Source: Chloroflexota bacterium | GTDB lineage: Bacteria; Chloroflexota; Limnocylindria; QHBO01 | Direction of reading: 5' to 3' | DNA length: 64,000 nt | Assembly (NCBI GenBank): GCA_040002615.1 | Contig: JBDUEE010000003.1 | Location: 9,671-73,670 of the forward strand | In this document: positions 1 through 64,000 of the stretch, piece by piece | How the letters are laid out: every line of letters starts with the position of its first letter | Numbering within the stretch: position 1 is the first letter of the stretch | Program-made: the position numbers and the translations under genes | The notes under the pieces: generated by a model | Database searches by the model: none | What the model was told of the DNA's origin: nothing | What the model saw: only the letters and a program-made list of their open reading frames with translations

Positions 1-3000
1 ACCGCGCCGGCGTTGCCGTCGCCGTAGCCGAAATGCGGACCCACGCTGCGGGTGACGTTGTCGTTGGCGTCGTAGCCGATATCGGTCCAGATCAGGAGGC
101 CCTCGGCCAGGTCGGTCGACTTGGGGGTGCTCTGGCGTCCGGGGCGGCCGAATTCGTCGTAGTCGAAGAAGGTGCGGTATGAGCGCGGGGCGGCGCCTGC
201 TGGCGGCGACTGGTGGCGCCCGTCCTGCAGCCAGATCAGGTTGCCGTCGTCGTCGAAGTTCGAGGTCGTCGTCCGCAGCGGCGTGCCGGTAGGGCTGGTC
301 AGCCCTTCCTTGACACGCGTGGCCAGGCCGTTGCGGTCGTACTGCTCGTAGAGGGTGATATCGCCCCGCGCGTCGGTGCGCCGAGTGAGCAGCTTGGTGG
401 TTGCGTCGTAGAGGTAGGTGGTGGCGAAATCCTCGGGGTCGGCGGTCGAGGTCAGGTTGCCGTCGGTGTCGTATCCGAAGGTCCAGCGGAAGTCGTCGGT
501 GGGAGTCGGCGTGGCGACGCCCTTGGGGTCGGTCTTGTGGAAGAGCTGGGAGATGTGCGGGATGGTGCGACCGGCGCGCCACTTGCCGGTCACGTCGTTG
601 GCGTCGGCCGCGATGTTGGTGTAATCGAGTGCCGTCTCGGCGAACACTGGGCTGGCGTCGGTGCCGGAGATCTTGACCTTGCGGCTGGTCAGGTAGCCGT
701 TGTCGTTGTAGGTGAACCGCTGCAGGCCGGTGCCGGGCTCGTTGAGCTCGGTGACGGCAAAGTCGGCGCTCCATTGCAGCGTGGTGGTGCGGCTGGCAGG
801 ATCGAGGATGGCGGTCACCTTGCCGTCGTCGTCGTAGGTGAAGGTGCTCACCCGGCTCAGAGGCGCCGTCAGGGTGGTTGTCTGGGCGCCCAGGTTGTAG
901 GCGAAGCTGGTCCGCTTGGCCGTGCGATCATCGCGATCCTTCAGCCGCCATCGCAGCTGCGACGAGCCCGGGCCGTAGTAGGTCAGGATGGTTTCGAGCT
1001 TGTTGACGTCGCCCTGGCTGCGCGGGTCGCGGATCGAGTAGATCCGCGTGCTCTGGTTCGGGGTCTTCGCGACCGGCGCGATACGGTCACCCACTGCAGG
1101 GATGGCCGGCGCCGCGCCAGACGAGGTGGTGTAGGTGAACACAAAGCTGCGGTCGGGGAGGAAGCTGCCGTCGGCGTTGGTGCCGCCGGCCTGAGTGATG
1201 CGCAGCAGGTTGCCGTCCTCGTAGTAGTCGAAACGGAGGGCCGAGCCGTTGTGGTCGCTGATCGAGCGGATCTTGCCGCGCACCTGCGGCTTCTTGGCCT
1301 CGGCCTTGGTGTAGTAGGTGATGGTGAACTTCTTCGAGTCGCCGGCGAGCACGCCGTTGCGGTAGTTGTCGCGGACCTCGGTGACGCGCTTGGTCGGACC
1401 GCCGGGGTCCTCGCCGGCCGGCGTGGTCTCGAGCACGAACTGGAGCTCGTTGCCGTTCCGGTCGCGCACGAAGGTCGGGAAGCCTTCGACGTCGAAGAAG
1501 AAGGTGACCCGGTCCGGACGGGTGATGGCCCACGTTCGCGTGGGGCCGGCATCGGCGCCGGTGTAGGCGCGCAGGTAGAGGTGCACCCCGGGCGGCTCCT
1601 CCCAGTAGGTGACCTGGCCGGCGGTCTTGCCTTCGAAGCGGTGGGTGGTGCCGTCGCCGTCGGTGAACTCGATCCAGCGGTTGCCCTGCCCGTTGACCGC
1701 GTGCAGGTCGAGTGGCTCGCCGAAGCGGGTCAGGCTGCTGAGCGCCAGGCTCCAACTGTTCCCGATCGGCGAGTGAGAGCGGTCCTCAAGGCTGTTGTAG
1801 GTCAGCGACAGCACGCTCGACAGACCGCGGCCGGGCTCGGCCCACGGCGACCAATGCAGCAATGTGTTGCCATTGGCGACGTTGACGAGCTGGGTCATGC
1901 CGGCGCCGACGTCCTCGGCCCAGTAGTGGAAGTAGCGTTCCAGGCCAAGGGCGCTCGACAGCTCCCGATCGACGGCCAGCGCCTTTCCCAGGTTGGTGCG
2001 CTGCTCGGCAGGTTGGTTGCCCTTTTGGCTGAACCAGGTGGCAGTGATGGGACCGTTGCCATCGGTGTCCGGGCGATACAGGTCGACGCGCAGCTGGTAC
2101 TCGGCCAGCTGGGTGTCGCCGCACAGCTTGGGCGTCAGGATGGTGAGCGGGATGCTCTTCTGGCCGCCAGCTTGGATCGTGCCCGGTACGTCGCCGGCCT
2201 CGCCCTCGAAGATGACTTCCCCGCGCAGGGTGTTCGGCGTGGGGGTGGCGCCGTCCACGCTCTGGACTGGGCGGTACCAGCGATACCAGACGCGCAGGTC
2301 ATCTTGTGCGGTCCAGGCCAGCGTGCTGGTGTTGGTGACGCGAACCGTGGCTGAGTACCCCGCACCGTCGGCTTGGTTCAGTGGATCGGTGGTGCAGGCT
2401 CCGGCTGGAGCGGTGCCGCTCCCCGGCGTGGAGTCGTACGGCTGTGCCGCCAGGGTCCGGATGATCGAGCCGTTTGGCAGGTTTCCGCCTCCGGCCTTCG
2501 TCGGGTCGGGCGTGCGCCCACCGGCCAGTTGGTCCTCGTACATGAAGCCCGGCGGTGCCGCTCCAGGCAGAAATTCGATGGTGGCCTTGTAGATGCTGCC
2601 GGTTGGACGGTTCGCGACCGTCACCGACTGAGCGGCAGATGTGGTGACCTGGCCGCCACTGTCGTACACGCGGGCGGTAAGGGCATAGGTGCCGTCATAT
2701 GCGGTCAGCAGCGGGTCGAGCGTGTCCCAGCTGATGCTGTAATCGTCCCCGTTGGCCACGCTCGTGTCGGCGTCGATCAGGTAGTCGTCGAAGAAGAACT
2801 CGACGCGGTCCACGCCGCCCGCCGCAGCGGCATCTGCGCCGACCGTCAACGTGCCCGACACGGGATTGGCGGGCGCGGCGAGGAGAATGGTTGGCGCGGC
2901 CTTGTTATAGACGCTGACGGTGATCGCCGCCGAGGTGGTCTGGTTGCCGGCGTCGTCGGTGGCGCGGGCCGACAGGGTGTGGTTCCCGTTCAGCGAGCCC

Positions 3001-5495
3001 GTGTTCCAGGTGGCCTCGTACGGGGCAGTCGTATCGGTACTGAGCGGGGCGCCATCGACGAAGAACTCGACGCTGGCAACGGCCCCGTCGTCGTGCGCCG
3101 TGGCGGCGATGGCGACGGCGGCGCCGCTGACCTGTGCAGCGGAGCCAGGCTTGGAGATCGACACGCGTGGCGCGGCGTCGGGCAGCGTCTCGGAGTAGGT
3201 GACCAGCAGCTTGGGCCGCAGGGTGGGGGCGACGTCGAAGTCGTCGGTGTAGAACGCGAAGTCCTTGCCAGCGCCCAGCGTCTCGCTGCTGGCGCGGACC
3301 AGCATGCCGTGGTTTGGCTGGCTGCCGTTCACCCAGCTACTGACCAGCGACGTCACGTCGAAGGTGTCCCAACCACCGCCGGTGCGGTCGGAGGTGGTCA
3401 GCGTGGCCGAGGCGGTGGCGTTGTAGTCACCGCCGGCGGTGGTCCAGGCCGAGGTGCCGTAAGGGTCCTGCCACGAGGCGCCCGAGGCGTCGCAGCTGGT
3501 ACCGCCCGCTCCCTCGCGCCAGGCTCGGCTGGCGCGGTGGACCTTGACCTGGCCGACCACCGCGGTGGTGGGTTCGTAGTAGTAGCTGAAGGCCGCCGCG
3601 CTCACCGTGGCACTGGCGGGGATATCGCGCAGGCTGAACTCGAACAGCCCGCGCCGAATGCCGTCGATGGTCGGGCCCAACCGGCTGATCGGCTGGTTCC
3701 CCGCGTTCTGACAGGTGACATTGATGTTCTGGATGCGGGCCACCTTGCCGTCTGTTGGATCGGGCTGGAGGGTCACCGTCGCCGTGCCGGCGGCGGGCAG
3801 GGTGACGCGACGCTGGTTCGAGGCGCTGCCGTTGACGACCACCGCGTAGCTGAACGTGCCGCCAGCGCGCGCGGTGGTGTCGGTGTAGGCAGTCGCGTTG
3901 TCGGCACGGATGGTGGTCAGCCTGGTCGCGGCCGACGGCGTGAAGTTGGCAGTCGCGGAGCGGTGGACCTCGTAGCCGGTGAAGGTCGGGCCGACGTACT
4001 TGCTCCAGTGCAGCTCGGCGCCGGTCGCGTGCAGCAGGTTCGGCTCGGCGAGCACCAGGCCATCACCCGACCAGGTCACGATCAGTCGAGGCTCGATGGA
4101 ATCGTCGGTCGAGGTGTTCCCTTGGGTCGAGGGCCCGTTGGTGTTCAATGCTTGCGGGCTGCGGCGAACCATGAATCCGTGGTTGGGCTGGGTGCCGAGG
4201 AACCAGTCGTTGACCGTGGTCGTGACGCCCCAGGTCATCCATTGGGCCGGCGGCGCGGTCTCGCCGCTGCCCGGTGCCGGCAACGTGTAGCCGGCAAGTG
4301 GTGTGCCGGCCCAGGTCAGCGTCGAGTAGGTGCTGTTGGCGTAGTCCCAGTCGCTGGTCATGCGATGGACGTTCAGCAGATGGCTCGTTCCACCGCAGCC
4401 TGAGCTGATGCACACCCGGTCGAAGTAGACACCCAGCTCAGCCGAGGTGATCGTGGCACCGGCTGGAATGTCACCGATGTTGAACCTGAGGGTCTGGACC
4501 CAGGCGGTGGTGCTGTTGCCACCGACGTTGCGGCGTCCGCCGGCGGTGGGTGAGCATCCGCCGCAGCTGGACCGGAAGCTGAGGTTCGAGGTGGGCGGCC
4601 CGATGACCAGCGTGGGGTCGAGGCGCACCGGAAAGGCTCGGCCGGGTGCCGACAGCCACTCGGGGTCGACCGACAGATCGATCGCGAGCTGACCTGCTAC
4701 TTCGGTGATCTCGATCTTCGCGTTCTCGGACTGGCCATCCATGCCATCGCCATCAGCGTCCTCGGCGAAGGGCCGGGTCAACACGAACAGCGGCTCATCC
4801 AAGTCCGGTGCCCACAGGGCCCATGAGCCATCGCCCAGCAGCTCGGGCACCAGCCCGCCCTTCGGGACCGTCATCAAGAATCGGAACGAGGAAGGCGCGT
4901 TCGCGTCACGCAGGACCAGCGTCTCCTTTACGCCGTCCGCGGTCATGGCGTAGTCGATGTCGACGCCCGCCAGGATGCTGCGGTACGCGATTACCTCGCC
5001 GTCGCTCGTGCCTCGCTTCCCAGCTGCGCCGATGAGGCTGAGCGAGGCACGTCGGCCCTCGGATTCGATGGTCACAAAGCCGCCGACCAAGTCGCGGCGG
5101 AAGTGGGCCTGGAAGCCGTTCGCGGCGTTCTGCCAGGCATAGCCCGCCTTGTCGCTCGCGACAATCCCGGAGTCGATGACCTCCCATCGCCCTGCTTCGT
5201 CGGGGAAGTGAAGGGGCGAGGCGGCGACCGTGGTGACGTAGCGGCCGTCAGTGCCCAGGATGGTCTTCGACGTCTGGGTACGCAGCTGCGGCTGCTCGCC
5301 GGGCTCTGACGGCTGGAGGGGTGCGGGCTCAGCTGCATCCGAAGCGACCTGCAGTGCGGCAGGTGCGGCGAATGACGAGGCCGGCGCGATTGCACCGGCC
5401 TGGTAGACGATGAGTGCCGAAACTATGGCTGCCGAAAGCCGGGGCCATTGAATGGAGCCGCCCACGGTGCCCTCCGTCGTGGCGTCGGCTCCCAT
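1..5495 (-). CDS. Rhs/YD-repeat family secreted protein, N-terminal ~1830 aa (gene continues beyond window start; C-terminal toxin part not in window). Signal peptide, two DNRLRE-type domains (NHGFMVRRS / NHGMLVRASS), Ig-like repeats, then YD repeats
   Basis: Manual translation of minus strand: start ATG 5495-5493 gives MGADATTEGTVGGSIQWPRLSAAIVSALIVYQAGAIAPASSFAAPAAL (signal peptide, AxA site). Checked segments: LGTQPNHGFMVRRSPQALNT (~4140-4200), GQVTYWEEPPGVHLYLRAYT (~1561-1620), STDLAEALLIWTDIGYDANDNVTRSVGPHFGYGDGNAG (1-120), typical YDxxGNL/RL Rhs repeats. Not in ORF track because it runs off the window edge; plus-strand ORFs 213-2354 and 2373-4403 are its antisense shadows. Confidence 0.85.
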   Translation of the reverse strand, partial: MGADATTEGTVGGSIQWPRLSAAIVSALIVYQAGAIAPASSFAAPAALQVASDAAEPAPLQPSEPGEQPQLRTQTSKTILGTDGRYVTTVAASPLHFPDEAGRWEVIDSGIVASDKAGYAWQNAANGFQAHFRRDLVGGFVTIESEGRRASLSLIGAAGKRGTSDGEVIAYRSILAGVDIDYAMTADGVKETLVLRDANAPSSFRFLMTVPKGGLVPELLGDGSWALWAPDLDEPLFVLTRPFAEDADGDGMDGQSENAKIEITEVAGQLAIDLSVDPEWLSAPGRAFPVRLDPTLVIGPPTSNLSFRSSCGGCSPTAGGRRNVGGNSTTAWVQTLRFNIGDIPAGATITSAELGVYFDRVCISSGCGGTSHLLNVHRMTSDWDYANSTYSTLTWAGTPLAGYTLPAPGSGETAPPAQWMTWGVTTTVNDWFLGTQPNHGFMVRRSPQALNTNGPSTQGNTSTDDSIEPRLIVTWSGDGLVLAEPNLLHATGAELHWSKYVGPTFTGYEVHRSATANFTPSAATRLTTIRADNATAYTDTTARAGGTFSYAVVVNGSASNQRRVTLPAAGTATVTLQPDPTDGKVARIQNINVTCQNAGNQPISRLGPTIDGIRRGLFEFSLRDIPASATVSAAAFSYYYEPTTAVVGQVKVHRASRAWREGAGGTSCDASGASWQDPYGTSAWTTAGGDYNATASATLTTSDRTGGGWDTFDVTSLVSSWVNGSQPNHGMLVRASSETLGAGKDFAFYTDDFDVAPTLRPKLLVTYSETLPDAAPRVSISKPGSAAQVSGAAVAIAATAHDDGAVASVEFFVDGAPLSTDTTAPYEATWNTGSLNGNHTLSARATDDAGNQTTSAAITVSVYNKAAPTILLAAPANPVSGTLTVGADAAAAGGVDRVEFFFDDYLIDADTSVANGDDYSISWDTLDPLLTAYDGTYALTARVYDSGGQVTTSAAQSVTVANRPTGSIYKATIEFLPGAAPPGFMYEDQLAGGRTPDPTKAGGGNLPNGSIIRTLAAQPYDSTPGSGTAPAGACTTDPLNQADGAGYSATVRVTNTSTLAWTAQDDLRVWYRWYRPVQSVDGATPTPNTLRGEVIFEGEAGDVPGTIQAGGQKSIPLTILTPKLCGDTQLAEYQLRVDLYRPDTDGNGPITATWFSQKGNQPAEQRTNLGKALAVDRELSSALGLERYFHYWAEDVGAGMTQLVNVANGNTLLHWSPWAEPGRGLSSVLSLTYNSLEDRSHSPIGNSWSLALSSLTRFGEPLDLHAVNGQGNRWIEFTDGDGTTHRFEGKTAGQVTYWEEPPGVHLYLRAYTGADAGPTRTWAITRPDRVTFFFDVEGFPTFVRDRNGNELQFVLETTPAGEDPGGPTKRVTEVRDNYRNGVLAGDSKKFTITYYTKAEAKKPQVRGKIRSISDHNGSALRFDYYEDGNLLRITQAGGTNADGSFLPDRSFVFTYTTSSGAAPAIPAVGDRIAPVAKTPNQSTRIYSIRDPRSQGDVNKLETILTYYGPGSSQLRWRLKDRDDRTAKRTSFAYNLGAQTTTLTAPLSRVSTFTYDDDGKVTAILDPASRTTTLQWSADFAVTELNEPGTGLQRFTYNDNGYLTSRKVKISGTDASPVFAETALDYTNIAADANDVTGKWRAGRTIPHISQLFHKTDPKGVATPTPTDDFRWTFGYDTDGNLTSTADPEDFATTYLYDATTKLLTRRTDARGDITLYEQYDRNGLATRVKEGLTSPTGTPLRTTTSNFDDDGNLIWLQDGRHQSPPAGAAPRSYRTFFDYDEFGRPGRQSTPKSTDLAEGLLIWTDIGYDANDNVTRSVGPHFGYGDGNAGA

Positions 5496-5950
5496 GACGG
5501 CTGACCGCGGCCGTCATGCTCCGACGCGGGCACTCTGCGCTCCGTGGCTTCGGAGGTCAACTATTAGTTTCCGATCGGGTTTGACGTCGAAAGGCAACTC
5601 TTCGCGGCACCGCAGCCATTTTGCTGAGGTTTACTTCGGTGCTGGGGGAGCTCGGTATGTGGTGCGTGCGGCCGTCGGGGGGCCGTGCCGGGTATGTGAG
5701 TCGCCGGCAGCGCGGACGCCGCGGCTGAGGAGGCCAGGACGCCAGCCGCTCACCGTCCCAATCTACAAGACCTACCTGCCAATCCCTGGGACCGGCGTTC
5801 CCGGGTAAAGGCGGCCGCGACGCCAGCTGAATGACAGTGCGGCATCCGTGCGAAGTGGGAGGGCGTGGCATCCCTACGCGTCGGTGGTGTGGCCGCGTTT
5901 CCATCCTTCCCGATGGCCCGGCGGGAGGATGCGGCCTCAGAGTGCGGTCG

Positions 5951-6300
5951 ATGAGCTCCCTTGTGCCGTGGGTCTACTTTCGACGAGTGCTGGCCTCTGT
6001 GTGGCTCGTGTGCGTAGTCGTGGCTAGCGGTTGCGTCTTCAGCATGCCAACAACCGGAGCAGGCAGTATCGAAGATCTGCAGGCCGAAGATCGCTACAAC
6101 TCGATCTATGCGGAGCAAATGACGAAGTTTCAACGGGACGCACAGGAGCTATTCGCACCAACAGACACGAGTCCCGGAGTCTGCAATGCGGGTGGCAGCA
6201 AGCAAGGTTGCTATGACGCCGACGTTACGGTGATCGAGGATCTTCAAGCGATGCTACGCGCCTTGGACGCGACTGCTGTGCCTCCGCGATCTCGCTCGTC
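5951..6300 (+). CDS. small putative lipoprotein (signal peptide + lipobox VASGC); 3' end uncertain, reading frame runs into NERD gene without stop
   Basis: MSSLVPWVYFRRVLASVWLVCVVVASGCVFSMPTTGAGS... hydrophobic core followed by Cys; no in-frame stop before 6619 so true end unresolved. Confidence 0.3.
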
Positions 6301-6329
6301 AGCCTCTTCTGGGCTGGACGCTGCTGCTG

Positions 6330-6879
6330 ATGGCCATCGGCTTCACTGTGAACATCCTGTTCGTGCTGCCGAACCACATCACCGCCTGGGCCACCGGCGC
6401 CGATGGCGAGACAAGGACCGCCCGTTTCCTGGAACCGCTCCGCGCCGAGGGCTTCGCGGTGCTTCACGACCGGCGCATCCCGGGTGGCCGGGCCAACATC
6501 GACCACATCATCTATCGGACCGCCAGGGGTATTCGTGGTCGAGACCAAGTCTTTCGGCGGTTCGCTCAAGGTGCGTGGCAACGAGGTGTACGTTGCCGGA
6601 CGCCGCCGGACGGGGATGATCGACGAGGCCAAGCGAGAGGCTCTGGCGGTCCAGGTCGCCCTGGCTCCTGAGCTAGAGGCCCTTCGTATTCAGGTCGTGC
6701 CGGTCATCTGCGTCCATCGCGCCGACCTCCCGTGGTTCGGCTCCGAGGCCGGCGGAGTTCGGATCGTCTCCGGCAAAGAGCTGGTCAAGCGCCTACGCAA
6801 GGCCGATGCGCGTGTGGGACAAGACGATGTCCAAGGTCTCGCCCAGGCCGCAGCCGCCCGTCTCTCGCCTGCGGCCTGA
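6330..6879 (+). pseudogene. NERD (nuclease-related) domain protein, disrupted by a frameshift near 6505-6515
   Basis: Frame A: TM segment then WATGADGETRTARFLEPLRAEGFAVLHDRRIPGGRANIDHII; frame B continues GPPGVFVVETKSFGGSLKVRGNEVYVAGRR... Together they reconstitute the NERD signature (HD..IP....IDHIvigpxGvFviEtK). A one-base frame change lies between IDHII and GPPGVF. Confidence 0.5.
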
Positions 6880-7197
6880 CGCGAGACGCGGGGAAGGAAC
6901 TAGCGTGCTCGGCTCTCGCCGGCCGGGTAGGGCTTGACCCAGGAGAAGCTAGGCGGCAGCGGAAGACGGTGAGCCGCCTTGTTGTCAATCAGGGCCTGGC
7001 TCCACGCGGATGCCGAAAGACCCACGTCAACCCTGGTCGAACGGGCAAATGGCCTGTCGGCGGTTGACGCGCTTCATCCGAATGATCGCATCATGCGGGG
7101 CACGGCCAATGCGCTGGAGACGGCCGTCAACGCGATGCGGACGATCCTGATCAGGGCGACGTGACGCTATGAGCGCGGCGGAGTGACCGCAGCCTAA

Positions 7198-7989
7198 TCA
7201 GATTGGCTTGACGATGGCCGGCTCCCCCTGGCCCTCGCCGGGGTCGATCGTGAGCGATTCGAACGCCCAGGTGGCCGGATCGTGCTGGTTCACGTTCCGG
7301 GTCTGCCATCGGTAGGTCTGCTTGGCACGCGCGCCCTGCATGGAGAGCCACCGCAGCTCGACCCGGATCGCATCGGGGACCAATAGATCATCGGGTGGGT
7401 CGACTAGTTCCGAACCTTCCGGCTTCTCGGTGACTCGACGCCAATCGAGGTGGCGCAGCTGCACGAGGTCTCGCGCGCTGATCCGGATCTGCTCGAACGA
7501 TTCGGCCTCGCGGCCCGCGAGGACCCACACGACTGGAGCGAGTCGCGTGTACGCACGAAATGGGCCATCAGGCACGTCCTGGATCGAGAGTCCCAGCCGC
7601 AACTGCAGTGCGATGCCAGGGCCCTGGTTTTGCACCTGTACGACGATTAGGACCGTCCCGTCGGTATCGCTGGTGAGCTGCGGCCGCTCCATCCGGACGA
7701 ACGGCGTCGATGCCAAGACCCACTGGCGGCGCGATTCTCTGGTTGCCAGCTGGGTCGCATCGACGGCGTCCATGGTTGCCTTGCCTTCCTGCCGAGTCGC
7801 GTCAACGAGGCTGCGGTTGGCCAGGAAAGCTTCGACGCCGGCGGCAGCGAGCGCGATGGTGGCGACCGCTAGGACGCTTGAGACGACCGTGTCCTTCTGC
7901 TCTGCGGGCGCCCAGTTGATGACGTACACCGCCACTCCAGCAGTCGCGAGGTAGCCGAGGATTCGAAAGATGACTCTGAGGGTTTGCAC
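7198..7989 (-). CDS. hypothetical membrane protein (2 N-terminal TM helices)
   Basis: ORF 263 aa MQTLRVIFRILGYLATAGVAVYVINWAP...; plausible codon usage; no recognisable domain. Confidence 0.45.
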   Translation of the reverse strand: MQTLRVIFRILGYLATAGVAVYVINWAPAEQKDTVVSSVLAVATIALAAAGVEAFLANRSLVDATRQEGKATMDAVDATQLATRESRRQWVLASTPFVRMERPQLTSDTDGTVLIVVQVQNQGPGIALQLRLGLSIQDVPDGPFRAYTRLAPVVWVLAGREAESFEQIRISARDLVQLRHLDWRRVTEKPEGSELVDPPDDLLVPDAIRVELRWLSMQGARAKQTYRWQTRNVNQHDPATWAFESLTIDPGEGQGEPAIVKPI

Positions 7990-8398
7990 GGACTGAGGTT
8001 ACCGTCGTCCGACGAAAACGGGCAGGGCCGCCAGCGGAACAGGCGAGCAATCTGGTCATCGAGGTGCTCGCGAGCCAATTCCGGCACGTGTGCGCGAAAT
8101 CGCACAACGGCGGTTCCCACGAAGGAAGGCGCCCGCTATGCCGGACGCGGCTGGGCTAGCAGCCGTCTTCATGCCCCGTGCGCCTAGCCGCGTAGGCATC
8201 AGGTTTCGCGTACGCGAACGCAGGAGGCTGCTGCTGCCCGCCAATGCCCATCTGCGGTGGCTCCGCCGGGCTTGCTGGCACAGCGCTGAGGCGGTGCTAG
8301 TCCCAAATTAGGCGCTGAACGCCGTCCTGACTCACAGTAAGGACGTCCAGCATCATCGGGAGGGCACCCTGAGGTGGCGCAGCGATGCTATCCCGCAA

Positions 8399-9226
8399 TC
8401 AGAAATCGAGTCTGCGCGGGACGAACATGTGCATGGCCTCTCCCTCTCGGACCCGTCGGCCGTCTGGCGTCTGCACGAGGAGTGGGGCAACGTTAAACCG
8501 CATGACCGGTGCCCGCGAGCCCAAACTCAGGCCAGCCAGGATGGAGGACTGGTCAGGCCGGCCCACCACGAAGCGGTGACATCCGTCGGCCATGTCAACA
8601 TTCGATCGACGGACACGATGAGTCTCTAGCCGGAGTTCGCGCAGCCGCTTGCGCCTGGACAGCACCAATTGCTTACCAGGATCGAGTGGGAACCGGAGCT
8701 CGCCGGCGTTCTCGATGCCGACCCCTTCGAAATCATCCTTTCGTGTCGGCTTGCGCCAGACCACAACTGGAGTATCGGACGTGATCAGCCGCCGTTTCGG
8801 ATCCATCTCGAGCGTCCAATTGAGTGACAGAAGCCGAGGTACAAGCTCGTCGATCATGGCCGACGCGATTTCGATCGCGAACTCCGAGGTTGCCGCTCCG
8901 TCGTCCAGCGCCTTGGAGACATACAAGAAGGCACCTTCCGCCTCTCGCGGTCTTGGCGGAAAGCCAAGGTGCACGCTCTCCAGGTATTCGGCGACGAGCT
9001 CCTCCGACAGAGGTAGCTGCCCTGCCCACTTTGCCACCCGCGCGGGAAACATGACCTGCTCCCGATGGTGAGTGGTCCGAGTGAACTGAAGAGCGAGGAA
9101 GACGGCCAAGGCATGTCGAGCTTCCGATCCACCATCCGGCACTCCTCCAGCCTGATCGACCGACACCATCGCCTCCGCGCCTGCGCCATCTACCTCGGCG
9201 AGCATGTCCTCGACTTTCGACGACAA
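8399..9226 (-). CDS. DUF4238-family protein
   Basis: 275-aa ORF with characteristic RLITSDTPVVVW motif of DUF4238 (xITSDxPV). Confidence 0.5.
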   Translation of the reverse strand: MSSKVEDMLAEVDGAGAEAMVSVDQAGGVPDGGSEARHALAVFLALQFTRTTHHREQVMFPARVAKWAGQLPLSEELVAEYLESVHLGFPPRPREAEGAFLYVSKALDDGAATSEFAIEIASAMIDELVPRLLSLNWTLEMDPKRRLITSDTPVVVWRKPTRKDDFEGVGIENAGELRFPLDPGKQLVLSRRKRLRELRLETHRVRRSNVDMADGCHRFVVGRPDQSSILAGLSLGSRAPVMRFNVAPLLVQTPDGRRVREGEAMHMFVPRRLDF

Positions 9227-9440
9227 CTGCCCCTGTCCATCGGGGATGTCGTAGAAGCCTGACTCAACGGCGACATTTCAGCGTGTTGGTCTCGTAGGCC
9301 TTGCCATCACGCCAGCGAACCCGAACCATCTCGTTGGTCGCGAAGCGGTTTAGGTATGCACGGGGGACTTGGTGATGGCGTTTCGACCTGGCCTGCATGA
9401 GCGACCAACCTACTCCCTCGGGCGTCGAGCCCTGCGGGTT

Positions 9441-9471
9441 GGGGTATGCCTTGTCTACCTATGCGTACCCC
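9441..9471. promoter_or_regulatory. 31-bp palindromic operator-like motif GGGGTATGCCTTGTCTACCTATGCGTACCCC, 24 bp upstream of the gene at 9495; near-identical copy upstream of paralog at 41358
   Basis: Inverted repeat GGGGTA(T)GC-N13-GC(G)TACCCC; second copy (minus-strand reading) GGGGTATCCCTTGTCTACCTATGCATACCCC at 41381-41411 differs at 2 of 31 positions while the flanking genes are only ~80% identical. Confidence 0.5.
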
Positions 9472-9494
9472 GCCCTTACTGACAAACTCCACAC

Positions 9495-10436
9495 ATGTCA
9501 TTGGCGAGTGAACTGGTAGTCGGCGGCCTCTGGCGTGACGTGGTCAATTTCGCCGGACCTTCGCCTGCCCCGGCGGTATTCATCCCGCTTCTCGATGCAA
9601 TCGCGCCTAAGTGGAGCCGATGGACGCACTTCATGGGAATGATGGCCGACGTACTCCGCACGCCCGAACATCGACGGGACATTGAAGAGGAGGTCGAATG
9701 GGCGGTGATGGGCTACCGCCTATGGACTGAACATCGTGATGCGATCGAAGGCTGGGCACGTTCCAGCAGTCGCGAGGCCGTCACTGAGGAAGGTATCGAG
9801 AACTGGTGGCTAGGAGGTGAGCGTCAACGTCTCATTGTCGAGGAGCAGACGCACCTAAGAACTTTCCTGAAGCGCGTCCCGTTCACGTCACCCGAGCGAC
9901 GCCTGATTGAAGCCAGCGAGGGCCGACCAGTCCTGATCTACCGCATCCGGGAGCATATGGACTGGATCGGACAGCTGAGCGGCTTCTACAGGATTGCGGA
10001 GAAAACTTGGCCGGCTGACCCAGGGCAGAAGCACCGTTGGACTGAGGATGACCTCGAGTTCGTGAATGCGTACTACCAGGAACAGTCGCCTAGCCTCATA
10101 GCCGACGAGCACAACGGAACTTACGACCCCACTGAGATGGAGAGCGTTAGCTTTGAGGCGGGAATGGGGATGGGCGGGTCCATCGCCCTGTCGTACTGCA
10201 TGTACGTACTGATGCGAGCGGCGGTAGTCGACTTCGCCGACGAGCTGCTGGAGACGACGCGACTCCCATCTGCAAGAGGATCCATGCGCTGCATCGAGTG
10301 TGGCGTCTTCGTGGGTAGGCGAGCCCTCGGCTACGGCCAGCTCTACTGCCGTTCGACCTGCAAGAAGCGGGCGGCCAAACGCCGATATCGTGCTCGAGAG
10401 GCACACGTCCCCGCGGAAGTCGCTGCAGCAGGGTGA
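9495..10436 (+). CDS. hypothetical protein with C-terminal CGNR-like zinc ribbon (module gene A, left copy)
   Basis: 313 aa; C-terminus RCIECGVFVGRRALGYGQLYCRSTCKKRAAKRRYRAR resembles zf-CGNR (CxxC...YCSxxC..RA..R.R); paralog at 40408-41358 on opposite strand. Confidence 0.6.
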   Translation: MSLASELVVGGLWRDVVNFAGPSPAPAVFIPLLDAIAPKWSRWTHFMGMMADVLRTPEHRRDIEEEVEWAVMGYRLWTEHRDAIEGWARSSSREAVTEEGIENWWLGGERQRLIVEEQTHLRTFLKRVPFTSPERRLIEASEGRPVLIYRIREHMDWIGQLSGFYRIAEKTWPADPGQKHRWTEDDLEFVNAYYQEQSPSLIADEHNGTYDPTEMESVSFEAGMGMGGSIALSYCMYVLMRAAVVDFADELLETTRLPSARGSMRCIECGVFVGRRALGYGQLYCRSTCKKRAAKRRYRAREAHVPAEVAAAG

Positions 10437-10440
10437 AGGT

Positions 10441-11430
10441 ATGCGGCCTAACGAGATAGCTGCTGAGATCGAAGCTCAAGCGGCTTTGCTGGTTGATGTG
10501 GCGACTGGCGGGCCTCGCATCGACGATGTCAACGAGGATTACAAGGCGCGACGTCGTCGGATGGTGCCGGAGTTGGTGCGGCGAGGGCTCGAGTACCCGT
10601 TCCCGTGGGCAGATCTCTGGGATTGGTACGAGGCGTACTCCGAAGAGCCAGGAGGCTACCGGGCGAGGCGATCGCGCATTCGCAAGCTGGCGGCCCCGCT
10701 CGTGGAGCGGCTGCACGATTTGGCGTCTGATCCAGGCATCGACGACCTGGGCGCGCTTGGCGAACAGTCCAGCGACTGGACGCAGATCGAGGGACGCCTT
10801 GCGAGCATGCGTCAAGAACTGGCACAGGCGGTCAGCCTCGATGACTTGCAGGATGTTGGGCGGCGATGCCGCGAGGTCGTGATCGATGCCGCCCGTCGCG
10901 TCTTCGACTCCACCATGGTGCCCGAGGGAACAGAAACGCCGGGCAGTAGCGACGCCAAGGCCATGATCGGGCTCTTCCTTGCCTCACGCGCGGGCGGGTC
11001 CTCCAGGCGAGACCTGCGAGCCCTCGTCCGCAGCTCTCACACCTTGATGCAGACGGTGACTCATTCCGCGACGATCACACGGGCCGATGCCATCGCAAGC
11101 GGGTCAGCCGCTGTCCTGATCGTGCGGACACTCCAACAGCTGGAGTCCGAACACGCAAGGATCCAGCCCGTCGTTCGCCCGCGCAGCGGTTCGGCGGTCG
11201 GGCCCCGCAGCGCCCCAGCGGTTCTGCCTCGGCCCGCAACTCCCGCCGCCGAGGCCACACCGGCTGCGACGGAGTGGTCGGCTGGTGATCGCGTGACCCA
11301 TCGTCGATTTGGTGAGGGGATCGTTGTTAGCAGCCGGATAGTGGCCGGAGATGAGGAAGTCACCGTCGCCTTCGTGGGCCAAGGAGTAAAGCGGCTCATT
11401 GCTGAGTTCGCGAACCTCACCCGGAAATGA
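10441..11430 (+). CDS. hypothetical protein with C-terminal UvrD-C/Tudor-like tail (module gene B, left copy)
   Basis: MRPNEIAAEIEAQAALLVDVATGGPRIDDVNEDYK... paralog at 39689-40411; extra C-terminal GDRVTHRRFGEGIVVS...VTVAFVGQGVKRLIAEFANL resembles the small Tudor-like C-terminal domain of UvrD/PcrA helicases. Confidence 0.5.
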   Translation: MRPNEIAAEIEAQAALLVDVATGGPRIDDVNEDYKARRRRMVPELVRRGLEYPFPWADLWDWYEAYSEEPGGYRARRSRIRKLAAPLVERLHDLASDPGIDDLGALGEQSSDWTQIEGRLASMRQELAQAVSLDDLQDVGRRCREVVIDAARRVFDSTMVPEGTETPGSSDAKAMIGLFLASRAGGSSRRDLRALVRSSHTLMQTVTHSATITRADAIASGSAAVLIVRTLQQLESEHARIQPVVRPRSGSAVGPRSAPAVLPRPATPAAEATPAATEWSAGDRVTHRRFGEGIVVSSRIVAGDEEVTVAFVGQGVKRLIAEFANLTRK

Positions 11431-11559
11431 CGAGTGTGTAGAGCGTCACAATCCCGGACCCCGTGCCCCGTCCACAACGGCCGATGGTGCGGTTGCAACA
11501 CGGCTGGCCAGGCTCGAATGCGGTTCGCGTCGACTTCGAGACCGGGCGCATCCATGGAG

Positions 11560-13000
11560 GAGCCGGCGGAGGTCGATCCCCGCCTAAAGGATTAGTGGGA
11601 CGCGGGCTGCCGGTGCGACTCACCGTGGCTGGCGCTGCACGACCGGCTGGAACCCCGACGAGGCGTGTGGCTGCGTCTACGGGCCGTCGGCCAACGCGGT
11701 TGCGTGAGCAACGTCCTGATACACAGTGCGTAACTGACGGCGGCCTTCTCTGGCGTGGGAAGGTGCTCGCGACGGGGACGGGTTGGCCCGGATACGTAGT
11801 GCCCACGGGGTTGGCTCGTTCCTTAACAAGTGCCCCCGTCCCCGGAGCGAGCGGACCGGCCGTGGCCTCATAGGAGCGTGGCTTTGACTCGACGCACTGC
11901 TGCCCGGCCGGCCCACAGCCATCGTACGCGGAGACCAGCCGGAGGTCAGCCATGCCAGCCATCGGGATCGACACCCACAAGCGGACCCTCGCGGCCTGTG
12001 CGGTCGACGCGGTCGGGAGTGTCATCGACGAGCGGACGTTTAGCTGCGACCCGGCGGGCTTCGTCGAGCTGGCAGCCTGGGCCGGTGACGTCGCTCCGGC
12101 GGCGAGGATTGGGGTCGAGGGCTCGGCCTCGTACGGTGCCCCCGTGGCCCACCACCTCATCGCCGTCGGCTTCTCCGTGCGCGAGGTCCCGCCGCAGCTG
12201 AGCCGACGCGAACGAGGGCGCAACCGTCGGCCCGGCAAGAGCGATCCGGGCGATGCCCTCGCGATCGCCCGGGTGACCCTCCGCGAGCCCGACCTGCCGC
12301 CGGTCCGGCTCGAGGACCGCTCGACCGAGCTCGGCCTGCTCGCCGACGCGCGCGACGACCTCGTTCACGCACAGTCCCGGGCCCGCAACCGCCTCCACGC
12401 CCACCTCGTGATCCTCATGCCCGGCTATGGCCGGACGGCCGCCCAGTTGGTCAGCGGTCGCCAGCTCGAGACAATCGAGCGGGCCCTCGGTGGTTCGACC
12501 GGTGTCCGAGCCGAGCTCGCTCGGGCGCTCCTGACGGAGGTCCGTGATCTCGGTCGGCGCGCCGCCGAGCTCGAGCGGTCGATCGCGGCGCTCGTCGCCG
12601 GCCACCCGCTACTCGAGTTGCCGGGCGTCGGAATCCTGACCGCCGCCCGCCTGGTGGCCGAGACCGGTGACGTCGCCCGCTTCCGGTCGCCGGCGGCCTT
12701 CGCGATGCTCGCCGGGGTGGCGCCGATCCCGGCCAGCTCGGGCGAGACGCAGCGGATGCGCCTCAACCGCGGTGGCAACCGGCGGCTGAACCGGGCGCTC
12801 TACACGATCGCCCTCAGCCAGGCCTGGCATCACGAGCCGGCCAAGGCGTACATCGCCCGCAAGCGCGCCAGCGGCAAGAGCTGGGCCGAGGCGTTGCGCT
12901 GCCTCAAGCACCGGGTGGCTCGACCGGTCTTCCGACTGCTCCAAGCGGGTCAGTTGGATTGGGCTCCCGCCGTGTGACAGCCTTCGGGGCATGCCACGAG
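11560..13000 (+). mobile_element. IS110-family insertion sequence (boundaries approximate; IS110 elements lack terminal IRs)
   Basis: Contains DEDD transposase gene 11952-12977 with ~390 bp 5' leader typical of IS110 family. Confidence 0.4.
11952..12977 (+). CDS. IS110-family transposase (DEDD)
   Basis: MPAIGIDTHKRTLAACAVD... and GVGILTAARLVAETGDVARF... motifs typical of IS110/IS1111 transposases; RBS GGAGG upstream. Confidence 0.85.
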   Translation: MPAIGIDTHKRTLAACAVDAVGSVIDERTFSCDPAGFVELAAWAGDVAPAARIGVEGSASYGAPVAHHLIAVGFSVREVPPQLSRRERGRNRRPGKSDPGDALAIARVTLREPDLPPVRLEDRSTELGLLADARDDLVHAQSRARNRLHAHLVILMPGYGRTAAQLVSGRQLETIERALGGSTGVRAELARALLTEVRDLGRRAAELERSIAALVAGHPLLELPGVGILTAARLVAETGDVARFRSPAAFAMLAGVAPIPASSGETQRMRLNRGGNRRLNRALYTIALSQAWHHEPAKAYIARKRASGKSWAEALRCLKHRVARPVFRLLQAGQLDWAPAV

Positions 13001-13056
13001 GCCGTTGCCGCCGTGCAAAGATTGGCGCGACGAGATCAACGAGCAGCGATTGGGAG

Positions 13057-13458
13057 CCCATGACCGAAGATCACCCGAATGCGGCCGCGTACCGACAAGC
13101 CGCCGATGCCTTTCGCGCCGGGGACCTCGCGCGGATCGAGGCCCTCGTTGACCCTCATGTCGTCTGGCACGTTCCGGGTAACCACCCGCGAGCGGGCGAC
13201 ATTCGAGGCCGCGACGCGCTTCTGGCGTGGCTGGCCGGGCTGGCCGAGGTCGGGTTCTGGCTGACGGAGCACGATGTGTTCGCCAACGACGAGCATGTCT
13301 GCGCGCTCAGCAACATGGGCGCTCGTGGACCTGGAACCGACGTCCAGACCCGGGTCGTGAGCATCTTCCACTTCCGGGACGGGCGGCAGGCCGAACGCTG
13401 GTTCTTTCCAGAGGACCCGGTGGCCTGGGACCGGATCTTCGGCGGGACAAGCTCGTAG
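13057..13458 (+). CDS. SnoaL-like / NTF2-like (ketosteroid-isomerase-fold) small protein
   Basis: MTEDHPNAAAYRQAADAFRAGDLARIEALVDPHVVWHVPGNHPRAGDIRGRDALLAWL... pattern typical of SnoaL_2/DUF4440 proteins. Confidence 0.5.
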   Translation, partial: PMTEDHPNAAAYRQAADAFRAGDLARIEALVDPHVVWHVPGNHPRAGDIRGRDALLAWLAGLAEVGFWLTEHDVFANDEHVCALSNMGARGPGTDVQTRVVSIFHFRDGRQAERWFFPEDPVAWDRIFGGTSS

Positions 13459-13693
13459 GTCAGCTTGACAACCATAGGAGCTTGTCAGGTCGTCGTGCAC
13501 ACTACCCGCGCTTCCGCCATGACCAGGTGCTTGTAGCGCAGGTGGTGAAAGGTGTGCGCGGTCGGCGCGACGAGCGCTTGCCTGAAATGGAGCTGGCCGC
13601 CCGTGCCGAGGCCGACCTGGTGGGTCAGGCGGCGCTCGAAACGGAGCCTGGCACGCCGGCGCGGCCACGATGACCTCGGCCAGGTCCCACAAG

Positions 13694-14572
13694 CTACGGA
13701 CCGCGTTTCGCCTTCGCCGCCCGCTCCGCAGCCTGCTCCTCGGCGAGCGCCCGCATCGCCCACCCGCGCACATTCGCCCGAATGGACGTCTGCTGAGCCT
13801 CGGTGTAAAAGAGCGAGTCGTCGGCGAGGACGATCGCGCGCTTCATGACCCCATCGCCATGATCCTGCCCGAACATGTGGCCGAGCTCATGGAGCATGAT
13901 GTTCCGGAAGAGGATGATCCGGTTGCCGGGCCTCTTGTAAATGTTGTCTGCCTTGATGAAGCCCACCTTCTGCGGAGTCCTCCACGGCGGAATCCCCAGC
14001 CCCTCAACGTTGCTGTCCTCCCAGGCTTCGCGCACCACCTCGAAGATGTCGCCGCTCCGGCCGGCGTTCGAGATGCCGTGCTCCTTGGCCATGGTGACGA
14101 CGTGATCGGGCTCTGTCTTATTGGTGCCCTGCCCATTCAGGATGTGGACCGGGTACTGCAAGACGCCGAACTTTGCCCGCTCCGACGGGGTGGTTGCCGT
14201 CGTCTGGTACCTGACGCGGAATGTCACTCCCTCGCCCCGCTTGATCGCCTCCTTTCCAGGTGTGCTCATGTACAGTCGATTGAGGTCCTGCTCCACCTTC
14301 AGCAGTGACTTCTCCCGCACCTCGTCTGTCAGCAGCGCGCCACCCGGATTTGCGTCGATCACAATGACCTCGGCGAGCCTCGGTTTCGCGGGTGCGGGCG
14401 TCGTCGTAGCGGGTGGCGCACCTGGAGCGGTCGGCGCCGGCGCCGCTGGCGTCGTTGTGGCGCGGTTCCCCGACTCCGTGGCTCGGTCGGCGGCCTGGGT
14501 GGCGCGGTCGCCGTAGTCCGTGGCCCTTTCCTGGATGGCGCGACCGGCGTCGGTCGGCTTGTGTGGCGCCAT
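13694..14572 (-). CDS. secreted zinc metalloprotease, metzincin-type (HELGHMFGQDH = HExxHxxGxxH), Pro/Thr/Ala-rich N-terminal linker
   Basis: 292-aa ORF; extended zinc-binding motif of metzincins (matrixin/snapalysin-like). Confidence 0.6.
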   Translation of the reverse strand: MAPHKPTDAGRAIQERATDYGDRATQAADRATESGNRATTTPAAPAPTAPGAPPATTTPAPAKPRLAEVIVIDANPGGALLTDEVREKSLLKVEQDLNRLYMSTPGKEAIKRGEGVTFRVRYQTTATTPSERAKFGVLQYPVHILNGQGTNKTEPDHVVTMAKEHGISNAGRSGDIFEVVREAWEDSNVEGLGIPPWRTPQKVGFIKADNIYKRPGNRIILFRNIMLHELGHMFGQDHGDGVMKRAIVLADDSLFYTEAQQTSIRANVRGWAMRALAEEQAAERAAKAKRGP

Positions 14573-14690
14573 CTATTCCCTCTTCCGAATTAGCCAGTCA
14601 CTCTTGCGGGGAGTCTGGTGGGCCGACGAGCGTCAACGGCAAGTATGCCCGATCCTGTAGGCTCGGACGTCCACGCCGAAGGAGGAGTAC

Positions 14691-16301
14691 ATGCCGCCGC
14701 CAGCAGAGCCGATGATCAAGCTGGAGCCGGGGGGAACCGCTCCCATCCTCAGCTACAACGTCCCAGAACCGACCTCCTACTCAGGCAGGCATGTCGTCGA
14801 GCTGGACATCGACGCCGACTGGTTTACTCCTGAGGCCCTCAAGGTCCCGCCACCGCCCCTACCGCCGCCTACGCCTGGCACTCCGCCGATCGTCGTGCGC
14901 TCCCCGGTCGGCGTGCTCGAGGAGATGATGGATCGCGAGACCGTCGCCACCGCCATGATGGCGGAGGCCGCCCCCAGCGGCTTGCCCCGACCCATCGTGG
15001 CCATGGGCGCGAGCGCGGTGCTGAAGGCGCTCGACGCCGAGGACGCCATCGCCAAGGTGAACGCCGGTTATCGGCTCGTCCGTTACAAGGACTTCAGTGG
15101 CAATCCGGCCGTGAGGGCGCTCCCCCCGATCCCAAAGGAGCCGCGCCCTCGGCTCCTCCTCGTCGAGGTATACGAGCTGGTCTCGTACCTCGGCGCCTAC
15201 GGCGCGGGGCGGGTGATCAAGACCTTTACGCTGCTACCCGGCGAGAAGACCAAGATCAGCGTGAAGAGCTACACGAAGAGCGTGACCGATTCAAAGTCCG
15301 CCTCCAGCATCCTCGACTCCTACACCACCGAAAGTGCCGACGACTTCGAGTCGTCGCTCAGCTCGGAGCAGTCGGACAAGCGGTCGGAGACCGAGAACTT
15401 CGAGTATCACGCTGAAGCGGAGGCGAGTGCGTCCTGGGGTTGGGGGAGCGCCAAGGTGAGCGGTGGAGTGAAGGGCGGCACCTCGTCGGCGCGGGAGGAG
15501 TTCGCCAAGAACGTCTCCAACGCCGCCCAAAAACACTCTGCCAAGGCCAGCGCGAAGCGCGAGGTGCAGGTCAACACCAGCTATGAGGTGAAGGAGGAGA
15601 CCGGCGAGGAAACCTCGGTGGAGCGGACGATCGAGAACGTCAACCTGAGCCGGGTCCTCAACTTCGTCTTCCGGCAGATGAACCAGCAGTTCACCACGGT
15701 GCTGAAGCTCACGGACGTACGGGTTGCCTTTTTCAACGGCTTCCAGGCGATGGCGCGCGAGGTAGCTCTGCCGCAGCTCGACACCTTGTTAGAGACCTAC
15801 ATCGTGCCCACGCGCCATGCCGAGGTGCGGGCGGCGCTCACGACCCAGATCCAGGACATCCGCGACTACGACGACAAGTCGCACAAGTTCATTGAAGAAG
15901 TCGCACTCGCGCCGACCGACAAGTATCTGCGGGTGAAGCGCGACTTGGAGTTCGCCTACACCGTGCCGATCACTGAGAGCGTCATCCGTTTCACCGGGGT
16001 GCCGCTGGCCGTGAACACCTACACCATGCGCACTGAGGGTGTCATCGTGGAGGCCTTGCTCGGGCAGGCGAGCAGTCTCGACGGATACGCCGAGCGGCTG
16101 CAGGAGCTCGAGGTGCAGCGGCGGACCGCCGAGGTGAGCAGGCTGGCGGCTGAGGCTTCGCGCGTCGGATTGATCAACACCATCGCGCAGGAAAAGGACC
16201 TCGATGCGGCGAAAGCGCTTGCTGAACTGACCTGTCCCTGCGGTCACAGCAAGTGTGCCGGGGAGAAGGAAGCCCCGTCACCTGCGCCGGCCGACACGTG
16301 A
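14691..16301 (+). CDS. hypothetical protein, Pro-rich N-terminus then Ser/Lys/Glu-rich domain; no recognisable family
   Basis: 536-aa ORF with coherent codon usage; stop overlaps start region of next gene. Confidence 0.45.
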   Translation: MPPPAEPMIKLEPGGTAPILSYNVPEPTSYSGRHVVELDIDADWFTPEALKVPPPPLPPPTPGTPPIVVRSPVGVLEEMMDRETVATAMMAEAAPSGLPRPIVAMGASAVLKALDAEDAIAKVNAGYRLVRYKDFSGNPAVRALPPIPKEPRPRLLLVEVYELVSYLGAYGAGRVIKTFTLLPGEKTKISVKSYTKSVTDSKSASSILDSYTTESADDFESSLSSEQSDKRSETENFEYHAEAEASASWGWGSAKVSGGVKGGTSSAREEFAKNVSNAAQKHSAKASAKREVQVNTSYEVKEETGEETSVERTIENVNLSRVLNFVFRQMNQQFTTVLKLTDVRVAFFNGFQAMAREVALPQLDTLLETYIVPTRHAEVRAALTTQIQDIRDYDDKSHKFIEEVALAPTDKYLRVKRDLEFAYTVPITESVIRFTGVPLAVNTYTMRTEGVIVEALLGQASSLDGYAERLQELEVQRRTAEVSRLAAEASRVGLINTIAQEKDLDAAKALAELTCPCGHSKCAGEKEAPSPAPADT

Positions 16302-16302
16302 C

Positions 16303-17508
16303 ATGGGCGACGACTACGACCGCGTCGTTCGAGGTCCTGCCGACCGTGTCCTGGCCGACCGGTACACCGGGGAGCCGGGCGACGATGGCGCTGGCGGAGG
16401 CGGCACGGCGGTCGATGCGCCCGCCGTCGATCCGCCGCAGCCCGTCTTCCCGATGGACCCCTGGCTCGTGCCGGACAGCGCGCTGCAGGAATGCCTGGCC
16501 AAGGTGGCCGCTATCGAGAAGTACAAGGGCCTGCGGTTCGCGCTGGTCGATCTCACCGGCGACGTCACGAATCCTCGGTACGCCCACGTTGGAGGCGAGA
16601 AGCAAACCTCCATCGACAGCATGGCCAAGCTCGGCGTGTTCGTCGCGGCATACCTGCTGAGAGACCAGGTGCGGACCGCAGCGGCGCTGCTCAGGGGCGA
16701 GAAGAAGGAGAAGGTACTCAAGCGCCTCAATGCCGAATGGAAGCCCTACTGGGAGGCCCGGATCGACGGGCGACCAAAGGACTCGCCGAAGCTCGAGAAA
16801 ATCTTCGAAGTTGACCTCGGTGGCCCCGAGCATTGGCAGGTGCGGTTCAAGTGGGAGCCGATCGGCGAGAACACGATGAACGACCTGGGGCACAGCGCTG
16901 ATGCCGGCAGCGTCGCATTCCGCAACCGGCTCGAGCTAATGATGCGCTGGTCGAGCAACGCGGCAGCGAGCGCCTGCATGACTGACCTCGGCTTCCAGGC
17001 CGTCAACAGCCTGCTGGCGGATGCCGGTTTCTTCGAGATGAACCGCGGCGGTGGGCTCTGGTTGAGCAAGCTGTACGGCAGGGAGGTCTTCTGGGGGCGA
17101 AGGGATCCAGCGGGCGGTGGCACGGTGCAGGGGGGTACGGCGCGGGCGGTAGCAGAGGTGCTCACGCTGATGGCGCAGGACCGGCTGGTCAGGCCCGGAG
17201 TAGCTGCGGAGATGCGGCGCATCATGTCGGCCGGCCAGGGGCACGGGTACGGCAGTTGGATCGTGAATGCCATCGAGGCCAAAGGGAGGCAAGTGAACCG
17301 GTACGTGGCCAAGGTGGGGTTGTTCGGCCGCGTGTCGGACTGCGCCCTCATGGATCGGACCACCGCAGATGGCCAGGCATTGCAGTACATCATGGTCGTG
17401 CTGAACAGTCCGGACGACGCGACGATGAAGGATGTCTCCGTGCTGCTGGACGACTGCATTCTGGCGCAGCACCCGCCGCCGGCACCCCAGCAACCGCCCA
17501 TTCCCTAG
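16303..17508 (+). CDS. class-A beta-lactamase-like / penicillin-binding-protein-like serine hydrolase
   Basis: SxxK (DSMAK), SDN-like (SSN in RWSSNAAAS) and KTG-like (KVG) motifs in correct order; ends with TAG stop. Confidence 0.55.
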   Translation: MGDDYDRVVRGPADRVLADRYTGEPGDDGAGGGGTAVDAPAVDPPQPVFPMDPWLVPDSALQECLAKVAAIEKYKGLRFALVDLTGDVTNPRYAHVGGEKQTSIDSMAKLGVFVAAYLLRDQVRTAAALLRGEKKEKVLKRLNAEWKPYWEARIDGRPKDSPKLEKIFEVDLGGPEHWQVRFKWEPIGENTMNDLGHSADAGSVAFRNRLELMMRWSSNAAASACMTDLGFQAVNSLLADAGFFEMNRGGGLWLSKLYGREVFWGRRDPAGGGTVQGGTARAVAEVLTLMAQDRLVRPGVAAEMRRIMSAGQGHGYGSWIVNAIEAKGRQVNRYVAKVGLFGRVSDCALMDRTTADGQALQYIMVVLNSPDDATMKDVSVLLDDCILAQHPPPAPQQPPIP

Positions 17509-17767
17509 GCACGCCTCGCAGGGGAATGCGCTCGACGGCACGATGAGCGCGGTTGACCAACGGAGCGATGACTTGCGCCGCGGTCGAGCGACCATCCTCG
17601 GGTACTCCGAGCACTTGAACGACGCTTCCGGGCCATTACAGTGGCACGGGTGTTTCGAGCGATGAACAAACCTCTGCCGTTTACGCTCGCCACCTCACGC
17701 TCGCAGCACAGCGGTCACGCTGAGGGTGCATGTCAAGCATGTGTCATTGCCGGCCACCTGACAGGCA

Positions 17768-17845
17768 ATCAGGTGGTTAAGACACTCAGCCTTCCAAGCC
17801 TGTCGACCTGTGCGCTGTGCTCTGCCGAGCGGGACCCCGAGCGTA
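17768..17845. repeat. imperfect direct repeat (putative attL) matching 51030-51118
   Basis: aatcaggt...gacactcAgccttccaagcCtg..cctgtgcGCtgtgctctGccgagCgGgac aligns to 51030-51118 with ~80% identity and a 22-bp near-identical core (gacactcNgccttccaagc). Confidence 0.35.
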
Positions 17846-17930
17846 ACGCGCGTAGTCATGCGCTCTTCAGTTGCGACCCTCGCTGCGGCCTGCCATTCCC
17901 TCGACAGCGCACGTCGAGGCATCACGGGTA

Positions 17931-18791
17931 CTACCTCGGCGCAATCACGACGTGACTATCCGGGATGATCCGCCCGAGAAGGTCTAGCAGGCTCGCGTCA
18001 TCCTCACCGCGCGAGATCTCGATCGAGCAGTCGACAAGAACGACGCCGAGGTTTGACGAGCTTGCGGCCTCGTTCGCGGCGGAGGCCGATGCTTGGCAAC
18101 CGTCAATGCCGATCCGTCCGGCCGTCGCCTTCGTCTTCTGGTCCGTCACGTTGCCCTCGGCGTCTCGTTGCGGCGTGACGACGATTAACTGGACACCGGT
18201 CGACGGGGATGGCATCGGCCCAACGAGCTCTGCTTCGTGCAGTCTCAATGTCAACGTCGGCGCTTTGACGGGATCGACAGGCTTCGCGAACTGCCCATCA
18301 AGCTGGTCCTTCGCAGCCATCACGAGCACGATTGCCGCGAGAATTGCAGTGGCGCCGAGGATAGCCTCAAGCCACACCCCACGTCGAAGGGCAAGGAAGC
18401 CGACGAGCACGACCACGCCGGTGAGGAGCCAGCGTCCGAACTGGGCAAGGATCGCAGCCTGGTCTTCCGTCGGCCAACGACCCGGTTCTCCAGGCTTCCA
18501 GTGCAGACCGATCTGATCGCTGAGGATAGCCGCCGCGAAGATCGCCGATGCCGCTGCGACCGCGCTGAGAACCGCGAGCGCCTTCCCCGAGAGCCACCAC
18601 GACGCCACCACGAGGACCGCGACGATAACCGCAACATTTCGGATCCATCGGGCGATTTCCGTCTGGACGTCAGCGGGCATCGCCGGTTCCCGAACAGCGT
18701 TGCCGATCCCCCCAGCAATCGCCGGGGCAAAGATCGCGATGAGGACCAGCGGGATGATGGCCGCAGCCGCGCGGAGCGCGCCCGTCACCAT
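17931..18791 (-). CDS. hypothetical polytopic membrane protein
   Basis: 286-aa ORF with ~6 hydrophobic segments. Confidence 0.45.
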   Translation of the reverse strand: MVTGALRAAAAIIPLVLIAIFAPAIAGGIGNAVREPAMPADVQTEIARWIRNVAVIVAVLVVASWWLSGKALAVLSAVAAASAIFAAAILSDQIGLHWKPGEPGRWPTEDQAAILAQFGRWLLTGVVVLVGFLALRRGVWLEAILGATAILAAIVLVMAAKDQLDGQFAKPVDPVKAPTLTLRLHEAELVGPMPSPSTGVQLIVVTPQRDAEGNVTDQKTKATAGRIGIDGCQASASAANEAASSSNLGVVLVDCSIEISRGEDDASLLDLLGRIIPDSHVVIAPR

Positions 18792-18834
18792 GCCCGTCCT
18801 CGGAGAATCCGCACACGTGGAGGAGGGGGCCGAT

Positions 18835-19300
18835 TCATTCAGCCCCTTTCTTCGCGGACAGGCGGGCGGCCCCTAGCACGACGAGATTGTGGTTCGCCGC
18901 CTTCTTCGCGGCTTTGTCATCGGACTTCTTGGCCGCGGTGAAGAGCTTGTGGGACTGCTTCCATGGTGCGTCGTCGATCCACAGCAAGGCGCAGCCAAGA
19001 TTGTTCTGCTGGCTCGCGGTAGGATCGCCAATCGCCCCGAGCACTGCCGCCACCCAGTCGTTCAATCCACTGGACTGGCCAGCGAGGCCGACGAGATCCT
19101 TCGCATCTCGTTGGTCACCACTTGGCAGCGTGACCATGGATCCCGGCACGACGGTCAGGCCGACGCGCAGCTCGTCGAGGTCGGCTTGGGGACCGAGCAC
19201 AGGGCCGACATCGGCCGCGCGGGTGTCGTAGTAGAGGTCCCGTGAGACGGCGTCCAACTCTTGGAGGTCGATCCCCTCGGAATCCGAACCAATCATCATG
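18835..19300 (-). CDS. hypothetical protein; start ATG overlaps stop of upstream gene (ATGA)
   Basis: MMIGSDSEGIDLQELDAVSRDLYYD...; gcATGAtg overlap with stop of 19297-20963 gene indicates translational coupling. Confidence 0.45.
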
Positions 19301-20963
19301 CGGGTTCCTCCACGGCGAACAACTTGATTAGGGTTGGCGATGCCAGGTCCATGGACCAGACCCGTTCGCTGCCGTCCTCGGACTCTGGCTCGAGATGCCC
19401 AACCCCGTTGAGGGACAGCCGAGCCGGTTCTCCATGCTCCCACCGACTCCAACTAACGGCGAGTACGACGTGGATAGTTGGCGCAGCTGGCTCGTCGGCA
19501 GCTGGCTCGTCGGCAGCTGGCTCGTCGGCAGCTGGCTCGTCGGCGGAGGTGCCTGGTCCTCGCAGCATTGCCTTGAACGTTGTGGCTCGTGGATCCGCGT
19601 TCTTCTCGAGCTCGATCGCCCAACCGGTAGGCTGGCGAACCTCCAGCTTGATCGTGGCAAGCGGAAGGTCGTAGCGCAGCGCGAGCGCGTTGGTAGGCGT
19701 GGCGAGGGTTACGTGCCACATCAGCTCAGAACGTTTCCGTGGCTCGCTACCTGGGATTACCTCCGGCGTCAACTTGCCGATCCCTGCGTCGACCGGCGCC
19801 GCCAACGGTGCAGCGGCGAAGACTCCCGACTGTGCGTCAACGACGCGGACTTGACCTGCAGTCGCTCCGGCGCCCATCCGCTGCTTAGCCGTGACTGTAA
19901 ACAGGTTGGCGCGGTGGACGGCAACTTGCACCGTCCTGTCCGTTCGGCGGGAGGGCACGTGATTCACGACTTCGGCCGCATAGACCTCCGCGACCGCGAG
20001 GTTGGGTGATGGGCTGACACTAACGGCCTTGCTCTCCTTGGGTTCATCAAATAGATCGGCTGTTTTGGTGCCGGGGTACAGGAGGAACCTCGACGCGGAC
20101 TCCCACAGCTTCTTGGCATCAGCGAAGTCTGCCGCCTTGCGGAGTCCGAGTTCGGTCGCCAGCAGATCGCGATGCAGATCAAAGGCGGTCTCAATGAGAT
20201 CACCCCAACCCACGGCCCGGGCGGCCGCAGCGCGGTAACAGCCATATGCAACTGGGATCGCGACGAGGGCGTACGCCGCGCCCTGGAAGCTTCCATTAAC
20301 AGTCTGGACGACCAGGCCCTCGATGCCGAACAGGGCGAATGAAAGCGCGAGGTTGAGGAGCAGATCCAAAGAACCCCTGGCGTCATCGATCAAGCTCGAA
20401 AGTGCGCTGGCCTCCTTCGCAACGAGGGACTGGAGCGGAGGCCAGCACGCGTTCATGTCGATTCCGTACCGCTGGTAGATGGCAGTCGCGGACGATCCGA
20501 GCGCATTTCCGAGTCGCGTGGGCGTCAGCTGCTGCTCATTTGGCCAGCGAGCAATCTCGTAGGCCAACCACCTATCTTCTGCCAAGTCGCTGTTGGTCTG
20601 CGCAAGATCTCGCGCCACCTCTAGGGCCCGTCGCCGCCCGACCGCGCGACCCAGCATCCAGTTGTAGAGGGGAGTTCCTCGCCAAAGCTCGCCCGTCGCC
20701 AGCCGCAGGAACGTCGAGTTCAGAGAAAGGACGACGTACCCAAGGATAAGGATGAGCACGATCAGGACGGCGATCTTGAGCCCGTCAGGCAACGCCTCGA
20801 GCCCAACGGCCGGACCGAATCCCGCGGCGACAAGCGAGGGATGGATGAACAGGGCGTTAAGGAGGATGAAAACGGTTGCGGGTACGATCGCCGATGGTTG
20901 GACGAGCTTCGCCAGACTCGCGTCCACCGTCGTCTTGAAGAACTCGGCTACGGCGGGCAGCAC
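19297..20963 (-). CDS. hypothetical membrane protein containing a 4x tandem ADEPA pentapeptide repeat
   Basis: 555-aa ORF, several TM helices in the N-terminal half; internal ADEPAADEPAADEPAADEPA encoded by the 15-bp x4 DNA repeat. Confidence 0.5.
19486..19545. repeat. perfect 15-bp tandem repeat x4 (agctggctcgtcggc) inside CDS 19297-20963
   Basis: Direct reading of sequence; in-frame (15 bp = 5 codons), encodes ADEPA x4 on minus strand. Confidence 0.9.
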
Positions 20964-21298
20964 CTGTAACTCACAGAGTGGCGGTAGAGGGCTGCGATGA
21001 CGGACGCGCAGGAATACGCGGAGCCATGCCGATTATCACCAATCCGATAGTGCGCTTCCCTGTCAACTCGGCGGCGTGCCCGGCAGTGGCCGAACGCCTG
21101 GGTAACCACCTGTGAGTCTGTCAGACCACGTAACTGTGGCTTATGCGCTGTGAGACTCCGGGAGCACCTGACCCACGATCAGGACACCCAAGCCCGTCGG
21201 CAATGCAGCCACGCGCGGCTACACCTGGAGCGTGGGAAGATGGCCTTGTGCGAGAGGCCCTGATCGACAAGCTGCGTCCCGATCGCTTCACCGCTATG

Positions 21299-21553
21299 TC
21301 GGGCAAGATGGCTGCGATCGTTGGCTACATTGTTGATGAGCGATTCTCCGAACCCGCCATCAGCGAGATGGTCGTGACAAGCGACGGCTTCGTGTTGGCC
21401 CAGACCGAGGGCGAGGTCGGTGCGAACGACATGATCGGCGAGGAGGCAGACCTGAACCGCAACCTGCTCACCCTCATCGAGGCGGCCGGTCTCTCCGACG
21501 AGGAGATCCGAGAGTTCGGTCGTCTCCAACGCGAGCCCATTCGCCGCTACTAG
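21299..21553 (+). CDS. small hypothetical acidic protein
   Basis: MSGKMAAIVGYIVDERFSEPAISEMVVTSDGFVLAQTEGEV...; weak. Confidence 0.3.
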   Translation, partial: SGKMAAIVGYIVDERFSEPAISEMVVTSDGFVLAQTEGEVGANDMIGEEADLNRNLLTLIEAAGLSDEEIREFGRLQREPIRRY

Positions 21554-21585
21554 CCGGCGCCCTTTCCCATCCCCCGGGGCCCTGC

Positions 21586-21617
21586 GAATATTCCTCACAC
21601 ACTTCCTCACACATTGG
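21586..21617. promoter_or_regulatory. conserved upstream motif CTCACACACTTCCTCACACA..GGG.CTTGAT (second copy at 45135-45166)
   Basis: attcCTCACACACTTCCTCACACAttGGGtCTTGAT (21581-21620) vs attaCTCACACACTTCCTCACACActaGGGcTTGAT (45131-45168); each lies upstream of an operon start (21656 and 45867). Confidence 0.45.
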
Positions 21618-21655
21618 GTCTTGATCTTCGATCGTTGGCGCCGTAGCGTGGTGGC

Positions 21656-21976
21656 ATGCAGGCGATCGTCACCACCCGGGAACTGAGGCGCGACATCCTC
21701 GATCTGGCGGAGCGCGCCTCGGAGGGGGAATCAATCGTCGTGCTGCGGCACGGCGAGCCCGTGGCAGTGCTTCGCAAGGCGCGTCCTGAAGAGAACATGC
21801 GGCGGATGCCGATAGAGCGGTTTCGACGGAACATCGCGAAGTCGCTACGTCAGGCCGAGCGACAGCCGCAGCTCATCACCTGGCATGGCCGCGAATCGCT
21901 GGTGCTCACGTCCCTGGCGGTGGTGCTCTCTCCCGTGCCACCCGACGTCAAGGCCGATCTGGAGGAGGCGCTGTGA
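21656..21976 (+). CDS. Phd/YefM-type antitoxin-fold protein (apparently two tandem Phd-like halves)
   Basis: MQAIVTTRELRRDILDLAERASEGESIVVLRHGEPVAVL (classic Phd/YefM N-terminus) followed by a second ...ITWHGRESLVLTSLAVV unit; first gene of the long coupled operon. Confidence 0.55.
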   Translation: MQAIVTTRELRRDILDLAERASEGESIVVLRHGEPVAVLRKARPEENMRRMPIERFRRNIAKSLRQAERQPQLITWHGRESLVLTSLAVVLSPVPPDVKADLEEAL

Positions 21977-22575
21977 CCATTCGCAACGAGATCCGTGCTG
22001 TGGGCATGCGTGAAGCTCGCGAGAAGTGGCGCACCGTCGTGACCGAGGTCAGGGACGGCCAGCCGATCCTCATCCTGCGCGACCTCCAGCCATCGGCGGT
22101 GATGCTGCAATTCGACGAGGTGCAGCGCTGGCGACGGATCGAGGAGGCGATCTCGGCCTTGCATGGTCTTGAGATCTACCCAGAGCTGGCGCGAAGCAGC
22201 GCCGAACTCGCAGCTCTCGTCCGCGGACAGGAGCATCCCAGTGCCACCGCCATCCGCGGCCTCGCCCGCCAGAGCCGCGACATCCTCGGCGCCCTACGGA
22301 CGATGGCGGTCAGCGATGTACCCCGCGGGTTTGCCGCCCTCCTCGATGAGATCGAGTCGGGCCGGCTGATGACCATCGTCGACAAGAAACAACTCGCTGT
22401 AACGCTGGTCTCGCCACGTGAATACGACCGGCTGCGAGCGCTGACGCTGGCGGTCAACTGGTTCCGCGCAGCAGGCCTCGACCTGGCATCGGCTGAGCCG
22501 GATGCGATCAGCGCCTGGGTAGGCGACTTCCGCGAGCGGCCAGCCGCCGCCGCGTCCGAGGCGCCGGGAGCATGA
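21973..22575 (+). CDS. Phd/YefM-type antitoxin-fold protein, two tandem units; no cognate toxin gene follows
   Basis: AVGMREAREKWRTVVTEVRDGQPILILRDLQPSAVMLQFDE and LMTIVDKKQLAVTLVSPREYDRL; 4-nt overlap with previous gene. Confidence 0.5.
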   Translation: MTIRNEIRAVGMREAREKWRTVVTEVRDGQPILILRDLQPSAVMLQFDEVQRWRRIEEAISALHGLEIYPELARSSAELAALVRGQEHPSATAIRGLARQSRDILGALRTMAVSDVPRGFAALLDEIESGRLMTIVDKKQLAVTLVSPREYDRLRALTLAVNWFRAAGLDLASAEPDAISAWVGDFRERPAAAASEAPGA

Positions 22576-22976
22576 GGACTGGGCGGATGGGTCGGCTGTT
22601 TCCCTGCTTGGTGCGGAGGCAACGTATTGGTGTCGCGTCACTCGTCGCCCTGGGCCTGATGCTTGCCCTGGCATCGCCCGCCTTTGCCGCGGATGTGCCG
22701 GCCGGCGCGCGGGACGCCCTCGCACCCGTAACGCGCATGATCGGCACGCTGGTCGCGATCGCCATCGGTCTGGGCATCGCAATCTGCGGGGCGGTCATCG
22801 TATGGGGCGGCATCGAGAAGACGATGGCTGGCGCCAACGCCGAGGCGGAGCACCGCTCTCAGCGCCGGATCGCGAATGGCATCAACGGCCTGTTCTGGAT
22901 GATCGGCGCCAGCGTCATCGTCGGTACGCTCACCGCCATCGCCGTGGCCTACGGCCTCATCGATCCGCCCTTCTGA
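22572..22976 (+). CDS. small secreted/membrane protein, candidate T4SS pilin-like (VirB2/TrbC-like topology: signal peptide + 2 TM)
   Basis: 134 aa; long signal peptide ...ALASPAFAADVP, two hydrophobic helices; ATGA overlap with upstream gene. Confidence 0.35.
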   Translation: MRTGRMGRLFPCLVRRQRIGVASLVALGLMLALASPAFAADVPAGARDALAPVTRMIGTLVAIAIGLGIAICGAVIVWGGIEKTMAGANAEAEHRSQRRIANGINGLFWMIGASVIVGTLTAIAVAYGLIDPPF

Positions 22977-22985
22977 GCCGATGCC

Positions 22986-24086
22986 ATGGCTGCCCTCGCT
23001 GCTCGCCTCCGCTCCGCCATCCCGCTGCCGAAGGACGCGAGCGCAGCTGCTGCGAACGTCTCGCCGCTCACGTTGCTCCTACTGGTGCTGGCGCTGGGCG
23101 GCCTCGGGCTCACCGTCACGGGCACGTCGCCCGATGTCCCGGATCAGTCGATCCAGGCGCCCCTCGAGCCCGAGGCCGCCCTCCTACCGCGCGGCGAGCT
23201 GCCCATCATCGGCGACCCGATCCGCGACCTGACGATCTGGTACGCCCAACGCGTCAGCGACGCCAACCGCGCCGCCGTCGAGAACCTGCGCGGCCGCTTC
23301 CTGACCCCGGTGGATCCGCTGTCCGATCAGGCCACGACGGACCTATACGGCAAGATGCTGGTCATCACCATCCCGCTGCTGACCCTCGGCGGGCTGGTCC
23401 TGGGTTACCTGATCATGGTCGCCCGCACCACCGGCGAGTCCGCCTACGCCGTCCGCGCGGTGACGCCGCGCTTCGTGGTCGGCGCCGTCCTCTCGATCTG
23501 CGGCATCTTCCTCGTCAGCGTGCTGGCCCAGTTCGTGATCGCCACCGACCTCGCCATGGTCGGCATCTCGCTCCGTCCGGAGTCGGTCGGCGCTGCCGAG
23601 CAGTGGCCGGCCGGGGGCGGGGTATTCATGGTCCTGCAGCGCGGTGGCTTCGACCCGCGCATCGGCGAGGGTCCCGCCAACTGGAACTCGGGCGCCTGGC
23701 TCAGCTCCGGGTTGCTGGCCGGGGTACTGATGACGTTCCTGCAGATGATGAACGCGGTGCTCGGCGCGGTAGAGCGCCTGCTGGTGCTGCTCGCCCCGAT
23801 CTGCCTGGCCGCCTATGCCCTGCCCGCCACGCAGCGTCTGGCCAACCTGTGGCTCAAGCTGCTGGCGGCGATCCTGGCGGTGCGCTTCGGCTGGGCGATG
23901 GTGTTCATCCTGTTCAGCCTCCAAGTGCCGGCGCATCTCGACGGGGCATCGGTGCCGATGACGGTGGATGACACCAACGCCCTGATCGGGCTGGCCCTCG
24001 GGGCGGCGGCGCTGATGCTGGTCCTGCCGCCGGTCCTGGTGAACCTGGTGCTCAACTCGCCGGGGCCGATACGGGTCGAACAATGA
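22986..24086 (+). CDS. polytopic membrane protein, candidate VirB6/TrbL-like channel component
   Basis: 366 aa, ~6-7 TM helices, position in T4SS-like operon; no sequence-family match. Confidence 0.35.
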   Translation: MAALAARLRSAIPLPKDASAAAANVSPLTLLLLVLALGGLGLTVTGTSPDVPDQSIQAPLEPEAALLPRGELPIIGDPIRDLTIWYAQRVSDANRAAVENLRGRFLTPVDPLSDQATTDLYGKMLVITIPLLTLGGLVLGYLIMVARTTGESAYAVRAVTPRFVVGAVLSICGIFLVSVLAQFVIATDLAMVGISLRPESVGAAEQWPAGGGVFMVLQRGGFDPRIGEGPANWNSGAWLSSGLLAGVLMTFLQMMNAVLGAVERLLVLLAPICLAAYALPATQRLANLWLKLLAAILAVRFGWAMVFILFSLQVPAHLDGASVPMTVDDTNALIGLALGAAALMLVLPPVLVNLVLNSPGPIRVEQ

Positions 24087-25597
24087 TGCGCGACGGTCTG
24101 GTCGAGGTGCCCGAGAACGCGCTGGTCGAGGAGCGCATCGCCCTCGGGCTCACCGCGCCGCAGCTGGCCATCGTCACCGGCGCCGTGTTGCTTGCCGCCG
24201 CGCTCAATCTGGCCCCAGTGTGGGCGCCGCTCAAGATCCTGCTGATCCTGCTCCTGCCCGGACCGGTCGCGCTCGCGGCGGTGCTATCGATTCGCGGTGA
24301 GCCCGCCTATCGCTGGCTGTTATGGGCGGCCCACTTCTGGCGCTCGCCGAAGGCCTGGCGTGCCGCGGTCGTCGATGACGCGTCGGTCGGGGTCGATAAG
24401 CGGCTGGTAAGCGGTGCTGTGGTAGACCACGGCGACGATTCCACAGACCAGGAGGCAGCGGTGCATCGCAGCACCACATTCGAGGCCCATGAGTTGGGTG
24501 CGGTTGAGTCCGGAGCGGATAATGGCTCGGCCGCGACGACTGAGCTCGCCGCGTCGTCCCCACCGCCGCAGCCCGCGGCACACCGATCCTCGATGCCCGA
24601 GGAATCTCAACCGATGGACGGCACGCCGGTCCGGCTGCGGCTGATTGAGCCGGGGGAGTCCGGGCCCGTCCCGGACGACGACCACCCACGGGAGGAGCCC
24701 GAGCGACCTCCCTCAGTTCCGTTTGTGCTTCCCGGCCCGCGCCTGGTGTGCTTCCTGTCCTTTGTCGGAGGCGTCGGCAAGACGACGCTGGCGGTCGAGG
24801 CGGCCACCTACATCGCCAACCGCGCCAGGTATCGAACGGCGGACGGCGAGACGTTGCCGGTGCGAGCCCTGCTCATCGACGCCGCACGCATGTCGGCGGC
24901 AGTGGGCCTGCGGCTCGGCATACACGCCGACGATCTGTCGAAGGCCTGGACCTATCGTGACTGGACCGCACCGGACGCCGCCCTCGACGCTCGCGTGCGA
25001 AGCCGGCACGGCGTCGACCTCATCACCCTACCGCCGCATCCGCAGTTGGCTGGCCTCGAACGCTCCACGGCCGAGGACGGCGCGGACGAGTTTCGGGCGC
25101 CAGAGGCGAACAGCCTGCTCGAGGCGGCTCGCATCGCCGGATACCAACTGGTGGTGGCCGACCTGGGCTCGGTTCTGGAGGACGGCCACCGCGTCCTGCT
25201 CAAGGAGGCTGCCGTCGTGGTCGGGGTCGTGCGCCCCACCCTTGAGTCGCTGCCCGACGTTCTGCGCGTCGCCAATCACCTGCGCAACATCGGGTTCGCC
25301 CGAAAGCTGGTCATCGTCGCCAACCAGTGCGACGACGACACAGAGCTGCGGCGCTTCGCGCGCGACGCCGACGTCCCGCTCGTGGCCGCCGTCCCGCCCA
25401 GTCCGCTCTTCGTGGCGGCTGCGAACCGGCAGGAGCCTGCCTGGCGCCTGGATCCACAGTTGGCCGCTGCGCTCCTGCCGGTTGCCCGAACCATCTGGCC
25501 GCTCGACTCACTCGGCAACCACGCAAATAGCCGGGGGCATTCCCTGGCGAGCATCCTCAGGCGGGCTCGCGGCGTCGTAAGCAGGGCCGGTCGGTGA
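24083..25597 (+). CDS. fusion protein: N-terminal PrgI/VirB3-like two-TM domain + C-terminal TadZ/CpaE-like (ParA/MinD-type, deviant Walker A) ATPase
   Basis: N-term ...EERIALGLTAPQLAIVTGAVLLAAALNLAPVWAPLKILLILLLPGPVALAAVLSI resembles PrgI/TcpE family; C-term LVCFLSFVGGVGKTTLAVEAATYIA = TadZ-like atypical P-loop; ATGA overlap upstream. Confidence 0.55.
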   Translation: MMRDGLVEVPENALVEERIALGLTAPQLAIVTGAVLLAAALNLAPVWAPLKILLILLLPGPVALAAVLSIRGEPAYRWLLWAAHFWRSPKAWRAAVVDDASVGVDKRLVSGAVVDHGDDSTDQEAAVHRSTTFEAHELGAVESGADNGSAATTELAASSPPPQPAAHRSSMPEESQPMDGTPVRLRLIEPGESGPVPDDDHPREEPERPPSVPFVLPGPRLVCFLSFVGGVGKTTLAVEAATYIANRARYRTADGETLPVRALLIDAARMSAAVGLRLGIHADDLSKAWTYRDWTAPDAALDARVRSRHGVDLITLPPHPQLAGLERSTAEDGADEFRAPEANSLLEAARIAGYQLVVADLGSVLEDGHRVLLKEAAVVVGVVRPTLESLPDVLRVANHLRNIGFARKLVIVANQCDDDTELRRFARDADVPLVAAVPPSPLFVAAANRQEPAWRLDPQLAAALLPVARTIWPLDSLGNHANSRGHSLASILRRARGVVSRAGR

Positions 25598-26877
25598 GGC
25601 CAGCGGGCGCAGCCGTCAGCAAGGCGACCCTGGGCAAGGTGCGGCGCATGCTCGTGGAGCGTCTGACGCCCGAGACCCTCAACCCGTTTGCCCGCACGCC
25701 GGAGAACGAGGCGCTCGTGCGCTCGACGCTGGCAGCGATTTGCGCCGAGCCCGAGCTCGATCTGGCGATCAACCCCGTCTTCATCGCCGAGATCGAAGCC
25801 GCCATCTGCGGCCTCGGACCGTTGCAGCCATTGGTCGACGATCCCGAGGTGGCGGATATCCTGGTCAACGCGCCGGACAGTGTCTTCGTGGAACGGGCGG
25901 GCCGCCTGCAACCGACCAAGGTGCGGCTGGCCGACGCGCGCGAGGTCATCGAGCTGGCCGAGCGCATCGCCGCCCTGGCCGGCCGCGAGCTATCGGTGGC
26001 GCACCCGGTGGTCGACGCGCGCATGCCGGACGGCAGCCGCGTCAACGCCGTCATCCCACCGGTCGGTGGGCCGTACCTGTCGATCCGCAAGTTCAACCGC
26101 CTCAGGCTGGATCTGGTGCCCGGCGGACCGCACGGGCGCAGCTGGGTCGAGGCCGGCGGCATGAGCGCCGAGGCCGCCGACTTCCTGATCGGGATGGTCC
26201 GTGCCCGCGCCAACTTCCTGGTCGCCGGCGAGACCGGCGCCGGCAAGACGACCCTGTTGCGCAGCCTGACCGACGCCTTCGGGCCGGACGAGCGGGTCGG
26301 TGTGGTGGAGGACACCGCCGAGCTGGCGCTCGAGAACGCCAACCGCTTCAATCTCGAGACATTGCATCCGACCGACCTGAGTCGCGCTGAGGCCGACTCG
26401 CGGCTGCTCGACGTCGGCGACCTGGTGGCCAACGCGCTGCGCATGCGGCCCGACCGCCTCATCGTGGGCGAGATCCGGTTGCCCAAGGAGGCGTTCTACA
26501 CCCTCCAGGCGCTGCACACGGGTCACGACGGCTCGGCCACCACCATCCACGCCTCCAGCGCCGAGGACGCCCTGTTCCGCCTCGAGCTTCTGGCGCGGCA
26601 GTCGATGCGCGACCTGTCGGGGCCCGACCTGCGCGCCTACCTCGCCCGCGTCGTCGACCAGGTCGTCGTGCTGCGCCGCCTGGGCTCCGGGCAGCGCATC
26701 GTGCATCAGATCGCGGCGCTGGATGGGCTCGACGACGCCGGCAATTACCGCCTGATCGACGTCTTCCGCGCTGAGCTCGATCCCTCGGAGCACTTGCGCT
26801 GGGTGCACAACGCCGACTGGCAACCGCCCGAGCGCCTGCGGGCGCGGATGCAGCTGGAGGCTGGCCGATGGAGCTGA
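25594..26877 (+). CDS. cpaF: CpaF/TadA-type secretion ATPase (VirB11/GspE superfamily)
   Basis: Walker A GETGAGKTT, Asp box, RMRPDRLIVGEIR, His box GHDGSATTIHA; followed by TadB/TadC. Confidence 0.85.
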   Translation: MRPAGAAVSKATLGKVRRMLVERLTPETLNPFARTPENEALVRSTLAAICAEPELDLAINPVFIAEIEAAICGLGPLQPLVDDPEVADILVNAPDSVFVERAGRLQPTKVRLADAREVIELAERIAALAGRELSVAHPVVDARMPDGSRVNAVIPPVGGPYLSIRKFNRLRLDLVPGGPHGRSWVEAGGMSAEAADFLIGMVRARANFLVAGETGAGKTTLLRSLTDAFGPDERVGVVEDTAELALENANRFNLETLHPTDLSRAEADSRLLDVGDLVANALRMRPDRLIVGEIRLPKEAFYTLQALHTGHDGSATTIHASSAEDALFRLELLARQSMRDLSGPDLRAYLARVVDQVVVLRRLGSGQRIVHQIAALDGLDDAGNYRLIDVFRAELDPSEHLRWVHNADWQPPERLRARMQLEAGRWS

Positions 26878-27743
26878 TCGGCGCCTTCGCCACCGGCATC
26901 GCCGTCTTCGCCGGGCTCATGGCGCTGCTGCCCGACCGGCAACGCCCGACGCTCGGCCTGCGCGATCGACTGCGCGGCTGGCGCCGCCGCCGCATGGCCG
27001 CCGCGGCCGATCTGCTGGCCCAGGCGCGGCTGGAGGTCTCGCCGCGCAGCTACCTGCTGCTCACCTTCGCCGCACCCGTGCTCCTCGGTCTCATAGGCCT
27101 GCTGCTGTCAGCGGTGATGGGCCTCATCGGCGCCGGAGTCGGGCTGTTCGTGCCGCGCTGGTACGTGCGCTGGCTGGTCGGCAACGAGGCCCGCGCCGCC
27201 GATGACGACGCGCCGCGCGTGTTGCGCGCCATGGTCCACCGCGCCGGCGCCGGGGGCACCTATCCGGAGCTGTTCGCGGCCGCCGCCCAGGGCGCGCGCC
27301 ACCGCTGGGTGCGCGCTGACTTCGAGGAGCTACTGTCGCGCTACTACGCCAACGAGCCGCCCAAGGACGCGCTGGCCATCATCAGGCGCCGCCAAGCAGG
27401 TCGCAACCTGGCCCTGCTGTACGACGCCCTGTACGTGCTGACCGCCACCGGCCAGCCCGCGGTGGCAGCGTCCGAGGTGCTGGCCGAGCTCGGCGAGGCG
27501 ACGCGCACCAACCAGTCGATTGCGCGCCAGGCGGCCGCCGAAAGCCGCGGGCTGCGCATCCAGGCGCTGGTCTTGGCGGTCGTCATCCCGCTGCTGTTCG
27601 TGTATCTGCTGCTCGTCAACCCCGAACTGGTGGCGCCGGTCACCGACACTGCGCTGGGACGCTTCGTGCTGCTGCCGGGCGCGGCGCTGCTTGAGGTGGT
27701 CGGCGTGTGGCTATCGCTGCGCGTGGCGCGGTTGGAGGCGTAG
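26868..27743 (+). CDS. tadB: TadB-like (GspF-family) Flp pilus assembly membrane protein
   Basis: MELIGAFATGIAVFAGLMALLPDRQR... typical TadB N-terminus, 291 aa, 3 TM regions; overlaps cpaF by 10 nt. Confidence 0.75.
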   Translation: MELIGAFATGIAVFAGLMALLPDRQRPTLGLRDRLRGWRRRRMAAAADLLAQARLEVSPRSYLLLTFAAPVLLGLIGLLLSAVMGLIGAGVGLFVPRWYVRWLVGNEARAADDDAPRVLRAMVHRAGAGGTYPELFAAAAQGARHRWVRADFEELLSRYYANEPPKDALAIIRRRQAGRNLALLYDALYVLTATGQPAVAASEVLAELGEATRTNQSIARQAAAESRGLRIQALVLAVVIPLLFVYLLLVNPELVAPVTDTALGRFVLLPGAALLEVVGVWLSLRVARLEA

Positions 27744-27745
27744 GG

Positions 27746-28657
27746 ATGGAGCTGCTCGGAGCGCTCGCCACCTGCGTCGCCGTCTTCAGCCTGCTGATGG
27801 CGCTCTTCGCGCCGGCGCTGGCCGTGCCGCAGCGCGCCGAGGTGGTGCGCGCGGCCGCTCTGCCGCGGCACTCGTACCAGCGCCTGGTGAGCGCCGAGCG
27901 ACCGGTCTGGGAGCGGCTACTGGCACCGCTGGCGGCGCGCATCGGCGAGCGCCTGCCCGGCATGGCGCGCCAGGTCGATGAGCGGCTCATCGTGCGCGCC
28001 GGGCTCGACCCCGCGGTCCTCTCGCCCGCCGAGGTTTACGCCGCCAAGCTGGTGGCGGCCGCCGGCGTGCTCATCGTGGCCGTGGCGCTGACGCCGCTGT
28101 CCGGCGGCGCGCTGATCCTCGGCTTGATCCTCGCCTACGCCGCCTATGTCTTTCCCACCGAGTACCTCGGCTGGCGCGCTCGCCGCCGCAAGGCGCAGCT
28201 CTTGCGCGAGCTGCCCGACTTCATGGCCCTCGTCAGGCCGTTGGCCGAACCCGGCCGCATGAGCCTGGAGCACGCCTTCAGCGAGACGGCGCTGGCGCTG
28301 CACGCGGCCAGCGAGGGCCGCAACCTGCTGGCTTCCCAGGTGCGGCGCGCGGTCGCCGCCTATGGCACCGGCATCGACCTGTACACCGGGCTGCGCGACG
28401 TGGCGAGCACCAACGACCTCGAGGAGCTTGACGAACTGGCGTCGGCGCTCGGCCGCTCGCGGCACGTGGGGCGCGGGGTGCCCCAGACCCTGGAGGCGAC
28501 CGAGCGCGGCCTCCGTGAGGACGAGCGCAACCGCCTGTTGGGGGCGGCGTCGACCGTGCAGCCCAAGCTGGCCGCCATCCTGGCCGGCATCTACCTGCCC
28601 GAGTTCGTGCTGCTCGTGCTGCTGCCCATGTTCATCGCCACCATCGGCCGATTGTGA
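27746..28657 (+). CDS. tadC: TadC-like (GspF-family) Flp pilus assembly membrane protein
   Basis: MELLGALATCVAVFSLLMALFAPALAVPQR...; paralog of preceding gene as in canonical tadB-tadC pairs; RBS GGAGG. Confidence 0.75.
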   Translation: MELLGALATCVAVFSLLMALFAPALAVPQRAEVVRAAALPRHSYQRLVSAERPVWERLLAPLAARIGERLPGMARQVDERLIVRAGLDPAVLSPAEVYAAKLVAAAGVLIVAVALTPLSGGALILGLILAYAAYVFPTEYLGWRARRRKAQLLRELPDFMALVRPLAEPGRMSLEHAFSETALALHAASEGRNLLASQVRRAVAAYGTGIDLYTGLRDVASTNDLEELDELASALGRSRHVGRGVPQTLEATERGLREDERNRLLGAASTVQPKLAAILAGIYLPEFVLLVLLPMFIATIGRL

Positions 28658-28671
28658 GGAGGAGGAAAGTC

Positions 28672-28878
28672 GTGGGAGAAACACTGAGGCGGCTTGCGAG
28701 CCGCACATTCGACACGGTGACCGAGCGACTGCGCTCGAGCGAGGCGGGGCTAACGACGCTCGAGTACGTCATCGGCGCCGGCATCATCCTGGTCGTCTTG
28801 TCCGCTGGCATCCTGGCCTGGAATCAAGGCCTGGTCCAGAAGATCGGCGAGCTGGTGACCCAGCTGCTGTCGGGCTGA
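28672..28878 (+). CDS. flp: Flp-family type IVb pilin (prepilin with G/LTTLEY processing motif)
   Basis: GTG start after strong RBS GAGGAGGAGGAA; VGETLRRLASRTFDTVTERLRSSEAGLTTLEYVIGAGIILVVLSAGI... = G/xxxxEY Flp motif + hydrophobic stretch, 68 aa. Confidence 0.7.
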   Translation: MGETLRRLASRTFDTVTERLRSSEAGLTTLEYVIGAGIILVVLSAGILAWNQGLVQKIGELVTQLLSG

Positions 28879-29282
28879 TGCTCCGTCGCCGGTTCAGCCG
28901 CTCGGAGCGCGGCCTCGCCACTGTCGAGGCGGTGCTGGTGGTGCCCCTCGTCCTCGTGCCGGTGCTGCTGGCGGTGGTCGTCTTCGGCCGCCTGGAGCAC
29001 ACCCGGCTGGTGGTCGACGCGGCCGCAGCGGCCGGCGCGCGGCAGGCGGCGGTCATCGGCGGCGACGGCTTCAGCGTGCGCCAGCGGATCGCAACGGAGC
29101 TCTCGGATGGCGGGATCGACCCCACACGGGCGATCGTCGTTATCGAGCCCGCGGTGGCCGGCTGGGGCGAGCCGATCCGGGTGCGAGTCGAGGTCGCCGA
29201 CCGAGCGATCATCCCGTTCGCCGGCAGTTGGGGCGTGCCGCTCAGCGGCGAGTTCGTGACCCGCAGCGAGGTGACCCCGTGA
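28878..29282 (+). CDS. TadE-like pseudopilin
   Basis: MLRRRFSRSERGLATVEAVLVVPLVLVPVLLAVVVFG = TadE motif (ERGxxxVExxxxxP); ATGA overlap with flp. Confidence 0.6.
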   Translation: MLRRRFSRSERGLATVEAVLVVPLVLVPVLLAVVVFGRLEHTRLVVDAAAAAGARQAAVIGGDGFSVRQRIATELSDGGIDPTRAIVVIEPAVAGWGEPIRVRVEVADRAIIPFAGSWGVPLSGEFVTRSEVTP

Positions 29283-29767
29283 TCCGTCCGCGCGGAGGGG
29301 ATGTGCGCGGCCAGGTGGCCCTGTACGCGGTGCTGCTGTTCCCGATCCTGATGCTCGTCTTCGCGCTGGTGCTGGCGGTCGGCACGCTGGAGGGGACTCG
29401 TGCCCGAACGCGAGCGCAGCTCGACATGGCGGCCTTGACCGCGACACAATCACTCGACTTCGCGGCCCTCGCCCAAGGCGAGCAGCCGCAATTGGTGGCA
29501 GGTGAGGCGGACCGACTGGCGCGCGAGTATCTCGTGCGCAACCTGGCGACGCTCGATTTGCCCGTGTCCGCAACAAGCATCGCCGCCGCGGCCGAGGTCA
29601 ACGTCATGGCACCCGGCGATCGCGACCCGATCAGCGGCGCCCTCGTCAGCGTTCCCACCGTCTCGATCCGGGCGACCGTCCCAGCCCGTGTGCCGCTCCT
29701 CAGTCTGGTCGGGCTTGGGCCGATCGTGAACGTGACTGTCTCCGGATCCGCGGCGGCGCGGACATGA
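29279..29767 (+). CDS. TadE/TadG-like pseudopilin (second)
   Basis: GTGA overlap; ...DVRGQVALYAVLLFPILMLVFALVLAVG TadE-like N-terminus. Confidence 0.45.
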   Translation: MIRPRGGDVRGQVALYAVLLFPILMLVFALVLAVGTLEGTRARTRAQLDMAALTATQSLDFAALAQGEQPQLVAGEADRLAREYLVRNLATLDLPVSATSIAAAAEVNVMAPGDRDPISGALVSVPTVSIRATVPARVPLLSLVGLGPIVNVTVSGSAAART

Positions 29768-30321
29768 CCTTCGATCGTCTCGGCCGCTGGCGCCTACCGG
29801 CTATCGCTGGGCTCTCGCTGCTCATCGCTCTGACCGTGGTCATCGCGATCCTGCTTCTCGGACGGGCACCGACCGTGATCGACGGGCCGCCGTCGCCTTC
29901 GGCCACTCAGCCTACTGATGCGTCGCCACCACCAGACGACACGCCCGAGGCGGCGGTGCGTGCATTCTTCGAGGCCTTCGCCGAAGCGCGCGAAACGGAC
30001 GATCCGGCGCTCATCGAGCCCTTTGTGAACGGCACGGATTCATCGGCCTATCAGACGGCCGCCGGGTTCCTCCTCGGACAACAGGAAGTCGGTAAGGCGT
30101 CAGTCACGACCGTGCAGAAGCTCTCCGACTTCGACGTCGAAGTTGACGGAATGCGTGCCATCGCCGAGTTCACCTATGTCGCCGGTGGCTATGACATAGA
30201 TCTCGAATCAAGGGAGCCACTGGAGAGTCCGTCGATCCTCGAGCCGAGTCGCGTCCGCGCTGAGCTGGCTCGCGTCAATGAGACGTGGCTATTGGATGGC
30301 TACGAGGAGGTCACCGAGTGA
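29764..30321 (+). CDS. membrane-anchored NTF2-like-fold protein, possible VirB8/TcpC analogue
   Basis: N-terminal TM then AAVRAFFEAFAEARETDDPALIEPFVNG...IAEFTYVAGGYDIDLES (NTF2/SnoaL-like pattern); ATGA overlap. Confidence 0.3.
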   Translation: MTFDRLGRWRLPAIAGLSLLIALTVVIAILLLGRAPTVIDGPPSPSATQPTDASPPPDDTPEAAVRAFFEAFAEARETDDPALIEPFVNGTDSSAYQTAAGFLLGQQEVGKASVTTVQKLSDFDVEVDGMRAIAEFTYVAGGYDIDLESREPLESPSILEPSRVRAELARVNETWLLDGYEEVTE

Positions 30322-31538
30322 AGCGCCTCCGACGGGTGGCCGCGGCGAGCGGTCTTGCGTTGACCATGCTCATGACGACTGCAGCAGTCGCATTCGGTTA
30401 CGACGATCCAATTCAGGTCAAAGTCGAGACGTGGACATCTGAGGACGGCCGCGCGTACGTCGGGGTGCAGGCCGCGGCCGAGTGGGCCGTGCCGGCGACC
30501 GAGACGACCGCCGCCGACACAACCTACTACTCGCGCTGGGACCTGATGGGTATCACGCAGGCCTACAACCAGTTCTGGTGGGTGTGGGTCTATCGCACGG
30601 CTGATGACTCGCGGGTCAACGTCAGCTCGCCGATCACGCTCTTCACCAGCGATCGCCAGCCAGGGATCGGGATCCGCCCGGAGGCGCAGGGCGAGCTGAG
30701 CCTATACCTCGATGTCGCGGTCAACCCCGTCAGCGGGCCGGCGCGCTCGGCGCGGACGATCAGCGCCGAGCTGACCACCGGCTGGCTCGACGCCGTTGGC
30801 GGCGTCATCAGCGCGTACGTCATCCACGACTCAGTGACGGTCGAGGGATGGACCGTCGACTTCGGCGACGGCTCGGTCGAGACCCTCCCGCCGCAACCGG
30901 GCAACCAGGAGCGCCTGTCGGTTCAGCATCGGTACGCCGAAGCGGGCAGCTTCGACGCGGTCGTCACGGCGCGTGTCAGCGGCCAGGCGTACGCCGCCTT
31001 CTTCGCACCGGGCGGCGTCCCGGTGGAACGGGTGATCCCGTGGCAGCTTGACATCACCAACAGCGCGACCGGCATCAGCGCCCTGCCGATCGAGTACGTG
31101 CCGCCGGTGGTCGAGGTCGGAGCCAGCCCGTCAGGCATCCTGACCGACGGCACGGTCATCGAGCCGGACACTGACGGGCACGCCGCGCTGTGGTGGCCAC
31201 GCGGTCTGCTGTGCGAGCTCTTCCCACGCGCCACCGTGGTAACCGAGGGCTTCATGCGGTCCAGCGGCGTCACGATCGGCGGCGCCACCACTCGCCTCGT
31301 CGGCTATCGGTACGAGGCCGCCGTCAACAACGCCTCGGCGGCAACTGCATCCGGTCACTACGCCGCCGGCGAACCGATCCGCATCCAGTGGAATACGCCG
31401 CTGCCGGCTCAGGGCAGCTACCCGGTGCGCCTGGTCCTCGAGCTCGAAACGACCTACGACGACGACACCGTCCGCACCTACGAAGCTGCCGGCACGGTGG
31501 ACATCACCGTCGTCTACAGCGCGGTGGGCGGCTCGTGA
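30318..31538 (+). CDS. secreted protein with PKD-like domain (possible pilus-associated adhesin)
   Basis: GTG start, signal peptide VKRLRRVAAASGLALTMLMTTAAVAFG; WTVDFGDGSVETLPPQPGNQERLSVQHRYAEAGSFDAVVTARV matches PKD signature (WxFGDG...HxYxxxGxYxVxL). Confidence 0.5.
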   Translation: MKRLRRVAAASGLALTMLMTTAAVAFGYDDPIQVKVETWTSEDGRAYVGVQAAAEWAVPATETTAADTTYYSRWDLMGITQAYNQFWWVWVYRTADDSRVNVSSPITLFTSDRQPGIGIRPEAQGELSLYLDVAVNPVSGPARSARTISAELTTGWLDAVGGVISAYVIHDSVTVEGWTVDFGDGSVETLPPQPGNQERLSVQHRYAEAGSFDAVVTARVSGQAYAAFFAPGGVPVERVIPWQLDITNSATGISALPIEYVPPVVEVGASPSGILTDGTVIEPDTDGHAALWWPRGLLCELFPRATVVTEGFMRSSGVTIGGATTRLVGYRYEAAVNNASAATASGHYAAGEPIRIQWNTPLPAQGSYPVRLVLELETTYDDDTVRTYEAAGTVDITVVYSAVGGS

Positions 31539-32312
31539 ACGGTATCGGCCCAGAGCCCCGCTCCGACTCGTTGATCGTCCTGATCCCGAGCCCGCTGCTC
31601 GGCCCGTATTCGTGGTCCTTGGTTCATCACGAGCTGGCTGAGCGCGGCTAGGATGCGCTGGTCTCGGATGATCTGCACGACCCAGTCGGGCGGCAGCCCT
31701 GCTGGCGGCGCACGGTCGGCGGCGTCGAGGCCAGGCTGCGGGATTCCGAGGAAGAAAGGCCGGTCGTCCTGGTCGCCCACAGCGGCGCCGGTCCGCTGCT
31801 GCCCGCCATCGGCGCGATCGTGCAGCAGCCGATCGCCGCTTACCTCTTCGTCGACGCTGGTCTACCGAGCGGGGGCAACAGCCGGCTTGAGGCGATCGCG
31901 ACCGAGGATCCGACATCCGCCGCCGAGCTGGGCGCCGCTCTGGACGCTGGCCGGCGCTTCCCCGCCTGGACCGATGACGATCTGCGCCAGCTCGTCCCTG
32001 AACCGGATCGGCGGCAGGCGCTGCTAATCGAGCTTCGGCCGCGAGGGCGGGACTACTGGACCGAGGAACTGCCCGACGTCGCGGTTGGCCCGACGCGCCG
32101 TGCGGCTACCTCACGTTCAGCCCTCCATACCTGTCCGCAGCCGAGCACGCGCGGCGCGCCGGGTGGCCGGTGCGCCACCTACCAGCGGGTCATTTCCACC
32201 AGCTCGTCGATCCGGCCGCCGTGGCCGACGCACTGGTCGACCTGCTCGCCGATTTCTCGATCCGGTCACAACGCAGGGGTGCAGCCGCGGCACTGAAGGG
32301 AGTCACGACATG
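31536..32312 (+). pseudogene. alpha/beta-hydrolase-fold gene, degraded: in-frame TAG (31649-31651) where a Tyr is expected plus a frameshift near 32090
   Basis: VNGIGPEPRSDSLIVLIPSPLLGPYSWSLVHHELAERG*DALVSDDL...RPVVLVAHSGAGPLL (nucleophile elbow)...[frame change]...CGYLTFSPPYLSAAEHARRAGWPVRHLPAGHFHQL (catalytic His). Sits inside the coupled operon with GTGA/ATGA overlaps at both ends. Confidence 0.55.
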
Positions 32313-33005
32313 AGAACCAACCGTGGGGCGTACGTCGCCATCTTCGTCGTGGCCAGCCTGGTCGCCGCCGGGGTCTACTACCTGGCACAGCCGCGCGCCG
32401 ACGTGGTCCGCGCCCGCGCCGACATCGCCGTCCTGACGCTCGTCACCGCCGACATGGTCGAGGTCGTCAGGGTCAGCCCCGGTGACCGATCTGACGACGC
32501 CGCGACATCGATCGCCGACGTCGTCGGGCAGTACGCCGCCATGCCGATCCTAGCCGGGCAGTTCGTCGACCGCCGCGCTCTGGAGTCGACCCCCGGCGCG
32601 CAGGCCTTTGGCTTCGGCGCGCCATTGCCTCCCGACCATGTCGCCTTCGCCATCGCGGTCGAGCCGGCGCAGGCGGTGGGCGGTGCGCTGACACCCGGCG
32701 CCCTCATCGACGTCATCGCGGTGCCCAACGCGCTCAAGACGCTGCCCGCCGACGTCGAGTCGGTGCCGGAGGCGACGGTGCTCGGCGAAGGCCTCGTCGT
32801 GCTGGCCTTGCGCAGCGTCGACGGCAGAGCGCTGACCGACCCCGCCGCCAGCACGCAGAGCGTCACCAGCCTGCCGCCGCGGCTGGGCAGCGTGGTGGTC
32901 GCCGTGCCCGCCGCCGAGCTTCCCGACTTTGCCAGCGCGTCACTGACCTCGACGTTGTACCTGGCGCTCAACGGCCAGGCTGATGGGGAGCCAGCCTCGC
33001 CGTGA
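32310..33005 (+). CDS. cpaB: CpaB/RcpC-like Flp pilus assembly protein (TM + SAF domain)
   Basis: MRTNRGAYVAIFVVASLVAAGVYYL (TM) then ADIAVLTLVTADMVEVVRVSPGDRSDDA...GQFVDRRAL (SAF-like). Confidence 0.6.
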   Translation: MRTNRGAYVAIFVVASLVAAGVYYLAQPRADVVRARADIAVLTLVTADMVEVVRVSPGDRSDDAATSIADVVGQYAAMPILAGQFVDRRALESTPGAQAFGFGAPLPPDHVAFAIAVEPAQAVGGALTPGALIDVIAVPNALKTLPADVESVPEATVLGEGLVVLALRSVDGRALTDPAASTQSVTSLPPRLGSVVVAVPAAELPDFASASLTSTLYLALNGQADGEPASP

Positions 33006-35209
33006 GAGCGCTCATGCGCCGCGCAGCGCGGCCGGCGGCCAAGGCCGCGGATCCGACGCCCTGGCCGTCGCTATCGGCGGACGCCGAGCTCGTCCACGCC
33101 GATGGGCAGCTGCTGGCCGGGTTCGAGCTCGGGCCGCTCAATCTGGAACTGCTCGCTGAAGCCGAGCGAGAGGCATCGCTGGAGGCGCTGGCCGCCCTGT
33201 ACGACGCCATCCCGCGTCCGTTCCAGCTGCTGTCAGTACCCGCTGCGCGCGACCCGAACGACCACCTGGCGCACATGCAGGCCGTCGTCGCCGGTCGTCG
33301 TGCCAAGACCGCGTTCGCCTCCTACGCAGCGCTGTACCGCGAGCTGGCCGCCGCGCCGCGGCGTCCATTGCGGGCCACCTATCTGATCGTCGGCGCCGGT
33401 TCCGAGGCCGAGCTGCGGCGGATCGCCGAACTGGTGCGCCGCGTCGGGGAGGAACGTGGCGTGGAGCTGCGTCACCTGACCGGCGCCGAGCTGACCGAGC
33501 TGTGGGCAACCCTCGCCGGAGCCGGGAGTGAGCACCGGCTTTCGGTCCACACCGCGAATGGCGAGGGAGTCCTGGCTGGTCTTGTGTTCGGCCGCCGCTG
33601 GCCGTCGCAGGTGCCGCCCGGTTGGCTGGCAGGCCTGCTGGCAACGCCGGGGCTGACGGCGTTGTCGATGCGCGCGCCGCCGCTGTCGCGCGCCGAGGCG
33701 ATGAGCTTCATGACCGCCCGCCTGCGGCATGCACGCGCCGGCGAACGGCTGGCCTCCGAACGCGGCGAGGTCGAGGATCCCGAGCGACAGCGGATCGGCG
33801 CCACTGCGCTCTCGGCGCGGCGCGCGACGCAGGCCGGGCAGGGCCGCATCTACTTCGCCGACACGGTTCTGCTGATTGCGGCGCCCGACCGCGCCACCCT
33901 CCACGAGCGGATCGAGGCGGTTCGCCTCGAGGCCCGCAGCCAGCAGCTCGAGGTCGAACTCGCCAGCTTCCGCATCGACCAGGCCTGGCAGAGTGCGCTG
34001 CCGGGTCCGCATCCCCGTCCGCTTGCCGAGCGCAACCTCGATACGCCCAGCCTCGCCGCCAGCCTGCTGCACACCAGCTCCGACCTGTACGAGCCGACCG
34101 GTCACCTGTACGGCCGGCAACGCTCGTCTGGGGCGCCGATCGTGCTCGACCGCTTCGCGCGGCCCAGCCACAACGCCATCGTGCTGGGTCAGACCGGCAC
34201 TGGCAAGACCATGTTCACCGGCGCCGAGATGAGCCGCTGCTTTCTGCGCGGCATCCGCGTGCTGGGCGTCGATCCGCTGGGCGATTTCCGGCGCCTGGCA
34301 GAGGAGTTGGGCGGGACCTATCTGGAGCTCGGCGCGCCCGGCGTCGGGCTCAATCCGTTCACGCTGACCGGAGCCGGCGATCCAGGCGCCTTCAGCGCCA
34401 AGCTGGCGATGCTGTCACGGCTCGTTGGCGCCATGGCCGGAGGGCTGAGCCGCGACGAGCGTCCGGCGCTCGACCGAGCACTGCGAGCAGCCTACCAGTC
34501 GGCGCGTATCGGCCCCGACCCGGCCACCTTCGATCGGCAGGCGCCTATGTTGGCCGACCTCGTCAACCACCTCGCCGGCGAGGCCGGCGGCACCTCGCTG
34601 ACGCACCGCCTCGAGCGCTGGGCGACCGGTTCGCTGGCCGACGTGCTCGGCAGCAACGTTGATGTGCCGCTCGATCGACGCATGCTGGTCATCGGGCTAG
34701 CGGCGATCGGCGATCCAGAGGTCCGCGCGGTCGCGCAGTACGCCGCACTGAGCGTCCTGTGGGACGCCGTCCGGCGCGACCTGGCGCCCAAGCTGGTCGT
34801 GGTTGACGAGGCTTGGAAGGTCATGCGCCAGCCGTCGGGGGCCGACTTCGTCGAGGAGCTGGCGCGCTCGGCGCGCCACTACCACGCCGGCCTGCACCTG
34901 GCCACGCAGGACATCGTCGAATTCCTGCGCTCTGACTATGGCGAGTCGATCGTCAAGCAGTGCGACATCAGGGTCTTGCTGGGCCAGACGCCGGAGGCCG
35001 CCGACTCGCTGACGCGCTACTTCGACCTGACTCCCGCCGAGCGCCGCGCCCTGCTGCACGCGCGGCCCGGCGAGGGTCTTCTGTTCGTCGGTGGTTCCCA
35101 CGCCGCCTTTGAGGCAACCGTCAGCCGCCGCGAGTACGCCGTGCTCACCACCCGGCCGGCTGACCTGATCCAACCCGCTTTGAGAGAGCCAACCCCCGAT
35201 ACCTCGTGA
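33002..35209 (+). CDS. virB4: VirB4/TrbE/CagE-family T4SS ATPase
   Basis: Walker A LGQTGTGKTM, Walker B LVVVDEAWKVM (DEAW hallmark), TQDIVEF motif; ~400-aa N-terminal VirB4 domain; GTGA overlap with cpaB. Confidence 0.8.
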   Translation: MRALMRRAARPAAKAADPTPWPSLSADAELVHADGQLLAGFELGPLNLELLAEAEREASLEALAALYDAIPRPFQLLSVPAARDPNDHLAHMQAVVAGRRAKTAFASYAALYRELAAAPRRPLRATYLIVGAGSEAELRRIAELVRRVGEERGVELRHLTGAELTELWATLAGAGSEHRLSVHTANGEGVLAGLVFGRRWPSQVPPGWLAGLLATPGLTALSMRAPPLSRAEAMSFMTARLRHARAGERLASERGEVEDPERQRIGATALSARRATQAGQGRIYFADTVLLIAAPDRATLHERIEAVRLEARSQQLEVELASFRIDQAWQSALPGPHPRPLAERNLDTPSLAASLLHTSSDLYEPTGHLYGRQRSSGAPIVLDRFARPSHNAIVLGQTGTGKTMFTGAEMSRCFLRGIRVLGVDPLGDFRRLAEELGGTYLELGAPGVGLNPFTLTGAGDPGAFSAKLAMLSRLVGAMAGGLSRDERPALDRALRAAYQSARIGPDPATFDRQAPMLADLVNHLAGEAGGTSLTHRLERWATGSLADVLGSNVDVPLDRRMLVIGLAAIGDPEVRAVAQYAALSVLWDAVRRDLAPKLVVVDEAWKVMRQPSGADFVEELARSARHYHAGLHLATQDIVEFLRSDYGESIVKQCDIRVLLGQTPEAADSLTRYFDLTPAERRALLHARPGEGLLFVGGSHAAFEATVSRREYAVLTTRPADLIQPALREPTPDTS

Positions 35210-36165
35210 GGCGCCGCGCGGGCTGCGGCTGCCTGGGCTGCGGCGCGCTGCTGTTCGTCACGTTCGCGATCCTGACCGGCTCGGTCGGCGTGCTCGCCGG
35301 CAACTGGGGCGGGCTGGCCCGGCCAGCGGTGCCCGACTCTGCCGCCGCGGTGGACGACATCCCCGTCGACTACCTGACCCTGTATCAGGACGCCGGTCGG
35401 GCCTTCGGCCTCGACTGGCCGGTGCTGGCCGCCGTTGGACGGGTCGAAAGCGATCATGGCCGCCTGACCGCCGGCTGCGAGCCGAACGAGGCCGGTGCCG
35501 TCGGGCCGATGCAGTTCCTGCCCGCCAGCTTCGCCCAGGCGTCGGGCTGGGCCGGGCTCGCTGCGGCCGACATCTGCGACCCCGACGATGCCGTCCCGGC
35601 CGCAGCTGCCTACCTGCGCCACTTCGGCGCGCCCGACGATTGGCGCCGCGCACTCTTCGCCTACAACCACTCGCAGGCCTACGTCGATCTGGTCCTGGCC
35701 TGGGCCGCCCGCTACGGCCACGCCACCGCGGTCGTCTGGCCGCTCGATGGACCGATCACCCAGTTCTTCGGTCCGACCGACTTCGAGCTCCAGCCGCCGC
35801 TGTGGTACCGCGGCCGCTGGTATGAGCACTTCCACGCCGGGATCGACATCGGCGCACCGGTCGGCACCCCGGTCGTCGCCATCGCCGCCGGGGTCGTCAC
35901 CTTCGCCGACGAGATCGCCGACGGCGCGGTGGTGGTCGAGATCGAGCACGCGCCGGGCGTGACGTCGGCCTACGCCCATCTCCAGCGCGACCCGCCGGTG
36001 CGCACCGGCCAGCCGGTTACGGCCGGCGAGGTCATCGGCGCCGTCGGTCTGACCGGCATCACCACCGGCCCCCATCTGCATCTGGCCGTCTTCGCCGGCG
36101 GCGAGTTCGTCGATCCGTTGTCCGTCCTGCCAGCCCGCATCGAGGAGGTGCCCCGTGGCCGCTGA
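35206..36165 (+). CDS. bifunctional cell-wall hydrolase: lytic transglycosylase (SLT-like) + M23 metallopeptidase (VirB1/TcpG/PrgK analogue)
   Basis: AAVGRVESDHG...GPMQF (SLT catalytic Glu and GxMQ), C-terminal HAGIDIGAPVGTPV ... GPHLHLAV (M23 HxxxD and HxH motifs); TM anchor at N-terminus. Confidence 0.8.
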   Translation: MRRRAGCGCLGCGALLFVTFAILTGSVGVLAGNWGGLARPAVPDSAAAVDDIPVDYLTLYQDAGRAFGLDWPVLAAVGRVESDHGRLTAGCEPNEAGAVGPMQFLPASFAQASGWAGLAAADICDPDDAVPAAAAYLRHFGAPDDWRRALFAYNHSQAYVDLVLAWAARYGHATAVVWPLDGPITQFFGPTDFELQPPLWYRGRWYEHFHAGIDIGAPVGTPVVAIAAGVVTFADEIADGAVVVEIEHAPGVTSAYAHLQRDPPVRTGQPVTAGEVIGAVGLTGITTGPHLHLAVFAGGEFVDPLSVLPARIEEVPRGR

Positions 36166-36212
36166 GTTCCGTTCCCACCATCCGTCCCCCATCACACCGC
36201 GAGGAGATCGCC

Positions 36213-38555
36213 ATGGCCGTTGAGTTCCCGATTCCCTACGAGCTGTTCCTGATCGTGCCGGCGCTGTTCGGCGCAGCGGTGCTCGCCGTCCAGCTGGGTC
36301 CGCGCCTCGTCGCCGCCCGCCGCCAGGCGGCATACGAGCGGGTGATCGCTACCGAGCTCGAGCGGCTCGAGATCGCGGTCCCCGCCAATCAGCGTCTCGA
36401 CCCCGATACGCCGGTCGAGCTCATCCGCGCCCTCCATCCCCGACAACGGCGCGGCGTCGACCGTTGGGCGGTGGGGTGGCCGCCGTTCGAGGTTCGCGTG
36501 GTGGCTAGCGACGGCGAGCTGGCCTGGCAGGTCGACGCCCCGCGCCAGCTGAGCCATCAGCTCATGGCGGCCGTGCGCAGCCTGTATCCGGGCAGCGAGA
36601 TTGCCAAAATTGAACGCGGGGAAGCCGCGGCGACCGCGACGGCGGTCGGTAGCCTGGCCGCTCCTGGTCACTGGCCGCTGGGCGATCCGGCTGAGCCCGG
36701 ACGGGCGCTGGTTCAGCTCGCAGCGCTGCTCGAACAGTCACCGCTCGATCACGGTGAAGTACGACTGCGGCTCCTCGCCAAGCCGATCGCGCCCGAGAGC
36801 TGGCAGCGCGACCTGTATCCCGAGGAGCAGCGTGGGCGCTCGTTCGGGAGCATCGCCGGCGAGGCGCTGCTGGACGCGATCTTCAACCGCCCCAGCAGCA
36901 TCGGCCACGACGTTCCGGTCGTGCTGTCCGCCGCCGAGCGGGAGGCGCGATCGCGCAAGCGGGTGGCGCAGGTCGGGTTCGAGGTCGGGATGCTGCTCGA
37001 AGTTGCAGGACTCGACGTCGCCGAGGCCAAAGCCCTGCTGTGGCAGCTGATCGACTTCGCCGACGCCGTCGGTGACGGGCGCCAGGCGATCGCCTGGACC
37101 ATCCGGCCCGGAGCGGTCGAACGTCCGCGCCGCGCGCCGTTGGGCGACTGGGAGCTCGCCAAACTGTGGCGCCTGCCGGACGCCGCCTTCGACGACGCCC
37201 ATCTCCAGCGCCAGCGACCGATGATCGGACCGACCCCGGCATCCGCGCCGCGCGGCGGGCTCATCACCATCGGCGAGACGCGCCAGGGAGCCCTGCAGCT
37301 CAGCGTCGAGCAACTCGCGCGCCACATGCTGGTGGTGGGCGCCACCGGCGCCGGCAAGAGCACGATGCTCGTCGATCTGGCGCTGGGTGTGCTGGACACG
37401 CCCATCGGGGCGACCGTGATCGACCCGCATGGCGACCTGGCCACCGACATCCTGAGTCGCGTTCCCGCACAGCACGCCGACCGGGTGCGAGTGCTGCGCC
37501 TGGCGGACAAGGCCCATCCGCGGGGGTTCAACTTCCTCGAGCGTGCCGATCTCGACGAGGCGCAACTAGTGGCAAGCGAGTTCGTGGCTCTGTTCGAGGA
37601 TCTGTGGCCCAAGTTCTGCGGCCCCAAGATGGCGCACTACCTGCGCAAGTCGCTGCTCACCATGCTGTCGCACCCCGAGCCGCAGACAGTGATCGAGCTG
37701 GTCCGGCTGCTGACCGACGACGACCTGCGCGAGAACGAGTACATGCGCTACGTCGCGGGCGACCCGCTGCTGTTCGACTTCTGGCGCAACGAATGGCCGT
37801 CGCGCAGCGCGCGCGAACACGACAGCTCGATCAAGGCGGTCCTGAACAAGCTCGGCGCGTTCGTCAGCTACCACTCGATCCGCCACGTCGTGGGCCAGGG
37901 CGTCAGCTCGCTGCGCCCGCGCGACGTGATGGATCGCGGCGACCTGCTGGTGGTCGATCTATCCCGCGTCGGCGGCGACAACGCCAGCCTGTTCGGTGCG
38001 ATGCTCATCGGCCGCTACTACATCGACGCCGTCGGCCGTCAGGGAACGGCAATTGGCGAACGTCGTCAGCACCTGCTCATCGTCGACGAGGCGCAGCGCT
38101 TCAGCACCCGCGCCATGGACAAGATCCTGGTCGAGGGTCGCAAGTTCGCCCTGGCCGGTGTGCTGGCCACCCAGTCACTGCATGGGGCCGATCGGCGCCT
38201 GCACGACACGATCGTGACCAACGTTGCCACCATGGCCCTGCTGTCGCCGGGTGCCGATGACGCCAGGGAGCTGGCACGCCTCTTCACCCCGCTGGGCGAA
38301 ACCGATCTGCTGGCGCTGCAGCGTCACGAGTTCGCGTTGCGCATGCCCGGTACCGACGACCGCCCGGCGGTCTATGGCGGACGGGTGCGGCTGCCCGCCG
38401 CCGGAGACCCAGCTCGAGCCGCCGCTCTCGTGGCCGCCAGCGACCAGCGCGACGGTCGCCCACTCGAAACGGTCCGGGGCGAGGTGCATCGCCGCGCGGG
38501 AGGCGACCGCGACGACCGACCGCCGAACGCGGTCAGCGACGATCGGGCGCGATGA
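36213..38555 (+). CDS. type IV coupling-protein-like ATPase (VirD4/TraG-TraD or HerA/FtsK-like DUF87 family)
   Basis: Walker A HMLVVGATGAGKSTML, DPHGDL, Walker B LLIVDEAQRF, VLATQS; N-terminal TM; 780 aa. Confidence 0.65.
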   Translation: MAVEFPIPYELFLIVPALFGAAVLAVQLGPRLVAARRQAAYERVIATELERLEIAVPANQRLDPDTPVELIRALHPRQRRGVDRWAVGWPPFEVRVVASDGELAWQVDAPRQLSHQLMAAVRSLYPGSEIAKIERGEAAATATAVGSLAAPGHWPLGDPAEPGRALVQLAALLEQSPLDHGEVRLRLLAKPIAPESWQRDLYPEEQRGRSFGSIAGEALLDAIFNRPSSIGHDVPVVLSAAEREARSRKRVAQVGFEVGMLLEVAGLDVAEAKALLWQLIDFADAVGDGRQAIAWTIRPGAVERPRRAPLGDWELAKLWRLPDAAFDDAHLQRQRPMIGPTPASAPRGGLITIGETRQGALQLSVEQLARHMLVVGATGAGKSTMLVDLALGVLDTPIGATVIDPHGDLATDILSRVPAQHADRVRVLRLADKAHPRGFNFLERADLDEAQLVASEFVALFEDLWPKFCGPKMAHYLRKSLLTMLSHPEPQTVIELVRLLTDDDLRENEYMRYVAGDPLLFDFWRNEWPSRSAREHDSSIKAVLNKLGAFVSYHSIRHVVGQGVSSLRPRDVMDRGDLLVVDLSRVGGDNASLFGAMLIGRYYIDAVGRQGTAIGERRQHLLIVDEAQRFSTRAMDKILVEGRKFALAGVLATQSLHGADRRLHDTIVTNVATMALLSPGADDARELARLFTPLGETDLLALQRHEFALRMPGTDDRPAVYGGRVRLPAAGDPARAAALVAASDQRDGRPLETVRGEVHRRAGGDRDDRPPNAVSDDRAR

Positions 38556-38590
38556 ACGCGCTGGGTCAGGCTTGCGCGTGGACGGTAATT

Positions 38591-38630
38591 GGGACGCCAA
38601 AGGGGGCGCCAAAGGGGGCGCTGACGCGCG
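38591..38630. repeat. 12-bp direct tandem repeat cgccaaaggggg x2 embedded in a dyad gggacg...cgctgacgcgcgc; candidate oriT/nic region upstream of Replic_Relax gene
   Basis: gggaCGCCAAAGGGGGCGCCAAAGGGGGcgctgacgcgcgcaataaacg read directly; in the 130-bp gap between T4CP gene and relaxase-like gene. Confidence 0.45.
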
Positions 38631-38688
38631 CAATAAACGTCCACCAGATCAGTTCGCGGCTGTGGGTCGATCAGAGGGAATGCTCTCG

Positions 38689-39630
38689 ATGAGTGCGGCC
38701 TTCCGCAGCGGTGATGTGCACTCGCGCTCGCACCCGCGTCGAGTCGACCTCGCGGCGCTACCCGCCCGTGACCGCGCCGTGCTGCGCCTGCTGTACCGCA
38801 TGGAAGCAGCGACCGCACGCCAGCTCACCGACCTCGCCTACCGGCGAGCACGCAAGGGGCAGTACCGTCTGCAACAGCTCTGGCGTCTGCGCCTCACCGA
38901 GCGGACCTCCGTAGCGACCGACCACGCTGGCGCTCCGCCCTACGCACACCGTCTGACCTACCACGTGCGCCAGCGCCTCGGCTACCGAACCCGTCGACCG
39001 CAGCTCAGCAGTCGCCTGCGCCACCTCCTCGATAGCCACGACGTGGTATGCGCGTTGGCGCAGCCCATCCCCGACGCACCGGATGGACCGATGCAGGCCT
39101 GGCTGACGGCTCCGATGGCGGGCAGGGTCCTCGGCAGTGCGATCGAACCGGACGGCGTGGTCATCCTCCAGCTCAAGAAGCGGTCCGCCGTCGTGTGCAT
39201 CGAGCTCGACGAAGGTACCGAGCACCATCCGGTCATCATCGACAAGCTCGAACGCTACGCGGCCCAGCTCCGCGATCGGGGTAGCTGGCACCTGCTGCTC
39301 GTCGTTCCTGGGCGCGACCGGTTGGCACGCGTGCGACGCCTGGCCCGACGGCCGGGTCTCGAAATGCGCGGGCACGCGTGGGTCACGCTGCTGGCGGACG
39401 TCCGAAGACGCGGCCTCAATGCGGACGCCCATCCCGCCTGGTCGGTGGACGGTCCTGTCGCGCTCGCCGACCTGATCGATGACCAGCGCGACCGAAGCTC
39501 GGCTGCGCCCGTTGCCAGCGATGCGTGGCTCGACCTGTTGGCCACCGGCGGCGTAGAGGACTTCGACAGAATTCTCGCCGGAACGGCGAGCCTGGCCGTT
39601 TCCGCTCTCGAGCAGGGTCACAACGGCTAG
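38689..39630 (+). CDS. Replic_Relax (replication-relaxation) family protein, putative relaxase/initiator of the element
   Basis: wHTH-like N-terminus LPARDRAVLRLLYRMEAATARQLTDLAYRRARKGQYRLQQLWRLRLTER...GAPPYAHRLTYHV and LRHLLDSHDVVCAL motif typical of PF13814 proteins of actinobacterial plasmids/ICEs. Confidence 0.55.
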   Translation: MSAAFRSGDVHSRSHPRRVDLAALPARDRAVLRLLYRMEAATARQLTDLAYRRARKGQYRLQQLWRLRLTERTSVATDHAGAPPYAHRLTYHVRQRLGYRTRRPQLSSRLRHLLDSHDVVCALAQPIPDAPDGPMQAWLTAPMAGRVLGSAIEPDGVVILQLKKRSAVVCIELDEGTEHHPVIIDKLERYAAQLRDRGSWHLLLVVPGRDRLARVRRLARRPGLEMRGHAWVTLLADVRRRGLNADAHPAWSVDGPVALADLIDDQRDRSSAAPVASDAWLDLLATGGVEDFDRILAGTASLAVSALEQGHNG

Positions 39631-39688
39631 CAGACACACAACGCGCGTTCATCTTGGACCTCGACCAGATTGCGCCTACCGGCGCCAA

Positions 39689-40411
39689 TCAGAAAAGTGT
39701 GCTGCGCTCCGCTTCCTGAAGGATGCGGACGAGGGAGATGGTTGCCTGTGCGGTCGCGAAGGCCATGAGGCGTGTCGGCGCCTTGTGATGAGTCAGAGCG
39801 TTTGCCAGGACGATGAGCTTGCGGATGAGGCCCCGAACCGCCGAGTTGGCGGCGCCGCTCAGCATCATGTCTGCGTAGAAGCCGAGTCGCTCCTCGGCAT
39901 CGGATCGTCCCGGGATCGGTTGGCCTGCCGGCACCATCACATCCATGAACGCGACGTTTGCAGCCTCAATGACGATCTCCCGGCACCGCCGTCCGATGTC
40001 GGCCCAGTCGTCGGTCGAAGTGCCGCGCTCCAGCTCACCGATCATCTCAGCCAACCGCGCATCCACCGTCTTCCACGTTGGATCACCAACGGACCCGGTG
40101 TCATCCGGAACCTGGGCAGCAGCAGCGCGCGCCTCAAGATCATCCAGGAGTGGTCCGACGAGCTCGTTGATCTGGGCGCGCCGGTCTGCGTAGCCGTCCG
40201 CCCAGGCTCGATACCACTCCCAGAGGCTGCGCCATGGGAACGGATCGGCCAGGCCGATCGCGTCCAGAGAGAAGCGCAACTCACGGCGCCGCTCCTGATA
40301 TCCATCGTCTACGTCGTCGATGCGCGGCCCGCCCGTCGCCACGGCGATGAGCAAAGCAGCCTGTTCCTTGACGAGGTCAATCAAGTCGTCGAGGGAGCGA
40401 GCGGTCTTCAT
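39689..40411 (-). CDS. module gene B, right copy (paralog of 10441-11430, lacks Tudor-like tail)
   Basis: MKTARSLDDLIDLVKEQAALLIAVATGGPRIDDVDDGYQERRREL... aligns along its length with left copy (~50-60% aa identity). Confidence 0.5.
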   Translation of the reverse strand: MKTARSLDDLIDLVKEQAALLIAVATGGPRIDDVDDGYQERRRELRFSLDAIGLADPFPWRSLWEWYRAWADGYADRRAQINELVGPLLDDLEARAAAAQVPDDTGSVGDPTWKTVDARLAEMIGELERGTSTDDWADIGRRCREIVIEAANVAFMDVMVPAGQPIPGRSDAEERLGFYADMMLSGAANSAVRGLIRKLIVLANALTHHKAPTRLMAFATAQATISLVRILQEAERSTLF

Positions 40412-41358
40412 GATGCGGCCTCGATCTGCCTCGGGGCAGCGGAGGACCGAGCCCGATAGCGCCGCTTGGCTGCTCGCTTCTTGCAGGTCGTACCGCAGTA
40501 GAGCTGGCCGTATCCGAGAGCGCGTCGGCCGACGAAGACCCCGCAATCAACGCAGCGCATCGATCCCCGCGTCGTCGGCAGCCGGGTCGTTTCCAGCAAC
40601 TCGTCGACAAAGTCGATGACAGCGGCTCGCATCAAGACATACATGCGGTAGGAGAGGGCGACCGAGCCGCCCATCCCCATGCTTGCCTCGAAACTGATGC
40701 TCTCCAGCGAGGTGGGGTCGTAGGTGCCGTCTTTCTCCTCGGCGTGGAGGCTTGGGGATTGCTCCTGGTAGTAGGCGTTGATGAACTCCAGGTCGTCCTG
40801 AGTCCACCCATCCCTTTGACTGGGGTCGGCAGGCCAGGTCTTCTGTGCCACTTCGTAAAGGCCACCAAGCTGGCCTATCCAGTCCAGATGCTCGCGTAAC
40901 CGGTAGACGAGAAGTGGCTTGTCGCCGCTAGCGATCATCGCATCGACGCGACGTCGCTCGGCCGGGGTGATTGGGACCCGCTTGAGGAAACCTCGGAGGT
41001 GCGTGTGCTCCTCAACGATGAGAACCTGGCGCTCACCTCCGAACCACCAGTCCTCGATCTCCTCGTTCGTCATGGGGTGGCGAGTACTGGCGTGCGCCCA
41101 GCTGGTGATCGCGTCGCGATGCTCCGTCCAAAGCCGGTGTCCTATCACCGCCGACTCGACTTCCTGCTCAATCTCCAGGCGGTTCTCGGAAGTACGCAGT
41201 ACGTCGGCCATCATTCCCATGAAGTACGTCCAGCCGCTCCATCGCGGGGAGACCGCATCAAGGAGCGGGAGGTATATCCCTGGCGTCGGTGACGGACCGG
41301 CAAAGTTGACGACATCGCGCCAGAGGCCACCTGTCGTAAGCGGAGTCATCGAAGGCAT
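40408..41358 (-). CDS. module gene A, right copy (CGNR-like zinc-ribbon protein; paralog of 9495-10436)
   Basis: MPSMTPLTTGGLWRDVVNFAGPSPTPGIYLPLLDAVSPRWSGWTYFMGMMADVLRT... ~75% aa identity to left copy, same C-terminal Cys motif. Confidence 0.6.
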   Translation of the reverse strand: MPSMTPLTTGGLWRDVVNFAGPSPTPGIYLPLLDAVSPRWSGWTYFMGMMADVLRTSENRLEIEQEVESAVIGHRLWTEHRDAITSWAHASTRHPMTNEEIEDWWFGGERQVLIVEEHTHLRGFLKRVPITPAERRRVDAMIASGDKPLLVYRLREHLDWIGQLGGLYEVAQKTWPADPSQRDGWTQDDLEFINAYYQEQSPSLHAEEKDGTYDPTSLESISFEASMGMGGSVALSYRMYVLMRAAVIDFVDELLETTRLPTTRGSMRCVDCGVFVGRRALGYGQLYCGTTCKKRAAKRRYRARSSAAPRQIEAAS

Positions 41359-41380
41359 GCGGGTAGTTTGTCAGGGCCGA

Positions 41381-41411
41381 GGGGTATGCATAGGTAGACA
41401 AGGGATACCCC
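41381..41411. promoter_or_regulatory. second copy of 31-bp palindromic operator-like motif (GGGGTAT-N17-ATACCCC), 22 bp upstream of gene A right copy
   Basis: ggggtatgcataggtagacaagggatacccc on plus strand; perfect 7-bp inverted arms. Confidence 0.5.
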
Positions 41412-41779
41412 TAGACCCGGCTCGTCGTGCCGGCCTCACCCGCCGATGGAGCCGGGTCGAGCGTAAATCGCGACCTCGCGCTTGTCTTCCCGCATGGGCC
41501 GGCAGCTGTGGAACGCGCCCATCCCTGGAGACTCATCGCAAGAGAGGCTGCCCAGCGACTATGCCTGCGTCGAGCGATACGACAACGACCTTCTCGGTCG
41601 CAACCAACGAGTACCGCGGCGCCAACGGGGAGCGGACCGAGTACCACGCCTGCGTGGTATGAGACTCGCGTGTAATCGACGCGAATCGGGTACTTGATCT
41701 CCAGCGCCTGTCGCGGTAGAACCCTCGTCAAGTAGGATCAAGGTGGGAAGCCGTCGGTGCTGCCCGATGGGAGATCGAC

Positions 41780-44650
41780 TTGAAGAAACCGCCGAAGTGG
41801 ACCCGCGGCTCGGAGTGGCTGCGCTGGGATCCGCACATCCATGCGCCCGGCACATTGATGAACGATCAGTACGCGGGCGACTGGACCGGGTACTTCAATG
41901 CAATTGCGTCGGCTGACCCAGCGCCAGTGGCGTTGGGGATCACCGACTACTTCACCTTGGCCGGGTACAGGGAGTTCCGCAACCAACGCCCACCTGGATC
42001 GCTTCCAGCGGTCCAGATGGTATTCCCCAACGTCGAGCTGCGGCTTACGACCGAGACGAGACGCGGCCACGCGATCAACCTCCATCTGCTTGTCTCGCCA
42101 GACGATCGGAGGCACGTCGAAAAGTTCGAAGAGCGGCTATCTCACGTCCGCTTCGAATACGGCCCAACGCACTTTCCATGCAGCGATCGAGGGCTCATAG
42201 ATCTTGGTCGTGCCTTCCGCAATGACGAAACGCTGGCAGAGGCTGCTGCGATGTCAATTGGCGCCGGCCAGTTCAAGGCGGAATTCAGAGAGATCCTCGA
42301 GCTCTTCGACGACGGATGGTTTCGCGACAACGTCTTGATGGCGGTCGCCGCGGGTCAGGATGGCCTCGGCGGGCTGTCGCAGGACTCTCAGTGGGCGGCA
42401 GTACGCGAGAATATCGGCCGCGCGTCCGACATCATCTTCTCGGGTTCTGAGAACGAGCGGTCCTTCTGGTTGAAGCCTGGAGGGACCCTGCCCCGTCGTC
42501 CCTGCCTCCACGGCTCCGACGCGCACTCGCTCGCGAAGGTCCTGAAGCCGGACGAGGCTCGCCTCTGCTGGATCAGAGGCGATGCGACTTTTGAGAGCCT
42601 GAAGCAAGCCGTCATCGAGCCCGAGCGGAGGGTCTTCATTGGGCGTACGCCACCACGCGGCGCCTCTGAAGGCTATGTGATGTCCGACCTGGTGCTGAGC
42701 GGCGCTTCTTGGATCGAGAACGATCAGCTCTCCTTCAACGACGGGCTGGTTACCATCATCGGCGCGAAGGGCTCCGGCAAGACGGCCCTGGCCGACCTGT
42801 TGGCACTCTTCGCTGGCGCCGACGAGCCCGCGCCGGGCAACGCCTCGTTCATTAGGAAGGCCCGACATTTGCTTGGGGGATTGAAGGGCGTATTGACCTG
42901 GGGCGACAGGACTTCTCAGACAGCGGTTGCGCAGCCCCAACCGCAGCCGTCAACCGAACCGCGAGTCCAGTATCTATCGCAGCAGTTCGTTGAGCGCTTG
43001 TCGGCCCCGGAAGAACTCGGAGAGCCACTTGTAGAAGAGATCGAGCGCGTCGTCTTCCATGCGATACCCGAAGAGAAGCGCATGCAGGCAACCTCCTTCG
43101 GCGAGCTCCGCGACCTACTCCTTGAGGATGCGCGCGCCAGCCAGGCGTTTCACAGGGGGACAATTACGTCCCTGACGAGAGCCGTCGCTGCCGAGATCGA
43201 CCTGAAACGCAGCATCCCGAGTCGCCAGAAGAAGGTCGAGGAGGCCGAGCGGGAGCGCAAAGGACTGCAGAAGGACATTGCATCGATACCGGCCGCGGCC
43301 AGTGCGGAAAAGGCCAAGGTCCACACGGATGCGGCGAACGCTCTTCAGGCGTTGCAGCAGGCCAATGCGGTAAAGGAGCGCCGCGCCAAGGACCTTAGCC
43401 TCCTTGCTGGAGAAGTGCGACGCCAACTCCTAGCCGCAGACCAATCGTGGGGCCAGCTCAAGGTCACCTATCCGGATCTCATCGACGATACGACCTGGAC
43501 CGCGTTGAGGCTCCGGCTTGATCCGGCTGGCTTGCAGCGCCTTGCGGACCTTGAGGCGGAAGCCCGCAAAGAGGCGGAGGCCCTCCAGGACCAGGGGCTG
43601 CCCTCCGTCGCCCGGCCAAGTGCCACCGCCTCTAAACCGGCCGGCCTCGAACAACTCAAGGCACGTCTGGAGCAGGCCGTGAAGGAACTCGGTCTTGACC
43701 GGACCAATGCCACGCGCAAGGTCGACCTGGAAAGACGGCTCGTCGGCGTCAAGGCAACTGAAGAGCAAGCGAGGAGAGAGTTGGCCAACGCTCTTGGGGC
43801 GGAAGCGCGGCAAAAGGAAGCCCACGAGAAGCGGCTCGAAGCCTATGACGCGGTCTTCCAGACCCTAAGCCAGGAAGAAGACGAACTAGAGAGGCTCTAC
43901 GCGCCCCTCCTGGGTCGGTTGACTGGGTCCAAATTGGCGTTCACCGTTCAACGCGTGGTCGGACTCAAGGCATGGGTTAAGAAGGGTGAGGAGCTGCTGG
44001 ATTTGCGCACCGCACCGTTCAGCCAACAGGGGTACCTAGAAGAGCAAGCCCGATCGCTGCTGTTGAAGGCGTGGCTCACAGGTACGCCCACCGAGGTGCG
44101 TGCGGCCATGCGTGCATTCCTCGAAAAGGTTGCCGGTGATGCGCTGAAGTCGCTTGTCCAGAGCGCGAGCCCAATGGATCTTGGCGAGTGGTTGTTCTCC
44201 ACCAATCACATTCGCGTCCGCTACGGCATCGAGTACGAGGGCGTCGAAATCTCCAATCTGTCTCCTGGCACGCGGGGCGTCGTTCTCCTGACGCTTTACC
44301 TGGGCTTGGACGAATGGGACCCGCGTCCGCTCGTGATCGACCAGCCCGAGGAAAATCTCGACCCAAGCTCGATCTATGACGACCTCGTCCCTTGGTTCCG
44401 GCTGGCAGCGAAGCGCCGCCAAATCGTGATGGTGACGCATAACGCCAATCTCGTAGTGAACACAGATTCAGACCAAGTCATCGTGGCGCGCGCAAAACGC
44501 GACAAGCCGCAGGGATTGCCACACGTTACGTACGAGGCAGGCGGGCTGGAGGACCCAGACATCAGGGAAGCGGTGTGCAGCCTGCTGGAGGGCGGCAAGG
44601 AAGCGTTCCGCCTGCGGGGTGAGCGCTACAAGCTCAACGTTCGGGCGTAG
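41780..44650 (+). CDS. single-chain PHP-phosphoesterase + SMC/Rad50/SbcC-like ABC ATPase fusion (candidate defence or DNA-processing nuclease)
   Basis: N-term WLRWDPHIHAPGT...HAINLHLLV...CLHGSDAHS (PHP His clusters); Walker A IIGAKGSGKTALADLL; ~350 aa coiled-coil (Glu/Lys/Ala/Leu-rich); C-terminal signature region and Walker B/D-loop LVIDQPEENLD, H-loop VMVTHNANL. Confidence 0.7.
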   Translation: MKKPPKWTRGSEWLRWDPHIHAPGTLMNDQYAGDWTGYFNAIASADPAPVALGITDYFTLAGYREFRNQRPPGSLPAVQMVFPNVELRLTTETRRGHAINLHLLVSPDDRRHVEKFEERLSHVRFEYGPTHFPCSDRGLIDLGRAFRNDETLAEAAAMSIGAGQFKAEFREILELFDDGWFRDNVLMAVAAGQDGLGGLSQDSQWAAVRENIGRASDIIFSGSENERSFWLKPGGTLPRRPCLHGSDAHSLAKVLKPDEARLCWIRGDATFESLKQAVIEPERRVFIGRTPPRGASEGYVMSDLVLSGASWIENDQLSFNDGLVTIIGAKGSGKTALADLLALFAGADEPAPGNASFIRKARHLLGGLKGVLTWGDRTSQTAVAQPQPQPSTEPRVQYLSQQFVERLSAPEELGEPLVEEIERVVFHAIPEEKRMQATSFGELRDLLLEDARASQAFHRGTITSLTRAVAAEIDLKRSIPSRQKKVEEAERERKGLQKDIASIPAAASAEKAKVHTDAANALQALQQANAVKERRAKDLSLLAGEVRRQLLAADQSWGQLKVTYPDLIDDTTWTALRLRLDPAGLQRLADLEAEARKEAEALQDQGLPSVARPSATASKPAGLEQLKARLEQAVKELGLDRTNATRKVDLERRLVGVKATEEQARRELANALGAEARQKEAHEKRLEAYDAVFQTLSQEEDELERLYAPLLGRLTGSKLAFTVQRVVGLKAWVKKGEELLDLRTAPFSQQGYLEEQARSLLLKAWLTGTPTEVRAAMRAFLEKVAGDALKSLVQSASPMDLGEWLFSTNHIRVRYGIEYEGVEISNLSPGTRGVVLLTLYLGLDEWDPRPLVIDQPEENLDPSSIYDDLVPWFRLAAKRRQIVMVTHNANLVVNTDSDQVIVARAKRDKPQGLPHVTYEAGGLEDPDIREAVCSLLEGGKEAFRLRGERYKLNVRA

Positions 44651-44746
44651 GGGCCGCGGCGCCAGCCGGCATGGTCGCGCCCCGAGCGCTGGCACCTTCC
44701 GCTGTCAACGACCGCGGCCCACACGTGGGGCTTTACGAACGACCAC

Positions 44747-45105
44747 TTATTTGATCGCCTTGCGGAACAGGAGCGCGAACTGCTCCGAGAAGCTGCCCGC
44801 TCGGCGCACGTGGATGTGCGTGCGCGCGTCGCCCGGCCGCTCGCGGAACTTGCGCTCGGTGCGCTCCGGGTTGTCCGCGCGCCAGGCGAAGCCGCACTTC
44901 TCCAGCGGCCGAAGGGGTCGACCGGCTCAAGAGAGACGACCGAGATCTGCACGTCGATGATCGGCTTCGCCGCCAGATCGGGCACGGCAGTCGAGCCGAT
45001 GTGGTCGATCCGCAACGCCACCTCGCCCAGCGCCGAGCGCAGGCGGTCCCCGAGCTCGGCGAAGCGTATTGGCCACGCCGGGTCGTGGTCGACGACGACC
45101 AGGGC
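44747..45105 (-). pseudogene. GrpB-family (UPF0157, nucleotidyltransferase-like) gene, frameshifted and lacking a canonical start
   Basis: LVVVDHDPAWPIRFAELGDRLRSALGEVALRIDHIGSTAVPDLAAKPIIDVQISVVSLEPVDPF | (frame change at cccc run) RPLEKCGFAWRADNPERTERKFRE...AGSFSEQFALLFRKAIK*. Confidence 0.55.
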
Positions 45106-45134
45106 TTCGGCAGTCGGCCTGCCGGCTTAAGAAT

Positions 45135-45166
45135 TACTCACACACTTCCTCACACACTAGGGCTTG
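45135..45166. promoter_or_regulatory. second copy of CTCACACACTTCCTCACACA..GGGCTTGAT motif, 700 bp upstream of Ubl operon
   Basis: see 21586-21617. Confidence 0.4.
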
Positions 45167-45866
45167 ATACCGGCCTTTGCACGCACTAACGTAGATCGTG
45201 GCGGTCGGTCTCACGGCTGGCTCTCTCAAGTAACAGCGGGTTGACCGACCGCCGCCATCACCTCAGATCGAGGTTGGCGGAGTCTCCCGCCACGGACTCC
45301 CACGGCTTACCGCCGCGATCCCACCCAGTGCCGGCGCCAGGAGCCTCATTTACAGGCTTCGACGACAGCTCACCTTACCAACCGCATACACGCTGCCATT
45401 CGCGCTTCACCTCGAACGCGCGTACCGCACGCACAACCACGGCGCCTCCGCCTGAAGGTTCCGGACGGGCTCGGCTGACCGATCGGTCATCTGTGAGGAA
45501 TGCTCCTCGGATGTTTCGCTTCGGCTCGACCGGCTCGCTCTCGATGAGGGCGGGTGCGTCGGGCCGTCTCGGGATACCGGGTGTCCTCAACGCAGATGCG
45601 ATCGGCGACAGCGGGCTCGCTCCCAACACCGGCGGCGGAAATCTCCGCGCCACGAAAGGAGGGATGCCCTCAGTCGTCTTCGGTCGACACCGGCGGCGAG
45701 CGCCCGCCGTTGATCGTTCAGCTCTTTGAGCGCTCTCCGGGACCGAGCTCGGCCGCAAGGCGTGCGGTGTCAAGCGAACGAGGTGGCATGTGTGCGAACG
45801 CACCTCGTGGGCGCTGCCCGGTCCTTTCTCGTGTTCGCGACGTAAGCAAGCACAAGGAGATCAATC

Positions 45867-46103
45867 GTGCAGACCTACGAGGATACGGCCGTCAAGGTCG
45901 TGTACGGCGTCAACGAGCTCAGTCTCGACCTGGGCGGCAAGAGCATCCGCAGCATCTGGAAGATGCTGGAGCAGGTGCTCAACCTGCCGCGCGAGACGAC
46001 GGTGCGGGTCAACGGCCAGATCGTGGCCGACGACCACATCGTGCGTTCGGGGGACGAGATCGACTTCCTCAAGCCGGCCGGCGTTAAGGGCCTCGCTGCC
46101 TGA
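45867..46103 (+). CDS. ubiquitin-like beta-grasp protein (BilA-like / ThiS-MoaD-like), C-terminal ...KPAGVKGLAA
   Basis: 78 aa, GTG start after RBS AAGGAGA; TVRVNGQIVADDHIVRSGDEIDFLKPAGVKG resembles ThiS/MoaD C-terminal half; first gene of E2/JAB/E1 operon. Confidence 0.5.
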   Translation: MQTYEDTAVKVVYGVNELSLDLGGKSIRSIWKMLEQVLNLPRETTVRVNGQIVADDHIVRSGDEIDFLKPAGVKGLAA

Positions 46104-46196
46104 GACATCAGCCGGAAGGGCGGGGCAGTCCGAGCGGCACCAGACGGTGCATTCGGACCGCCCCACCTCAGCCCTTGAGGAAAGGAGCTCGAAGAC

Positions 46197-46979
46197 ATGT
46201 CCATGCATTCGCGCAAGTACCTGCGCATCGAAGGGGACCTGGCCACGCTGGTGACCGAGGTGACCGAGCGCGAAGTCGCGCTCGACGATCTTCTGTCCAG
46301 ACTGGCCGAGCAGCGGTCGGCGATCAGCGGGATGCTGCCCGCCGGCTGCCGCTTCTGGGTCCGCTCTCCCGAAGGGCGGGAGGTGTTCGTGGTCGAACAG
46401 CTCCCCATGCGCCGCCAGGTCGAGTACCACGCCAGTAATCGATACGGCAGCGAGCCGGTGATCCACCGACTCGCCCTGCCGTACGTGGTGTTCGTGGTCT
46501 CAACCGCCGACGGTCGCATCGAGAGCCTCGCCACCTTCTTCCGTACCAGCGCGCTGCGATCACTTGACGATCCGCTCGAGCACAGCTGCCTGCCCAACAC
46601 CTCCGACGACGGCATCGTCTGTCTCGGATCGGTTCATGTTGGCGGTGACAGCCTGGCCGAGCGCACCGACGGACTGATTGGAGCGTTCTGGGGGTCACGC
46701 TTCAACGCCGACATCCGGCGCCATCCGCTGCCGTTCAGCGGTGGCTTCCGGGCGTGGGCGTCTCGCTCGCGACGGGATCCGATGGCGGGCCTGTCGGCCC
46801 AATACGACCGCTACTGGCGCAGCCTGCGCCAGGTGGTGGCCGCGGGGGCCGGCATGAGCCCCACCGACCTGCCCGGCGCGCCGGTCGACGGCGAACAGGC
46901 GCAGGCGACGGTGGAGACACCGACGCCCAGCCAGGCACCGCCTCCGCAAGGAGGTGAGCCCGATGCGGAAGCTGCTTGA
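46197..46979 (+). CDS. UBC-type E2-like protein (BilB-like)
   Basis: HSCLPNTSDDGIVCLGSVHVGG matches the E2 active-site HPN-x(6-7)-C-L motif; 260 aa. Confidence 0.5.
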   Translation: MSMHSRKYLRIEGDLATLVTEVTEREVALDDLLSRLAEQRSAISGMLPAGCRFWVRSPEGREVFVVEQLPMRRQVEYHASNRYGSEPVIHRLALPYVVFVVSTADGRIESLATFFRTSALRSLDDPLEHSCLPNTSDDGIVCLGSVHVGGDSLAERTDGLIGAFWGSRFNADIRRHPLPFSGGFRAWASRSRRDPMAGLSAQYDRYWRSLRQVVAAGAGMSPTDLPGAPVDGEQAQATVETPTPSQAPPPQGGEPDAEAA

Positions 46980-47226
46980 GTCGATGGCCCGCTGCGGGAC
47001 GCTCGAGTCGACCCGCACGACGGCACTGCTCAGCCCGCGCCGAGCGGTGTACGCCACCGATGGCTCGATCCCCGGCGAACTGGCCAACGCTGCCTTCGCC
47101 GTGGCGGCCAAGCTGCTCAGAGATGGAGGCTTCCCCCTCCGCGACGAGCGGCTGGCCGAGCCGAGACGCTTCGCTCAGCTCGAGCGCATCGTCTACTGGC
47201 TGCCCGAGACCGAGGTGGGCTCATGA
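46963..47226 (+). CDS. small hypothetical protein within Ubl-conjugation operon
   Basis: 87 aa, RBS AAGGAGGTG 6 nt upstream of ATG; no domain recognised. Confidence 0.3.
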   Translation: MRKLLESMARCGTLESTRTTALLSPRRAVYATDGSIPGELANAAFAVAAKLLRDGGFPLRDERLAEPRRFAQLERIVYWLPETEVGS

Positions 47227-48062
47227 GCCTCTTTCCGATCATCGCCGCGGACGAGTCCGCGGCCGAGGAGGTCTCACTCCCCGCCTTCCTGGTGGCCCGC
47301 GACGGGCTCTACCTGCGCAAGCGCAGCCTGCTTGGGCTGTCGCAGGTGCAGGTCGACGAGGTGGCCCACCTGCCAGCGGCACGCGAGTACCTCGAGTACG
47401 CGTTACCCAAGGTGCCCGCCTCGCTGATGGCTGAGGTGGTCGGCTTCTTCCGCGCCATCTGGTCGCGGCAGCGCTCGGAGGCGCTGGCGCTGCTGACCTG
47501 GGATGGCTCAGCCTTCGGGTTGATCGTTCCCAAGCAGCGCGCCGGAGCCGCATCGGTCAAGCACCGGCTCGAGACGAGCGATGTGCCCAGCGGGGCACAC
47601 CTGGTCGGCTCGATCCACAGCCACGGCGCACTGAGCGCCGGGGCCAGCCTGACCGACGAGGCCGACGAGGCCGACTTCGACGGCATCCACGTGGTGGTCG
47701 GCGATGTCGATGAGCGGCGGCCGAGCTATTCGGCCGCGATCGTGGTCGACGGCCGACGCTTCGGCTGTCGCACCAGCCTCGTCTTCGAGCAGCCGCGACG
47801 CTTCACCGAACCCCCGGCCGAGTGGCTGGAGCGGGTGAAGCCGATCGTGACCGCACCGACGAAGGCGAAGGCCAACGGCCACGCCAGGACGAGCGGGAAG
47901 GCTCCATCGACGGAGTCGACCTGGACCTCGCGCGACCGCCATACGCTCGACGGCCTCCTGAGCGAGGCCGTCGGGCTGGCCGCCGAACTGGGCGAGAGCC
48001 TGGTCTATCAGCTGACGCCGATCGCGACGTCGGCTGCGAAAGGAGGAATCTCCGATGCCTGA
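47223..48062 (+). CDS. JAB/MPN (JAMM) metalloprotease-domain protein (BilC-like deubiquitinase/peptidase)
   Basis: HLVGSIHSHGALSAGASLTDEAD = JAMM HxHx7Sx2D motif; ATGA overlap upstream. Confidence 0.6.
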   Translation: MSLFPIIAADESAAEEVSLPAFLVARDGLYLRKRSLLGLSQVQVDEVAHLPAAREYLEYALPKVPASLMAEVVGFFRAIWSRQRSEALALLTWDGSAFGLIVPKQRAGAASVKHRLETSDVPSGAHLVGSIHSHGALSAGASLTDEADEADFDGIHVVVGDVDERRPSYSAAIVVDGRRFGCRTSLVFEQPRRFTEPPAEWLERVKPIVTAPTKAKANGHARTSGKAPSTESTWTSRDRHTLDGLLSEAVGLAAELGESLVYQLTPIATSAAKGGISDA

Positions 48063-48750
48063 GCGCATCGTCCTCGTCGGACTGGGCGGCATCGGCAGCC
48101 AGTTGCTGCCGAGCCTGGTCCGCTACGTGGCCTTCCGGCCCGAACCGCGCCCGATGCTGGTGCTCGTCGACGGCGACGCCTACGAGCCGGGCAACCGGAC
48201 GCGGCAGGTCTTCCCCGAGAGCGCCATCGGTTCCAACAAGGCCGAGGCCTTGGCCGAGGTGTATCGGGGCCTGACGGTGCAGGGCATCGCCGACTACCTG
48301 ACGGAGGCGAATGTCGCCACGGTGATCCGTGACGGCGACGCCGTCCTGCTGGCAGTCGACAACCACTGGACCCGTTTCGTGGTCGATCGGCACCTCGCCA
48401 CCTTGGACGAGGTGACGCTCATCAGCGGCGGCAACGACGAGACGGACGGCAACGTCCAGCTCGTCCGCCGCCGGGGTGGTGAGTTCGTCGACGGCAGCCT
48501 GGCCGAGATCCACGTGGAGATCGGTCGGGCCACCGAAGCCGAGTTCGCGGCCCGCGATGGCTGCGAGCGGCAGATCGAGGAGCGACCCCAGTTGGTGGTC
48601 ACCAACCTGATGGTGGCCTCCGCGATGCTCAACTGCCTGTGGGCGGTGCTCGAGCGCGGCAGCGTGTCCTACTCCGAGGTGTACCTCGACGTGATCGCGA
48701 ATGCGATGAGATCGCGCTCATGGTTCCGTCAGAGGCAGCCTGGGGCGTAG
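48055..48750 (+). CDS. ThiF/MoeB-type E1-like activating enzyme (BilD-like)
   Basis: IVLVGLGGIGSQLL Rossmann GxGxxG, ...DGDAYEPGNRTRQ..., 231 aa; overlaps JAB gene by 8 nt. Confidence 0.6.
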   Translation: MPERIVLVGLGGIGSQLLPSLVRYVAFRPEPRPMLVLVDGDAYEPGNRTRQVFPESAIGSNKAEALAEVYRGLTVQGIADYLTEANVATVIRDGDAVLLAVDNHWTRFVVDRHLATLDEVTLISGGNDETDGNVQLVRRRGGEFVDGSLAEIHVEIGRATEAEFAARDGCERQIEERPQLVVTNLMVASAMLNCLWAVLERGSVSYSEVYLDVIANAMRSRSWFRQRQPGA

Positions 48751-48842
48751 GGCGGTTACCTCACAAGGTGAGGACCTGGCCGGGGAGGCGCCATGCGGCG
48801 CTCCCCGGCCGATCCAACCCAACACACACAGAGAACGATGCG

Positions 48843-50060
48843 ATGAACGGTCCGGCCCTGGCGCGACAACCGAATCCACTCCCCAACCCGTTCCGACCTG
48901 GGAACGGGGTCCCGCCACCCCACCTGGCCGGACGCGACCAGTTGCTGGCTAATTTCGAGGACTGGCTGCTCGAGGGGCCACCGCTGCACGCCAACTGGGC
49001 GCTGACCGGCCTGCGCGGCACAGGCAAGACGGTGCTGCTCGGCGAGTTTGCGACGAGAGCCGAGCGCGCCGGCTGGCTGACCCTTCAGCGCGAGCTCGGC
49101 GACCGTCACCGCGACGACATCCGACTGGCTGAAGCCATCGCAGAGGACTGCGACGCGCTGATTGGCCGCGCCGACGCCCTCGCAGCCGTCGGACAGGCGA
49201 TCGGGAGCGGCGCCCGCTGGCTGCGGCCGCGCCGGATCAGCATCGGCGAGGTCAGCGTCGACCCAGCGTATGCATCGCAGGCGCGCGCGCCCACGGACCT
49301 CATGCGTACGGCGCTCGCCCAGCTCGACTCGATCCTCAGCCACGCCGAGCGACCGGGTGCCATCCTCCTATACGACGAGGCCTACCTCCTCGCTGACGAC
49401 CGCGGCCGGGAACGCTTCCCGTTGTCCGGCCTGCTCGCCGCCCTCGGCGCGGTGCAGCGCCAGCGGCCACGCGTGCGGATCGTCCTCTGTGGGCTGCCCA
49501 CCCTGAGCCTCAACCTCAAGCGCGCTCGGACGTACGCCGAGCGCATGTTCCGTCACGCCGTGGTTGGCAACCTCGAGCTCGATGCGGCCGAGGAGGCGCT
49601 GGCCATTCCGCTGGCCGCCAGCCGACGCAGCTTCGGGCTGTCGCTCATCACCGAGATCGTGGAGCAGACGGCGGGGTATCCCTACTTCCTCCAGTTCTTC
49701 GCTGCCTTCGCCTGCAGCCGGATCGGGCTTGAACACATCGAGCTCGCGGACTACCAGCGGGTCGAGTCGGCGCTGCTCCACGAACTCGACCTCGCATTTT
49801 TCGAAGATCGCTTCGAGGGTGCTCCGCCAAGCGAGCAGGTCCTGCTATTGGCGATGGCGCGGGCGGGCGGGCGGGTCGGCCTGGCACGGCTCGGGACTGA
49901 GATACCCGTTGGCCTCAACGTGCCGGTCGGCCTGCGCCGCCTGATCGACCGCGGACTGGTCTACCGCCCGACGCGGGCCACATACGACTTCGCGCTGCCG
50001 CTCTTCGGGCCGTATCTGCGGCGGCGGCCGAAACTAACAAAGTTATCGTCGAGGCGATAA
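48843..50060 (+). CDS. AAA/ORC-like ATPase with C-terminal winged-helix (Arch_ATPase/AAA_16-like), immediately upstream of integrase
   Basis: Walker A LTGLRGTGKTVLL, Walker B AILLYDEAY; 6-bp gap to integrase gene. Confidence 0.55.
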   Translation: MNGPALARQPNPLPNPFRPGNGVPPPHLAGRDQLLANFEDWLLEGPPLHANWALTGLRGTGKTVLLGEFATRAERAGWLTLQRELGDRHRDDIRLAEAIAEDCDALIGRADALAAVGQAIGSGARWLRPRRISIGEVSVDPAYASQARAPTDLMRTALAQLDSILSHAERPGAILLYDEAYLLADDRGRERFPLSGLLAALGAVQRQRPRVRIVLCGLPTLSLNLKRARTYAERMFRHAVVGNLELDAAEEALAIPLAASRRSFGLSLITEIVEQTAGYPYFLQFFAAFACSRIGLEHIELADYQRVESALLHELDLAFFEDRFEGAPPSEQVLLLAMARAGGRVGLARLGTEIPVGLNVPVGLRRLIDRGLVYRPTRATYDFALPLFGPYLRRRPKLTKLSSRR

Positions 50061-50065
50061 TTTCC

Positions 50066-51010
50066 ATGCAGCCCGTCCCGTCAGCCGCGCAGCAGCCTTT
50101 CGACCCGCCACTTGGCGAGTTGATTGCTGACTACGAGCAGTCGCTGCGCGCCGATCGGCACAGCATGCGGACGATCGACTGGTACCTCGCCTTCCTGCGC
50201 GAGTTCTGCTCGTTCGCCCAACGACCCAGCGAGAGTGCCTCGCTTCGACACCTCTCCACCCCGATCGTCCGTCGCTGGCTGGTGGCTTTGGAATCACGGC
50301 CCATACCCCCAGCACCGTCGAGCCTCGCCGGCCGCGTCCGCACCCTGCGCGCGTTCGCCGCGTGGGTGCAGCGCGAGTACGACCTGGAGCAGCATCCCCT
50401 GAGGAGGCTCAAGACACCGCGCGTGCCGCGCACGATCATTCACTCCTTGCGCGACGCTGATGTGGGCGCGCTGCTAGCCGCCGCTCGCCAAGGCAGCCTG
50501 GGGGACCGAGATGCTGCCCTCATCACGTTCATACTCGACACGGGTGTGCGGGTGAGCGAGGTAGCCGGTCTGCGGATGGGAGACGTCGACTTCGAGAACG
50601 CCGTGTGCCGGGTAGTCGGCAAGGGCTCGAAGGAACGACGGGTGCCGGTCGGGCGACGGGCGCGTCGGGAGCTTCGGCGCTACCTGGCTCAGCGCAGGCG
50701 CCCGCCGCCCGACGCTCCGCTATTCATGGCCGAGCACGGCGAGCCCTTGACGCGGTGGGGAATCCAGAAGATCGTGCGTCGCGTAGCACAGCGCGCCGGA
50801 CTCCAGACACGCTGCTCTCCTCACATACTGCGTCACACCTTCGCCCGAGCCTTCCTCACCAACGGCGGAGACGTGTTCTCCCTCCAGCGCATCCTCGGCC
50901 ACAGCCCCGCGTCGCTCGACATCACGCAGCGCTATGTCGAGTTGCTCGACGAGGACCTGCGCGAGGTCCATCGCCGAGCGTCGCCGATGGACCAGTGGCG
51001 GAGCGGTTGA
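50066..51010 (+). CDS. tyrosine site-specific recombinase, XerC/XerD-like (short form, no arm-binding domain)
   Basis: R...HTLRHTFA (CSPHILRHTFARAFL), LGHSPASLDITQRYVEL (catalytic Tyr) motifs; 314 aa. Confidence 0.85.
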   Translation: MQPVPSAAQQPFDPPLGELIADYEQSLRADRHSMRTIDWYLAFLREFCSFAQRPSESASLRHLSTPIVRRWLVALESRPIPPAPSSLAGRVRTLRAFAAWVQREYDLEQHPLRRLKTPRVPRTIIHSLRDADVGALLAAARQGSLGDRDAALITFILDTGVRVSEVAGLRMGDVDFENAVCRVVGKGSKERRVPVGRRARRELRRYLAQRRRPPPDAPLFMAEHGEPLTRWGIQKIVRRVAQRAGLQTRCSPHILRHTFARAFLTNGGDVFSLQRILGHSPASLDITQRYVELLDEDLREVHRRASPMDQWRSG

Positions 51011-51029
51011 GGCGATGTCCTGAGAAGGA

Positions 51030-51118
51030 ATCAGGTCCTTCATGCCCTAGCTGAGACACTCGGCCTTCCAAGCTGAACGGCCTGTGCATTGTGCTCTCCC
51101 GAGTGAGACGCTGAACGT
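51030..51118. repeat. imperfect direct repeat (putative attR) matching 17768-17845, 20 bp downstream of integrase stop
   Basis: gaatcaggt..gagacactcggccttccaagctgaacggcctgtgcattgtgctctcccgagtgagac. Confidence 0.35.
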
Positions 51119-51517
51119 ATCCGGTCAGTTATGCGCTGTGATTCTTTTAGGCGGGATGGAAGTCGGCGACGACCCGCACCATTCCGAAAGGGAGTCGCTT
51201 ACGGGTGCACCTATAAGAATGCGAGCGCAAAATGACTAGAAGCCAGCGCCTATGGTGACTGGCGCATGCGACCGCCGCGGAGTCGTGCCCGAGGAGACCC
51301 GATGGCACATCCGGGTCTTGCTTGTCCGCTCAGCGTGAGCGTGAAACGCGCGGCCAATAGCTCAAGGGGATGATCGGCAGGAGATCGATCGGGCTGCTGC
51401 GGACACGAACAGGCTTCATCTTGAAGCGCTCGGTTCGCGTTCCCGAGCCAGGACGGCCAAGGCGGTTGCTGCGGGCCACGCCAAGAGCGCAGCTTGTGCC
51501 CGAGCCGCCTGGGTCCT

Positions 51518-51835
51518 CTAATTCAGGCAAACTGTCAGCACTTCCCCAGTGATTGCATAGACGTAAATGTACGCGACCGTGTACGGCTCCCGCGATACTG
51601 GCGTGCCATCTTCTCGGATTGGACGGGACCCTTCGAAGGTGATTCCTGATGCGACGAACACCCACATGGGCTGCTTGACGAGCTCCATGCTGTCGTCGGT
51701 TACCTCGCCGAGGTATGCCTCAATGCTGGTCGCTTCGTCGAAATTGGTTGTGTACCGTGCCGTCACCGCATTCCACGCATCGTCTTGACTAACGGTCCCC
51801 TTCGGATCGATCGCCTCAATCGTGAGGCCCGGCAC
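51518..51835 (-). CDS. hypothetical protein (AT-richer codon usage; may be the C-terminal part of a frameshifted gene starting at 51969)
   Basis: ORF 105 aa; upstream minus-strand ORF 51763-51969 has signal-anchor-like MRTERLSLAGYVGTAVIFVAAVALAALALS and overlaps in another frame. Confidence 0.3.
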   Translation of the reverse strand: MPGLTIEAIDPKGTVSQDDAWNAVTARYTTNFDEATSIEAYLGEVTDDSMELVKQPMWVFVASGITFEGSRPIREDGTPVSREPYTVAYIYVYAITGEVLTVCLN

Positions 51836-52188
51836 ATCAGATCCTCAGGATCAGCTGCGCTCACCGAGGCGGATCGGGTACTCAGCGCCAGGGCGGCGAG
51901 CGCGACGGCCGCGACAAAGATCACTGCCGTGCCGACGTAGCCTGCGAGGGATAGGCGTTCTGTGCGCATTTGTCCAATTCCGGAACTGGTTGGTCAGCCC
52001 GTGGTCGTTTCCGTACGGGCTATCGGGCGGGATGAGCGTTATGTTGAGCTGCCACCAACCGTTGTAGTTCGTGTGGTACCGAATGTTGGAGAACAGGAGC
52101 TTACTCGGCGCATTCTCGCCAATTTGGGAACGCTTTGACATGGTCTCGCCTTGTGCAGTCAAATACGGTCCCGTCGAGAATCCGGTTT

Positions 52189-52881
52189 TCACCTCCCGCT
52201 TGACCTGACCTGGCCACCGGCGCTAACGCCCGGATACTCGGGACGGTTCATGAACCCGATGCGGTCGAGTGGGAAGTAGCGTAGCCAGGCCCGACCGATG
52301 ATCAGATCGCGTTCGATGGGACCGAAGGAGCGGGAGTCCTGGCTGTCCGGGCGGTTGTCGCCCATGACGAAGTACTCTCCCTCGGGGACGACCCACTCCG
52401 TTTCGCCGCTACCCCGCGGCAGAGTATCCACTAGGCCGCCGTCCGCCTTCTCGCGAAGGTAGGGCTCCGACAGCTTGATCGGTAGGCCGTACGGCGGGGT
52501 CACGAAGACATCGCCATTTTCCAGCCGAACCGTGTCGCCAGGCAGGCCGATGACGCGCTTGATGAACGGCACGCCGCCCTGCTGCTCGAAGCCGGGCGGA
52601 GGCTGGAAGACGATGATGTCGCCCCGCTCGTACTCCCCGAAGCGGGGCGAGATCTTGTCGATCAGGACGTACTCGTCTGCGAAGATGGTCGACTCCATCG
52701 AGCTCTGCTCGACCTCGAACGGCTGGGCGATGAAGTTGTGGATGAGCAGGTAGATGACGAGGGTCAGGACCAGCGTCTCGACGATCTCTAGCAGACAGCC
52801 GAGCCCGCGACGCGAACCGGTCTGCGCGACCGGCGGCGCGGGCGCAGCGTCGCCGGGCGTCTGCTCCGGCGTGTGGGTCAT
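52189..52881 (-). CDS. lepB: signal peptidase I
   Basis: SMESTI (catalytic Ser box), KRVIGLPGDTV (Lys box), GDNRPDSQDSR motifs; N-terminal TM. Confidence 0.85.
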   Translation of the reverse strand: MTHTPEQTPGDAAPAPPVAQTGSRRGLGCLLEIVETLVLTLVIYLLIHNFIAQPFEVEQSSMESTIFADEYVLIDKISPRFGEYERGDIIVFQPPPGFEQQGGVPFIKRVIGLPGDTVRLENGDVFVTPPYGLPIKLSEPYLREKADGGLVDTLPRGSGETEWVVPEGEYFVMGDNRPDSQDSRSFGPIERDLIIGRAWLRYFPLDRIGFMNRPEYPGVSAGGQVRSSGR

Positions 52882-53039
52882 CAGCGCTCCGAATCAACTG
52901 GTCAGCAGCCCCTTCACAATCATGCTGTATGAGAACCCGTGGCCATCCTGCTGGCAGTGCGCAAATAGTAGCGCTTCCCAAATGCCACTTCGGCTGCTGG
53001 AATCACCCAGCCAGTCGCCACAGCCTCGATCCGTGGATG

Positions 53040-53420
53040 ACGCTTTACGTGGGCTCGCATCCGTCGCGCTTCGCGAGTGGTTGGAGTGGCTGGGCGCTCA
53101 TGAGCGGATCGTGCCAGTCGGCACCACCGCGCGGCAGGCGCTGGCGCGCTACCTGCGCCAGGGTGATGACGCAGCGGGCGGGGTCATCTTCCGCTCGCGT
53201 CGCGGCGGCGCGCTGGGCTGGCGTGGCATCCAGCAGGCCTTCCGGCGCCTCAAGTTGCGGGCCGGCATCCCCGGGCGTTGTAGCCCGCACACGCTGCGTC
53301 ACACCTTCGCGCGGGCCTACCTGGTGAACGGCGGCGACGCGTTCAGCCTGCAGCGCATCCTCGGCCACGCGACGCTGGACATGGTCAAGCGATACGTGGC
53401 GCTGGCGGACACTAGGCGGA
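53040..53420 (+). pseudogene. C-terminal remnant (~130 aa) of a second XerC/D-like tyrosine recombinase, paralogous to 50066-51010
   Basis: ...ERIVPVGTTARQALARYL...CSPHTLRHTFARAYLVNGGDAFSLQRILGHATLDMVKRYVALADT; no N-terminal core-binding domain, no proper start. Confidence 0.6.
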
Positions 53421-53694
53421 CGGCCCCAGCGCGGAACTCGCGCGGGCGAGGGCTTGGGTTTCGGCATCGGTACTCTCACCGCGGGCTCGCGGCGCCTACT
53501 CTCAGGGCGTCCACCGAATCGCAACGCCAAGTGAACGTGGCGACCCCTCTCCTCACTTCCGCCGATCGGGTCTCGCGCGGCCGATGCCGGTCGAAGCGGC
53601 CTACGTGGCGCCGGACATCCGAAATCGGGTATTGACCCTCAACCGCAGACCCTGCCGTCTAAGATGCCCTGCGCCCGTATGAGGCGGGAACCGG

Positions 53695-54648
53695 CTAAAC
53701 GGGACGGCGTCGCTGGACCGTGGCCAGCAGGATGGCCGCCTGTAGCACGAGAACAACTGCCACCGCGGCAGTCTCGACAAGGACGTATTGCGGGTACGCG
53801 CGGCCGGGGACGAAGGCGTAGACGTTCTCGTAGTGGTCTGCCACCCAAGTACCTGGGTCGACGCCGGGCGGGGCGAGAGACAGGGCGACTTCGTCCGGAA
53901 TGACCAAGCCATCCGGTCCTCGGGACATCGTGCCAAGATTGAGCCCGCCCGGGAGGTTGATTGCATCAACTCGCTCAGCGCGATAGTCGACGTTCGCCCG
54001 AAGCCACCAGCTGGTAAGCACGAGACCTGCGGCGATGACCACTGCGACAACCGCCGTTGCCACAATGACCGACGGTAGAGTTCGTCCAATGACGGCTCCC
54101 ACCAGTACCGCCATCAGAAACGCAAATGCGCCACGGAGCACCAAGAGTCCGCCGTGGGCGTCCAAATCGACAAGCGTCTGGCCCGGGTCAACCCACGGCT
54201 GACGAGCGGCCACCAGCAGGTCGGATGCGATTGCGAGGACGGTCAGCAGCGCAACTAGAGCCCCTCCCATCGGTAGCAAGCGGCCTGCGAGCCAGCGCCT
54301 GCGGGAGCCGTCGAGCGACCAGGCGAGTGACGCTGTTTCCGTCTCGATCTCACGGCCAACCAACCCGACACCGAGCAAAATGCCCGCGATCAAGGGGGCA
54401 ACCGTCATCGCCTGCAGGACGGGGACGGCCTCGCTGTTGTCGATGGAGAAGAAGTCTTGAGCGGCGGCACCGCACCCCGAGCCTGGTCCGGGAGTGAGCA
54501 ATCCGGCGAAGCAGGAGGTTGGGACATTCAGGGCGGTGAGATGCTCGCGAACGACTAGCGCTGCGGCCGCGAGGAGCGCGACGATGATCACGACCGAGAC
54601 CAGCTCGAAGCGCTGAAGGCGCCAGGACAGGCGCGCCAGCGTCAGCAT
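53695..54648 (-). CDS. ABC-2-type transporter permease
   Basis: 317 aa, 6 TM helices, directly downstream of ABC ATPase gene with overlap. Confidence 0.55.
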   Translation of the reverse strand: MLTLARLSWRLQRFELVSVVIIVALLAAAALVVREHLTALNVPTSCFAGLLTPGPGSGCGAAAQDFFSIDNSEAVPVLQAMTVAPLIAGILLGVGLVGREIETETASLAWSLDGSRRRWLAGRLLPMGGALVALLTVLAIASDLLVAARQPWVDPGQTLVDLDAHGGLLVLRGAFAFLMAVLVGAVIGRTLPSVIVATAVVAVVIAAGLVLTSWWLRANVDYRAERVDAINLPGGLNLGTMSRGPDGLVIPDEVALSLAPPGVDPGTWVADHYENVYAFVPGRAYPQYVLVETAAVAVVLVLQAAILLATVQRRRPV

Positions 54649-55500
54649 GTACGAGCCCCTTGGCGAGCCGCGTTCAGGTACCCGAGGACAAGATCGTCGA
54701 GCGTCGAATTGCCGCCATCAGATACCCGAACGAGAGAGACGCGAGGCTGGCCCGCGCGCTCGAACGTTGCCACGGCGTCGCCCGCGACTCCGGCATCTGC
54801 CGGTACCAGGGAGTGAGTTGCGCGTGCGTGAGCGATGCTGTCGTGCAACATCACGTGTGCCGGCGCAAGGACAACGACATCGTCGCACACGCCTTCGAGC
54901 TCAGCCACGATGTGTGAAGCAACTACGACTGTGACCCCAGTTTCCGCGACGGACGCCGACAACATCGCGAGGAAATCTTGGCGCGCGATCGGATCAAGGC
55001 TGGACATCGGCTCGTCAAGAATAAGGATCGGCGCGCGCGTGCCGATTGCGATCGCCAACGCAACTTGGGCGCGTTGGCCACCGGAAAGTTCTCCAGCGCG
55101 TATGTCGAGCGAGATGGCCAGATCACGCAACCGGCGGCGTGCGCCCTCGCGGTCAAACCCCGCCCGTAACGCAGACGCCAGTGCAAGATGGTCAGCCACG
55201 CGCAGGTCTCGGTAGAGTGCGGCCTTTTGGCTGACGTAGCCCACGTGCCGCAGTGCGTCCGCACGGCGCCTCCGGGCTTCCATACCCCGGACCAGAGCGC
55301 GGCCTCGGGTCGGCGTCTCGAACCCCATGAACGCTCGAAGGAGGGTCGACTTCCCGGCCCCATTGGGCCCGATCAGAGCGGTTATGGCGCCAGCGCGGAA
55401 CGAGATGTCGATTCCCTCGAGCGCCCATTCATGCCGACCGCGGTACCGCTTCGCCAGCCCGACCGCCACCAGCGGCTCGACCGACACCTCAACCACAGAT
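54642..55500 (-). CDS. ABC transporter ATP-binding protein
   Basis: Walker A GPNGAGKSTLL, signature LSGGQRAQVALA, Walker B ILILDEP, H-loop. Confidence 0.8.
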
Positions 55501-56346
55501 GTGGTCCAGCCGGGAAGACATGCACAAGAGACCGCTTGTAGGCTGAATGACCTTCTCCCGGAGTCCAAACGCGGGGAAGGTATCAGTCCACATTCGCCCC
55601 ATCGGTTGTGCCAGGCTGCGGCTCACCGCTGTGAGATCAGTGGCGTCGATCCAGCGCTCGAGCATGACTATCGGAGGTTCCACCGAGAGCCCTGGCAACG
55701 CGCCCAAGGCGTAGCGCTCCTCCGACACGAGCTGACCCGTGCTTACGTCAATCACGATCCGACCTTGCGCCCTCCCGGTCGATGTCTCGTCTGTCCCTGT
55801 GAAGATCACTAAGTTTCCCCTGTCTTCCACCTCGACACCAGGGACTTGCCGGAGCGCACCAACCACCGCGTGTGTCAGATCCGTGGGTGGGACATTTTCA
55901 TAGAGCAGCAAGGCGACCATGCGTAGCGTATCGGTCGGCTTCGCCCCTCCAGCCGTCATGTCCCCCAGGAGTTCTCGTGGGTCCCGGGACATGCGGTCAA
56001 GACGAACATAGCTGAGTTCGCCGGGACCGAACGAGCGCGAGATCGCCGGCGTGGCCGGGCTTCCCAGCGCCACCCACTCGGCGCGCTCCGTGTCATTCGG
56101 GAAGGTAAGCGAGTCGTCTCGCTCGTCAATCCGCCCAGACCCATCCGGCGCAACCCAGATCTCACGGACGAACGACCGCCGCCCCCACACGGTCCCAGCA
56201 GCGTCAAACGTCACCAACGATGAGCCGTGGCTCAGAGTGTGGCGGATCGGGTCTTGGGGCCGCTGAAACATCAGGATGGCGAGCGCGATCAAACCAAGAG
56301 CCATGAGCAATCCGAGGCCCTTTGCCACGGTGAGCCGCTTGGCCAT
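55489..56346 (-). CDS. membrane-anchored hypothetical protein upstream of ABC exporter
   Basis: MAKRLTVAKGLGLLMALGLIALAILMF signal-anchor, 285 aa extracytoplasmic domain. Confidence 0.4.
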   Translation of the reverse strand: MAKRLTVAKGLGLLMALGLIALAILMFQRPQDPIRHTLSHGSSLVTFDAAGTVWGRRSFVREIWVAPDGSGRIDERDDSLTFPNDTERAEWVALGSPATPAISRSFGPGELSYVRLDRMSRDPRELLGDMTAGGAKPTDTLRMVALLLYENVPPTDLTHAVVGALRQVPGVEVEDRGNLVIFTGTDETSTGRAQGRIVIDVSTGQLVSEERYALGALPGLSVEPPIVMLERWIDATDLTAVSRSLAQPMGRMWTDTFPAFGLREKVIQPTSGLLCMSSRLDHICG

Positions 56347-56424
56347 ATCCTTGCTTATGCAGGCACGACCCTCTGCATCCTGGCACCTTCGCACGGGGTG
56401 GCGAGGGTCGTGCCAGAACCTCGA

Positions 56425-56793
56425 TCAGGGGTACCCGTTCCAGACGGAGCCAAACCGATCGTTCAAGGTGTCTCCAACAAAGGAAATATTCTGATTGGCC
56501 CCGTAATACTTGAGCAAATTGCTGTAGTTGGCCCCATCGTAGAAGTATGCATACTGACCGAGGGTCTTCAGCGACGAGATCATGTCGTTGAAGTCTTCCC
56601 ACGCAAAGATGCCCCACTCCACGTCTCGCAGGTCCGGTTCACTCGTGCACTCGCCACGGGAATGACCGCCGTAGTTCGAGTGCTCGTACATGATGTAGCG
56701 GTCAGGGAAGCACTTGGTTGTCGCGGATGCCGGAAGGGCGATCAATCCGGCGAGCATCAGCAACGACATGAAACCCGCAACGCGCTTTTGCAT
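56425..56793 (-). CDS. small secreted protein, peptidase-inhibitor I36 (SMPI-like, beta/gamma-crystallin fold)-like; encoded in a ~40-45% GC patch
   Basis: MQKRVAGFMSLLMLAGLIALPASA signal peptide; CFPDRYIMYEHSNYGGHSRGEC...FYDGANYSN resembles I36 family pattern (C...YEH.NYGG). Confidence 0.4.
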   Translation of the reverse strand: MQKRVAGFMSLLMLAGLIALPASATTKCFPDRYIMYEHSNYGGHSRGECTSEPDLRDVEWGIFAWEDFNDMISSLKTLGQYAYFYDGANYSNLLKYYGANQNISFVGDTLNDRFGSVWNGYP

Positions 56794-57149
56794 TCCTTCC
56801 TCCTTAGCTATCGGACGCCACATTGCGTGACCTTGAACCAATGGCATGGCAGAGAGGGGACCGGCCTTCCACCTAGGACGCCATCACTACTCGCGCGATA
56901 CCACTCCTGGGCAGTGACCTGGACCTCCGGCGCCTCCTCCGTTGGATGCAGGACACAACCTGACCGACACCCATTGCTGCGCAATGGCAAAACACGCTGC
57001 CCAAGGCCGACATCGTAGGCCTAGCCAAGACACGCGTCAATCGTTCGTTGATTTGCAGGTCCACCATCCATTGAGCAGCTTAGGTACTCAAGGGCCGAGA
57101 AGTGAGGTGGCGCATCGTAACTGGCGGCCCGATGGACGCCACTCGCGGC

Positions 57150-58457
57150 CTACATCACGGGCGGATCTGCGAGTCCCTCGCGGTACAGGGCGATTGCCCG
57201 TTCCTGCTGGCCAGCCTCCAGCGCGACGTCCGCGTATTCCCGCAGTATCTCTCGGCGCTTTGATGGCGGAGCCGTAGCCCGCGCCCGTTCTGCTGCCGCC
57301 GCATACGAATCCATCGCTAGCTCGGCGCCATGCTGTCGTCGGTCCAAGCGCGCCCGGGTAAGCGCAATACCGAGCAGCGCTGCGCGGTTGTCGGATGCGA
57401 TGGCGAGTTGATGCGCCTCGTCGAGCAGCGCGTCAGCCCGTGCCAGGTCATCCGAAGCCATGGCGATCTGCGCCTCCGACTCGGCGACGTGCGCCAGCAA
57501 TCGCTCATCGCGGAGCTCGATCGCTAGCTTGCGGGCTGCGGCAGCGTAGCTTGCCGCGCGACGCTGCTGGCCAAGGCGCAGGTGCGCCAGCGCCAGGTTG
57601 TTCTCCAGCGAGGCGACGTGCGCCGCCTCGTTGGCGGCGGTGAAGAACGCCAGGCTCTCGGCGCCAGCGCGAATGGCCCCTTCCAAGTCCCCTGCATCAC
57701 GGTAGCTGACCGCCAGCGAGGCCAGGAACGAGGCGCGCCGGCGGGCATCCATCGTCGCGAGGCTGGCCCGCGCCTCCTCGAGGTACGCCAGCGCCTGACG
57801 ATGTTCCCCGCGCCAAGCTTCGATGTGCGACAGCGCGATCAGAATCCGAGGGACGAGGTCCGCCGGGGCCGCCTCGCTCGATCGGGCATCGGCGAGTAGA
57901 GTCTCCGCCACACCGCGCGCCTCCGGAAGGTTCTCGGCCTGAAACTGGCCATAAGCCAGCCAGAATCTCGCCTCCATCGCATCGGCCGGACGATCCAGCA
58001 CAGCGAAGTCCTCGGCCGCCTGGATCGCCGGCCGAATGGCCTCCCCGCCGCGGTCCAGCCGACACAGCGCTTCTGCCCTCCCACGCAGGGCCTCCGCCCG
58101 GTGCCCGCGATCCACCAAGGCGACCAGCAGAGCGTCATACGCCTCGAGCGCCTCGGGCCAGCTGCCAGCGGCGAGATGAAGGTCCGCCTCTAGGCGCGAC
58201 CAGCTCCTTTCGCCGCCGCCGACCAGGTCGCTGGCATCGATCCCCAGTCGCTCGGCGAAGTAGGTCATTGCGGCGATGGTGGGCTGAGCAATGCCTTTCT
58301 CGATGGCGCTGACGTAGGCGGTCGTGTACTGATCGCCTGCCAGCTCGCGTTGCAGCATGCCGGCCCGCTTGCGCGCAGCTCGCAGACGCTCGCCCAGGCG
58401 TGACTTAAGTTCAAAGACGCCTTGGTCGCTCGGCCGTGCATCCGCCCTCGCCTTCAT
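57150..58457 (-). CDS. XRE-family HTH + TPR-repeat transcriptional regulator
   Basis: N-terminal LKSRLGERLRAARKRAGMLQRELAGD...YVSAIEKG (HTH_XRE), remainder Ala/Leu-rich TPR-like repeats. Confidence 0.65.
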   Translation of the reverse strand: MKARADARPSDQGVFELKSRLGERLRAARKRAGMLQRELAGDQYTTAYVSAIEKGIAQPTIAAMTYFAERLGIDASDLVGGGERSWSRLEADLHLAAGSWPEALEAYDALLVALVDRGHRAEALRGRAEALCRLDRGGEAIRPAIQAAEDFAVLDRPADAMEARFWLAYGQFQAENLPEARGVAETLLADARSSEAAPADLVPRILIALSHIEAWRGEHRQALAYLEEARASLATMDARRRASFLASLAVSYRDAGDLEGAIRAGAESLAFFTAANEAAHVASLENNLALAHLRLGQQRRAASYAAAARKLAIELRDERLLAHVAESEAQIAMASDDLARADALLDEAHQLAIASDNRAALLGIALTRARLDRRQHGAELAMDSYAAAAERARATAPPSKRREILREYADVALEAGQQERAIALYREGLADPPVM

Positions 58458-58898
58458 GCGCGTGAGTGTACATGGATGCCTCGATGGCGCTCAATTACCG
58501 CAATAGACAACTGGCCATTGATTCTTTAGTCATCCACGGGTACTGTGCACGGATGGAGGATGCGGTGCCCGCGCGAGCACCCATTGCCATGCCGCGTTCC
58601 CGGCGAGGCGCAGGAAAGGGGAGTGCCGCATGGCCCTCTTCCGTCGTCACCTCACGCGTGGAGCGATCGCGTGGGCGCTCGCTTCCTTCCTCGCCATCGT
58701 GCACGTCGCCGTCGTGGCGGCGGACACAAGTCCTGGGCCTTGGCCCTGATAGTCAAAGCGTCGTAGTCACGGCTATCCAGTAACAATCCCAACCGAGCAG
58801 TAGGCGCCATCGCCGGAGCGCGGGCCATCCCACCGACACAACGGACCGTTGACTCGATGCTCGTGCGACCGTAGTCTTGCCTGTAGCGCAAAGGCAGA

Positions 58899-59240
58899 AT
58901 GAGGAGAGGGTCCATGGCGGCCGACCGTCGCGCAGGCAAGATTCTCCACGTCGGCAAGCAGCCGCGGGCGCGCACCAGGACGGCAGTTGGCGCAAGAAGC
59001 GCGCCGACGCCGTCAAGAAGCGCAAGGAGTAGAGACGGCGGTGCGCTTCGTCCTCCGTCGGAACGTGGGGGTCAGTTCTGGTGGCGCGCGGTGGGCGACA
59101 ACAACAAGCTCATGGCCGCCTCCGAACTGATGATCAGCAAACAGTCGTGCCTCGATGCCATCGCTACCGTCAAGAACGAAGCGCTCGTCGCGCACCTCGA
59201 TGACATGACCACCCAACCCGCCACGCGCGGTGCCGTCTGA
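58899..59240 (+). CDS. DUF1508 (YegP-like) domain protein; N-terminal part low complexity, start uncertain
   Basis: GGQFWWRAVGDNNKLMAASELMISKQSCLDAIATVKNEA matches DUF1508 repeat pattern (F.F.L.A.NG..I..SE.Y.S...A..GI.SV). Confidence 0.3.
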   Translation: MRRGSMAADRRAGKILHVGKQPRARTRTAVGARSAPTPSRSARSRDGGALRPPSERGGQFWWRAVGDNNKLMAASELMISKQSCLDAIATVKNEALVAHLDDMTTQPATRGAV

Positions 59241-59273
59241 GCGCAGCGAGCAAAGCGAGAGGAGCCAGCCGTA

Positions 59274-59554
59274 ATGGCCGCGTACCACGTCACCCGCACC
59301 GACAAGGAAGACGCATCGGCTCGCGGCTGGCACCAGCACGTCGCCTGTGCCTGGCTGACGGCCGGCGCGTGCCGAAGGCGACCGCCATCAGCAACATCAA
59401 GACCGGCCGCGAGAGCTACTACACCTCCGTCGGCGGGCGCCAGGCTTGGGTGAGGGTCGCCAATCGTTGCGATCGCTGCGCATCTGAGTAGCTGCGCACC
59501 GACGCCGATACCACCACCCAGAACAACCTGCTCGAGCTGCCGGAATGCCAATGA
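59274..59554 (+). pseudogene. DUF3892-family gene, degraded by a frameshift (~59370) and an in-frame TAG (59489-59491) replacing an expected Tyr codon
   Basis: MAAYHVTRTDKEDASARGWHQHVACAWL | VPKATAISNIKTGRESYYTSVGGRQAWVRVANRCDRCASE * LRTDADTTTQNNLLELPECQ*; strong RBS GAGAGGAG. Confidence 0.5.
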
Positions 59555-60025
59555 TTGGCGCTTAGGCGCAGGTGGAGATCCTGACTACGAAACAGGACGT
59601 CGGCCAGCAGCTGGAGCCGTGACGAGGCGGCTTGCCTCACCTTAGCTAGACTGTGAACCAGAACGCGTGGCCCAGCGAGAGGCCACAACGGCGCAAGCCG
59701 CAGCGTCGACAGCGAACCGCGCTTAGAGGGCGGTAGGCCGGCCGGCCGGAAACCGACGACGCCGAGCCGGGGATCGCCAAGGTTCGGCAATGCCCGATGG
59801 CAACCGTTCGTGCCCGGTCCGCAGTAAGGCAACCGCTGGGCTACCGGGGCCGCGGTGTGACGGATCTCTCGCGATCGGCGTTGGCCGCAACGCGAGCCCT
59901 GACCGTGCATGCCTTGGCATGCCACGACGCAGTCGGCGGCGCTCGTGTGGCCTTCAGCCCAGGCGAGGACTCCGCCAAATTCACGTCCGCTGTTGCCCGG
60001 TGACTGTGGGCAAGCAGCGCCTACG

Positions 60026-61231
60026 TCAAGGAGAGTATGGATTGCTCAGTCCGATGATGCGCTCGATCTCCGCCTTGAAATGCCGCGCCAGCTGACGACA
60101 GGGGTTGGCCTCAACGTCCACACCAGCAACTTCCGCATGCGTCGAGCCCATCACAAAGATGTTCTCGTCGTTGTACGCGTTGGCCGGCTCGGTGTAATTG
60201 AAGCTGCCCGCCACAACAATCAGCTCATCGATGACCATGACCTTGTGATGCAACTTGCGTAATTTCGCGAATGCGCCGGCTCGTCGTGGAATGAAGAGCT
60301 CGATATTGGGGTGGATGAGCCACTTCGGCGCTGCCCAATTCTGGGCTGCCTGCCCAGGATCAAGGACGCCTTTGATCTGCATCCCGCCGCGCGCCATAGC
60401 CAGCATGGCGTCATCGATTCCGGACGAGCCTGCAAAGGTGAAGATGGCGAAGTAGCACTCGCTCGTCCCCTTCAGCAGCTGCTTCACGATCTCGAGCTCC
60501 GGGGTGTGGTCGGGCGCGAACAGCACGCGCACCGGCACGCCTGCGAGGTCGTAGGTGGCCGGCACCTCACCGTGCATCCCGCGCCCGAAGTAGCCACGCT
60601 TGAGCTGCTCGACCTCGGTCAGGTACTGACGGCAGACGTAGGCGTTGCGGAAGATGACGACGTTGTTGAGGTTGACGTGGGTGTCGGTCCAGGTGAAGTT
60701 CGCCGATCCCGAGAGCAGCGCGGAGGTTGGTGCGGCCGTCCCTTCGTAGTCGCGCAAGATGAACTTCTGGTGGAAGATCTTGGGGTTGTAGTCGCCCTTG
60801 ACCTCGATGTCGGAGCGCAGCAGGGCGGCCAGGATCTCGCGGTTGACGGCCAGATCAGTTTCGTCCTTCAGCCACTGCACCCGCTGCACAGCCTGCTCCG
60901 CGGTTTCGCCGGGCTTCGGCGTTGGTGGCTTTGGCGGTGTGCCGACGAGGTCGCTGCGAATGTAGTCCTGCTCGATGAAGATGTTGACGCGGACGCCACG
61001 CCAGCGCGCATCGAGAATGGCTTGTGCGATTGGTCGTGAGTCGATTTCTTGGACCGCAATGTCCAGCGTGCGCCGGGCACCTCCAAGGAATTCGACAATG
61101 ACGGCTTCCAGGTTGTCGGCGGCGCCAAGCTCGACCGGCCCCACATATGCTTCGATCTTGCCGTCGGCGAACGTGACCACGTGACTATCAGTCTGTCGCC
61201 CCAAAAGCGCCGCACCCCCCGTACGACCCAT
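60026..61231 (-). CDS. phospholipase D-family protein with two HKD motifs (PLD-like nuclease/phosphodiesterase)
   Basis: HQKFILRD and HHKVMVIDE HxKx4D motifs, 401 aa. Confidence 0.7.
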   Translation of the reverse strand: MGRTGGAALLGRQTDSHVVTFADGKIEAYVGPVELGAADNLEAVIVEFLGGARRTLDIAVQEIDSRPIAQAILDARWRGVRVNIFIEQDYIRSDLVGTPPKPPTPKPGETAEQAVQRVQWLKDETDLAVNREILAALLRSDIEVKGDYNPKIFHQKFILRDYEGTAAPTSALLSGSANFTWTDTHVNLNNVVIFRNAYVCRQYLTEVEQLKRGYFGRGMHGEVPATYDLAGVPVRVLFAPDHTPELEIVKQLLKGTSECYFAIFTFAGSSGIDDAMLAMARGGMQIKGVLDPGQAAQNWAAPKWLIHPNIELFIPRRAGAFAKLRKLHHKVMVIDELIVVAGSFNYTEPANAYNDENIFVMGSTHAEVAGVDVEANPCRQLARHFKAEIERIIGLSNPYSP

Positions 61232-61458
61232 TAGAGAGCTCGGAGAGTTTGCATCCGACTGACTTGTCGGTGGAAAGCTCGGGCATCGGTTCGTGCTTGG
61301 CCGTGCGATCGATCCTCAGCGTATTCGTCGTCGGGTAGCTGACCGGGTCCCCAGGCCCCGTTTCCTGCCCCGGCTCACCGGAAGGCATCGGGCGCGGCGA
61401 CGCGAGCTGCAGCCACCACTTCGGGTGGCGCTGCGGCTGAGATCACCCGACTCCGGCG

Positions 61459-61860
61459 TCATCTCGCCTCATCCCCGGACGCCGGCTCATAGCGATATTT
61501 CGTCTCGATGCGCGGCGCATTGCGGGCACTCCACGAGAGCGCGATGGGTGCTCCGGCCTCGAGGGACTGGGGATTCAATGCGAGGAAGCGGTAGCGGTTC
61601 GGCTCGACCAACTCGGCGATCGTGAGCGGTTCCTCGCCCACCCACAGGGTGGGACCCAGCGCACGGATGGCAAAGGGTTCGGAGACGGTCACCTCGATCT
61701 CGACCGCCTCCTCGATGTATCGATCCTCCCCGCGCACGGTCAGCCGTCGTGGATTTGGCAGCCTACGCCGAAGCGGACGGATCTCGAGGATCTCAGGCAG
61801 GCGCCAGAGGTCGCGGCGATCGTCGGGCGATTCGAGCGGCTGGCCGGCATCGGTGGGCAC
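61459..61860 (-). CDS. hypothetical protein
   Basis: 133-aa ORF, 4-bp gap to downstream hydrolase gene; no domain recognised. Confidence 0.3.
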   Translation of the reverse strand: MPTDAGQPLESPDDRRDLWRLPEILEIRPLRRRLPNPRRLTVRGEDRYIEEAVEIEVTVSEPFAIRALGPTLWVGEEPLTIAELVEPNRYRFLALNPQSLEAGAPIALSWSARNAPRIETKYRYEPASGDEAR

Positions 61861-61870
61861 GTACGGATCC

Positions 61871-64000
61871 TCAGGTCTTCACGATTTCAAGGTCATCGAA
61901 TGCGATCGCGATGCCGTCGCCGCGATCGAGCCCCAGGTGAATGGCGACGATCGCTCCGAGGTCGAGGTTCCGTTCTTCGTCAGCGAAGCAGCGACCCGGA
62001 AAGCGGAAGGTCGAAAGCATCGTCTTTGTCGTCGAGTCGAACGAGCGACGGTCGAAGGGCCGCGGCAGTCCGCCCACATCATCGACGTCGATCCAAGCGG
62101 TGGTACCCGCCTTATCCTCGACGCCGATCCGAAAGCCAGTGGGTGCGGCCGGCAGGTTGGGCGCATCGAACACTTCAGCAGCACGCACCCGCACCTCCGC
62201 ATCTCCGAGGTCGGCGGTGCCGCTCAGCGGCTCGCGGAACGAGCCCGTTCCTTCCTTGCTGGTGCAAACATTACCGAGGGTGGCCCCGAAGAAGCTGCTG
62301 TTAAAGGCACCCCCACCCTGTGAGAACGTGAAGATGCCCGCCGCGAGACCCCCGAGCTGGGAGGTTGGCTGGGCCTCGTTGTCGACCGTGATGGGGTGTC
62401 CCTCGTAGTCGTCCACTATGCGCGGGTCGTCAACCTCGAACGCATGGTGGATGTTCTGGGTTCCCTGCGGCACGACGGAATGGTCGAGGTAGGCGAACGT
62501 CGAGTCGCCTCGCAGAGCAAAGCGGAAGAACGCCGAGCCGTAGGTCAGCAGGACCCGCTCGTGGTCTGGTCTGCTCATGATCGGCAGGCCGCCGCCGGTG
62601 TCATCGTTGGTCCATTGCCGGTTGAAGTAGTTATGGTTCGCGAAGTCGATGTACAACTGGGTCTTGATGGGCGCGGCCTCCGCCCCGTCATAGAACTCGG
62701 CTCCGTTGTTGTCGACCACGTCCCCATCCGCTGCGGGCAGGAATGTCATGAACGGATATCCACGAGGCCGGCCACTGTTGGCGCCCGAGTTGACCGGGGC
62801 CAGTGAGAGGACCGCCCGGATGACGACCCCGGGCAGGCTTGCGCGCTCGGCCGCGGCGATGACGCCGTCGCCACCGCGGGAGTGCCCCATCAAGCCGGTG
62901 CGGCCGAAGTCCATCGTCCCCTGGAAGATGGGATCGCCTGCGTCGAGCTGCTGGAGGTGGGCGATGGAGGCGAGCGCCAGCTCGGCGCGCCGCACGATGT
63001 TCTGGGTCCACCCCGACCAGTCCGGGCCCTCGTCTGTCTGGCGCTCGTCGACCGACACGGCGACGAACCCCATCCGAGCGAGCGCCGCCTGGAAGTAGTC
63101 GTAGCCCTGGTAACTGGGCGTGCCGGAGCCGTGCGCGCCGTGGACGCAGACGACGATCGGCACGCGGCCGAGGGCAGCCAGGCGCGCGTTGAACGGCTGG
63201 TCGGCCCCGTCGTCCTCGGCGGGGTAATAGATGCTGCCGCGGACGTCGTACGTGAACCCGTCGATCGTCGTCTGGCCACCGTCATACTCGTGGGTGCCGA
63301 TCGGGAATAGGTTCAGGCCGGACGGGTCGCCTCCGGCAGCCGCCGCGAAGCACTGGGCCGTCACCTCCTGCACGGTCGACCCCTCGCAGGTGCCAAGGAT
63401 CTGCCAGACGTGGACAGTTGCCTCATGTGGAATCGGCGCCGTCAGGGCGACCGCGGGCCCACTGCCGTCGCCGACCTTCATGTTGTTGACGAAGACCTTG
63501 ACCTGTGAGCCGGGCACAAACGAGGTCAGCACCACCACCGTGTCCCCGTCCTCGACAGGCCACACGCCAGGGGCCGGCAGCGCCGAGCAGGGAGCGACGA
63601 TGCCGCTCCCAGGCGGACTGGAAGGCTCATCCGGACACAACTGCTGGGTGGCGGTGAAGTTCTCGCCGGCAGCGGCCGGCGGGCTGACGCCCACCCGACA
63701 CTGACCGCCCCAGCAGGCGTAAGTCCCGATCGCCGTGCCGTTGCGCGAAACGGTGAATCGCGCGCCCTGGGCGATGCCATTGACGACGACCAAGTCGCTC
63801 CCCCCGTAGATCGGCTCAAATCCGGGCGTCGGCAGCGGCGACGGGGCATCCTGGACGGTGTGCTCTACCGATGGCGGGCTCGGGTCGTCGCACAGCTTCG
63901 CCCAGGCGCGGACTCGCTCGGCCGTGGCCAGCGCGGGCGCCAGGTTGACTCCCTGCGGGTTGATGGCCCCGCTGATGGAGCCCCGGTCGGCGCCATCCGC
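61871..64000 (-). CDS. secreted alpha/beta-hydrolase (lipase/esterase-like, GHSRGG nucleophile elbow) with additional N-terminal domain(s); 5' end beyond window, apparent frameshift at ggggg run near 63797
   Basis: VCVHGAHGSG...LMGHSRGGDGV (GxSxG), multiple Gly/Thr-rich beta-domains; upstream of annotated TTG start a different frame continues coding (…PLPTPGFEPIYGG) to the window edge. Confidence 0.55.
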   Translation of the reverse strand, partial: ADGADRGSISGAINPQGVNLAPALATAERVRAWAKLCDDPSPPSVEHTVQDAPSPLPTPGFEPIYGGSDLVVVNGIAQGARFTVSRNGTAIGTYACWGGQCRVGVSPPAAAGENFTATQQLCPDEPSSPPGSGIVAPCSALPAPGVWPVEDGDTVVVLTSFVPGSQVKVFVNNMKVGDGSGPAVALTAPIPHEATVHVWQILGTCEGSTVQEVTAQCFAAAAGGDPSGLNLFPIGTHEYDGGQTTIDGFTYDVRGSIYYPAEDDGADQPFNARLAALGRVPIVVCVHGAHGSGTPSYQGYDYFQAALARMGFVAVSVDERQTDEGPDWSGWTQNIVRRAELALASIAHLQQLDAGDPIFQGTMDFGRTGLMGHSRGGDGVIAAAERASLPGVVIRAVLSLAPVNSGANSGRPRGYPFMTFLPAADGDVVDNNGAEFYDGAEAAPIKTQLYIDFANHNYFNRQWTNDDTGGGLPIMSRPDHERVLLTYGSAFFRFALRGDSTFAYLDHSVVPQGTQNIHHAFEVDDPRIVDDYEGHPITVDNEAQPTSQLGGLAAGIFTFSQGGGAFNSSFFGATLGNVCTSKEGTGSFREPLSGTADLGDAEVRVRAAEVFDAPNLPAAPTGFRIGVEDKAGTTAWIDVDDVGGLPRPFDRRSFDSTTKTMLSTFRFPGRCFADEERNLDLGAIVAIHLGLDRGDGIAIAFDDLEIVKT

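Follow-up and report, generated by a model that had tools for sequence, protein, structure and literature searches.

A predicted promoter/operator box shared across a family of uncharacterised zinc-ribbon proteins that head defence-type operons in Chloroflexota

BrxR/CapW-type WYL regulators are encoded by the first gene of variable defence operons and are reported beside BREX, RM, Wadjet and other systems (PMC9122601). BrxR binds imperfect inverted repeats at its own promoter and represses transcription, one of its two half-sites (R-BOX1 and R-BOX2) is better conserved than the other, and BrxR operators vary between homologues (PMC9122601). A comparable arrangement is described for RptR, a repressor of RM/DarTG defence islands of Gammaproteobacteria. 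There the small regulator and its site, which is part of the promoter of the island itself, are both highly conserved and genetically linked to the defence system, and RptR recognises TAGCTA, a 6-bp palindrome present as three direct repeats (PMC12255303). The locus described here comprises a gene, termed A, preceded by a 31-bp element, termed the A-box, and we propose that A resembles BrxR, CapW and RptR in function and not in ancestry. Like BrxR, A appears to head variable defence operons, and the A-box is an imperfect inverted repeat at the putative A promoter with one half better conserved than the other. Like RptR and its site, A and the A-box are conserved and linked to a defence-type operon, with the site in that operon's own predicted promoter. 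In contrast to BrxR and CapW, A contains neither a wHTH nor a WYL domain and has no Pfam, NCBIfam, PADLOC or PDB fold match; where BrxR has these domains, A has a helical fold without structural match joined to a zinc ribbon. It also belongs to a protein family other than that of RptR, being ~320 aa long with a large extra domain. Unlike BrxR operators, the A-box is 31 bp long, is built of 11-bp arms around a 9-bp centre and is near-invariant across proteins that are only 31% identical, and whereas the product of brxR binds its operator, binding by A is a prediction.

The zf-CGNR/ABATE putative regulators (PF11706) resemble A in being larger helical proteins that end in a C4 zinc ribbon and a basic tail, although the motif of A reads C-KKR-AAKRRYR and not C-GNR. 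Hosts of zf-CGNR/ABATE proteins are high-GC Gram-positive-type bacteria. As with ParB-parS and KorB-OB, the A-box is a palindrome that adjoins the gene of its presumed binder and is conserved far above the protein over wide phylogenetic distances. Unlike those systems, A has neither a ParB/HTH fold nor a partner ATPase, and in place of centromere-like arrays there is one A-box, set in a fixed promoter geometry.

The window, by which we mean the whole 64-kb stretch of Chloroflexota DNA that was analysed, carries two A genes in inverted orientation, each followed by a second gene termed B. The four reading frames lie at the positions and in the orientations given in a preliminary description of this DNA, and the features that concern us are as follows.

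9441-9471, plus strand: left A-box, GGGGTATGCCTTGTCTACCTATGCGTACCCC, a 31-bp imperfect palindrome with the core GGGTA...GTC...C.ATG..T.CCCC
9480-9488, plus strand: putative extended -10 of the left module (TGA + CAAACT, the CTGACAAACT block), separated by 11 nt from the box and by 6 nt from the ATG
9495-10436, plus strand: gene A-left, 313 aa, an all-helical domain followed by a C-terminal C4 zinc ribbon and a basic helix
10260-10394, plus strand: residues 256-300 of A-left, RGSMRCIECG...YCRSTCKKRAAKRRYR, zinc ribbon plus basic helix, the proposed DNA-binding element
10441-11430, plus strand: gene B-left, 329 aa, a helical core of ~240 aa joined by a disordered linker to a PcrA/UvrD-type Tudor domain at the C-terminus
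11284-11418, plus strand: Tudor domain of B-left, residues 282-326, by PF21196 and Foldseek
39689-40411, minus strand: gene B-right, 240 aa, the B core only without a Tudor tail, its start overlapping the A-right stop by 4 nt
40408-41358, minus strand: gene A-right, 316 aa when read from the first ATG (the start annotated for NCBI ABJC24_00290 is 3 codons further downstream)
41365-41373, minus strand: putative extended -10 of the right module (TGA + CAAACT), separated by 10 nt from the box and by 6 nt from the ATG at 41358
41411-41381, minus strand: right A-box, GGGGTATCCCTTGTCTACCTATGCATACCCC, with perfect 7-bp outer arms

These two A-boxes are the only ones in the 64-kb window. As the preliminary description had reported, they are identical at 29/31 positions and are both followed on their 3' side by the CTGACAAACT block; shuffled windows gave 0 matches to the 31-mer, the distance from box to A start is 23-24 bp in both modules, and the similarity exceeds that of the adjoining non-coding DNA, where left-right identity falls to 36% just upstream of the box. 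A 7-bp perfect inverted repeat had also been claimed, which is correct for the right copy, whereas the left copy pairs at 6/7 positions with a T opposite a G. Across the family the dyad has 11 bp in each arm and 9 bp in the centre, a symmetry that locus L008 shows without mismatch, and the outer GGGTA/TACCC arms are all but invariant, the one substitution being that of L022. Across loci the inner part of the left arm is degenerate while the right half and the central GTC are invariant, making the box asymmetric. This asymmetry fits less well with a simple symmetric dimer, and the outer half-sites, at 24 bp centre to centre, are spaced unusually widely. The further claim that the box is better conserved than the coding sequence needs qualifying for the window pair, where two coding patches (~9619-9631 and ~10332-10339) also reach 29-30/31 and the box is not uniquely conserved, but it holds across loci. 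It is this wider comparison, and not the window pair, that is decisive for conservation of the box.

Specifically, an A-box is present upstream of A homologues in 15/15 independent loci, down to an amino acid identity of 31%. Alignment of these 15 boxes requires 0 indels and leaves 17/31 positions invariant, with an information content of 1.63 bits per position as compared with 0.28 upstream and 0.34 in the early coding sequence. An unbiased scan of metagenome contigs with a degenerate box returned 3 matches, all directly upstream of A homologues, and viral contigs gave no match. The box is thus co-inherited with gene A at a fixed position, and the pair occurs in very different neighbourhoods in Chloroflexota MAGs and in a MAG labelled Bacillota. 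The earlier reading of the 31-mer as a functional non-coding element is supported by its recurrence, its fixed geometry and its information content, which point to a selected DNA element tied to gene A; most plausibly it would be a protein-binding operator within the A promoter.

The promoter geometry is equally regular, in that across loci the box is followed by 11 nt, by a TGn plus -10-like hexamer, by a further ~6 nt and then by the start codon. All loci have A at position 2 of the hexamer (15/15) and keep the G of TGn (15/15), and in 12/15 the start codon follows the hexamer by 5-6 nt. In L020 the called start codon is ~69 nt after the box, indicating a leader in at least one clade. A consensus sigma-70 scan called no canonical -35/-10 pair, and there is neither a Shine-Dalgarno sequence ahead of A nor room for one. 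We infer that TGn + NANNNT constitutes an extended -10 and that the A promoter is probably leaderless. Transcription starting at or next to the start codon (9495 for A-left, as judged from sequence geometry) would thus place the box at about -54 to -24, with its centre at about -39.

A-left is identical to NCBI ABJC24_00130, a hypothetical protein of a Chloroflexota MAG. A-right is 70% identical to A-left, in agreement with their description as paralogues, and 74% identical to P0003, the A protein of L008. Conservation of A is concentrated in its tail: residues 256-300 show 84% column identity versus ~50% in the rest of the protein, and pairwise identity to A-left is 78% (minimum 62%) in the tail versus 41% (minimum 26%) in the N-terminal domain. 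Invariant tail residues are C266, C269, C285, C289, K290, R292, K295-R297 and R299. Searches of Pfam, NCBIfam, PADLOC, PDB sequences, PDB folds and BFVD folds returned no match that would assign A to a family, no structural match for the helical domain and no recognisable DNA-binding family. The tail had been described as a CGNR-like zinc ribbon, a label that does not hold, as the isolated tail scores 9.2 bits against zf-CGNR (PF11706; cutoff 24, E = 1.4) and the full protein has no match. The best weak match is DUF2116, a 'probable treble clef', at 16.5 bits versus a cutoff of 26.8.

We favour, at a probability of roughly 0.6, the reading that the A-box is a cis-regulatory site in the gene A promoter that is bound by an A oligomer and thereby autoregulates a defence-type operon. 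The box would be built into the A promoter, inherited together with A, and would cover the place of the missing -35 hexamer, with transcription from at or next to the start codon producing a leaderless mRNA. A itself is the likeliest predicted binder; the preliminary description had already named the A product as a candidate, which fits the conservation of its zinc-ribbon tail alongside the box. An A oligomer would contact the box through this near-invariant ribbon and the adjoining basic helix. Binding would most likely repress the A operon, with class-II style activation less likely, and the available sequence evidence fits both.

The strongest competing explanation, though an unlikely one, is that the box is read by a host factor, or by an alternative sigma or RNAP-associated factor that replaces the missing -35, with A not involved. 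This would account for the lack of a usable -35 hexamer (TATGCR at -35 to -30, 3/6 to consensus), for the polarity of the box, whose promoter-proximal half and central GTC are invariant, and for its centre near -39, a promoter position near which class-II activator sites are centred. However, the box is only observed upstream of A (3/3 unbiased matches and the sole two window sites), whereas the site of a host regulon should also turn up at further genes. The box also travels with A across Chloroflexota MAGs, the Bacillota-labelled MAG and very different neighbourhoods, and the A tail is the only other element conserved with it in all loci.

Less probable still is a site-specific recombination site, dif/pdif-like or cassette-attachment-like, that marks a mobile end of the A module. 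In this case inverted boxes could allow a recombinase to invert the 32-kb segment, which revives an earlier inversion or boundary idea. The 11-bp arms around a short centre do resemble tyrosine-recombinase core sites, a XerC-like recombinase gene is present at 50066-51010, an integrase fragment lies just upstream of the box in L020 and L021, and homology between the window modules and their orthologues begins 1-4 bp before the box and ends at the B stop codon. Yet at 72-81% nucleotide identity neutral flanks would be unalignable in any case, so homology would seem to begin at any constrained element; between L005 and L007 (88% nucleotide identity) it runs 94 bp past the box, which is therefore not a synteny breakpoint in this pair. 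Each module has one box and none at its distal end, whereas pdif-type modules are flanked on both sides, and the A-box centre is 9 bp and not 6-8 bp. We therefore rejected a Xer/dif-type (pdif) module boundary on box number, centre length and the 94 bp of shared sequence. Recombination would also not explain why, in 15 loci, the box keeps so strict a distance from the -10 hexamer and from the start codon, and the window copies are old, distinct subtypes. ICE/att boundary repeats were likewise rejected, as the boxes are inverted, with the integrase gene (50066-51010) 8.7 kb away and the beginning of the conjugation operon 11 kb away.

We consider it very improbable that the box acts after transcription as an RNA hairpin in a 5' UTR, be it a riboregulator, a protein-binding RNA or a stability element. 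Strong hairpins are possible in close relatives (L008, -20.2 kcal/mol, z -6.6) and in the left window copy (-21.5 kcal/mol, z -3.9), where the T-to-G change would preserve a G-U pair. In contrast, shuffled sequence folds at least as well as the boxes of L009, L018, L019 and the right window copy. The 11-bp stem shows 0 compensatory changes, its 4/11 varying pairs each varying only by disruption; the paired fraction is not above the shuffle control, and the covariation score was reached in 500/500 shuffles. The GTC loop and unpaired flanks are conserved as well as the arms, the -10-like element sits downstream of the box and not upstream, and Rfam gave no match to the box even at E up to 10. 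The A-box is constrained as sequence and not as a base-paired stem, and the lack of covariation in the putative stem together with the lack of an Rfam match indicates a DNA site.

Regarding the two modules themselves, the preliminary description was right that they are inverted, two-gene and paralogous, and too generous in putting their nucleotide identity at 75-80%. BLASTN gives 72% over 9441-10557, fading ~120 nt into B, a global alignment gives 70.5%, and the two B proteins are only 42% identical. It is hardly credible that one module was recently duplicated in place or was doubled by an assembly artefact, since although the copies are inverted on one MAG contig they are 72% identical, with a Tudor tail on one only, each is closer to another metagenome's orthologue than to its window partner, and repeat collapse or mis-joining cannot yield copies this diverged, which excludes an artefact. 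Specifically, B-right is 77% identical to B of L008, and B-left is 83% identical to B of L005/L007. The proposed inversion or duplication of the intervening segment is unsupported, as the modules are different subtypes. A paired boundary role at the conjugation region fares no better, as single modules occur elsewhere without any conjugation genes, and the left module and the conjugation operon (22.6-39.6 kb) are separated by 11 kb that include an IS110 transposase and unrelated genes. Most likely the window holds two modules of different subtypes as separate accessory cargo, and the inverted placement around conjugation genes is best explained as incidental.

Downstream of A the gene content varies. 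The A/B junction is a 4-nt gap or overlap in the window modules, A also overlaps the next gene by 4 nt at the P0012 locus, and the partner may be B, type III Wadjet JetABC or small unknown proteins; in L009 and L012 the downstream genes are unrelated to B. Type III Wadjet genes stand beside A in operon order in L019 and L023, with profile matches to JetA3 (E = 2.6e-110 and 8.1e-116, respectively) and JetC3 (E = 2.4e-199 and 3.3e-105), and in L019 to JetB3 (E = 7.5e-5); both contigs end without reaching the JetD position. The B-left tail is, as described earlier, a UvrD-C Tudor-like domain restricted to the left copy, and a bona fide member of the PcrA/UvrD Tudor family (PF21196; 5dma, 6yi2, 7egs). 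It scores 44.2 bits against PF21196 (cutoff 23.9), which has no match in B-right, and Foldseek matches it to 5dma at a probability of 1.0 and to 5dma, 7egs and 9dqs at 0.98-1.0. It is also 60-85% identical to the C-termini of PcrA/UvrD-type helicases, several of them named Limnocylindria or Binatia MAG proteins. In contrast to PcrA/UvrD, where the Tudor domain binds RNA polymerase (titles of PDB entries 6yi2 and 7egs), the domain is fused to a non-helicase, HEPN-like helical protein, and in one B subtype only. The HEPN-like resemblance of the B core is weak (Foldseek matches to 2q00, 4nqf, HEPN toxins and Csm6; E 0.3-2.5, probability 0.4-0.96, target-normalised TM 0.4-0.64). Inspection of the alignment found no Rx4-6H HEPN motif in the core, the conserved H208 (VTH) having no conserved R 4-6 residues upstream, and the conserved GRRCRE motif of B is not Rx4-6H.

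Judging by these gene orders, A appears to lead variable defence-type operons in Chloroflexota. The 31-mer appears to be the promoter/operator box shared across the family of this uncharacterised zinc-ribbon protein. A would most likely act as an autoregulated controller or sensor of defence-type cargo, which may be JetABC, small unknown proteins or a HEPN-like B that either carries or lacks a Tudor tail of the RNA-polymerase-binding kind.

The window has a G+C content of 66.7%, and all four open reading frames of the preliminary description are present at the coordinates and in the orientation that it claimed. The product of the left gene A is identical to NCBI ABJC24_00130, and its paralogue on the right is ABJC24_00290.

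The two modules and their putative promoter boxes
9441-9471, plus strand, left A-box, GGGGTATGCCTTGTCTACCTATGCGTACCCC
9495-10436, plus strand, A-left, 313 aa
10441-11430, plus strand, B-left, 329 aa
11284-11418, plus strand, Tudor tail of B-left, residues 282-326
40411-39689, minus strand, B-right (B'), 240 aa
41358-40408, minus strand, A-right (A'), 316 aa
41411-41381, minus strand, right A-box, GGGGTATCCCTTGTCTACCTATGCATACCCC

The near-identity reported for the two 31-mers is confirmed by a match at 29 of 31 positions, with no comparable match obtained in 100 shuffles. This similarity well exceeds that of the surrounding non-coding DNA, as a global alignment of the left and right copies shows 36% identity in the 60 bp preceding the box versus 70.5% identity from the box onward. 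A BLASTN alignment of 72% identity pairs 9441-10557 with 41411-40283 and starts at the first base of the 31-mer, so the paralogues are more diverged than the ~75-80% nucleotide identity originally given. Protein identity is 70% for A relative to A' and 42% for B relative to B'. The additional claim that the box is better conserved than the coding sequence is true in one comparison and not in the other. Within the left-right pair two coding patches (~9619-9631 and ~10332-10339) reach 29-30/31, so the box is among the best-conserved segments of this pair and not uniquely so. Across loci the claim does hold, with mean information in the first 12 loci of 1.63 bits per position for the box, 0.34 for the first 37 coding bases and 0.28 for the 50 bp upstream. 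The spacing of A to the next gene is operonic, with a 4-nt gap between A-left and B-left, a 4-nt overlap between A-right and B-right, and a 4-nt overlap with the next gene at the locus of the A homologue P0012.

A word-indexed search for A homologues returned 79 proteins, mostly unnamed and nearly all 'hypothetical protein' where named, none of which contains a Pfam domain. An exhaustive profile search across 1.84 billion representatives assigned 71 clusters (50% identity) to the family. DNA of the homologues was gathered by exact-protein look-up, by genome scan and by an unbiased DNA-pattern scan; the genome-contig search with the A profile gave only four loci. The suggestion that the 31-mer be sought in other genomes proved fruitful, as it is present upstream of A homologues at 15 independent loci. 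Every locus with upstream sequence contains the 31-bp element with no indel, both at 83-71% A identity (L007, L005/6 and L008) and at 56-31% A identity (L018, L019, L012, L009, L002, L020, L003, L023, L013 and L022). The A-box is therefore almost unchanged while protein A diverged to about 30% identity, and 17 of its 31 positions are invariant across the 15 independent loci (G2-A6, G13-T14-C15, C19, A21-T22-G23, T26, C28-C31). A degenerate box pattern gave three matches in a metagenome contig collection, each directly upstream of an A homologue, and no match in a viral contig collection. Scanning the window for further boxes or half-sites that would link the conjugation genes to the same regulator revealed none besides the two boxes; the sole extra half-site (23619-23631) is inside a coding region and at chance level.

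The sequence between the box and gene A also has a recurring geometry. A hexamer located 11 nt after the box (10 nt in the right window copy) has A at position 2 in 15/15 loci and usually T at position 6, with examples being CAAACT, CAGACT, GACACT, TAGGCT and TATACC. This hexamer is preceded by TGn, with G present in 15/15 and T in 12/15, and is followed 5-6 nt later by the start codon in 12/15 loci, which therefore leaves no room for a Shine-Dalgarno sequence. The conserved CTGACAAACT block that had been described after the box does exist and is this TGn/-10-like element. At L022, the called start codon of the A homologue P0077 (489-1481) falls within the box (469-499, ctATGCATCCCCC), so this gene has almost certainly been modelled too long; a GTG located 5 nt after the -10-like hexamer suits the family geometry. 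At L020 there is a leader of about 69 nt between box and start. The TGn and hexamer together would form an extended -10 promoter that gives rise to a leaderless mRNA, and on this leaderless reading the box would span about -54 to -24 with its centre near -39, where it would cover the place of an otherwise missing -35 hexamer (TATGCR, 3/6 to consensus). A simple sigma-70 scan called no promoter at the A-box regions. A palindrome over the -35 region of an extended -10 promoter in a mobile defence-type operon most often indicates autorepression. A box centre near -39 together with an absent -35 would also suit a class-II-type activator.

We also considered that the box is conserved as an RNA structure. 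Among the closest relatives it forms an 11-bp inverted repeat with a 9-bp centre, which is perfect in L008 (GGGGTATGCAT-TGTCTATCT-ATGCATACCCC). Across the 12 loci of alignment A4 there are no compensatory changes in the putative stem; the 4 of 11 stem pairs that vary do so solely by breaking, and the paired fraction is not above that of column shuffles. Hairpin stability is at the shuffled level in the right window copy, L009, L018 and L019, and no Rfam family matches the box at any E up to 10. The promoter-proximal arm (CTATGCATACCCC) and a central GTC are nearly invariant, and the distal inner arm drifts among loci (TATGC, TATCC, TACCC, TACGC). An RNA structure is made very unlikely by the absent covariation and the lack of an Rfam match. 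Given also the shuffle-level pairing and stability and the near-invariance of the GTC and one arm, the constraint as read from these alignments is on the sequence of the box, as would be expected of a protein-binding DNA site.

Protein A is the only candidate reader that constantly travels with the box, since the neighbours of A differ completely between loci. An AlphaFold2 model of A (pLDDT 87.5, pTM 0.85) has an all-helical body followed by a C-terminal C4 zinc ribbon and a basic helix. Foldseek found no structural match for the helical body in the PDB or BFVD, and attempts to annotate A with Pfam, NCBIfam, PADLOC, a PDB sequence profile and Foldseek PDB/BFVD failed, with the most that they gave being a generic small zinc ribbon of weak YacG or treble-clef resemblance. 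A literature search likewise returned nothing on the A protein family or the 31-bp motif. The CGNR-like finger that had been assigned to A is not upheld, as zf-CGNR scores 9.2 bits versus a cutoff of 24; the best weak match of the tail is DUF2116 ('probable treble clef'), which is under its cutoff. This tail (residues 256-300, RGSLRCxECGxFVGRRALGYGQLYCxxxCKKRAAKRRYR) has 84% column identity versus 48-60% in other segments of A, and its mean pairwise identity to A-left is 78% (minimum 62%) as compared to 41% (minimum 26%) for the N-terminal domain. We infer that a near-frozen site beside a near-frozen basic zinc-ribbon tail is the pattern that would be expected if the tail reads the box.

The genes that accompany A fall into several groups. 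A is accompanied by B in the window and at L005/6, L007 and L008, and by type III Wadjet at L019, L023 and the P0012 locus; these last three represent diverged lineages in which A with its box heads the operon.

Wadjet-associated A loci
L019, 6001-12912
L023, 4309-11352

For L019 and L023 the respective scores are E = 2.6e-110 and 8.1e-116 for JetA3 and E = 2.4e-199 and 3.3e-105 for JetC3, with E = 7.5e-5 for JetB3 in L019; the gene sizes at the P0012 locus are the same as in these Wadjet loci. L023 has two additional genes between A and jetA that code for proteins of 351 aa and 581 aa (HTH_31). L009 and L012 have an unrelated protein of 210-220 aa downstream of A, which was tested as a remote B homologue and is not one. 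At L018, A comes after a PDC-S06 ATPase, with an Abi_C protein in the neighbourhood; this ATPase and the one adjoining A in the window were tested as a single family and are not closely related. No clear A partner was seen at L003, L002 and L020.

The B protein is helical, about 240 aa long and only weakly HEPN-like in fold, and it lacks the Rx4-6H motif. Its core also occurs without A, at L015 (5087-5848), where it stands by itself in a genomic island of Blastococcus that also holds DUF4145 and an integrase-like gene, and at L016 (581-8741) as the last gene in an operon after a type IIG restriction-methylase, an unknown protein, a HerA-like ATPase and a methyltransferase. The UvrD-C Tudor-like tail that had been ascribed to the left B copy only is indeed there (PF21196, 44.2 bits) and is absent from the B-right subtype. 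The titles of PDB entries 6yi2 and 7egs describe the Tudor domain as the RNA polymerase-binding part of PcrA/UvrD helicases. The B-left tail has 60-85% identity with the C-terminal ends of PcrA/UvrD-type helicases, several of them named Limnocylindria or Binatia MAG proteins, suggesting that a HEPN-like accessory protein may recently have captured a host RNA-polymerase-binding domain.

As far as sequence analysis goes, there is support for the A-box being an operator, meaning a putatively functional promoter site tied to A with a fixed geometry across the 15 loci. The portion of the original proposal that finds no support is the one that involves boundaries, inversion or duplication.

The conjugation region and candidate direct repeats
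about 22.6-39.6 kb, conjugation operon proper (PrgI-like, CpaF/TadA, TadB/C, RcpC/CpaB pilus-type, M23/SLT hydrolase)
33002-35209, VirB4-like ATPase
36213-38555, coupling protein
38224-39630, Replic_Relax relaxase
17780-17864 with 51054-51137, 85-bp direct repeat, 76% identity
21590-21625 with 45133-45168, 36-nt direct repeat, 32/36 identical, 20 nt exact

A reading of the boxes as dif/pdif-like sites, with the two inverted boxes recombining, is weak because there is a single box per module and its centre is 9 bp. Homology between the modules and their orthologues does run from 1-4 bp before the box to the B stop codon; at 75-81% nucleotide identity these limits merely delimit constrained sequence. 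In the comparison of L005 with L007 (88%), homology reaches 94 bp past the box, which in these loci is therefore no recombination breakpoint. A paired boundary role is disfavoured by the location of the left module, 11 kb distant from the operon whose 3' end the right module abuts, and by single modules in unrelated contexts that have no conjugation genes. Between the left module and the operon are an IS110 transposase (11952-12977), SnoaL-like, peptidase-like and beta-lactamase-like genes and two Phd/YefM-type genes. Segment-scale inversion or duplication fails because the two modules are different subtypes with closer relatives in other metagenomes: identity is 77% between B-right and B of L008 (42% between B-right and B-left), 83% between B-left and B of L005/L007, 83% between A-left and the homologue P0002, and 74% between A-right and the homologue P0003. 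An assembly artefact of one repeat is excluded by this same distinctness. The 'bracketing' of the conjugation region is thus incidental and no structural feature of the mobile element. The G+C content of the modules and their immediate neighbours (62-65%) versus that of the conjugation operon (69-72%) fits a mosaic origin.

A search for att-like repeats that would set the ICE ends gave the two imperfect direct repeats, neither of which coincides with the boxes, and there are no tRNA genes in the window. Both copies of the 36-nt repeat, in which CTCACACA occurs twice, are intergenic. One immediately precedes the Phd/YefM genes at the start of the conjugation operon, and the other has the TrlF-type ATPase on one side and the ubiquitin-like operon on the other; the repeat could represent a second operator or an att pair around a 23.5-kb segment. 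The right copy of the 85-bp repeat is 44 bp past the stop of a XerC-like tyrosine recombinase (50066-51010), and this repeat may be a degenerate att pair.

Several other genes in the window deserve mention. Divergent from A-right is a 956-aa TrlF-family AAA-like ATPase (41780-44650, plus strand; NCBIfam NF045780, 573 bits versus a cutoff of 350) that also resembles Ppl and other anti-phage ATPases, though less strongly; a literature search on TrlF returned nothing relevant, only unrelated spectroscopy work. Divergent from A-left is a 275-aa DUF4238 protein (8399-9226, minus strand) with no PADLOC match, so upstream of each A module in the window lies a divergent gene whose function is unknown or defence-like. 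The segment 45867-50060 (plus strand) codes for a ThiS-like ubiquitin-like protein, a Prok-E2_D-like protein, a 279-aa unknown, a ThiF-type E1 and AAA_16, and is a bacterial ubiquitin-like conjugation (Bil-like) cassette adjoining the integrase; PADLOC gave no match for the three members tested. A second, partial Phage_integrase ORF (52754-53635), in which 53285-53382 matches 50819-50922 of the intact recombinase gene (104 bp at 78%), appears to be left over from another integrative element. A perfect tandem repeat of about four copies of the 15-nt unit GCAGCTGGCTCGTCG (19483-19542) is within a 555-aa ORF (19296-20963, minus strand) that has no Pfam match. Directly left of the mobile and defence-rich region, a giant gene (3-5495, minus strand) that runs off the window codes for more than 1830 aa with Big_7, CBM96, disaggregatase-repeat and RHS-repeat domains.

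Much less is known about how defence systems are regulated than about how they work, and to our knowledge no dedicated regulator has been described for Wadjet. A represents a new protein family whose 31-bp promoter box is unusually conserved and which heads defence-type operons, including type III Wadjet; taken together, the findings make it look like an autoregulated head gene of interchangeable defence-type cargo. In this it parallels BrxR/CapW (PMC9122601) and RptR (PMC12255303) in function and is unrelated to them in ancestry; the regulatory logic is of a known kind and the molecular implementation is without described counterpart. We tentatively propose, at a probability of roughly 0.35, that A and its box are an undescribed class of defence-operon controller in which a helical sensor-like domain and a zinc-ribbon DNA reader switch interchangeable effectors on or off. 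If so, the effectors under A would include type III Wadjet and an RNA-polymerase-tethered HEPN-like protein. In a bolder version, the nucleoprotein complex at the A-box would do more than switch transcription and would be part of the defence itself, for example as a self-mark or as a loading or roadblock site for the adjacent SMC-type Wadjet motor. An unannotated protein of ~320 aa with an exactly defined 31-bp site is a compact, testable pair that recurs before type III Wadjet operons and before a HEPN-like protein with a captured PcrA/UvrD Tudor domain, and the extreme conservation of the box provides a handle for motif-based annotation in Chloroflexota MAGs.

Follow-up and report, generated by a model that had tools for sequence, protein, structure and literature searches.

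A conserved 12-bp-phased repeat array before a Replic_Relax gene of a Chloroflexota bacterium is a candidate origin of transfer

Within the window (the whole 64-kb stretch of Chloroflexota DNA that we analysed) a conserved core of 67 bp occupies the gap between a putative coupling-ATPase gene and a relaxase gene, at positions 38578-38644. We consider that this core is probably the recognition part of the origin of transfer (oriT) of an integrated conjugative element with a MOBC (Replic_Relax) relaxase. A preliminary description of this DNA had proposed a candidate oriT here, and that reading is supported by the position of the site, its phased repeats, the selection acting on it and its retention upstream of relaxase homologues. 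An oriT placed before its own relaxase gene is unsurprising and is what a specialist would expect; we regard the site as a well-supported candidate.

The gap extends over 133 bp of the + strand (38556-38688), from the TGA of the putative coupling-ATPase gene (38553-38555) to the ATG of the relaxase gene at 38689. It had been described as a gap of about 130 bp directly 5' of the Replic_Relax gene, and the downstream gene is indeed a member of PF13814. The AT-rich stretches in the gap are just 6-7 nt long. The start codon of the relaxase is backed by the locus alignments and by a ribosome-binding site GAGGGA (38674-38679, + strand), which all aligned loci share, 9 nt ahead of a conserved ATG or GTG.

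There is a clear repeat array within the gap. The string quoted earlier is located at 38591-38631, and the 12-bp unit said to be repeated twice in tandem is present there, the perfect part comprising two copies of CGCCAAAGGGGG followed by CGC (38595-38621). Tandem Repeats Finder reports 38591-38621 with a period of 12, 2.6 copies, 94% matches and a score of 55. The window has two places with 15 or more self-matches in succession at lags of 7-30, whereas 100 dinucleotide shuffles of it give an expectation of 0.01. Within the gap the best lag is 12, and its periodicity was reached by none of 500 shuffles. The CGCCAAAGGGGG pair belongs to an array of four CGNNAA units in 12-bp phase on the + strand. 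Units 2 (38595-38606) and 3 (38607-38618) are the perfect tandem. Unit 1, CGGTAATTGGGA (38583-38594), is degenerate, with an invariant CG..AA in the same 12-bp register as units 2 and 3. Unit 4, CGCTGACGCGCG (38619-38630), is also degenerate and in register, and its CG.T.A is invariant across loci.

The array is bracketed by an inverted pair, GTGGACG...CGTCCAC, the outer limits of which define the core. The left arm GTGGACGGTAATTG (38578-38591) overlaps the degenerate unit 1, and the right arm CAATAAACGTCCAC (38631-38644) is 86% complementary to it. Dyad symmetry had been described for this region, and it is present, with a different sequence from the gacgc/gcgtc proposed; the two copies of GACGC are a direct repeat. 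Judged from the sequence, the right arm is probably an inverted copy of repeat unit 1, since its counterpart in the distant loci L024 and L026 clearly inverts the local repeat unit. A lone 7-bp inverted repeat is unremarkable in such G+C-rich DNA, and several more are found within the same 350 bp.

The site bearing the repeat core occurs once in the 64-kb window. A comparable repeat array is lacking from the gaps at 31500-31860 and 39600-39800 in the operon; the first includes a segment upstream of an RcpC/CpaB-like gene (31539-31819, possibly to 32309) that has no confidently called gene. The preliminary description took the gap before the relaxase gene to be the only sizeable one of the operon, which is less certain in view of this segment. 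The G-runs of the repeats were also considered as a G-quadruplex, and this was rejected: there are three G-runs only, and L008 and L022 do not retain them.

Comparison with close relatives shows that the core is a conserved DNA site under selection. A search for the repeat upstream of Replic_Relax homologues, as had been suggested, found the inverted pair and repeat core in every close relative having upstream sequence. Mean pairwise identity over the core is 0.83 among 11 loci, which exceeds both the third codon positions of the two flanking genes (0.63-0.64 in the same comparison) and the adjacent spacers (0.58 for 38556-38577 and 0.69 for 38645-38672). The CG..AA cores and the 12-bp register are kept across loci, and the half of the unit that contains the G-run is variable, reading TCCAGG in L008 and TCCGCG in L022. 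From the alignment, this is the pattern that would be expected of protein contacts. In the inverted pair the outer 7 bp alone are conserved in each arm, GTGGACG being invariant or nearly so in the 11 loci. No covariation was found in the arms of the dyad among these loci, with an RNAalifold covariation term of -0.37.

The layout extends to more distant elements. Relaxase relatives of 39-45% identity retain the gene order VirB4-like, hydrolase, ATPase, relaxase. Four types of gap occur among the distant elements; in three of these, repeats phased at 11-12 bp are found at the same place, and an inverted copy accompanies them in two. Each distant gap type that has repeats has its own unit sequence. 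The gap of L024 contains 2.4 copies of GCGCCAGATGGG and that of L026 contains 2.6 copies of ACATTCGATCGA, each with an inverted copy, and in the gap of L027 the period is 11 bp and long inverted repeats are present. There is no significant periodicity in the gaps of L025 and L015, which form one distant clade. Tandem Repeats Finder gives a background of about one array of period 11-13 and score of at least 40 per 10 kb, so that an array would be expected by chance in a given 120-bp gap with a frequency of ~1-2%. We estimate the chance of arrays in two of four independent clades as roughly 1e-3. Gaps of different clades have no k-mers in common beyond chance, and no nick-site motif was found by this comparison. 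TTCC or TTCG recurs 3' of the repeats across gaps, a weak lead.

The gene that follows the core (38689-39630, + strand) encodes a MOBC-family relaxase of 313 aa. Residues 32-195 match PF13814 with 59.3 bits (cut-off 25.3, E 6.8e-16), and this family, Replic_Relax, has been equated with MobC of CONJscan, i.e. the MOBC relaxase family (PMC5357655). In the AF2 model (mean pLDDT 67.8) the N-terminus is formed by helices 26-38, 43-50 and 54-66 and strands 70-74 and 85-89, the helix-helix-helix-beta-beta order of a winged helix, and Foldseek matches the model to many MarR-family structures with probability 0.99-1.0. The C-terminal part contains an alpha-beta-beta-beta-alpha-beta core. The best full-length Foldseek matches are FokI, PaqCI and N.BspD6I, with weak E values of 2e-3 to 5e-2. 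The residues D155 and K186 and the segment E172-D174-E175 are kept across the alignment of the relaxase family. On the evidence of the model, the window relaxase is not an HUH protein; it is a winged-helix and probably restriction-endonuclease-like protein.

A tblastn search of 72,556 PLSDB plasmids with the relaxase gave no match at E 1e-3, and the lineage is thus absent from PLSDB; relatives were not found in viral contigs either. The NCBIfam model NF041423 (MobC_subf) has no match to the window protein and scores the pAD1-type TraX itself at 21.6 bits (cut-off 200), which makes it uninformative for both. MobC of the Streptococcus suis 89K element was set aside as a comparison, being an accessory protein of a MOBQ-like system.

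The genes upstream are those of a transfer operon, which is long, tightly coupled, on the + strand, and closed by the relaxase gene. A VirB4-like conjugation ATPase (33002-35209, + strand) matches NCBIfam conju_CD1110 (6.8e-55) and VirB4_CagE (3.8e-31) and Pfam P-loop_TraG. It is followed by a cell-wall hydrolase gene with SLT and M23 domains, identified by domain search (35206-36165, + strand), and by the putative type IV coupling ATPase of 780 aa (36213-38555, + strand), the mating-pore gene that adjoins the gap. The assignment of the 780-aa protein as the coupling protein is weakly indicated by its sequence. It matches Pfam TrwB_AAD_bind with 22.9 bits (cut-off 20.5) and DUF87/HerA at 1.5e-7, and its NCBIfam matches to VirD4-like, TraD and CedD models are weak and confined to the Walker A region. 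Homologues of this ATPase occupy the same position in L024, L026 and L027.

The arrangement resembles that of two experimentally studied plasmids, pAD1 of Enterococcus faecalis (oriT2, relaxase TraX) and pAM373 (relaxase Orf8). A preprint (bioRxiv 10.64898/2026.01.13.699239) reports that the oriT of MOBC systems is located between the operon for the mating pore and the gene of the relaxase. In pAM373 and a pAD1-type plasmid a VirB4-type ATPase and a coupling protein are followed by the oriT and a Replic_Relax relaxase, an order that the window shares with its putative coupling ATPase and candidate oriT. Direct repeats phased at 11-12 bp begin just past the stop codon of the coupling protein in each case. 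In pAM373 there are 5.5 12-bp repeats directly after this codon, with a best lag of 12, and in a pAD1-type plasmid five copies of TGGAAA ~11 bp apart, with a lag of 11. TraX binds the five direct repeats of the pAD1 oriT through its winged helix-turn-helix (PMC12857230). The enterococcal relaxases share the N-terminal winged helix of the window protein and have the restriction-endonuclease-like domain that is predicted for it, and in both lineages the layout is constant while the repeat sequence differs between related elements. The unit core of pAM373, GCCTAAAGG, resembles GCCAAAGG of the window, which may be coincidence; by eye nothing else in the DNA of the sites is alike, and their base composition differs greatly.

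There are also clear differences. The enterococcal sites have 5-6 repeats, compared with four units, two of them perfect, in the window. In pAD1 and pAM373 the repeats are followed by a nested inverted repeat of ~140 bp with nic, in which arms of 25-36 nt lie within arms of 18-19 nt; this is absent from the window, where an imperfect dyad with 14-nt arms brackets the repeats instead. A further 300-500 bp with small ORFs then precede the enterococcal relaxase gene, whereas the whole gap in the window is 133 bp. The host also differs, being Chloroflexota, and the G+C content is 67%. The relaxases are related at the level of the Pfam family only. Kinship with TraX is drawn from shared membership of PF13814; direct profile-profile comparison of the window relaxase with TraX and Orf8 gave no link, and the HMM of the relaxase family aligned with the N-terminal third of Orf8 only. 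Neither comparison placed D155, the E172-D174-E175 segment or K186 on TraX. CloDF13 MobC, the prototype MOBC relaxase of Enterobacteria, is placed by the literature in the same family as the window protein. The MOBT relaxases (ICESt3 OrfJ/RelSt3) likewise have their own N-terminal helix-turn-helix and a binding site tens of bp from nic (PMC12857230), but they have a Rep_trans catalytic fold and their bind site is not a 12-bp-phased array.

By analogy, the repeats are best read as a predicted binding site for the relaxase and not as the nick site, with binding of the kind exhibited by TraX of pAD1. The reasoning originally offered, from classical origins of transfer, is to be modified for a relaxase that is not of the HUH type. 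In the mechanism that we propose, the MarR-like winged helix at the N-terminus of the relaxase would bind the four CGNNAA-centered units, whose 12-bp spacing would put successive protomers on nearly the same face of the DNA helix, and the inverted copy at the right end (the CGTCCAC arm) would cap the array. In the bound complex the C-terminal nuclease domain, of PD-(D/E)XK type, would be placed so as to nick a single strand close by, and the neighboring coupling ATPase would then deliver the DNA to the VirB4/Tad-like apparatus for transfer that the upstream genes encode. We infer that nicking would occur close to the core and that the site would confer mobilisation. Because the core lies 45-110 bp before the start codon, its occupancy may also repress expression of the relaxase.

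That last possibility leads directly to the main alternative, in which the site is solely an autoregulatory operator, bound by the winged helix of Replic_Relax or by another regulator to control the relaxase gene, with the oriT elsewhere. Direct repeats with an inverted copy beside a winged-helix gene are a common operator layout, the distance of 45-110 bp is suitable, and both the conservation and the co-variation of unit and protein would fit equally well. Relaxosome sites commonly serve both transfer and regulation, so this alternative is largely non-exclusive. A regulatory role has in fact been predicted for Replic_Relax from its fusion to a helix-turn-helix (Steczkiewicz et al., PMC3424549). 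Yet a scan of 38200-39000 for sigma-70-like promoters and intrinsic terminators, with the promoter rules of the phylum outside its scope, found neither in the gap or around it, and in L001 and L017 GC-rich sequence takes the place of the sole AT-rich segments of the gap. The relaxase gene is moreover the last of its operon, and the repeats at the homologous position in pAD1 and pAM373 belong to a functional oriT (PMC12857230). The single copy of the site in 64 kb also favors an oriT over the operator of a regulon. We consider it unlikely that the site is an operator and nothing more.

The other explanations fare less well. GTGGACG and CGTCCAC can close a hairpin, RNAalifold draws them in that way and the arms are invariant, which might suggest an intercistronic stem-loop that controls how the relaxase message is processed or translated, or how stable it is. 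But the single-strand fold of the gap is no better than that of shuffled sequences (z = -0.65), there are no compensatory changes in the closing helix, in keeping with the negative covariation term, and the gap matches no Rfam family and has no terminator. An RNA hairpin would also leave the 12-bp register of the repeats unexplained, and we find this reading very improbable. Direct repeats with an inverted copy adjoining the gene of a winged-helix DNA-binding protein are equally the layout of iterons and operators of plasmid Rep proteins, and the site could in principle be the replication origin of the excised element, with the "replication-relaxation" protein as initiator. Relaxases of integrative and conjugative elements can start rolling-circle replication from oriT, as established for ICEBs1, and replication from here, if it occurs, would most simply be driven by the relaxase at the same oriT. 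The name of the family derives in part from a report on plasmid replication (pUA140, reference 156 of PMC3424549). Against an iteron origin, the units are 12 bp long compared with the usual 17-22 bp, AT-rich sequence of 6-7 nt provides no unwinding region, and the protein has a probable nuclease-type domain and is encoded at the end of a transfer operon, like TraX; we find this reading very improbable as well. Finally, other short tandem duplications exist in the window, and the array might be a functionless duplication by chance slippage. With 0.01 exact tandems expected per window, conservation above synonymous sites in 11 loci and recurrence of the 12-bp-phased layout with other units in distant relatives, we regard this as exceedingly unlikely.

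In integrative conjugative elements, MOBC is reported as one of the most abundant relaxase families (bioRxiv 10.64898/2026.01.13.699239). Work on the origins of transfer of this family covers very few plasmids, pAD1 and CloDF13 being the only prototypes named, and the means by which a relaxase of this non-covalent, restriction-enzyme-like type brings DNA to the pore is an open question (PMC12857230). The compact, phylogenetically footprinted site described here has a clear 12-bp register and units that differ by clade. It lends itself easily to studies of binding, nicking and specificity swaps, and it could become a mobilisation cassette for Chloroflexota-like hosts. More tentatively, and with rather less confidence than we place in the recognition site itself, we suggest that this may be a minimal oriT of ~70 bp in which repeats and inverted copy are compactly nested. 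Its unit would co-evolve with the winged helix of the relaxase as a specificity code, and it would be served by an operon of Tad/Flp-type pilus, VirB4, hydrolase and coupling ATPase. If this is true, a defined 140-bp mobilisation cassette would be available for a phylum in which genetic tools are almost lacking, together with a second, simpler model for the recognition and cleavage of the origin by non-covalent MOBC relaxases.

The putative coupling ATPase gene ends with a TGA codon at 38553-38555 and the gene for the Replic_Relax protein, the candidate relaxase, begins with ATG at 38689, leaving a gap of 133 bp. The relaxase start codon, which is ATG or GTG across all the relatives, is preceded by a conserved GAGGGA. 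Within the gap Tandem Repeats Finder (TRF) places a repeat of period 12 at 38591-38621 (2.6 copies, score 55), in agreement with the tandem repeat of the preliminary description. The perfect part of this, at 38595-38621, reads CGCCAAAGGGGG CGCCAAAGGGGG CGC. The window has exact tandems as good as this at two sites, compared with 0.01 expected from dinucleotide shuffles. The repeats are bracketed by an inverted pair, GTGGACGGTAATTG at 38578-38591 and CAATAAACGTCCAC at 38631-38644, which replaces the gacgc/gcgtc dyad originally reported. Set out in a 12-bp register, the core (38578-38644) comprises CGGTAATTGGGA, CGCCAAAGGGGG, CGCCAAAGGGGG, CGCTGACGCGCG and CAATAAACGTCC. The CGCCAAAGGGGG 12-mer is found once in 64 kb, as is the GTGGACG...CGTCCAC pair, and other near-matches are at the level of chance.

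The relaxase has relatives of 69-100% identity in metagenomes and in one Chloroflexota MAG, and the core is carried by every close relative that has upstream sequence, as expected from the earlier proposal that the repeat would recur 5' of Replic_Relax homologues. Taken as the mean pairwise value over 11 loci, identity within the core (38578-38644) is 0.83. By comparison, it is 0.64 and 0.63 at codon position 3 in the 3' end of the ATPase gene and the 5' end of the relaxase gene respectively, 0.58 in the first 22 bp past the ATPase stop codon, and 0.69 in the spacer 5' of the ribosome-binding site. We therefore conclude that purifying selection acts on the core at the level of DNA. Near-invariant across the loci, and in exact 12-bp register, are the outer GTGGACG and CGTCCAC, the CG..AA of units 1-3 and the CG.T.A of unit 4, while the G-run half of the units varies (TAGGGG, TCCAGG, TCCGCG or AGCGCG).

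The 7-bp arms may close a hairpin or cruciform. There are no compensatory changes in the dyad, where the inner positions frequently fail to pair; the single-strand fold of the gap is not better than that of shuffled sequence, RNAalifold gives covariation near nil, and an Rfam search of the gap gave no matches. These results favor protein contacts over a conserved hairpin as the likely source of the conservation of the core, and an mRNA structure is a weak explanation of it.

At L017 4500-5754 and L018 1790-2844 a relaxase gene 86% identical to that of the window lies in ordinary chromosomal surroundings, with neighbors encoding metallo-beta-lactamase-fold proteins, glycoside hydrolases and a sugar ABC transporter. 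On its 5' side there remain only the inverted repeat and repeat core and the final ~110 bp of the ATPase gene; an element of this kind survives here as a truncated remnant. In the Chloroflexota MAG from which the complete copy L001 comes there is also a relaxase homologue (P0018, L002 4001-4717) that lacks the first ~60 residues and has a different N-terminus attached; the repeat core is absent upstream of P0018.

A profile search returned ~165 relaxase relatives at 35-46% identity, and four of these were examined with their context, in addition to L015 and L016. The gene order VirB4-like, SLT-M23 hydrolase, ATPase, Replic_Relax is kept in L024 (on a 3.6-Mb contig) and L026, and L027 has Phd/YefM-like, ATPase and Replic_Relax genes with an integrase gene nearby. 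The annotated relaxase starts in L024 (6001-6054), L026 (6001-6048) and L015 (746-772) are probably too far upstream, because the N-termini align (xTYRF / VDLxALP) and a GGGAC box lies 4-5 nt before a later GTG or ATG. With corrected starts these proteins are shorter and their gaps are ~105-120 bp, within the ~100-135 bp of all the gaps. The L024 gap contains GCGCCAGATGGG x2.4 with period 12 (TRF score 58) and then an inverted copy, with an outer pair GGTGCGCC...GGCGCACC; that of L026 contains ACATTCGATCGA x2.6, also with period 12 and followed by an inverted copy. GC-rich inverted repeats of 17-21 nt and an 11-bp periodicity are found in L027, and a 21-nt inverted repeat in L025 and L015, lying around CGTCGGGTG x2 at 11 bp in L025.

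In autocorrelation the best lag was 12 for the window, L022, L024, L026 and the enterococcal plasmid pAM373, equalled by 0-1 of 500 shuffles, and 11 for L027 (9/500) and a pAD1-type plasmid (17/500); the signal was not significant for the gaps of L025 and L015. A layout in which direct repeats lie in phase between ATPase stop and relaxase start, in most cases with an inverted copy as a cap, thus survives large divergence of the protein. Since the layout is kept while the sequence of the unit changes, it behaves as would a recognition site co-evolving with its protein. In this light the dyad of the window is probably made up of unit 1 together with an inverted fifth unit. Directly 3' of the inverted copy several clades of this G+C-rich family have a short T-rich motif, (A/G)TTCC(G) or AGTTCG, at 38652-38659 in the window and at the equivalent places in L024, L026, L027 and L015. 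It falls below significance in a k-mer test of the gaps, which found no nick-site motif common to the clades above chance, and is only a lead for the nick site.

In MOBC and MOBM systems oriT is reported to have the mating-pore operon on one side and the relaxase gene on the other (2026 preprint, bioRxiv 10.64898/2026.01.13.699239). The pAM373 record has the coupling-protein gene, a gap, small ORFs and the Replic_Relax gene in that order. A 12-bp unit (AGGTATGCCTAA, transcribed strand) is repeated 5.5 times right after the coupling-protein stop, followed by a nested inverted repeat with arms of 25 and 18 nt spanning ~142 bp. In the pAD1-type plasmid this position is taken by five copies of TGGAAA spaced ~11 bp apart, ahead of the homologous large inverted repeat. 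The window resembles both in position, phased short repeats and type of protein. However, it has fewer repeat units, the entire arrangement is squeezed into 133 bp, and it lacks the large inverted repeat within which nic lies in pAD1.

PF13814 is the CONJscan MOBC relaxase family (PMC5357655), and has been placed in the PD-(D/E)XK nuclease superfamily, usually with an HTH fusion (PMC3424549). TraX, the relaxase of pAD1, has a restriction-endonuclease-like active site and an N-terminal winged HTH; it binds five direct repeats in oriT that are 70-120 bp from nic, and a covalent DNA intermediate was undetected (PMC12857230). An AlphaFold2 model of the window relaxase (14-sequence alignment, mean pLDDT 67.8) has an alpha/beta core preceded by a winged helix of three helices and two strands (residues 26-89). 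The top Foldseek matches in the PDB were FokI, many MarR-family regulators, PaqCI and the nickase N.BspD6I, with high probabilities and weak E-values; there was no sequence-level relative in the PDB. Comparing profiles directly gave no link to the enterococcal relaxases, and in pAM373 Orf8 a family HMM aligned no more than the winged helix and the H-x-x-D helix after it. The assignment to MOBC is therefore based on the Pfam profile together with the domain plan predicted for the protein.

The relaxase gene (38689-39630, 313 aa; PF13814, E = 6.8e-16) ends a long series of close-packed, often overlapping plus-strand genes from ~21656 to 39630. The series encodes two Phd/YefM-like proteins (one of them by the first gene, 21656-21976), a VirB2/PrgI-like membrane protein, a CpaF-type T2SSE ATPase (25594-26877), two TadB/C-like T2SSF proteins, a Flp-like prepilin (28654-28878), TadE-like and RcpC/CpaB-like proteins, a VirB4-like ATPase (33002-35209; NCBIfam conju_CD1110, 6.8e-55), an SLT+M23 cell-wall hydrolase (35206-36165) and, in the coupling-protein position, a HerA/FtsK/VirD4-superfamily ATPase of 780 aa (36213-38555; TrwB_AAD_bind, 22.9 bits). 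A tyrosine recombinase gene is located at 50066-51010, and no tRNA genes were found in the window. The region has the appearance of an integrated conjugative element. In the operon a Tad/Flp-type pilus set, made up of the CpaF-type, TadB/C-like, Flp-like, TadE-like and RcpC/CpaB-like proteins, stands beside VirB2/PrgI-like and VirB4-like proteins, the hydrolase, the coupling ATPase and the MOBC relaxase, a combination that is conserved, since RcpC likewise adjoins VirB4 in L026.

No repeat array comparable to the core was found at 31539-31819, part of a stretch of the operon, perhaps extending to 32309, without a confidently called gene. The 133-bp gap may thus not be the operon's only sizeable one, as the preliminary description had it. 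A second perfect tandem of 12-bp period, TTCCTCACACA x2 at 21591-21613 (TRF score 46), lies ~40 bp 5' of the first gene and is possibly an operator or promoter region for the entire transfer operon. The strongest tandem repeat of the window, a perfect 15-bp GCAGCTGGCTCGTCG x4.1 at 19483-19544 (TRF score 124), sits within a minus-strand ORF of 555 aa (19296-20963) that has no Pfam match.

Genes for Prok-E2_D and Prok-JAB proteins (46197-48062) lie a few kb 3' of the relaxase gene, as do a ThiF gene in L024 (11895-12596) and a ThiS gene in L016 (3207-3446). This suggests that prokaryotic ubiquitin-like conjugation genes are a recurrent cargo or accessory module of these elements. Also 3' of the relaxase gene, 41780-44650 encodes a protein of 956 aa (AbiEii-associated family) that has ATPase motifs of the AAA_21/SMC_N type, and in L016 an AbiEii gene comes after the relaxase gene; each may be cargo with a role in defence or addiction.

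On the best-supported reading, which we consider reasonably probable, the core would be the part of a compact MOBC oriT to which the relaxase binds. The comparison of relatives and the architecture of the only well-studied MOBC origins both support the candidate oriT of the preliminary description. The main rival, that the core is a plain autoregulatory operator, seems unlikely: no promoter-like site was found in the gap, the AT-rich segments are unconserved in L001 and L017, and the relaxase gene is the end of a coupled operon. Relaxosome sites often repress neighboring genes, and the two functions are therefore compatible. An iteron origin, and chance duplication as the source of the repeat, are weak alternatives.

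If the core does serve relaxase binding at oriT, its main value would be as a compact, well-footprinted substrate for studies of MOBC relaxases, and it might serve as a mobilisation cassette for a poorly tractable phylum.

Follow-up and report, generated by a model that had tools for sequence, protein, structure and literature searches.

A TrlF-family protein with a PHP-fold domain and an SMC-like ABC head, encoded in a low-GC patch of a Chloroflexota conjugative element

The gene studied here lies in a 64,000-nucleotide stretch of contig JBDUEE010000003.1 of a Chloroflexota bacterium (hereafter the window, meaning this whole stretch), and by profile comparison the product of positions 41780–44650 belongs to the TrlF family; it is intact, already catalogued and of low novelty. 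It is a single polypeptide in which a PHP-fold domain is followed by an SMC-like ABC head split by a coiled coil, and by profile alignment it is homologous to the E. coli anti-phage protein Ppl over the region that starts at the last PHP motif and runs to the C-terminus. From this relationship and from the genomic setting, we consider it probable (roughly 0.6) that the protein serves as a stand-alone, nucleotide-gated sensor-nuclease directed against mobile DNA, carried as horizontally acquired ICE cargo in this Chloroflexota genome.

The gene, its family and its domains

The open reading frame is intact on the + strand and opens with TTG, the same start as that of an identical 956-aa protein deposited at NCBI. 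At 66.7% GC, a run of 956 stop-free codons has a probability of approximately 2e-10, by which a chance ORF was ruled out, and the composition of the gene is coding-like, with a GC3 of 0.74 and GC1 exceeding GC2. No sigma-70-like promoter was found, and terminator-like sites occurred at a frequency no higher than in shuffled sequences. The features of the gene and of its product are listed in Table 1.

Table 1. Features of the trlF-family gene and its product (nucleotide positions refer to the window)
Feature	Position	Strand	Residues	Details
trlF-family gene	41780..44650	+	956 aa	Stop codon included; TTG start; ORF call and NF045780 match
Shine-Dalgarno-like GGGAGA	41769..41774	+		5 nt 5' of the TTG start; read from sequence
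PHP (polymerase/histidinol-phosphatase) fold domain	41804..42649	+	~9-290	
PHP motif I D17-P-H19-I-H21	41828..41842	+	17-21	HxH metal ligands; H19 and H21 invariant in 31 diverse TrlF members; aligns with FDFHNH of E. coli Ppl
PHP central ligands, E86 (NVELR) to H102 (INLHLL)	42035..42085	+	86-102	E86 and H102 invariant
PHP motif IV H244-G-S-D247-A-H249	42509..42526	+	244-249	D247 and H249 invariant; aligns with RGSDAH of Ppl
ABC head N-lobe	42677..43084	+	~300-435	P-loop matches of Pfam AAA_23/AAA_15/ABC_tran; PDB-profile Rad50 match over residues 304-366
Walker A GAKGSGKT	42761-42784	+	328-335	G328, G331, S332, K334 and T335 invariant
Q-loop Q401	42980-42982	+	401	Q401 invariant
Antiparallel coiled-coil insert	43097..43924	+	~440-715	Apex around 564-622; no CxxC hook, no hinge domain
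ABC head C-lobe	43925..44632	+	~716-951	
ABC signature-like motif LSPGTRG	44258..44278	+	827-833	S828, G830 and G833 invariant; aligns with the Rad50 signature region
Walker B and D-loop LVIDQPEENLD	44330..44362	+	851-861	Q855 (nt 44342-44344) where the canonical catalytic Glu is expected
H-loop VMVTHNANL, H887	44426..44452	+	883-891	T886, H887 and N888 invariant

The family assignment was made with the NCBIfam model NF045780 ("TrlF family AAA-like ATPase"), which matched residues 9–951 over its entire length (positions 1–944 of 944) at 572.9 bits (E 2e-171), against a curated equivalog cutoff of 350 bits; the TrlF-like grouping given in the first-pass annotation was therefore correct. A protein of 100% identity (P0001) has already been deposited as "MAG: TrlF family AAA-like ATPase [Chloroflexota bacterium]". 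The motifs found throughout TrlF, namely HxH, GSDAH, GxxGSGKT, DQPE(E/D)xLD and THNAN, are all present in the window protein and are invariant across 46 aligned homologues. The model of the Spaf_1101 family AAA-like ATPase (NF045781) also matched the window protein, at 122 bits, which is under its cutoff of 475. The TrlF family as a whole was found to form 1,709 clusters at 50% identity (E<=1e-30), and its spread is patchy, taking in at least 585 species from many phyla.

The N-terminus of the protein is a PHP-fold domain, a distorted TIM-barrel, as had been proposed from the histidine clusters in the sequence, and the evidence for this comes from structure and from relatives. Foldseek matched the N-terminal domain to RNase AM (9etk), and a set of 31 diverse TrlF members, phage and plasmid copies included, showed no variation at H19, H21, E86, H102, D247 or H249. 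Pfam identified PHP_C in 18 of these 31 members and PHP in 2, with a best E of 6.1e-8, while the TrlF of a P2-like Yersinia phage was matched by the CehA/McbA model at 1.7e-13 and by models of RNase RNM and pAp phosphatase. A phmmer search with the phage member gave weak matches only, to RNase AM and an amidohydrolase (E 0.05–1.6). Within the window protein itself, neither Pfam PHP nor PHP_C (PF02811 / PF13263) was matched at E<=1, the only matches there being of the ABC/AAA kind; a full-length PDB profile search returned Rad50, SMC and ABC chains and none of the PHP fold, and the sole match of the N-terminal PDB profile was a spurious one to stathmin. At the position of the motif II "TDH" the protein has D56-Y57; at least 90% of the clade carry Tyr here, and the phage member alone has His. 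This Tyr57, which occupies a canonical ligand position, could denote an altered metal site or substrate.

The ABC part is an SMC/Rad50/RecN/LmuB-like head, the halves of which are split by an antiparallel coiled coil of approximately 276 residues. All features of the SMC/Rad50 type are present: Walker A, Q-loop, signature, Walker B Asp, D-loop, H-loop and a coiled coil between the N- and C-lobes. Every motif quoted in the first-pass annotation was located in the protein (DPHIHAPGT, residues 17–25; HAINLHLL, 97–104; HGSDAHS, 244–250; GAKGSGKT, 328–335; LVIDQPEENLD, 851–861; VMVTHNANL, 883–891). The Glu/Lys/Ala/Leu-rich coiled coil described there is likewise present, although it spans residues 440–715 and not the approximately 350 residues first estimated; A, L, E, R, Q and K make up 65% of this insert, which has no Cys. 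DSSP analysis of the AF2 model gave long helices at residues 440–563 and 584–706, with a low-pLDDT apex at 611–617. No SMC hinge was found, the apex at 564–622 being a short low-confidence loop without hinge fold, and there is no kleisin-like neighbour among the flanking ORFs. SMC heads gave the best fold matches, and Foldseek related the joint and coiled coil to those of Smc, MukB, JetC and RecN; a BFVD fold search yielded nothing but phage Rad50/gp46-like proteins and added no information.

One feature of the head departs from the canonical arrangement. The Walker B sequence reads D-Q-P-E, placing Gln855 at the position of the catalytic Glu (in the HMMER alignment, "viDqPeenLD" stands against Rad50 "ILDEPTVYLD"). 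D-Q-P-E occurs in 120 of the 120 TrlF homologues listed, and also in E. coli Ppl (LLLDQPEDDLD), the TrlF of an IncC plasmid, an S. suis prophage protein and a Listeria contig. By analogy with E-to-Q mutants of other ABC and SMC proteins, Gln855 would be expected to affect ATP hydrolysis, and it is conceivable that E857 or E858 might compensate for the missing catalytic Glu. All of the TrlF, Ppl and related sequences examined carry the Glu-to-Gln change, which suggests that these SMC-like heads may be nucleotide-gated switches and not motors.

Genomic context

In the window, the TrlF gene is located between the relaxase (38224–39630) and the integrase (50066–51010) of a conjugative element. The patch in which it occurs, at 40–46 kb, has a GC content of 0.625–0.644 compared with 0.69–0.72 in the flanks, and the GC3 of trlF contrasts with values of 0.85–0.91 for most of the neighbouring ICE genes. 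We take the low-GC patch to be foreign cargo, distinct from the ICE backbone. No tRNA gene that could serve as an att site was found in the window.

Comparison with other loci did not associate TrlF with any fixed partner. BLAST clustering of ORFs across 91 loci gave no conserved partner gene, none of the neighbours in the window's own patch recurs beside TrlF in the 90 other loci, and a Pfam survey of the 141 genes immediately beside TrlF gave no conserved conjugation gene, with the top family reaching at most 6 of 141. The Ubl/E2/JAB/E1 operon, the adjacency of which had initially been taken as a hint to function, is among the genes not conserved beside TrlF in the 90 other loci, and that hint was dropped. 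The operon itself resembles a sub-threshold PRTRC-type mobile-element cassette.

The neighbours that do occur include HsdR/M/S, AbiEii, putAbiC, nSTAND3, Mrr, BrxL, a TIR protein, integrases and relaxases (TraI_2, MobA_MobL). Some TrlF copies, that of an IncC plasmid included, are nested within type I R-M operons, another is in the gpA-gpQ hotspot of a P2-like phage, and a fusion of HsdS with TrlF exists (P0037). Among plasmid records with any match, 825 of 1,145 are conjugative, and full-length copies were found on 35 plasmids. Homologues from cultivable sources include WP_144411629.1 of Azotobacter pAcX50c, WP_015056403.1 of the IncC plasmid and the gene of Yersinia phage vB_YenM_42.18. Homologues are thus in variable islands, defence islands among them, in plasmids and in phages, without a conserved partner, and not in a housekeeping setting. 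The single instance described here adds little, given that the protein was already annotated within a curated family and that a sister of this family, Ppl, has been validated as a defence system; it is the abundance of the family on conjugative plasmids (clinical plasmids of Klebsiella and E. coli and of the IncC/IncF types included), ICEs and phage hotspots that makes it worth attention.

Proposed role and alternative explanations

Ppl is a single-gene anti-phage system of E. coli, and both its phenotype and its nuclease activity are known for the E. coli protein: it is reported to be a ssDNA 3'-5' exonuclease that NTPs inhibit by binding to its PHP and NTPase domains, and that NTP depletion together with 3'-OH ends switches on (review PMC12904381). 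Alignment of the TrlF and Ppl profiles with hhalign gave a probability of 99.8% (E 6e-28) over 625 columns, pairing residues 239–950 with 202–889, which is the basis for the homology stated above; pairwise similarity is detectable only over approximately 260 residues at approximately 30% identity. The PADLOC Ppl model gave a partial match (E 2.4e-26). On the Ppl equivalog model NF042955, the window protein scored 108 bits (E 3.5e-31) against a cutoff of 1000, and by this score it is not a Ppl equivalog. Because the score is so far below that cutoff, extending the Ppl mechanism to TrlF is a cross-family transfer. A literature search for the TrlF family found no published defence or nuclease test of its proteins, and a defence role is suggested for TrlF by its sister family Ppl together with its genomic context.

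The mechanism that we propose would run as follows. The heads of two TrlF protomers would engage around bound nucleotide and, since there is no catalytic base, occupancy by nucleotide would serve as a long-lasting switch and not as motor fuel. Bound NTP would hold the PHP nuclease off, as reported for Ppl, until falling NTP pools and/or DNA 3' ends exposed by an invading phage or plasmid license exonucleolytic DNA degradation. The outcome would be protection of the host and of the element that carries the TrlF gene. Extended to the TrlF clade, this would describe a widespread stand-alone immune nuclease with a natural "EQ", hydrolysis-impaired head that senses nucleotide occupancy, defends both ICE and host, and possibly acts as a second-line effector when restriction fails, in view of the copies that lie inside type I R-M operons or are fused to HsdS; this wider proposal is tentative.

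A number of other explanations were weighed against this one. Given the relaxase and integrase on either side of the gene, the prevalence of conjugative plasmids among the matching records and the TraI_2 and MobA_MobL relaxase genes among immediate neighbours, TrlF may instead serve the conjugative element, through plasmid/ICE competition or exclusion, end processing of transferred DNA or a partition-like maintenance function, and not anti-phage immunity. We regard this as unlikely, as conjugation genes are not conserved beside TrlF, the gene in the window is in a cargo patch separate from the ICE backbone, and other copies are found in chromosomal islands, the P2-like phage hotspot and R-M operons. 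A stress-triggered, toxin-like growth-arrest module, after the locus that gave the family its name, is another candidate: in P. laumondii, the trlG-trlF-trlR operon of the temperature restriction locus brings about growth arrest at 36 C (PMC7554251), and TrlG-like HATPase_c_4 or "RNA-binding domain" genes occur 3' of TrlF in a few loci. However, suppressor mutations of this arrest were all in trlG and none in trlF, mapping the phenotype to TrlG (PMC7554251), and neither TrlG (AlbA_2 + HATPase_c_4) nor TrlR was found in the flanking ORFs of the window. TrlG is also not a conserved neighbour across the 91 loci, and arrest phenotypes would equally fit abortive-infection defence, all of which leaves a growth-arrest function with a low probability.

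Two further alternatives concern the enzyme. The PHP superfamily covers histidinol-phosphate and 3',5'-bisphosphate nucleotidases as well as RNase AM, and the domain could accordingly be a phosphatase or (oligo)nucleotide hydrolase, acting for example on pAp, nanoRNA or a signalling nucleotide, with the ABC part as its regulator. The weak matches of one TrlF member to pAp phosphatase and RNase models, the Foldseek and phmmer matches to RNase AM and pAp phosphatase structures and the replacement of the motif II His by Tyr are all in keeping with this, whereas the fusion to an SMC-like, DNA-associated head and the ssDNA exonuclease activity reported for the homologue Ppl favour a DNA nuclease and render a hydrolase of this kind very improbable. 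A housekeeping enzyme of DNA double-strand-break repair, equivalent to a fused SbcCD or Mre11-Rad50, would have the same combination of nuclease, SMC/Rad50-like head and coiled coil, and Rad50 is indeed the best PDB sequence match (E 7.6e-5), with Rad50 heads among the fold matches. The original description of the protein as SbcC/Rad50 with PHP in place of SbcD is an analogy only: the coiled coil has neither Cys nor CxxC zinc hook, SMC heads are the best folds and Gln replaces the catalytic Glu of Walker B. The patchy distribution, shaped by horizontal transfer, and the variable, mobile neighbourhoods, with the gene here in low-GC ICE cargo, also argue against a repair function, which we hold to be the remotest of the readings considered. 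The preferred reading is thus that of a nucleotide-gated nuclease acting against mobile DNA.

Comparison with known systems

The founding member of the family, P. laumondii TrlF (PluDJC_RS01880), has in common with the window protein the PHP, ABC and coiled-coil architecture and the motifs DQPE(E/D)xLD, THNAN and GSDAH. The clade described here differs in motif II, with Tyr in place of His, and is longer, at approximately 956 aa, where enterobacterial, phage and IncC members have approximately 870–880 aa. While the TRL operon of Photorhabdus consists of trlG-trlF-trlR, in the window and across most of the 91 loci TrlF is alone. The Spaf_1101 family is a sister family that shares the C-terminal head and DQPE with TrlF; its proteins are shorter (approximately 835 aa), and an example was found in an S. 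suis prophage.

Rad50/SbcC with Mre11/SbcD also couples a metal-dependent nuclease to an ABC head whose lobes are separated by an antiparallel coiled coil. In TrlF this nuclease is of the PHP fold and fused in cis, whereas that of Mre11/SbcD is a calcineurin-like phosphoesterase, no gene for which occurs near TrlF in the window. The coiled coil of TrlF is much shorter than that of Rad50/SbcC, the protein has no Cys between residues 264 and 932 that could form a zinc hook, and TrlF is outside the core genome.

Lamassu (LmuB + LmuA), Gabija GajA, OLD, PARIS AriA and Septu PtuA resemble TrlF in combining an SMC-like or ABC ATPase with a nuclease effector in defence islands, all of these matches being weak. 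The PADLOC LmuB model aligned over residues 313–904 at a weak E of 1.2e-7, and a Lamassu structure was among the Foldseek matches of TrlF. The effector of TrlF is PHP and fused, whereas those of Lamassu and the other modules are Cap4, Mrr, TOPRIM or HNH, and no LmuA/LmuC-type partner gene was found in the flanks in the window or among the neighbours in the 91 loci.

In Ppl of E. coli (WP_000233113.1) the domain order is that of TrlF, with HxH and GSDAH motifs, a GSGK(S/T) Walker A, LLLDQPEDDLD and an EGG-x-AFR C-terminal tail. PHP motifs I and IV, Walker A and Walker B each align between the two proteins. Ppl was absent from the phage collection searched and a copy was found on an E. coli plasmid; as with TrlF, it is a single-gene system on mobile elements.

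Family identity and protein architecture

The 956-aa protein was matched end to end by NF045780, the curated NCBIfam equivalog "TrlF family AAA-like ATPase", at 572.9 bits (cutoff, 350 bits), with residues 9–951 aligned to model positions 1–944 of 944. NCBI already lists an identical sequence, encoded on a contig of 76 kb, under the title "MAG: TrlF family AAA-like ATPase [Chloroflexota bacterium]". The TrlF-like attribution made in the first-pass annotation is therefore verified; its observation of a PHP–SMC/Rad50-like fusion was correct and its interpretation essentially right. We regard the TrlF-family identity and architecture as virtually certain, and the protein had been annotated before as belonging to this curated family, which is very widespread. 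The models of two sister families gave scores that fell far short of their cutoffs, namely 122 bits against 475 for Spaf_1101, an AAA-like ATPase family, and 108 bits against 1000 for Ppl, a single-gene anti-phage protein of Escherichia coli; the PADLOC Ppl model matched at E 2.4e-26. The name TrlF derives from the "temperature restriction locus" trlG–trlF–trlR of Photorhabdus laumondii, where trlF was annotated as a histidinol phosphatase (PMC7554251). No study of the family was found in a literature search, and TrlF is catalogued yet functionally unstudied.

The ORF has a ribosome-binding-like site (GGGAGA) 5 nt 5′ of its start codon, and its GC content by codon position (GC1 0.67, GC2 0.45, GC3 0.74) follows the pattern of a coding region. 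A chance ORF was rejected, with P ~2e-10 for 956 codons without a stop at 66.7% GC.

The motifs quoted in the first-pass annotation were all found at the expected places. The ABC head carries a Walker A (GAKGSGKT), a Q-loop (Q401), a signature-like LSPGTRG, a D-loop (LD) and an H-loop (H887). The helical insert is present at a size of ~276 residues (440–715), as against the about 350 claimed. The Walker B/D-loop was likewise confirmed, its box reading hhhD-Q-P-E with Gln (Q855) at the catalytic-Glu site of ABC/SMC ATPases; the HMMER alignment to Rad50 sets "viDqPeenLD" opposite "ILDEPTVYLD". The D-Q-P-E box occurs in 120/120 of the homologues listed, as well as in plasmid and phage TrlFs, a Streptococcus suis prophage relative and a Listeria contig, and the bona fide, experimentally validated Ppl of E. 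coli has LLLDQPEDDLD. The Glu-to-Gln replacement is thus found in every TrlF, Ppl and Spaf_1101-like sequence, that is, every PHP–ABC member, examined. Gln at this site is a naturally occurring counterpart of the "EQ" trapping mutation known from SMC and ABC research.

For the N-terminus of the window protein, no PHP domain was detected by Pfam or by sequence-profile searches of the PDB; despite this silence, independent lines of evidence agree in supporting the PHP fold that had been proposed for it. Across 31 diverse TrlF N-domains, phage and plasmid copies included, H19, H21, E86, H102, D247 and H249 are invariant, and these match the residues that bind metal in PHP enzymes (HxH, E, H and DxH); G10, T55 and F271 are invariant as well. 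Pfam PHP_C was matched by 18 of the 31 and PHP by two (best E 6e-8), while the TrlF of a P2-like Yersinia phage matches CehA/McbA, RNase RNM and pAp-phosphatase models. One deviation was seen among the PHP motifs, the His of motif II (TDH) being Tyr57 in the clade of the window protein.

Genomic setting in the window

The trlF gene is carried on an integrative conjugative element (ICE), between a conjugation module on the 5′ side and, on the 3′ side, genes for a ThiS-like ubiquitin-like protein (Ubl), an E2-like protein, a JAB protein, a ThiF E1, an AAA_16 ATPase and a tyrosine recombinase. There are no tRNA genes in the window.

Features of the trlF locus and of homologous loci (window coordinates unless a locus is named)
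Feature	Position	Strand	Remark
Conjugation module	~21656-39630	+	5′ of trlF; Tad-like pilus and transfer genes
PrgI	24083	+	
CpaF-type T2SSE (Tad-like pilus) ATPase	25594	+	
T2SSF (platform) genes	26868 and 27707	+	
CpaB	32085	+	
VirB4/TraG-like ATPase	33002	+	
M23/SLT hydrolase	35206	+	
Coupling protein	36213	+	
Replic_Relax relaxase	38224-39630	+	
Two divergent ORFs	39689-40546, 40408-41358	-	in low-GC patch; no family matches
Low-GC patch	40000-46000		
trlF	41780-44650	+	956 codons, uninterrupted; TTG start
Q855 codon	44342-44344		
GrpB fragment ORF	44626-45021	-	directly 3′ of trlF, in low-GC patch
ThiS/MoaD-like Ubl	45867-46103	+	78 aa
E2-like gene	46197-46979	+	Prok-E2_D at 9.7e-5
JAB gene	47223-48062	+	
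ThiF E1	48055-48750	+	
Tyrosine recombinase genes	50066-51010 and 52754-53635	+	
36-nt direct repeat	21590-21625 and 45133-45168		89% identical
149-nt repeat	50754-50902 and 53220-53368		70% identity; common to both recombinase genes
CAP12/Pycsar-type TIR genes	L001:7378-7827, L002:6958-7680	-	divergent, directly 5′ of TrlF
TrlF of Yersinia phage vB_YenM_42.18 (OM046624.1)	L009:1754-4372		872 aa; between gpA and gpQ

The patch holding trlF is lower in GC (0.625–0.644) than its flanks (0.69–0.72), and the GC3 of trlF compares with 0.85–0.91 for most neighbouring ICE genes, consistent with a separately acquired cargo insertion. In the same patch, the GrpB fragment aligns over its first ~46 residues with the GrpB-like C-terminal portion of NF002879, a model for dephospho-CoA kinase (E 2e-10), and is low-complexity thereafter; this ORF is probably a pseudogene remnant.

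The 36-nt repeat includes a tandem pair of CTCACACA half-sites and, after them, CTTGAT. One copy is found just 5′ of the ORF that opens the conjugation module, and the other separates trlF from the Ubl/E2 operon; two operons of the ICE may share it as an operator or promoter. For the second tyrosine recombinase, the match to the Phage_integrase model is confined to the C-terminal part of that model.

The Ubl/E2/JAB/E1 operon gave sub-threshold matches to PRTRC_A (42.9 bits versus 101.8), PRTRC_B and PRTRC_ThiF, and its genes match PADLOC E1–E2/BilD models weakly; possibly the operon is a diverged cassette of the PRTRC/Bil type. Neither this operon nor the other window neighbours recur beside TrlF in the other loci compared. 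The adjacency of the operon is therefore not specifically informative on TrlF function.

Homologous loci and distribution

Conservation of the neighbourhood was assessed over 91 loci, comprising six metagenome or genome contigs with close homologues, four plasmid or phage sequences, 80 species-representative genomes and the window. No neighbour family was present in more than 10 loci by BLAST clustering of flanking ORFs, nor in more than six of 141 immediate neighbours in a Pfam census. TrlF neighbours are variable, as had been anticipated for a gene of mobile islands, and are drawn from restriction–modification (R-M)/defence and mobile-element genes, with no fixed partner: type I R-M subunits, AbiEii, putAbiC, nSTAND3, Mrr, BrxL, AAA_15/21 ATPases, HipA, integrases and relaxases. 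Of the homologues on long contigs, the closest two (L001 and L002; 63 and 57% identity) each have a CAP12/Pycsar-type TIR gene of their own beside TrlF; the window was not found to contain one.

TrlF is nested in type I R-M operons of a MAG contig, a metagenome contig and a Klebsiella IncC plasmid (loci L003, L006 and L094), the order on the plasmid (NZ_CP079631.1) being HsdR–TrlF–TrlG-like gene–HsdS–AAA–HsdM; a TrlG-like gene also lies 3′ of TrlF in the MAG contig. In one 1,449-aa homologue (P0037) an HsdS (Methylase_S) domain is fused to TrlF. The product in the gpA–gpQ variable region of the Yersinia phage, labelled a "chromosome partition protein", belongs to the TrlF family (464.8 bits) and not to SMC; a copy in a Vibrio phage-like element is 65.6% identical to it.

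The family is large and patchily spread, with 1,709 clusters at 50% identity (E≤1e-30) and members in at least 585 species genomes of Pseudomonadota, Chloroflexota, Actinomycetota, Acidobacteriota, Planctomycetota, Bacteroidota and others. Full-length TrlF was found on 35 plasmids, and TrlF of the shorter clade or Ppl on hundreds of others. Three features, namely the Walker B Gln, the absence of a constant partner and the repeated nesting within type I R-M operons, are of use as observations on the family; they are not new findings peculiar to the window.

Predicted role and relation to known systems

A defence or anti-mobile-DNA role is considered fairly probable. In the reading preferred here, to which we give a probability of about 0.6 for identity, role and gating taken together, TrlF would be a homodimeric, nucleotide-gated nuclease. 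It draws on an apparently intact PHP active site and an ABC head predicted to bind nucleotide and dimerise head to head, together with the coiled-coil arm, the missing catalytic Glu, the homology to Ppl, the single-gene organisation and the defence/mobile-element context. Because of Gln855, the nucleotide-bound state would be long-lived, and occupancy would therefore report the NTP pool without driving a motor. Exonucleolytic degradation of DNA, whether invading or all, by the PHP domain would then be triggered, on the pattern of Ppl, when bound NTP is lost and/or DNA 3′ ends are present. The specific gating logic is put forward tentatively.

A role serving the element itself, for example in exclusion, in competition or in the processing of DNA ends as transfer proceeds, agrees with the frequent presence of TrlF on conjugative elements, but there is no conserved conjugation partner and the gene also occurs in phage and R-M contexts. 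A stress-triggered growth arrest as in Photorhabdus has never been attributed to TrlF: the arrest in P. laumondii was mapped to trlG, with suppressor mutations never in trlF (PMC7554251), and the window has no TrlG partner. Distribution, context, missing hook and missing catalytic Glu all contradict a housekeeping repair function like that of SbcCD. That the PHP domain acts as a phosphatase or nanoRNase is conceivable, given Tyr57 and the resemblance to RNase AM and pAp phosphatase, but fits poorly with the SMC-like fusion and the reported activity of Ppl.

Ppl, the sister family, has been validated as a defence system. Bound NTPs are reported to inhibit its PHP and NTPase domains, and Ppl to be activated by depletion of the NTP pool together with 3′-OH ends from phage homing endonucleases (PMC12904381). 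Against an annotated Ppl from an E. coli IncF plasmid (WP_000233113.1), BLASTP identity was 32% across the last 152 residues and 29% where the PHP part joins the ABC part, with the N-terminal HxH segments alignable as well, and profile–sequence alignment gave 99.8% probability (E 6e-28) over 625 columns (residues 239–950 versus 202–889). TrlF and Ppl are therefore homologous and of the same architecture, although the window protein is not a Ppl equivalog. Unlike Rad50/SbcC, the window protein has no Cys in its coiled coil and therefore no zinc hook, and where SMC proteins bear a hinge at the apex, it has a short low-confidence loop.
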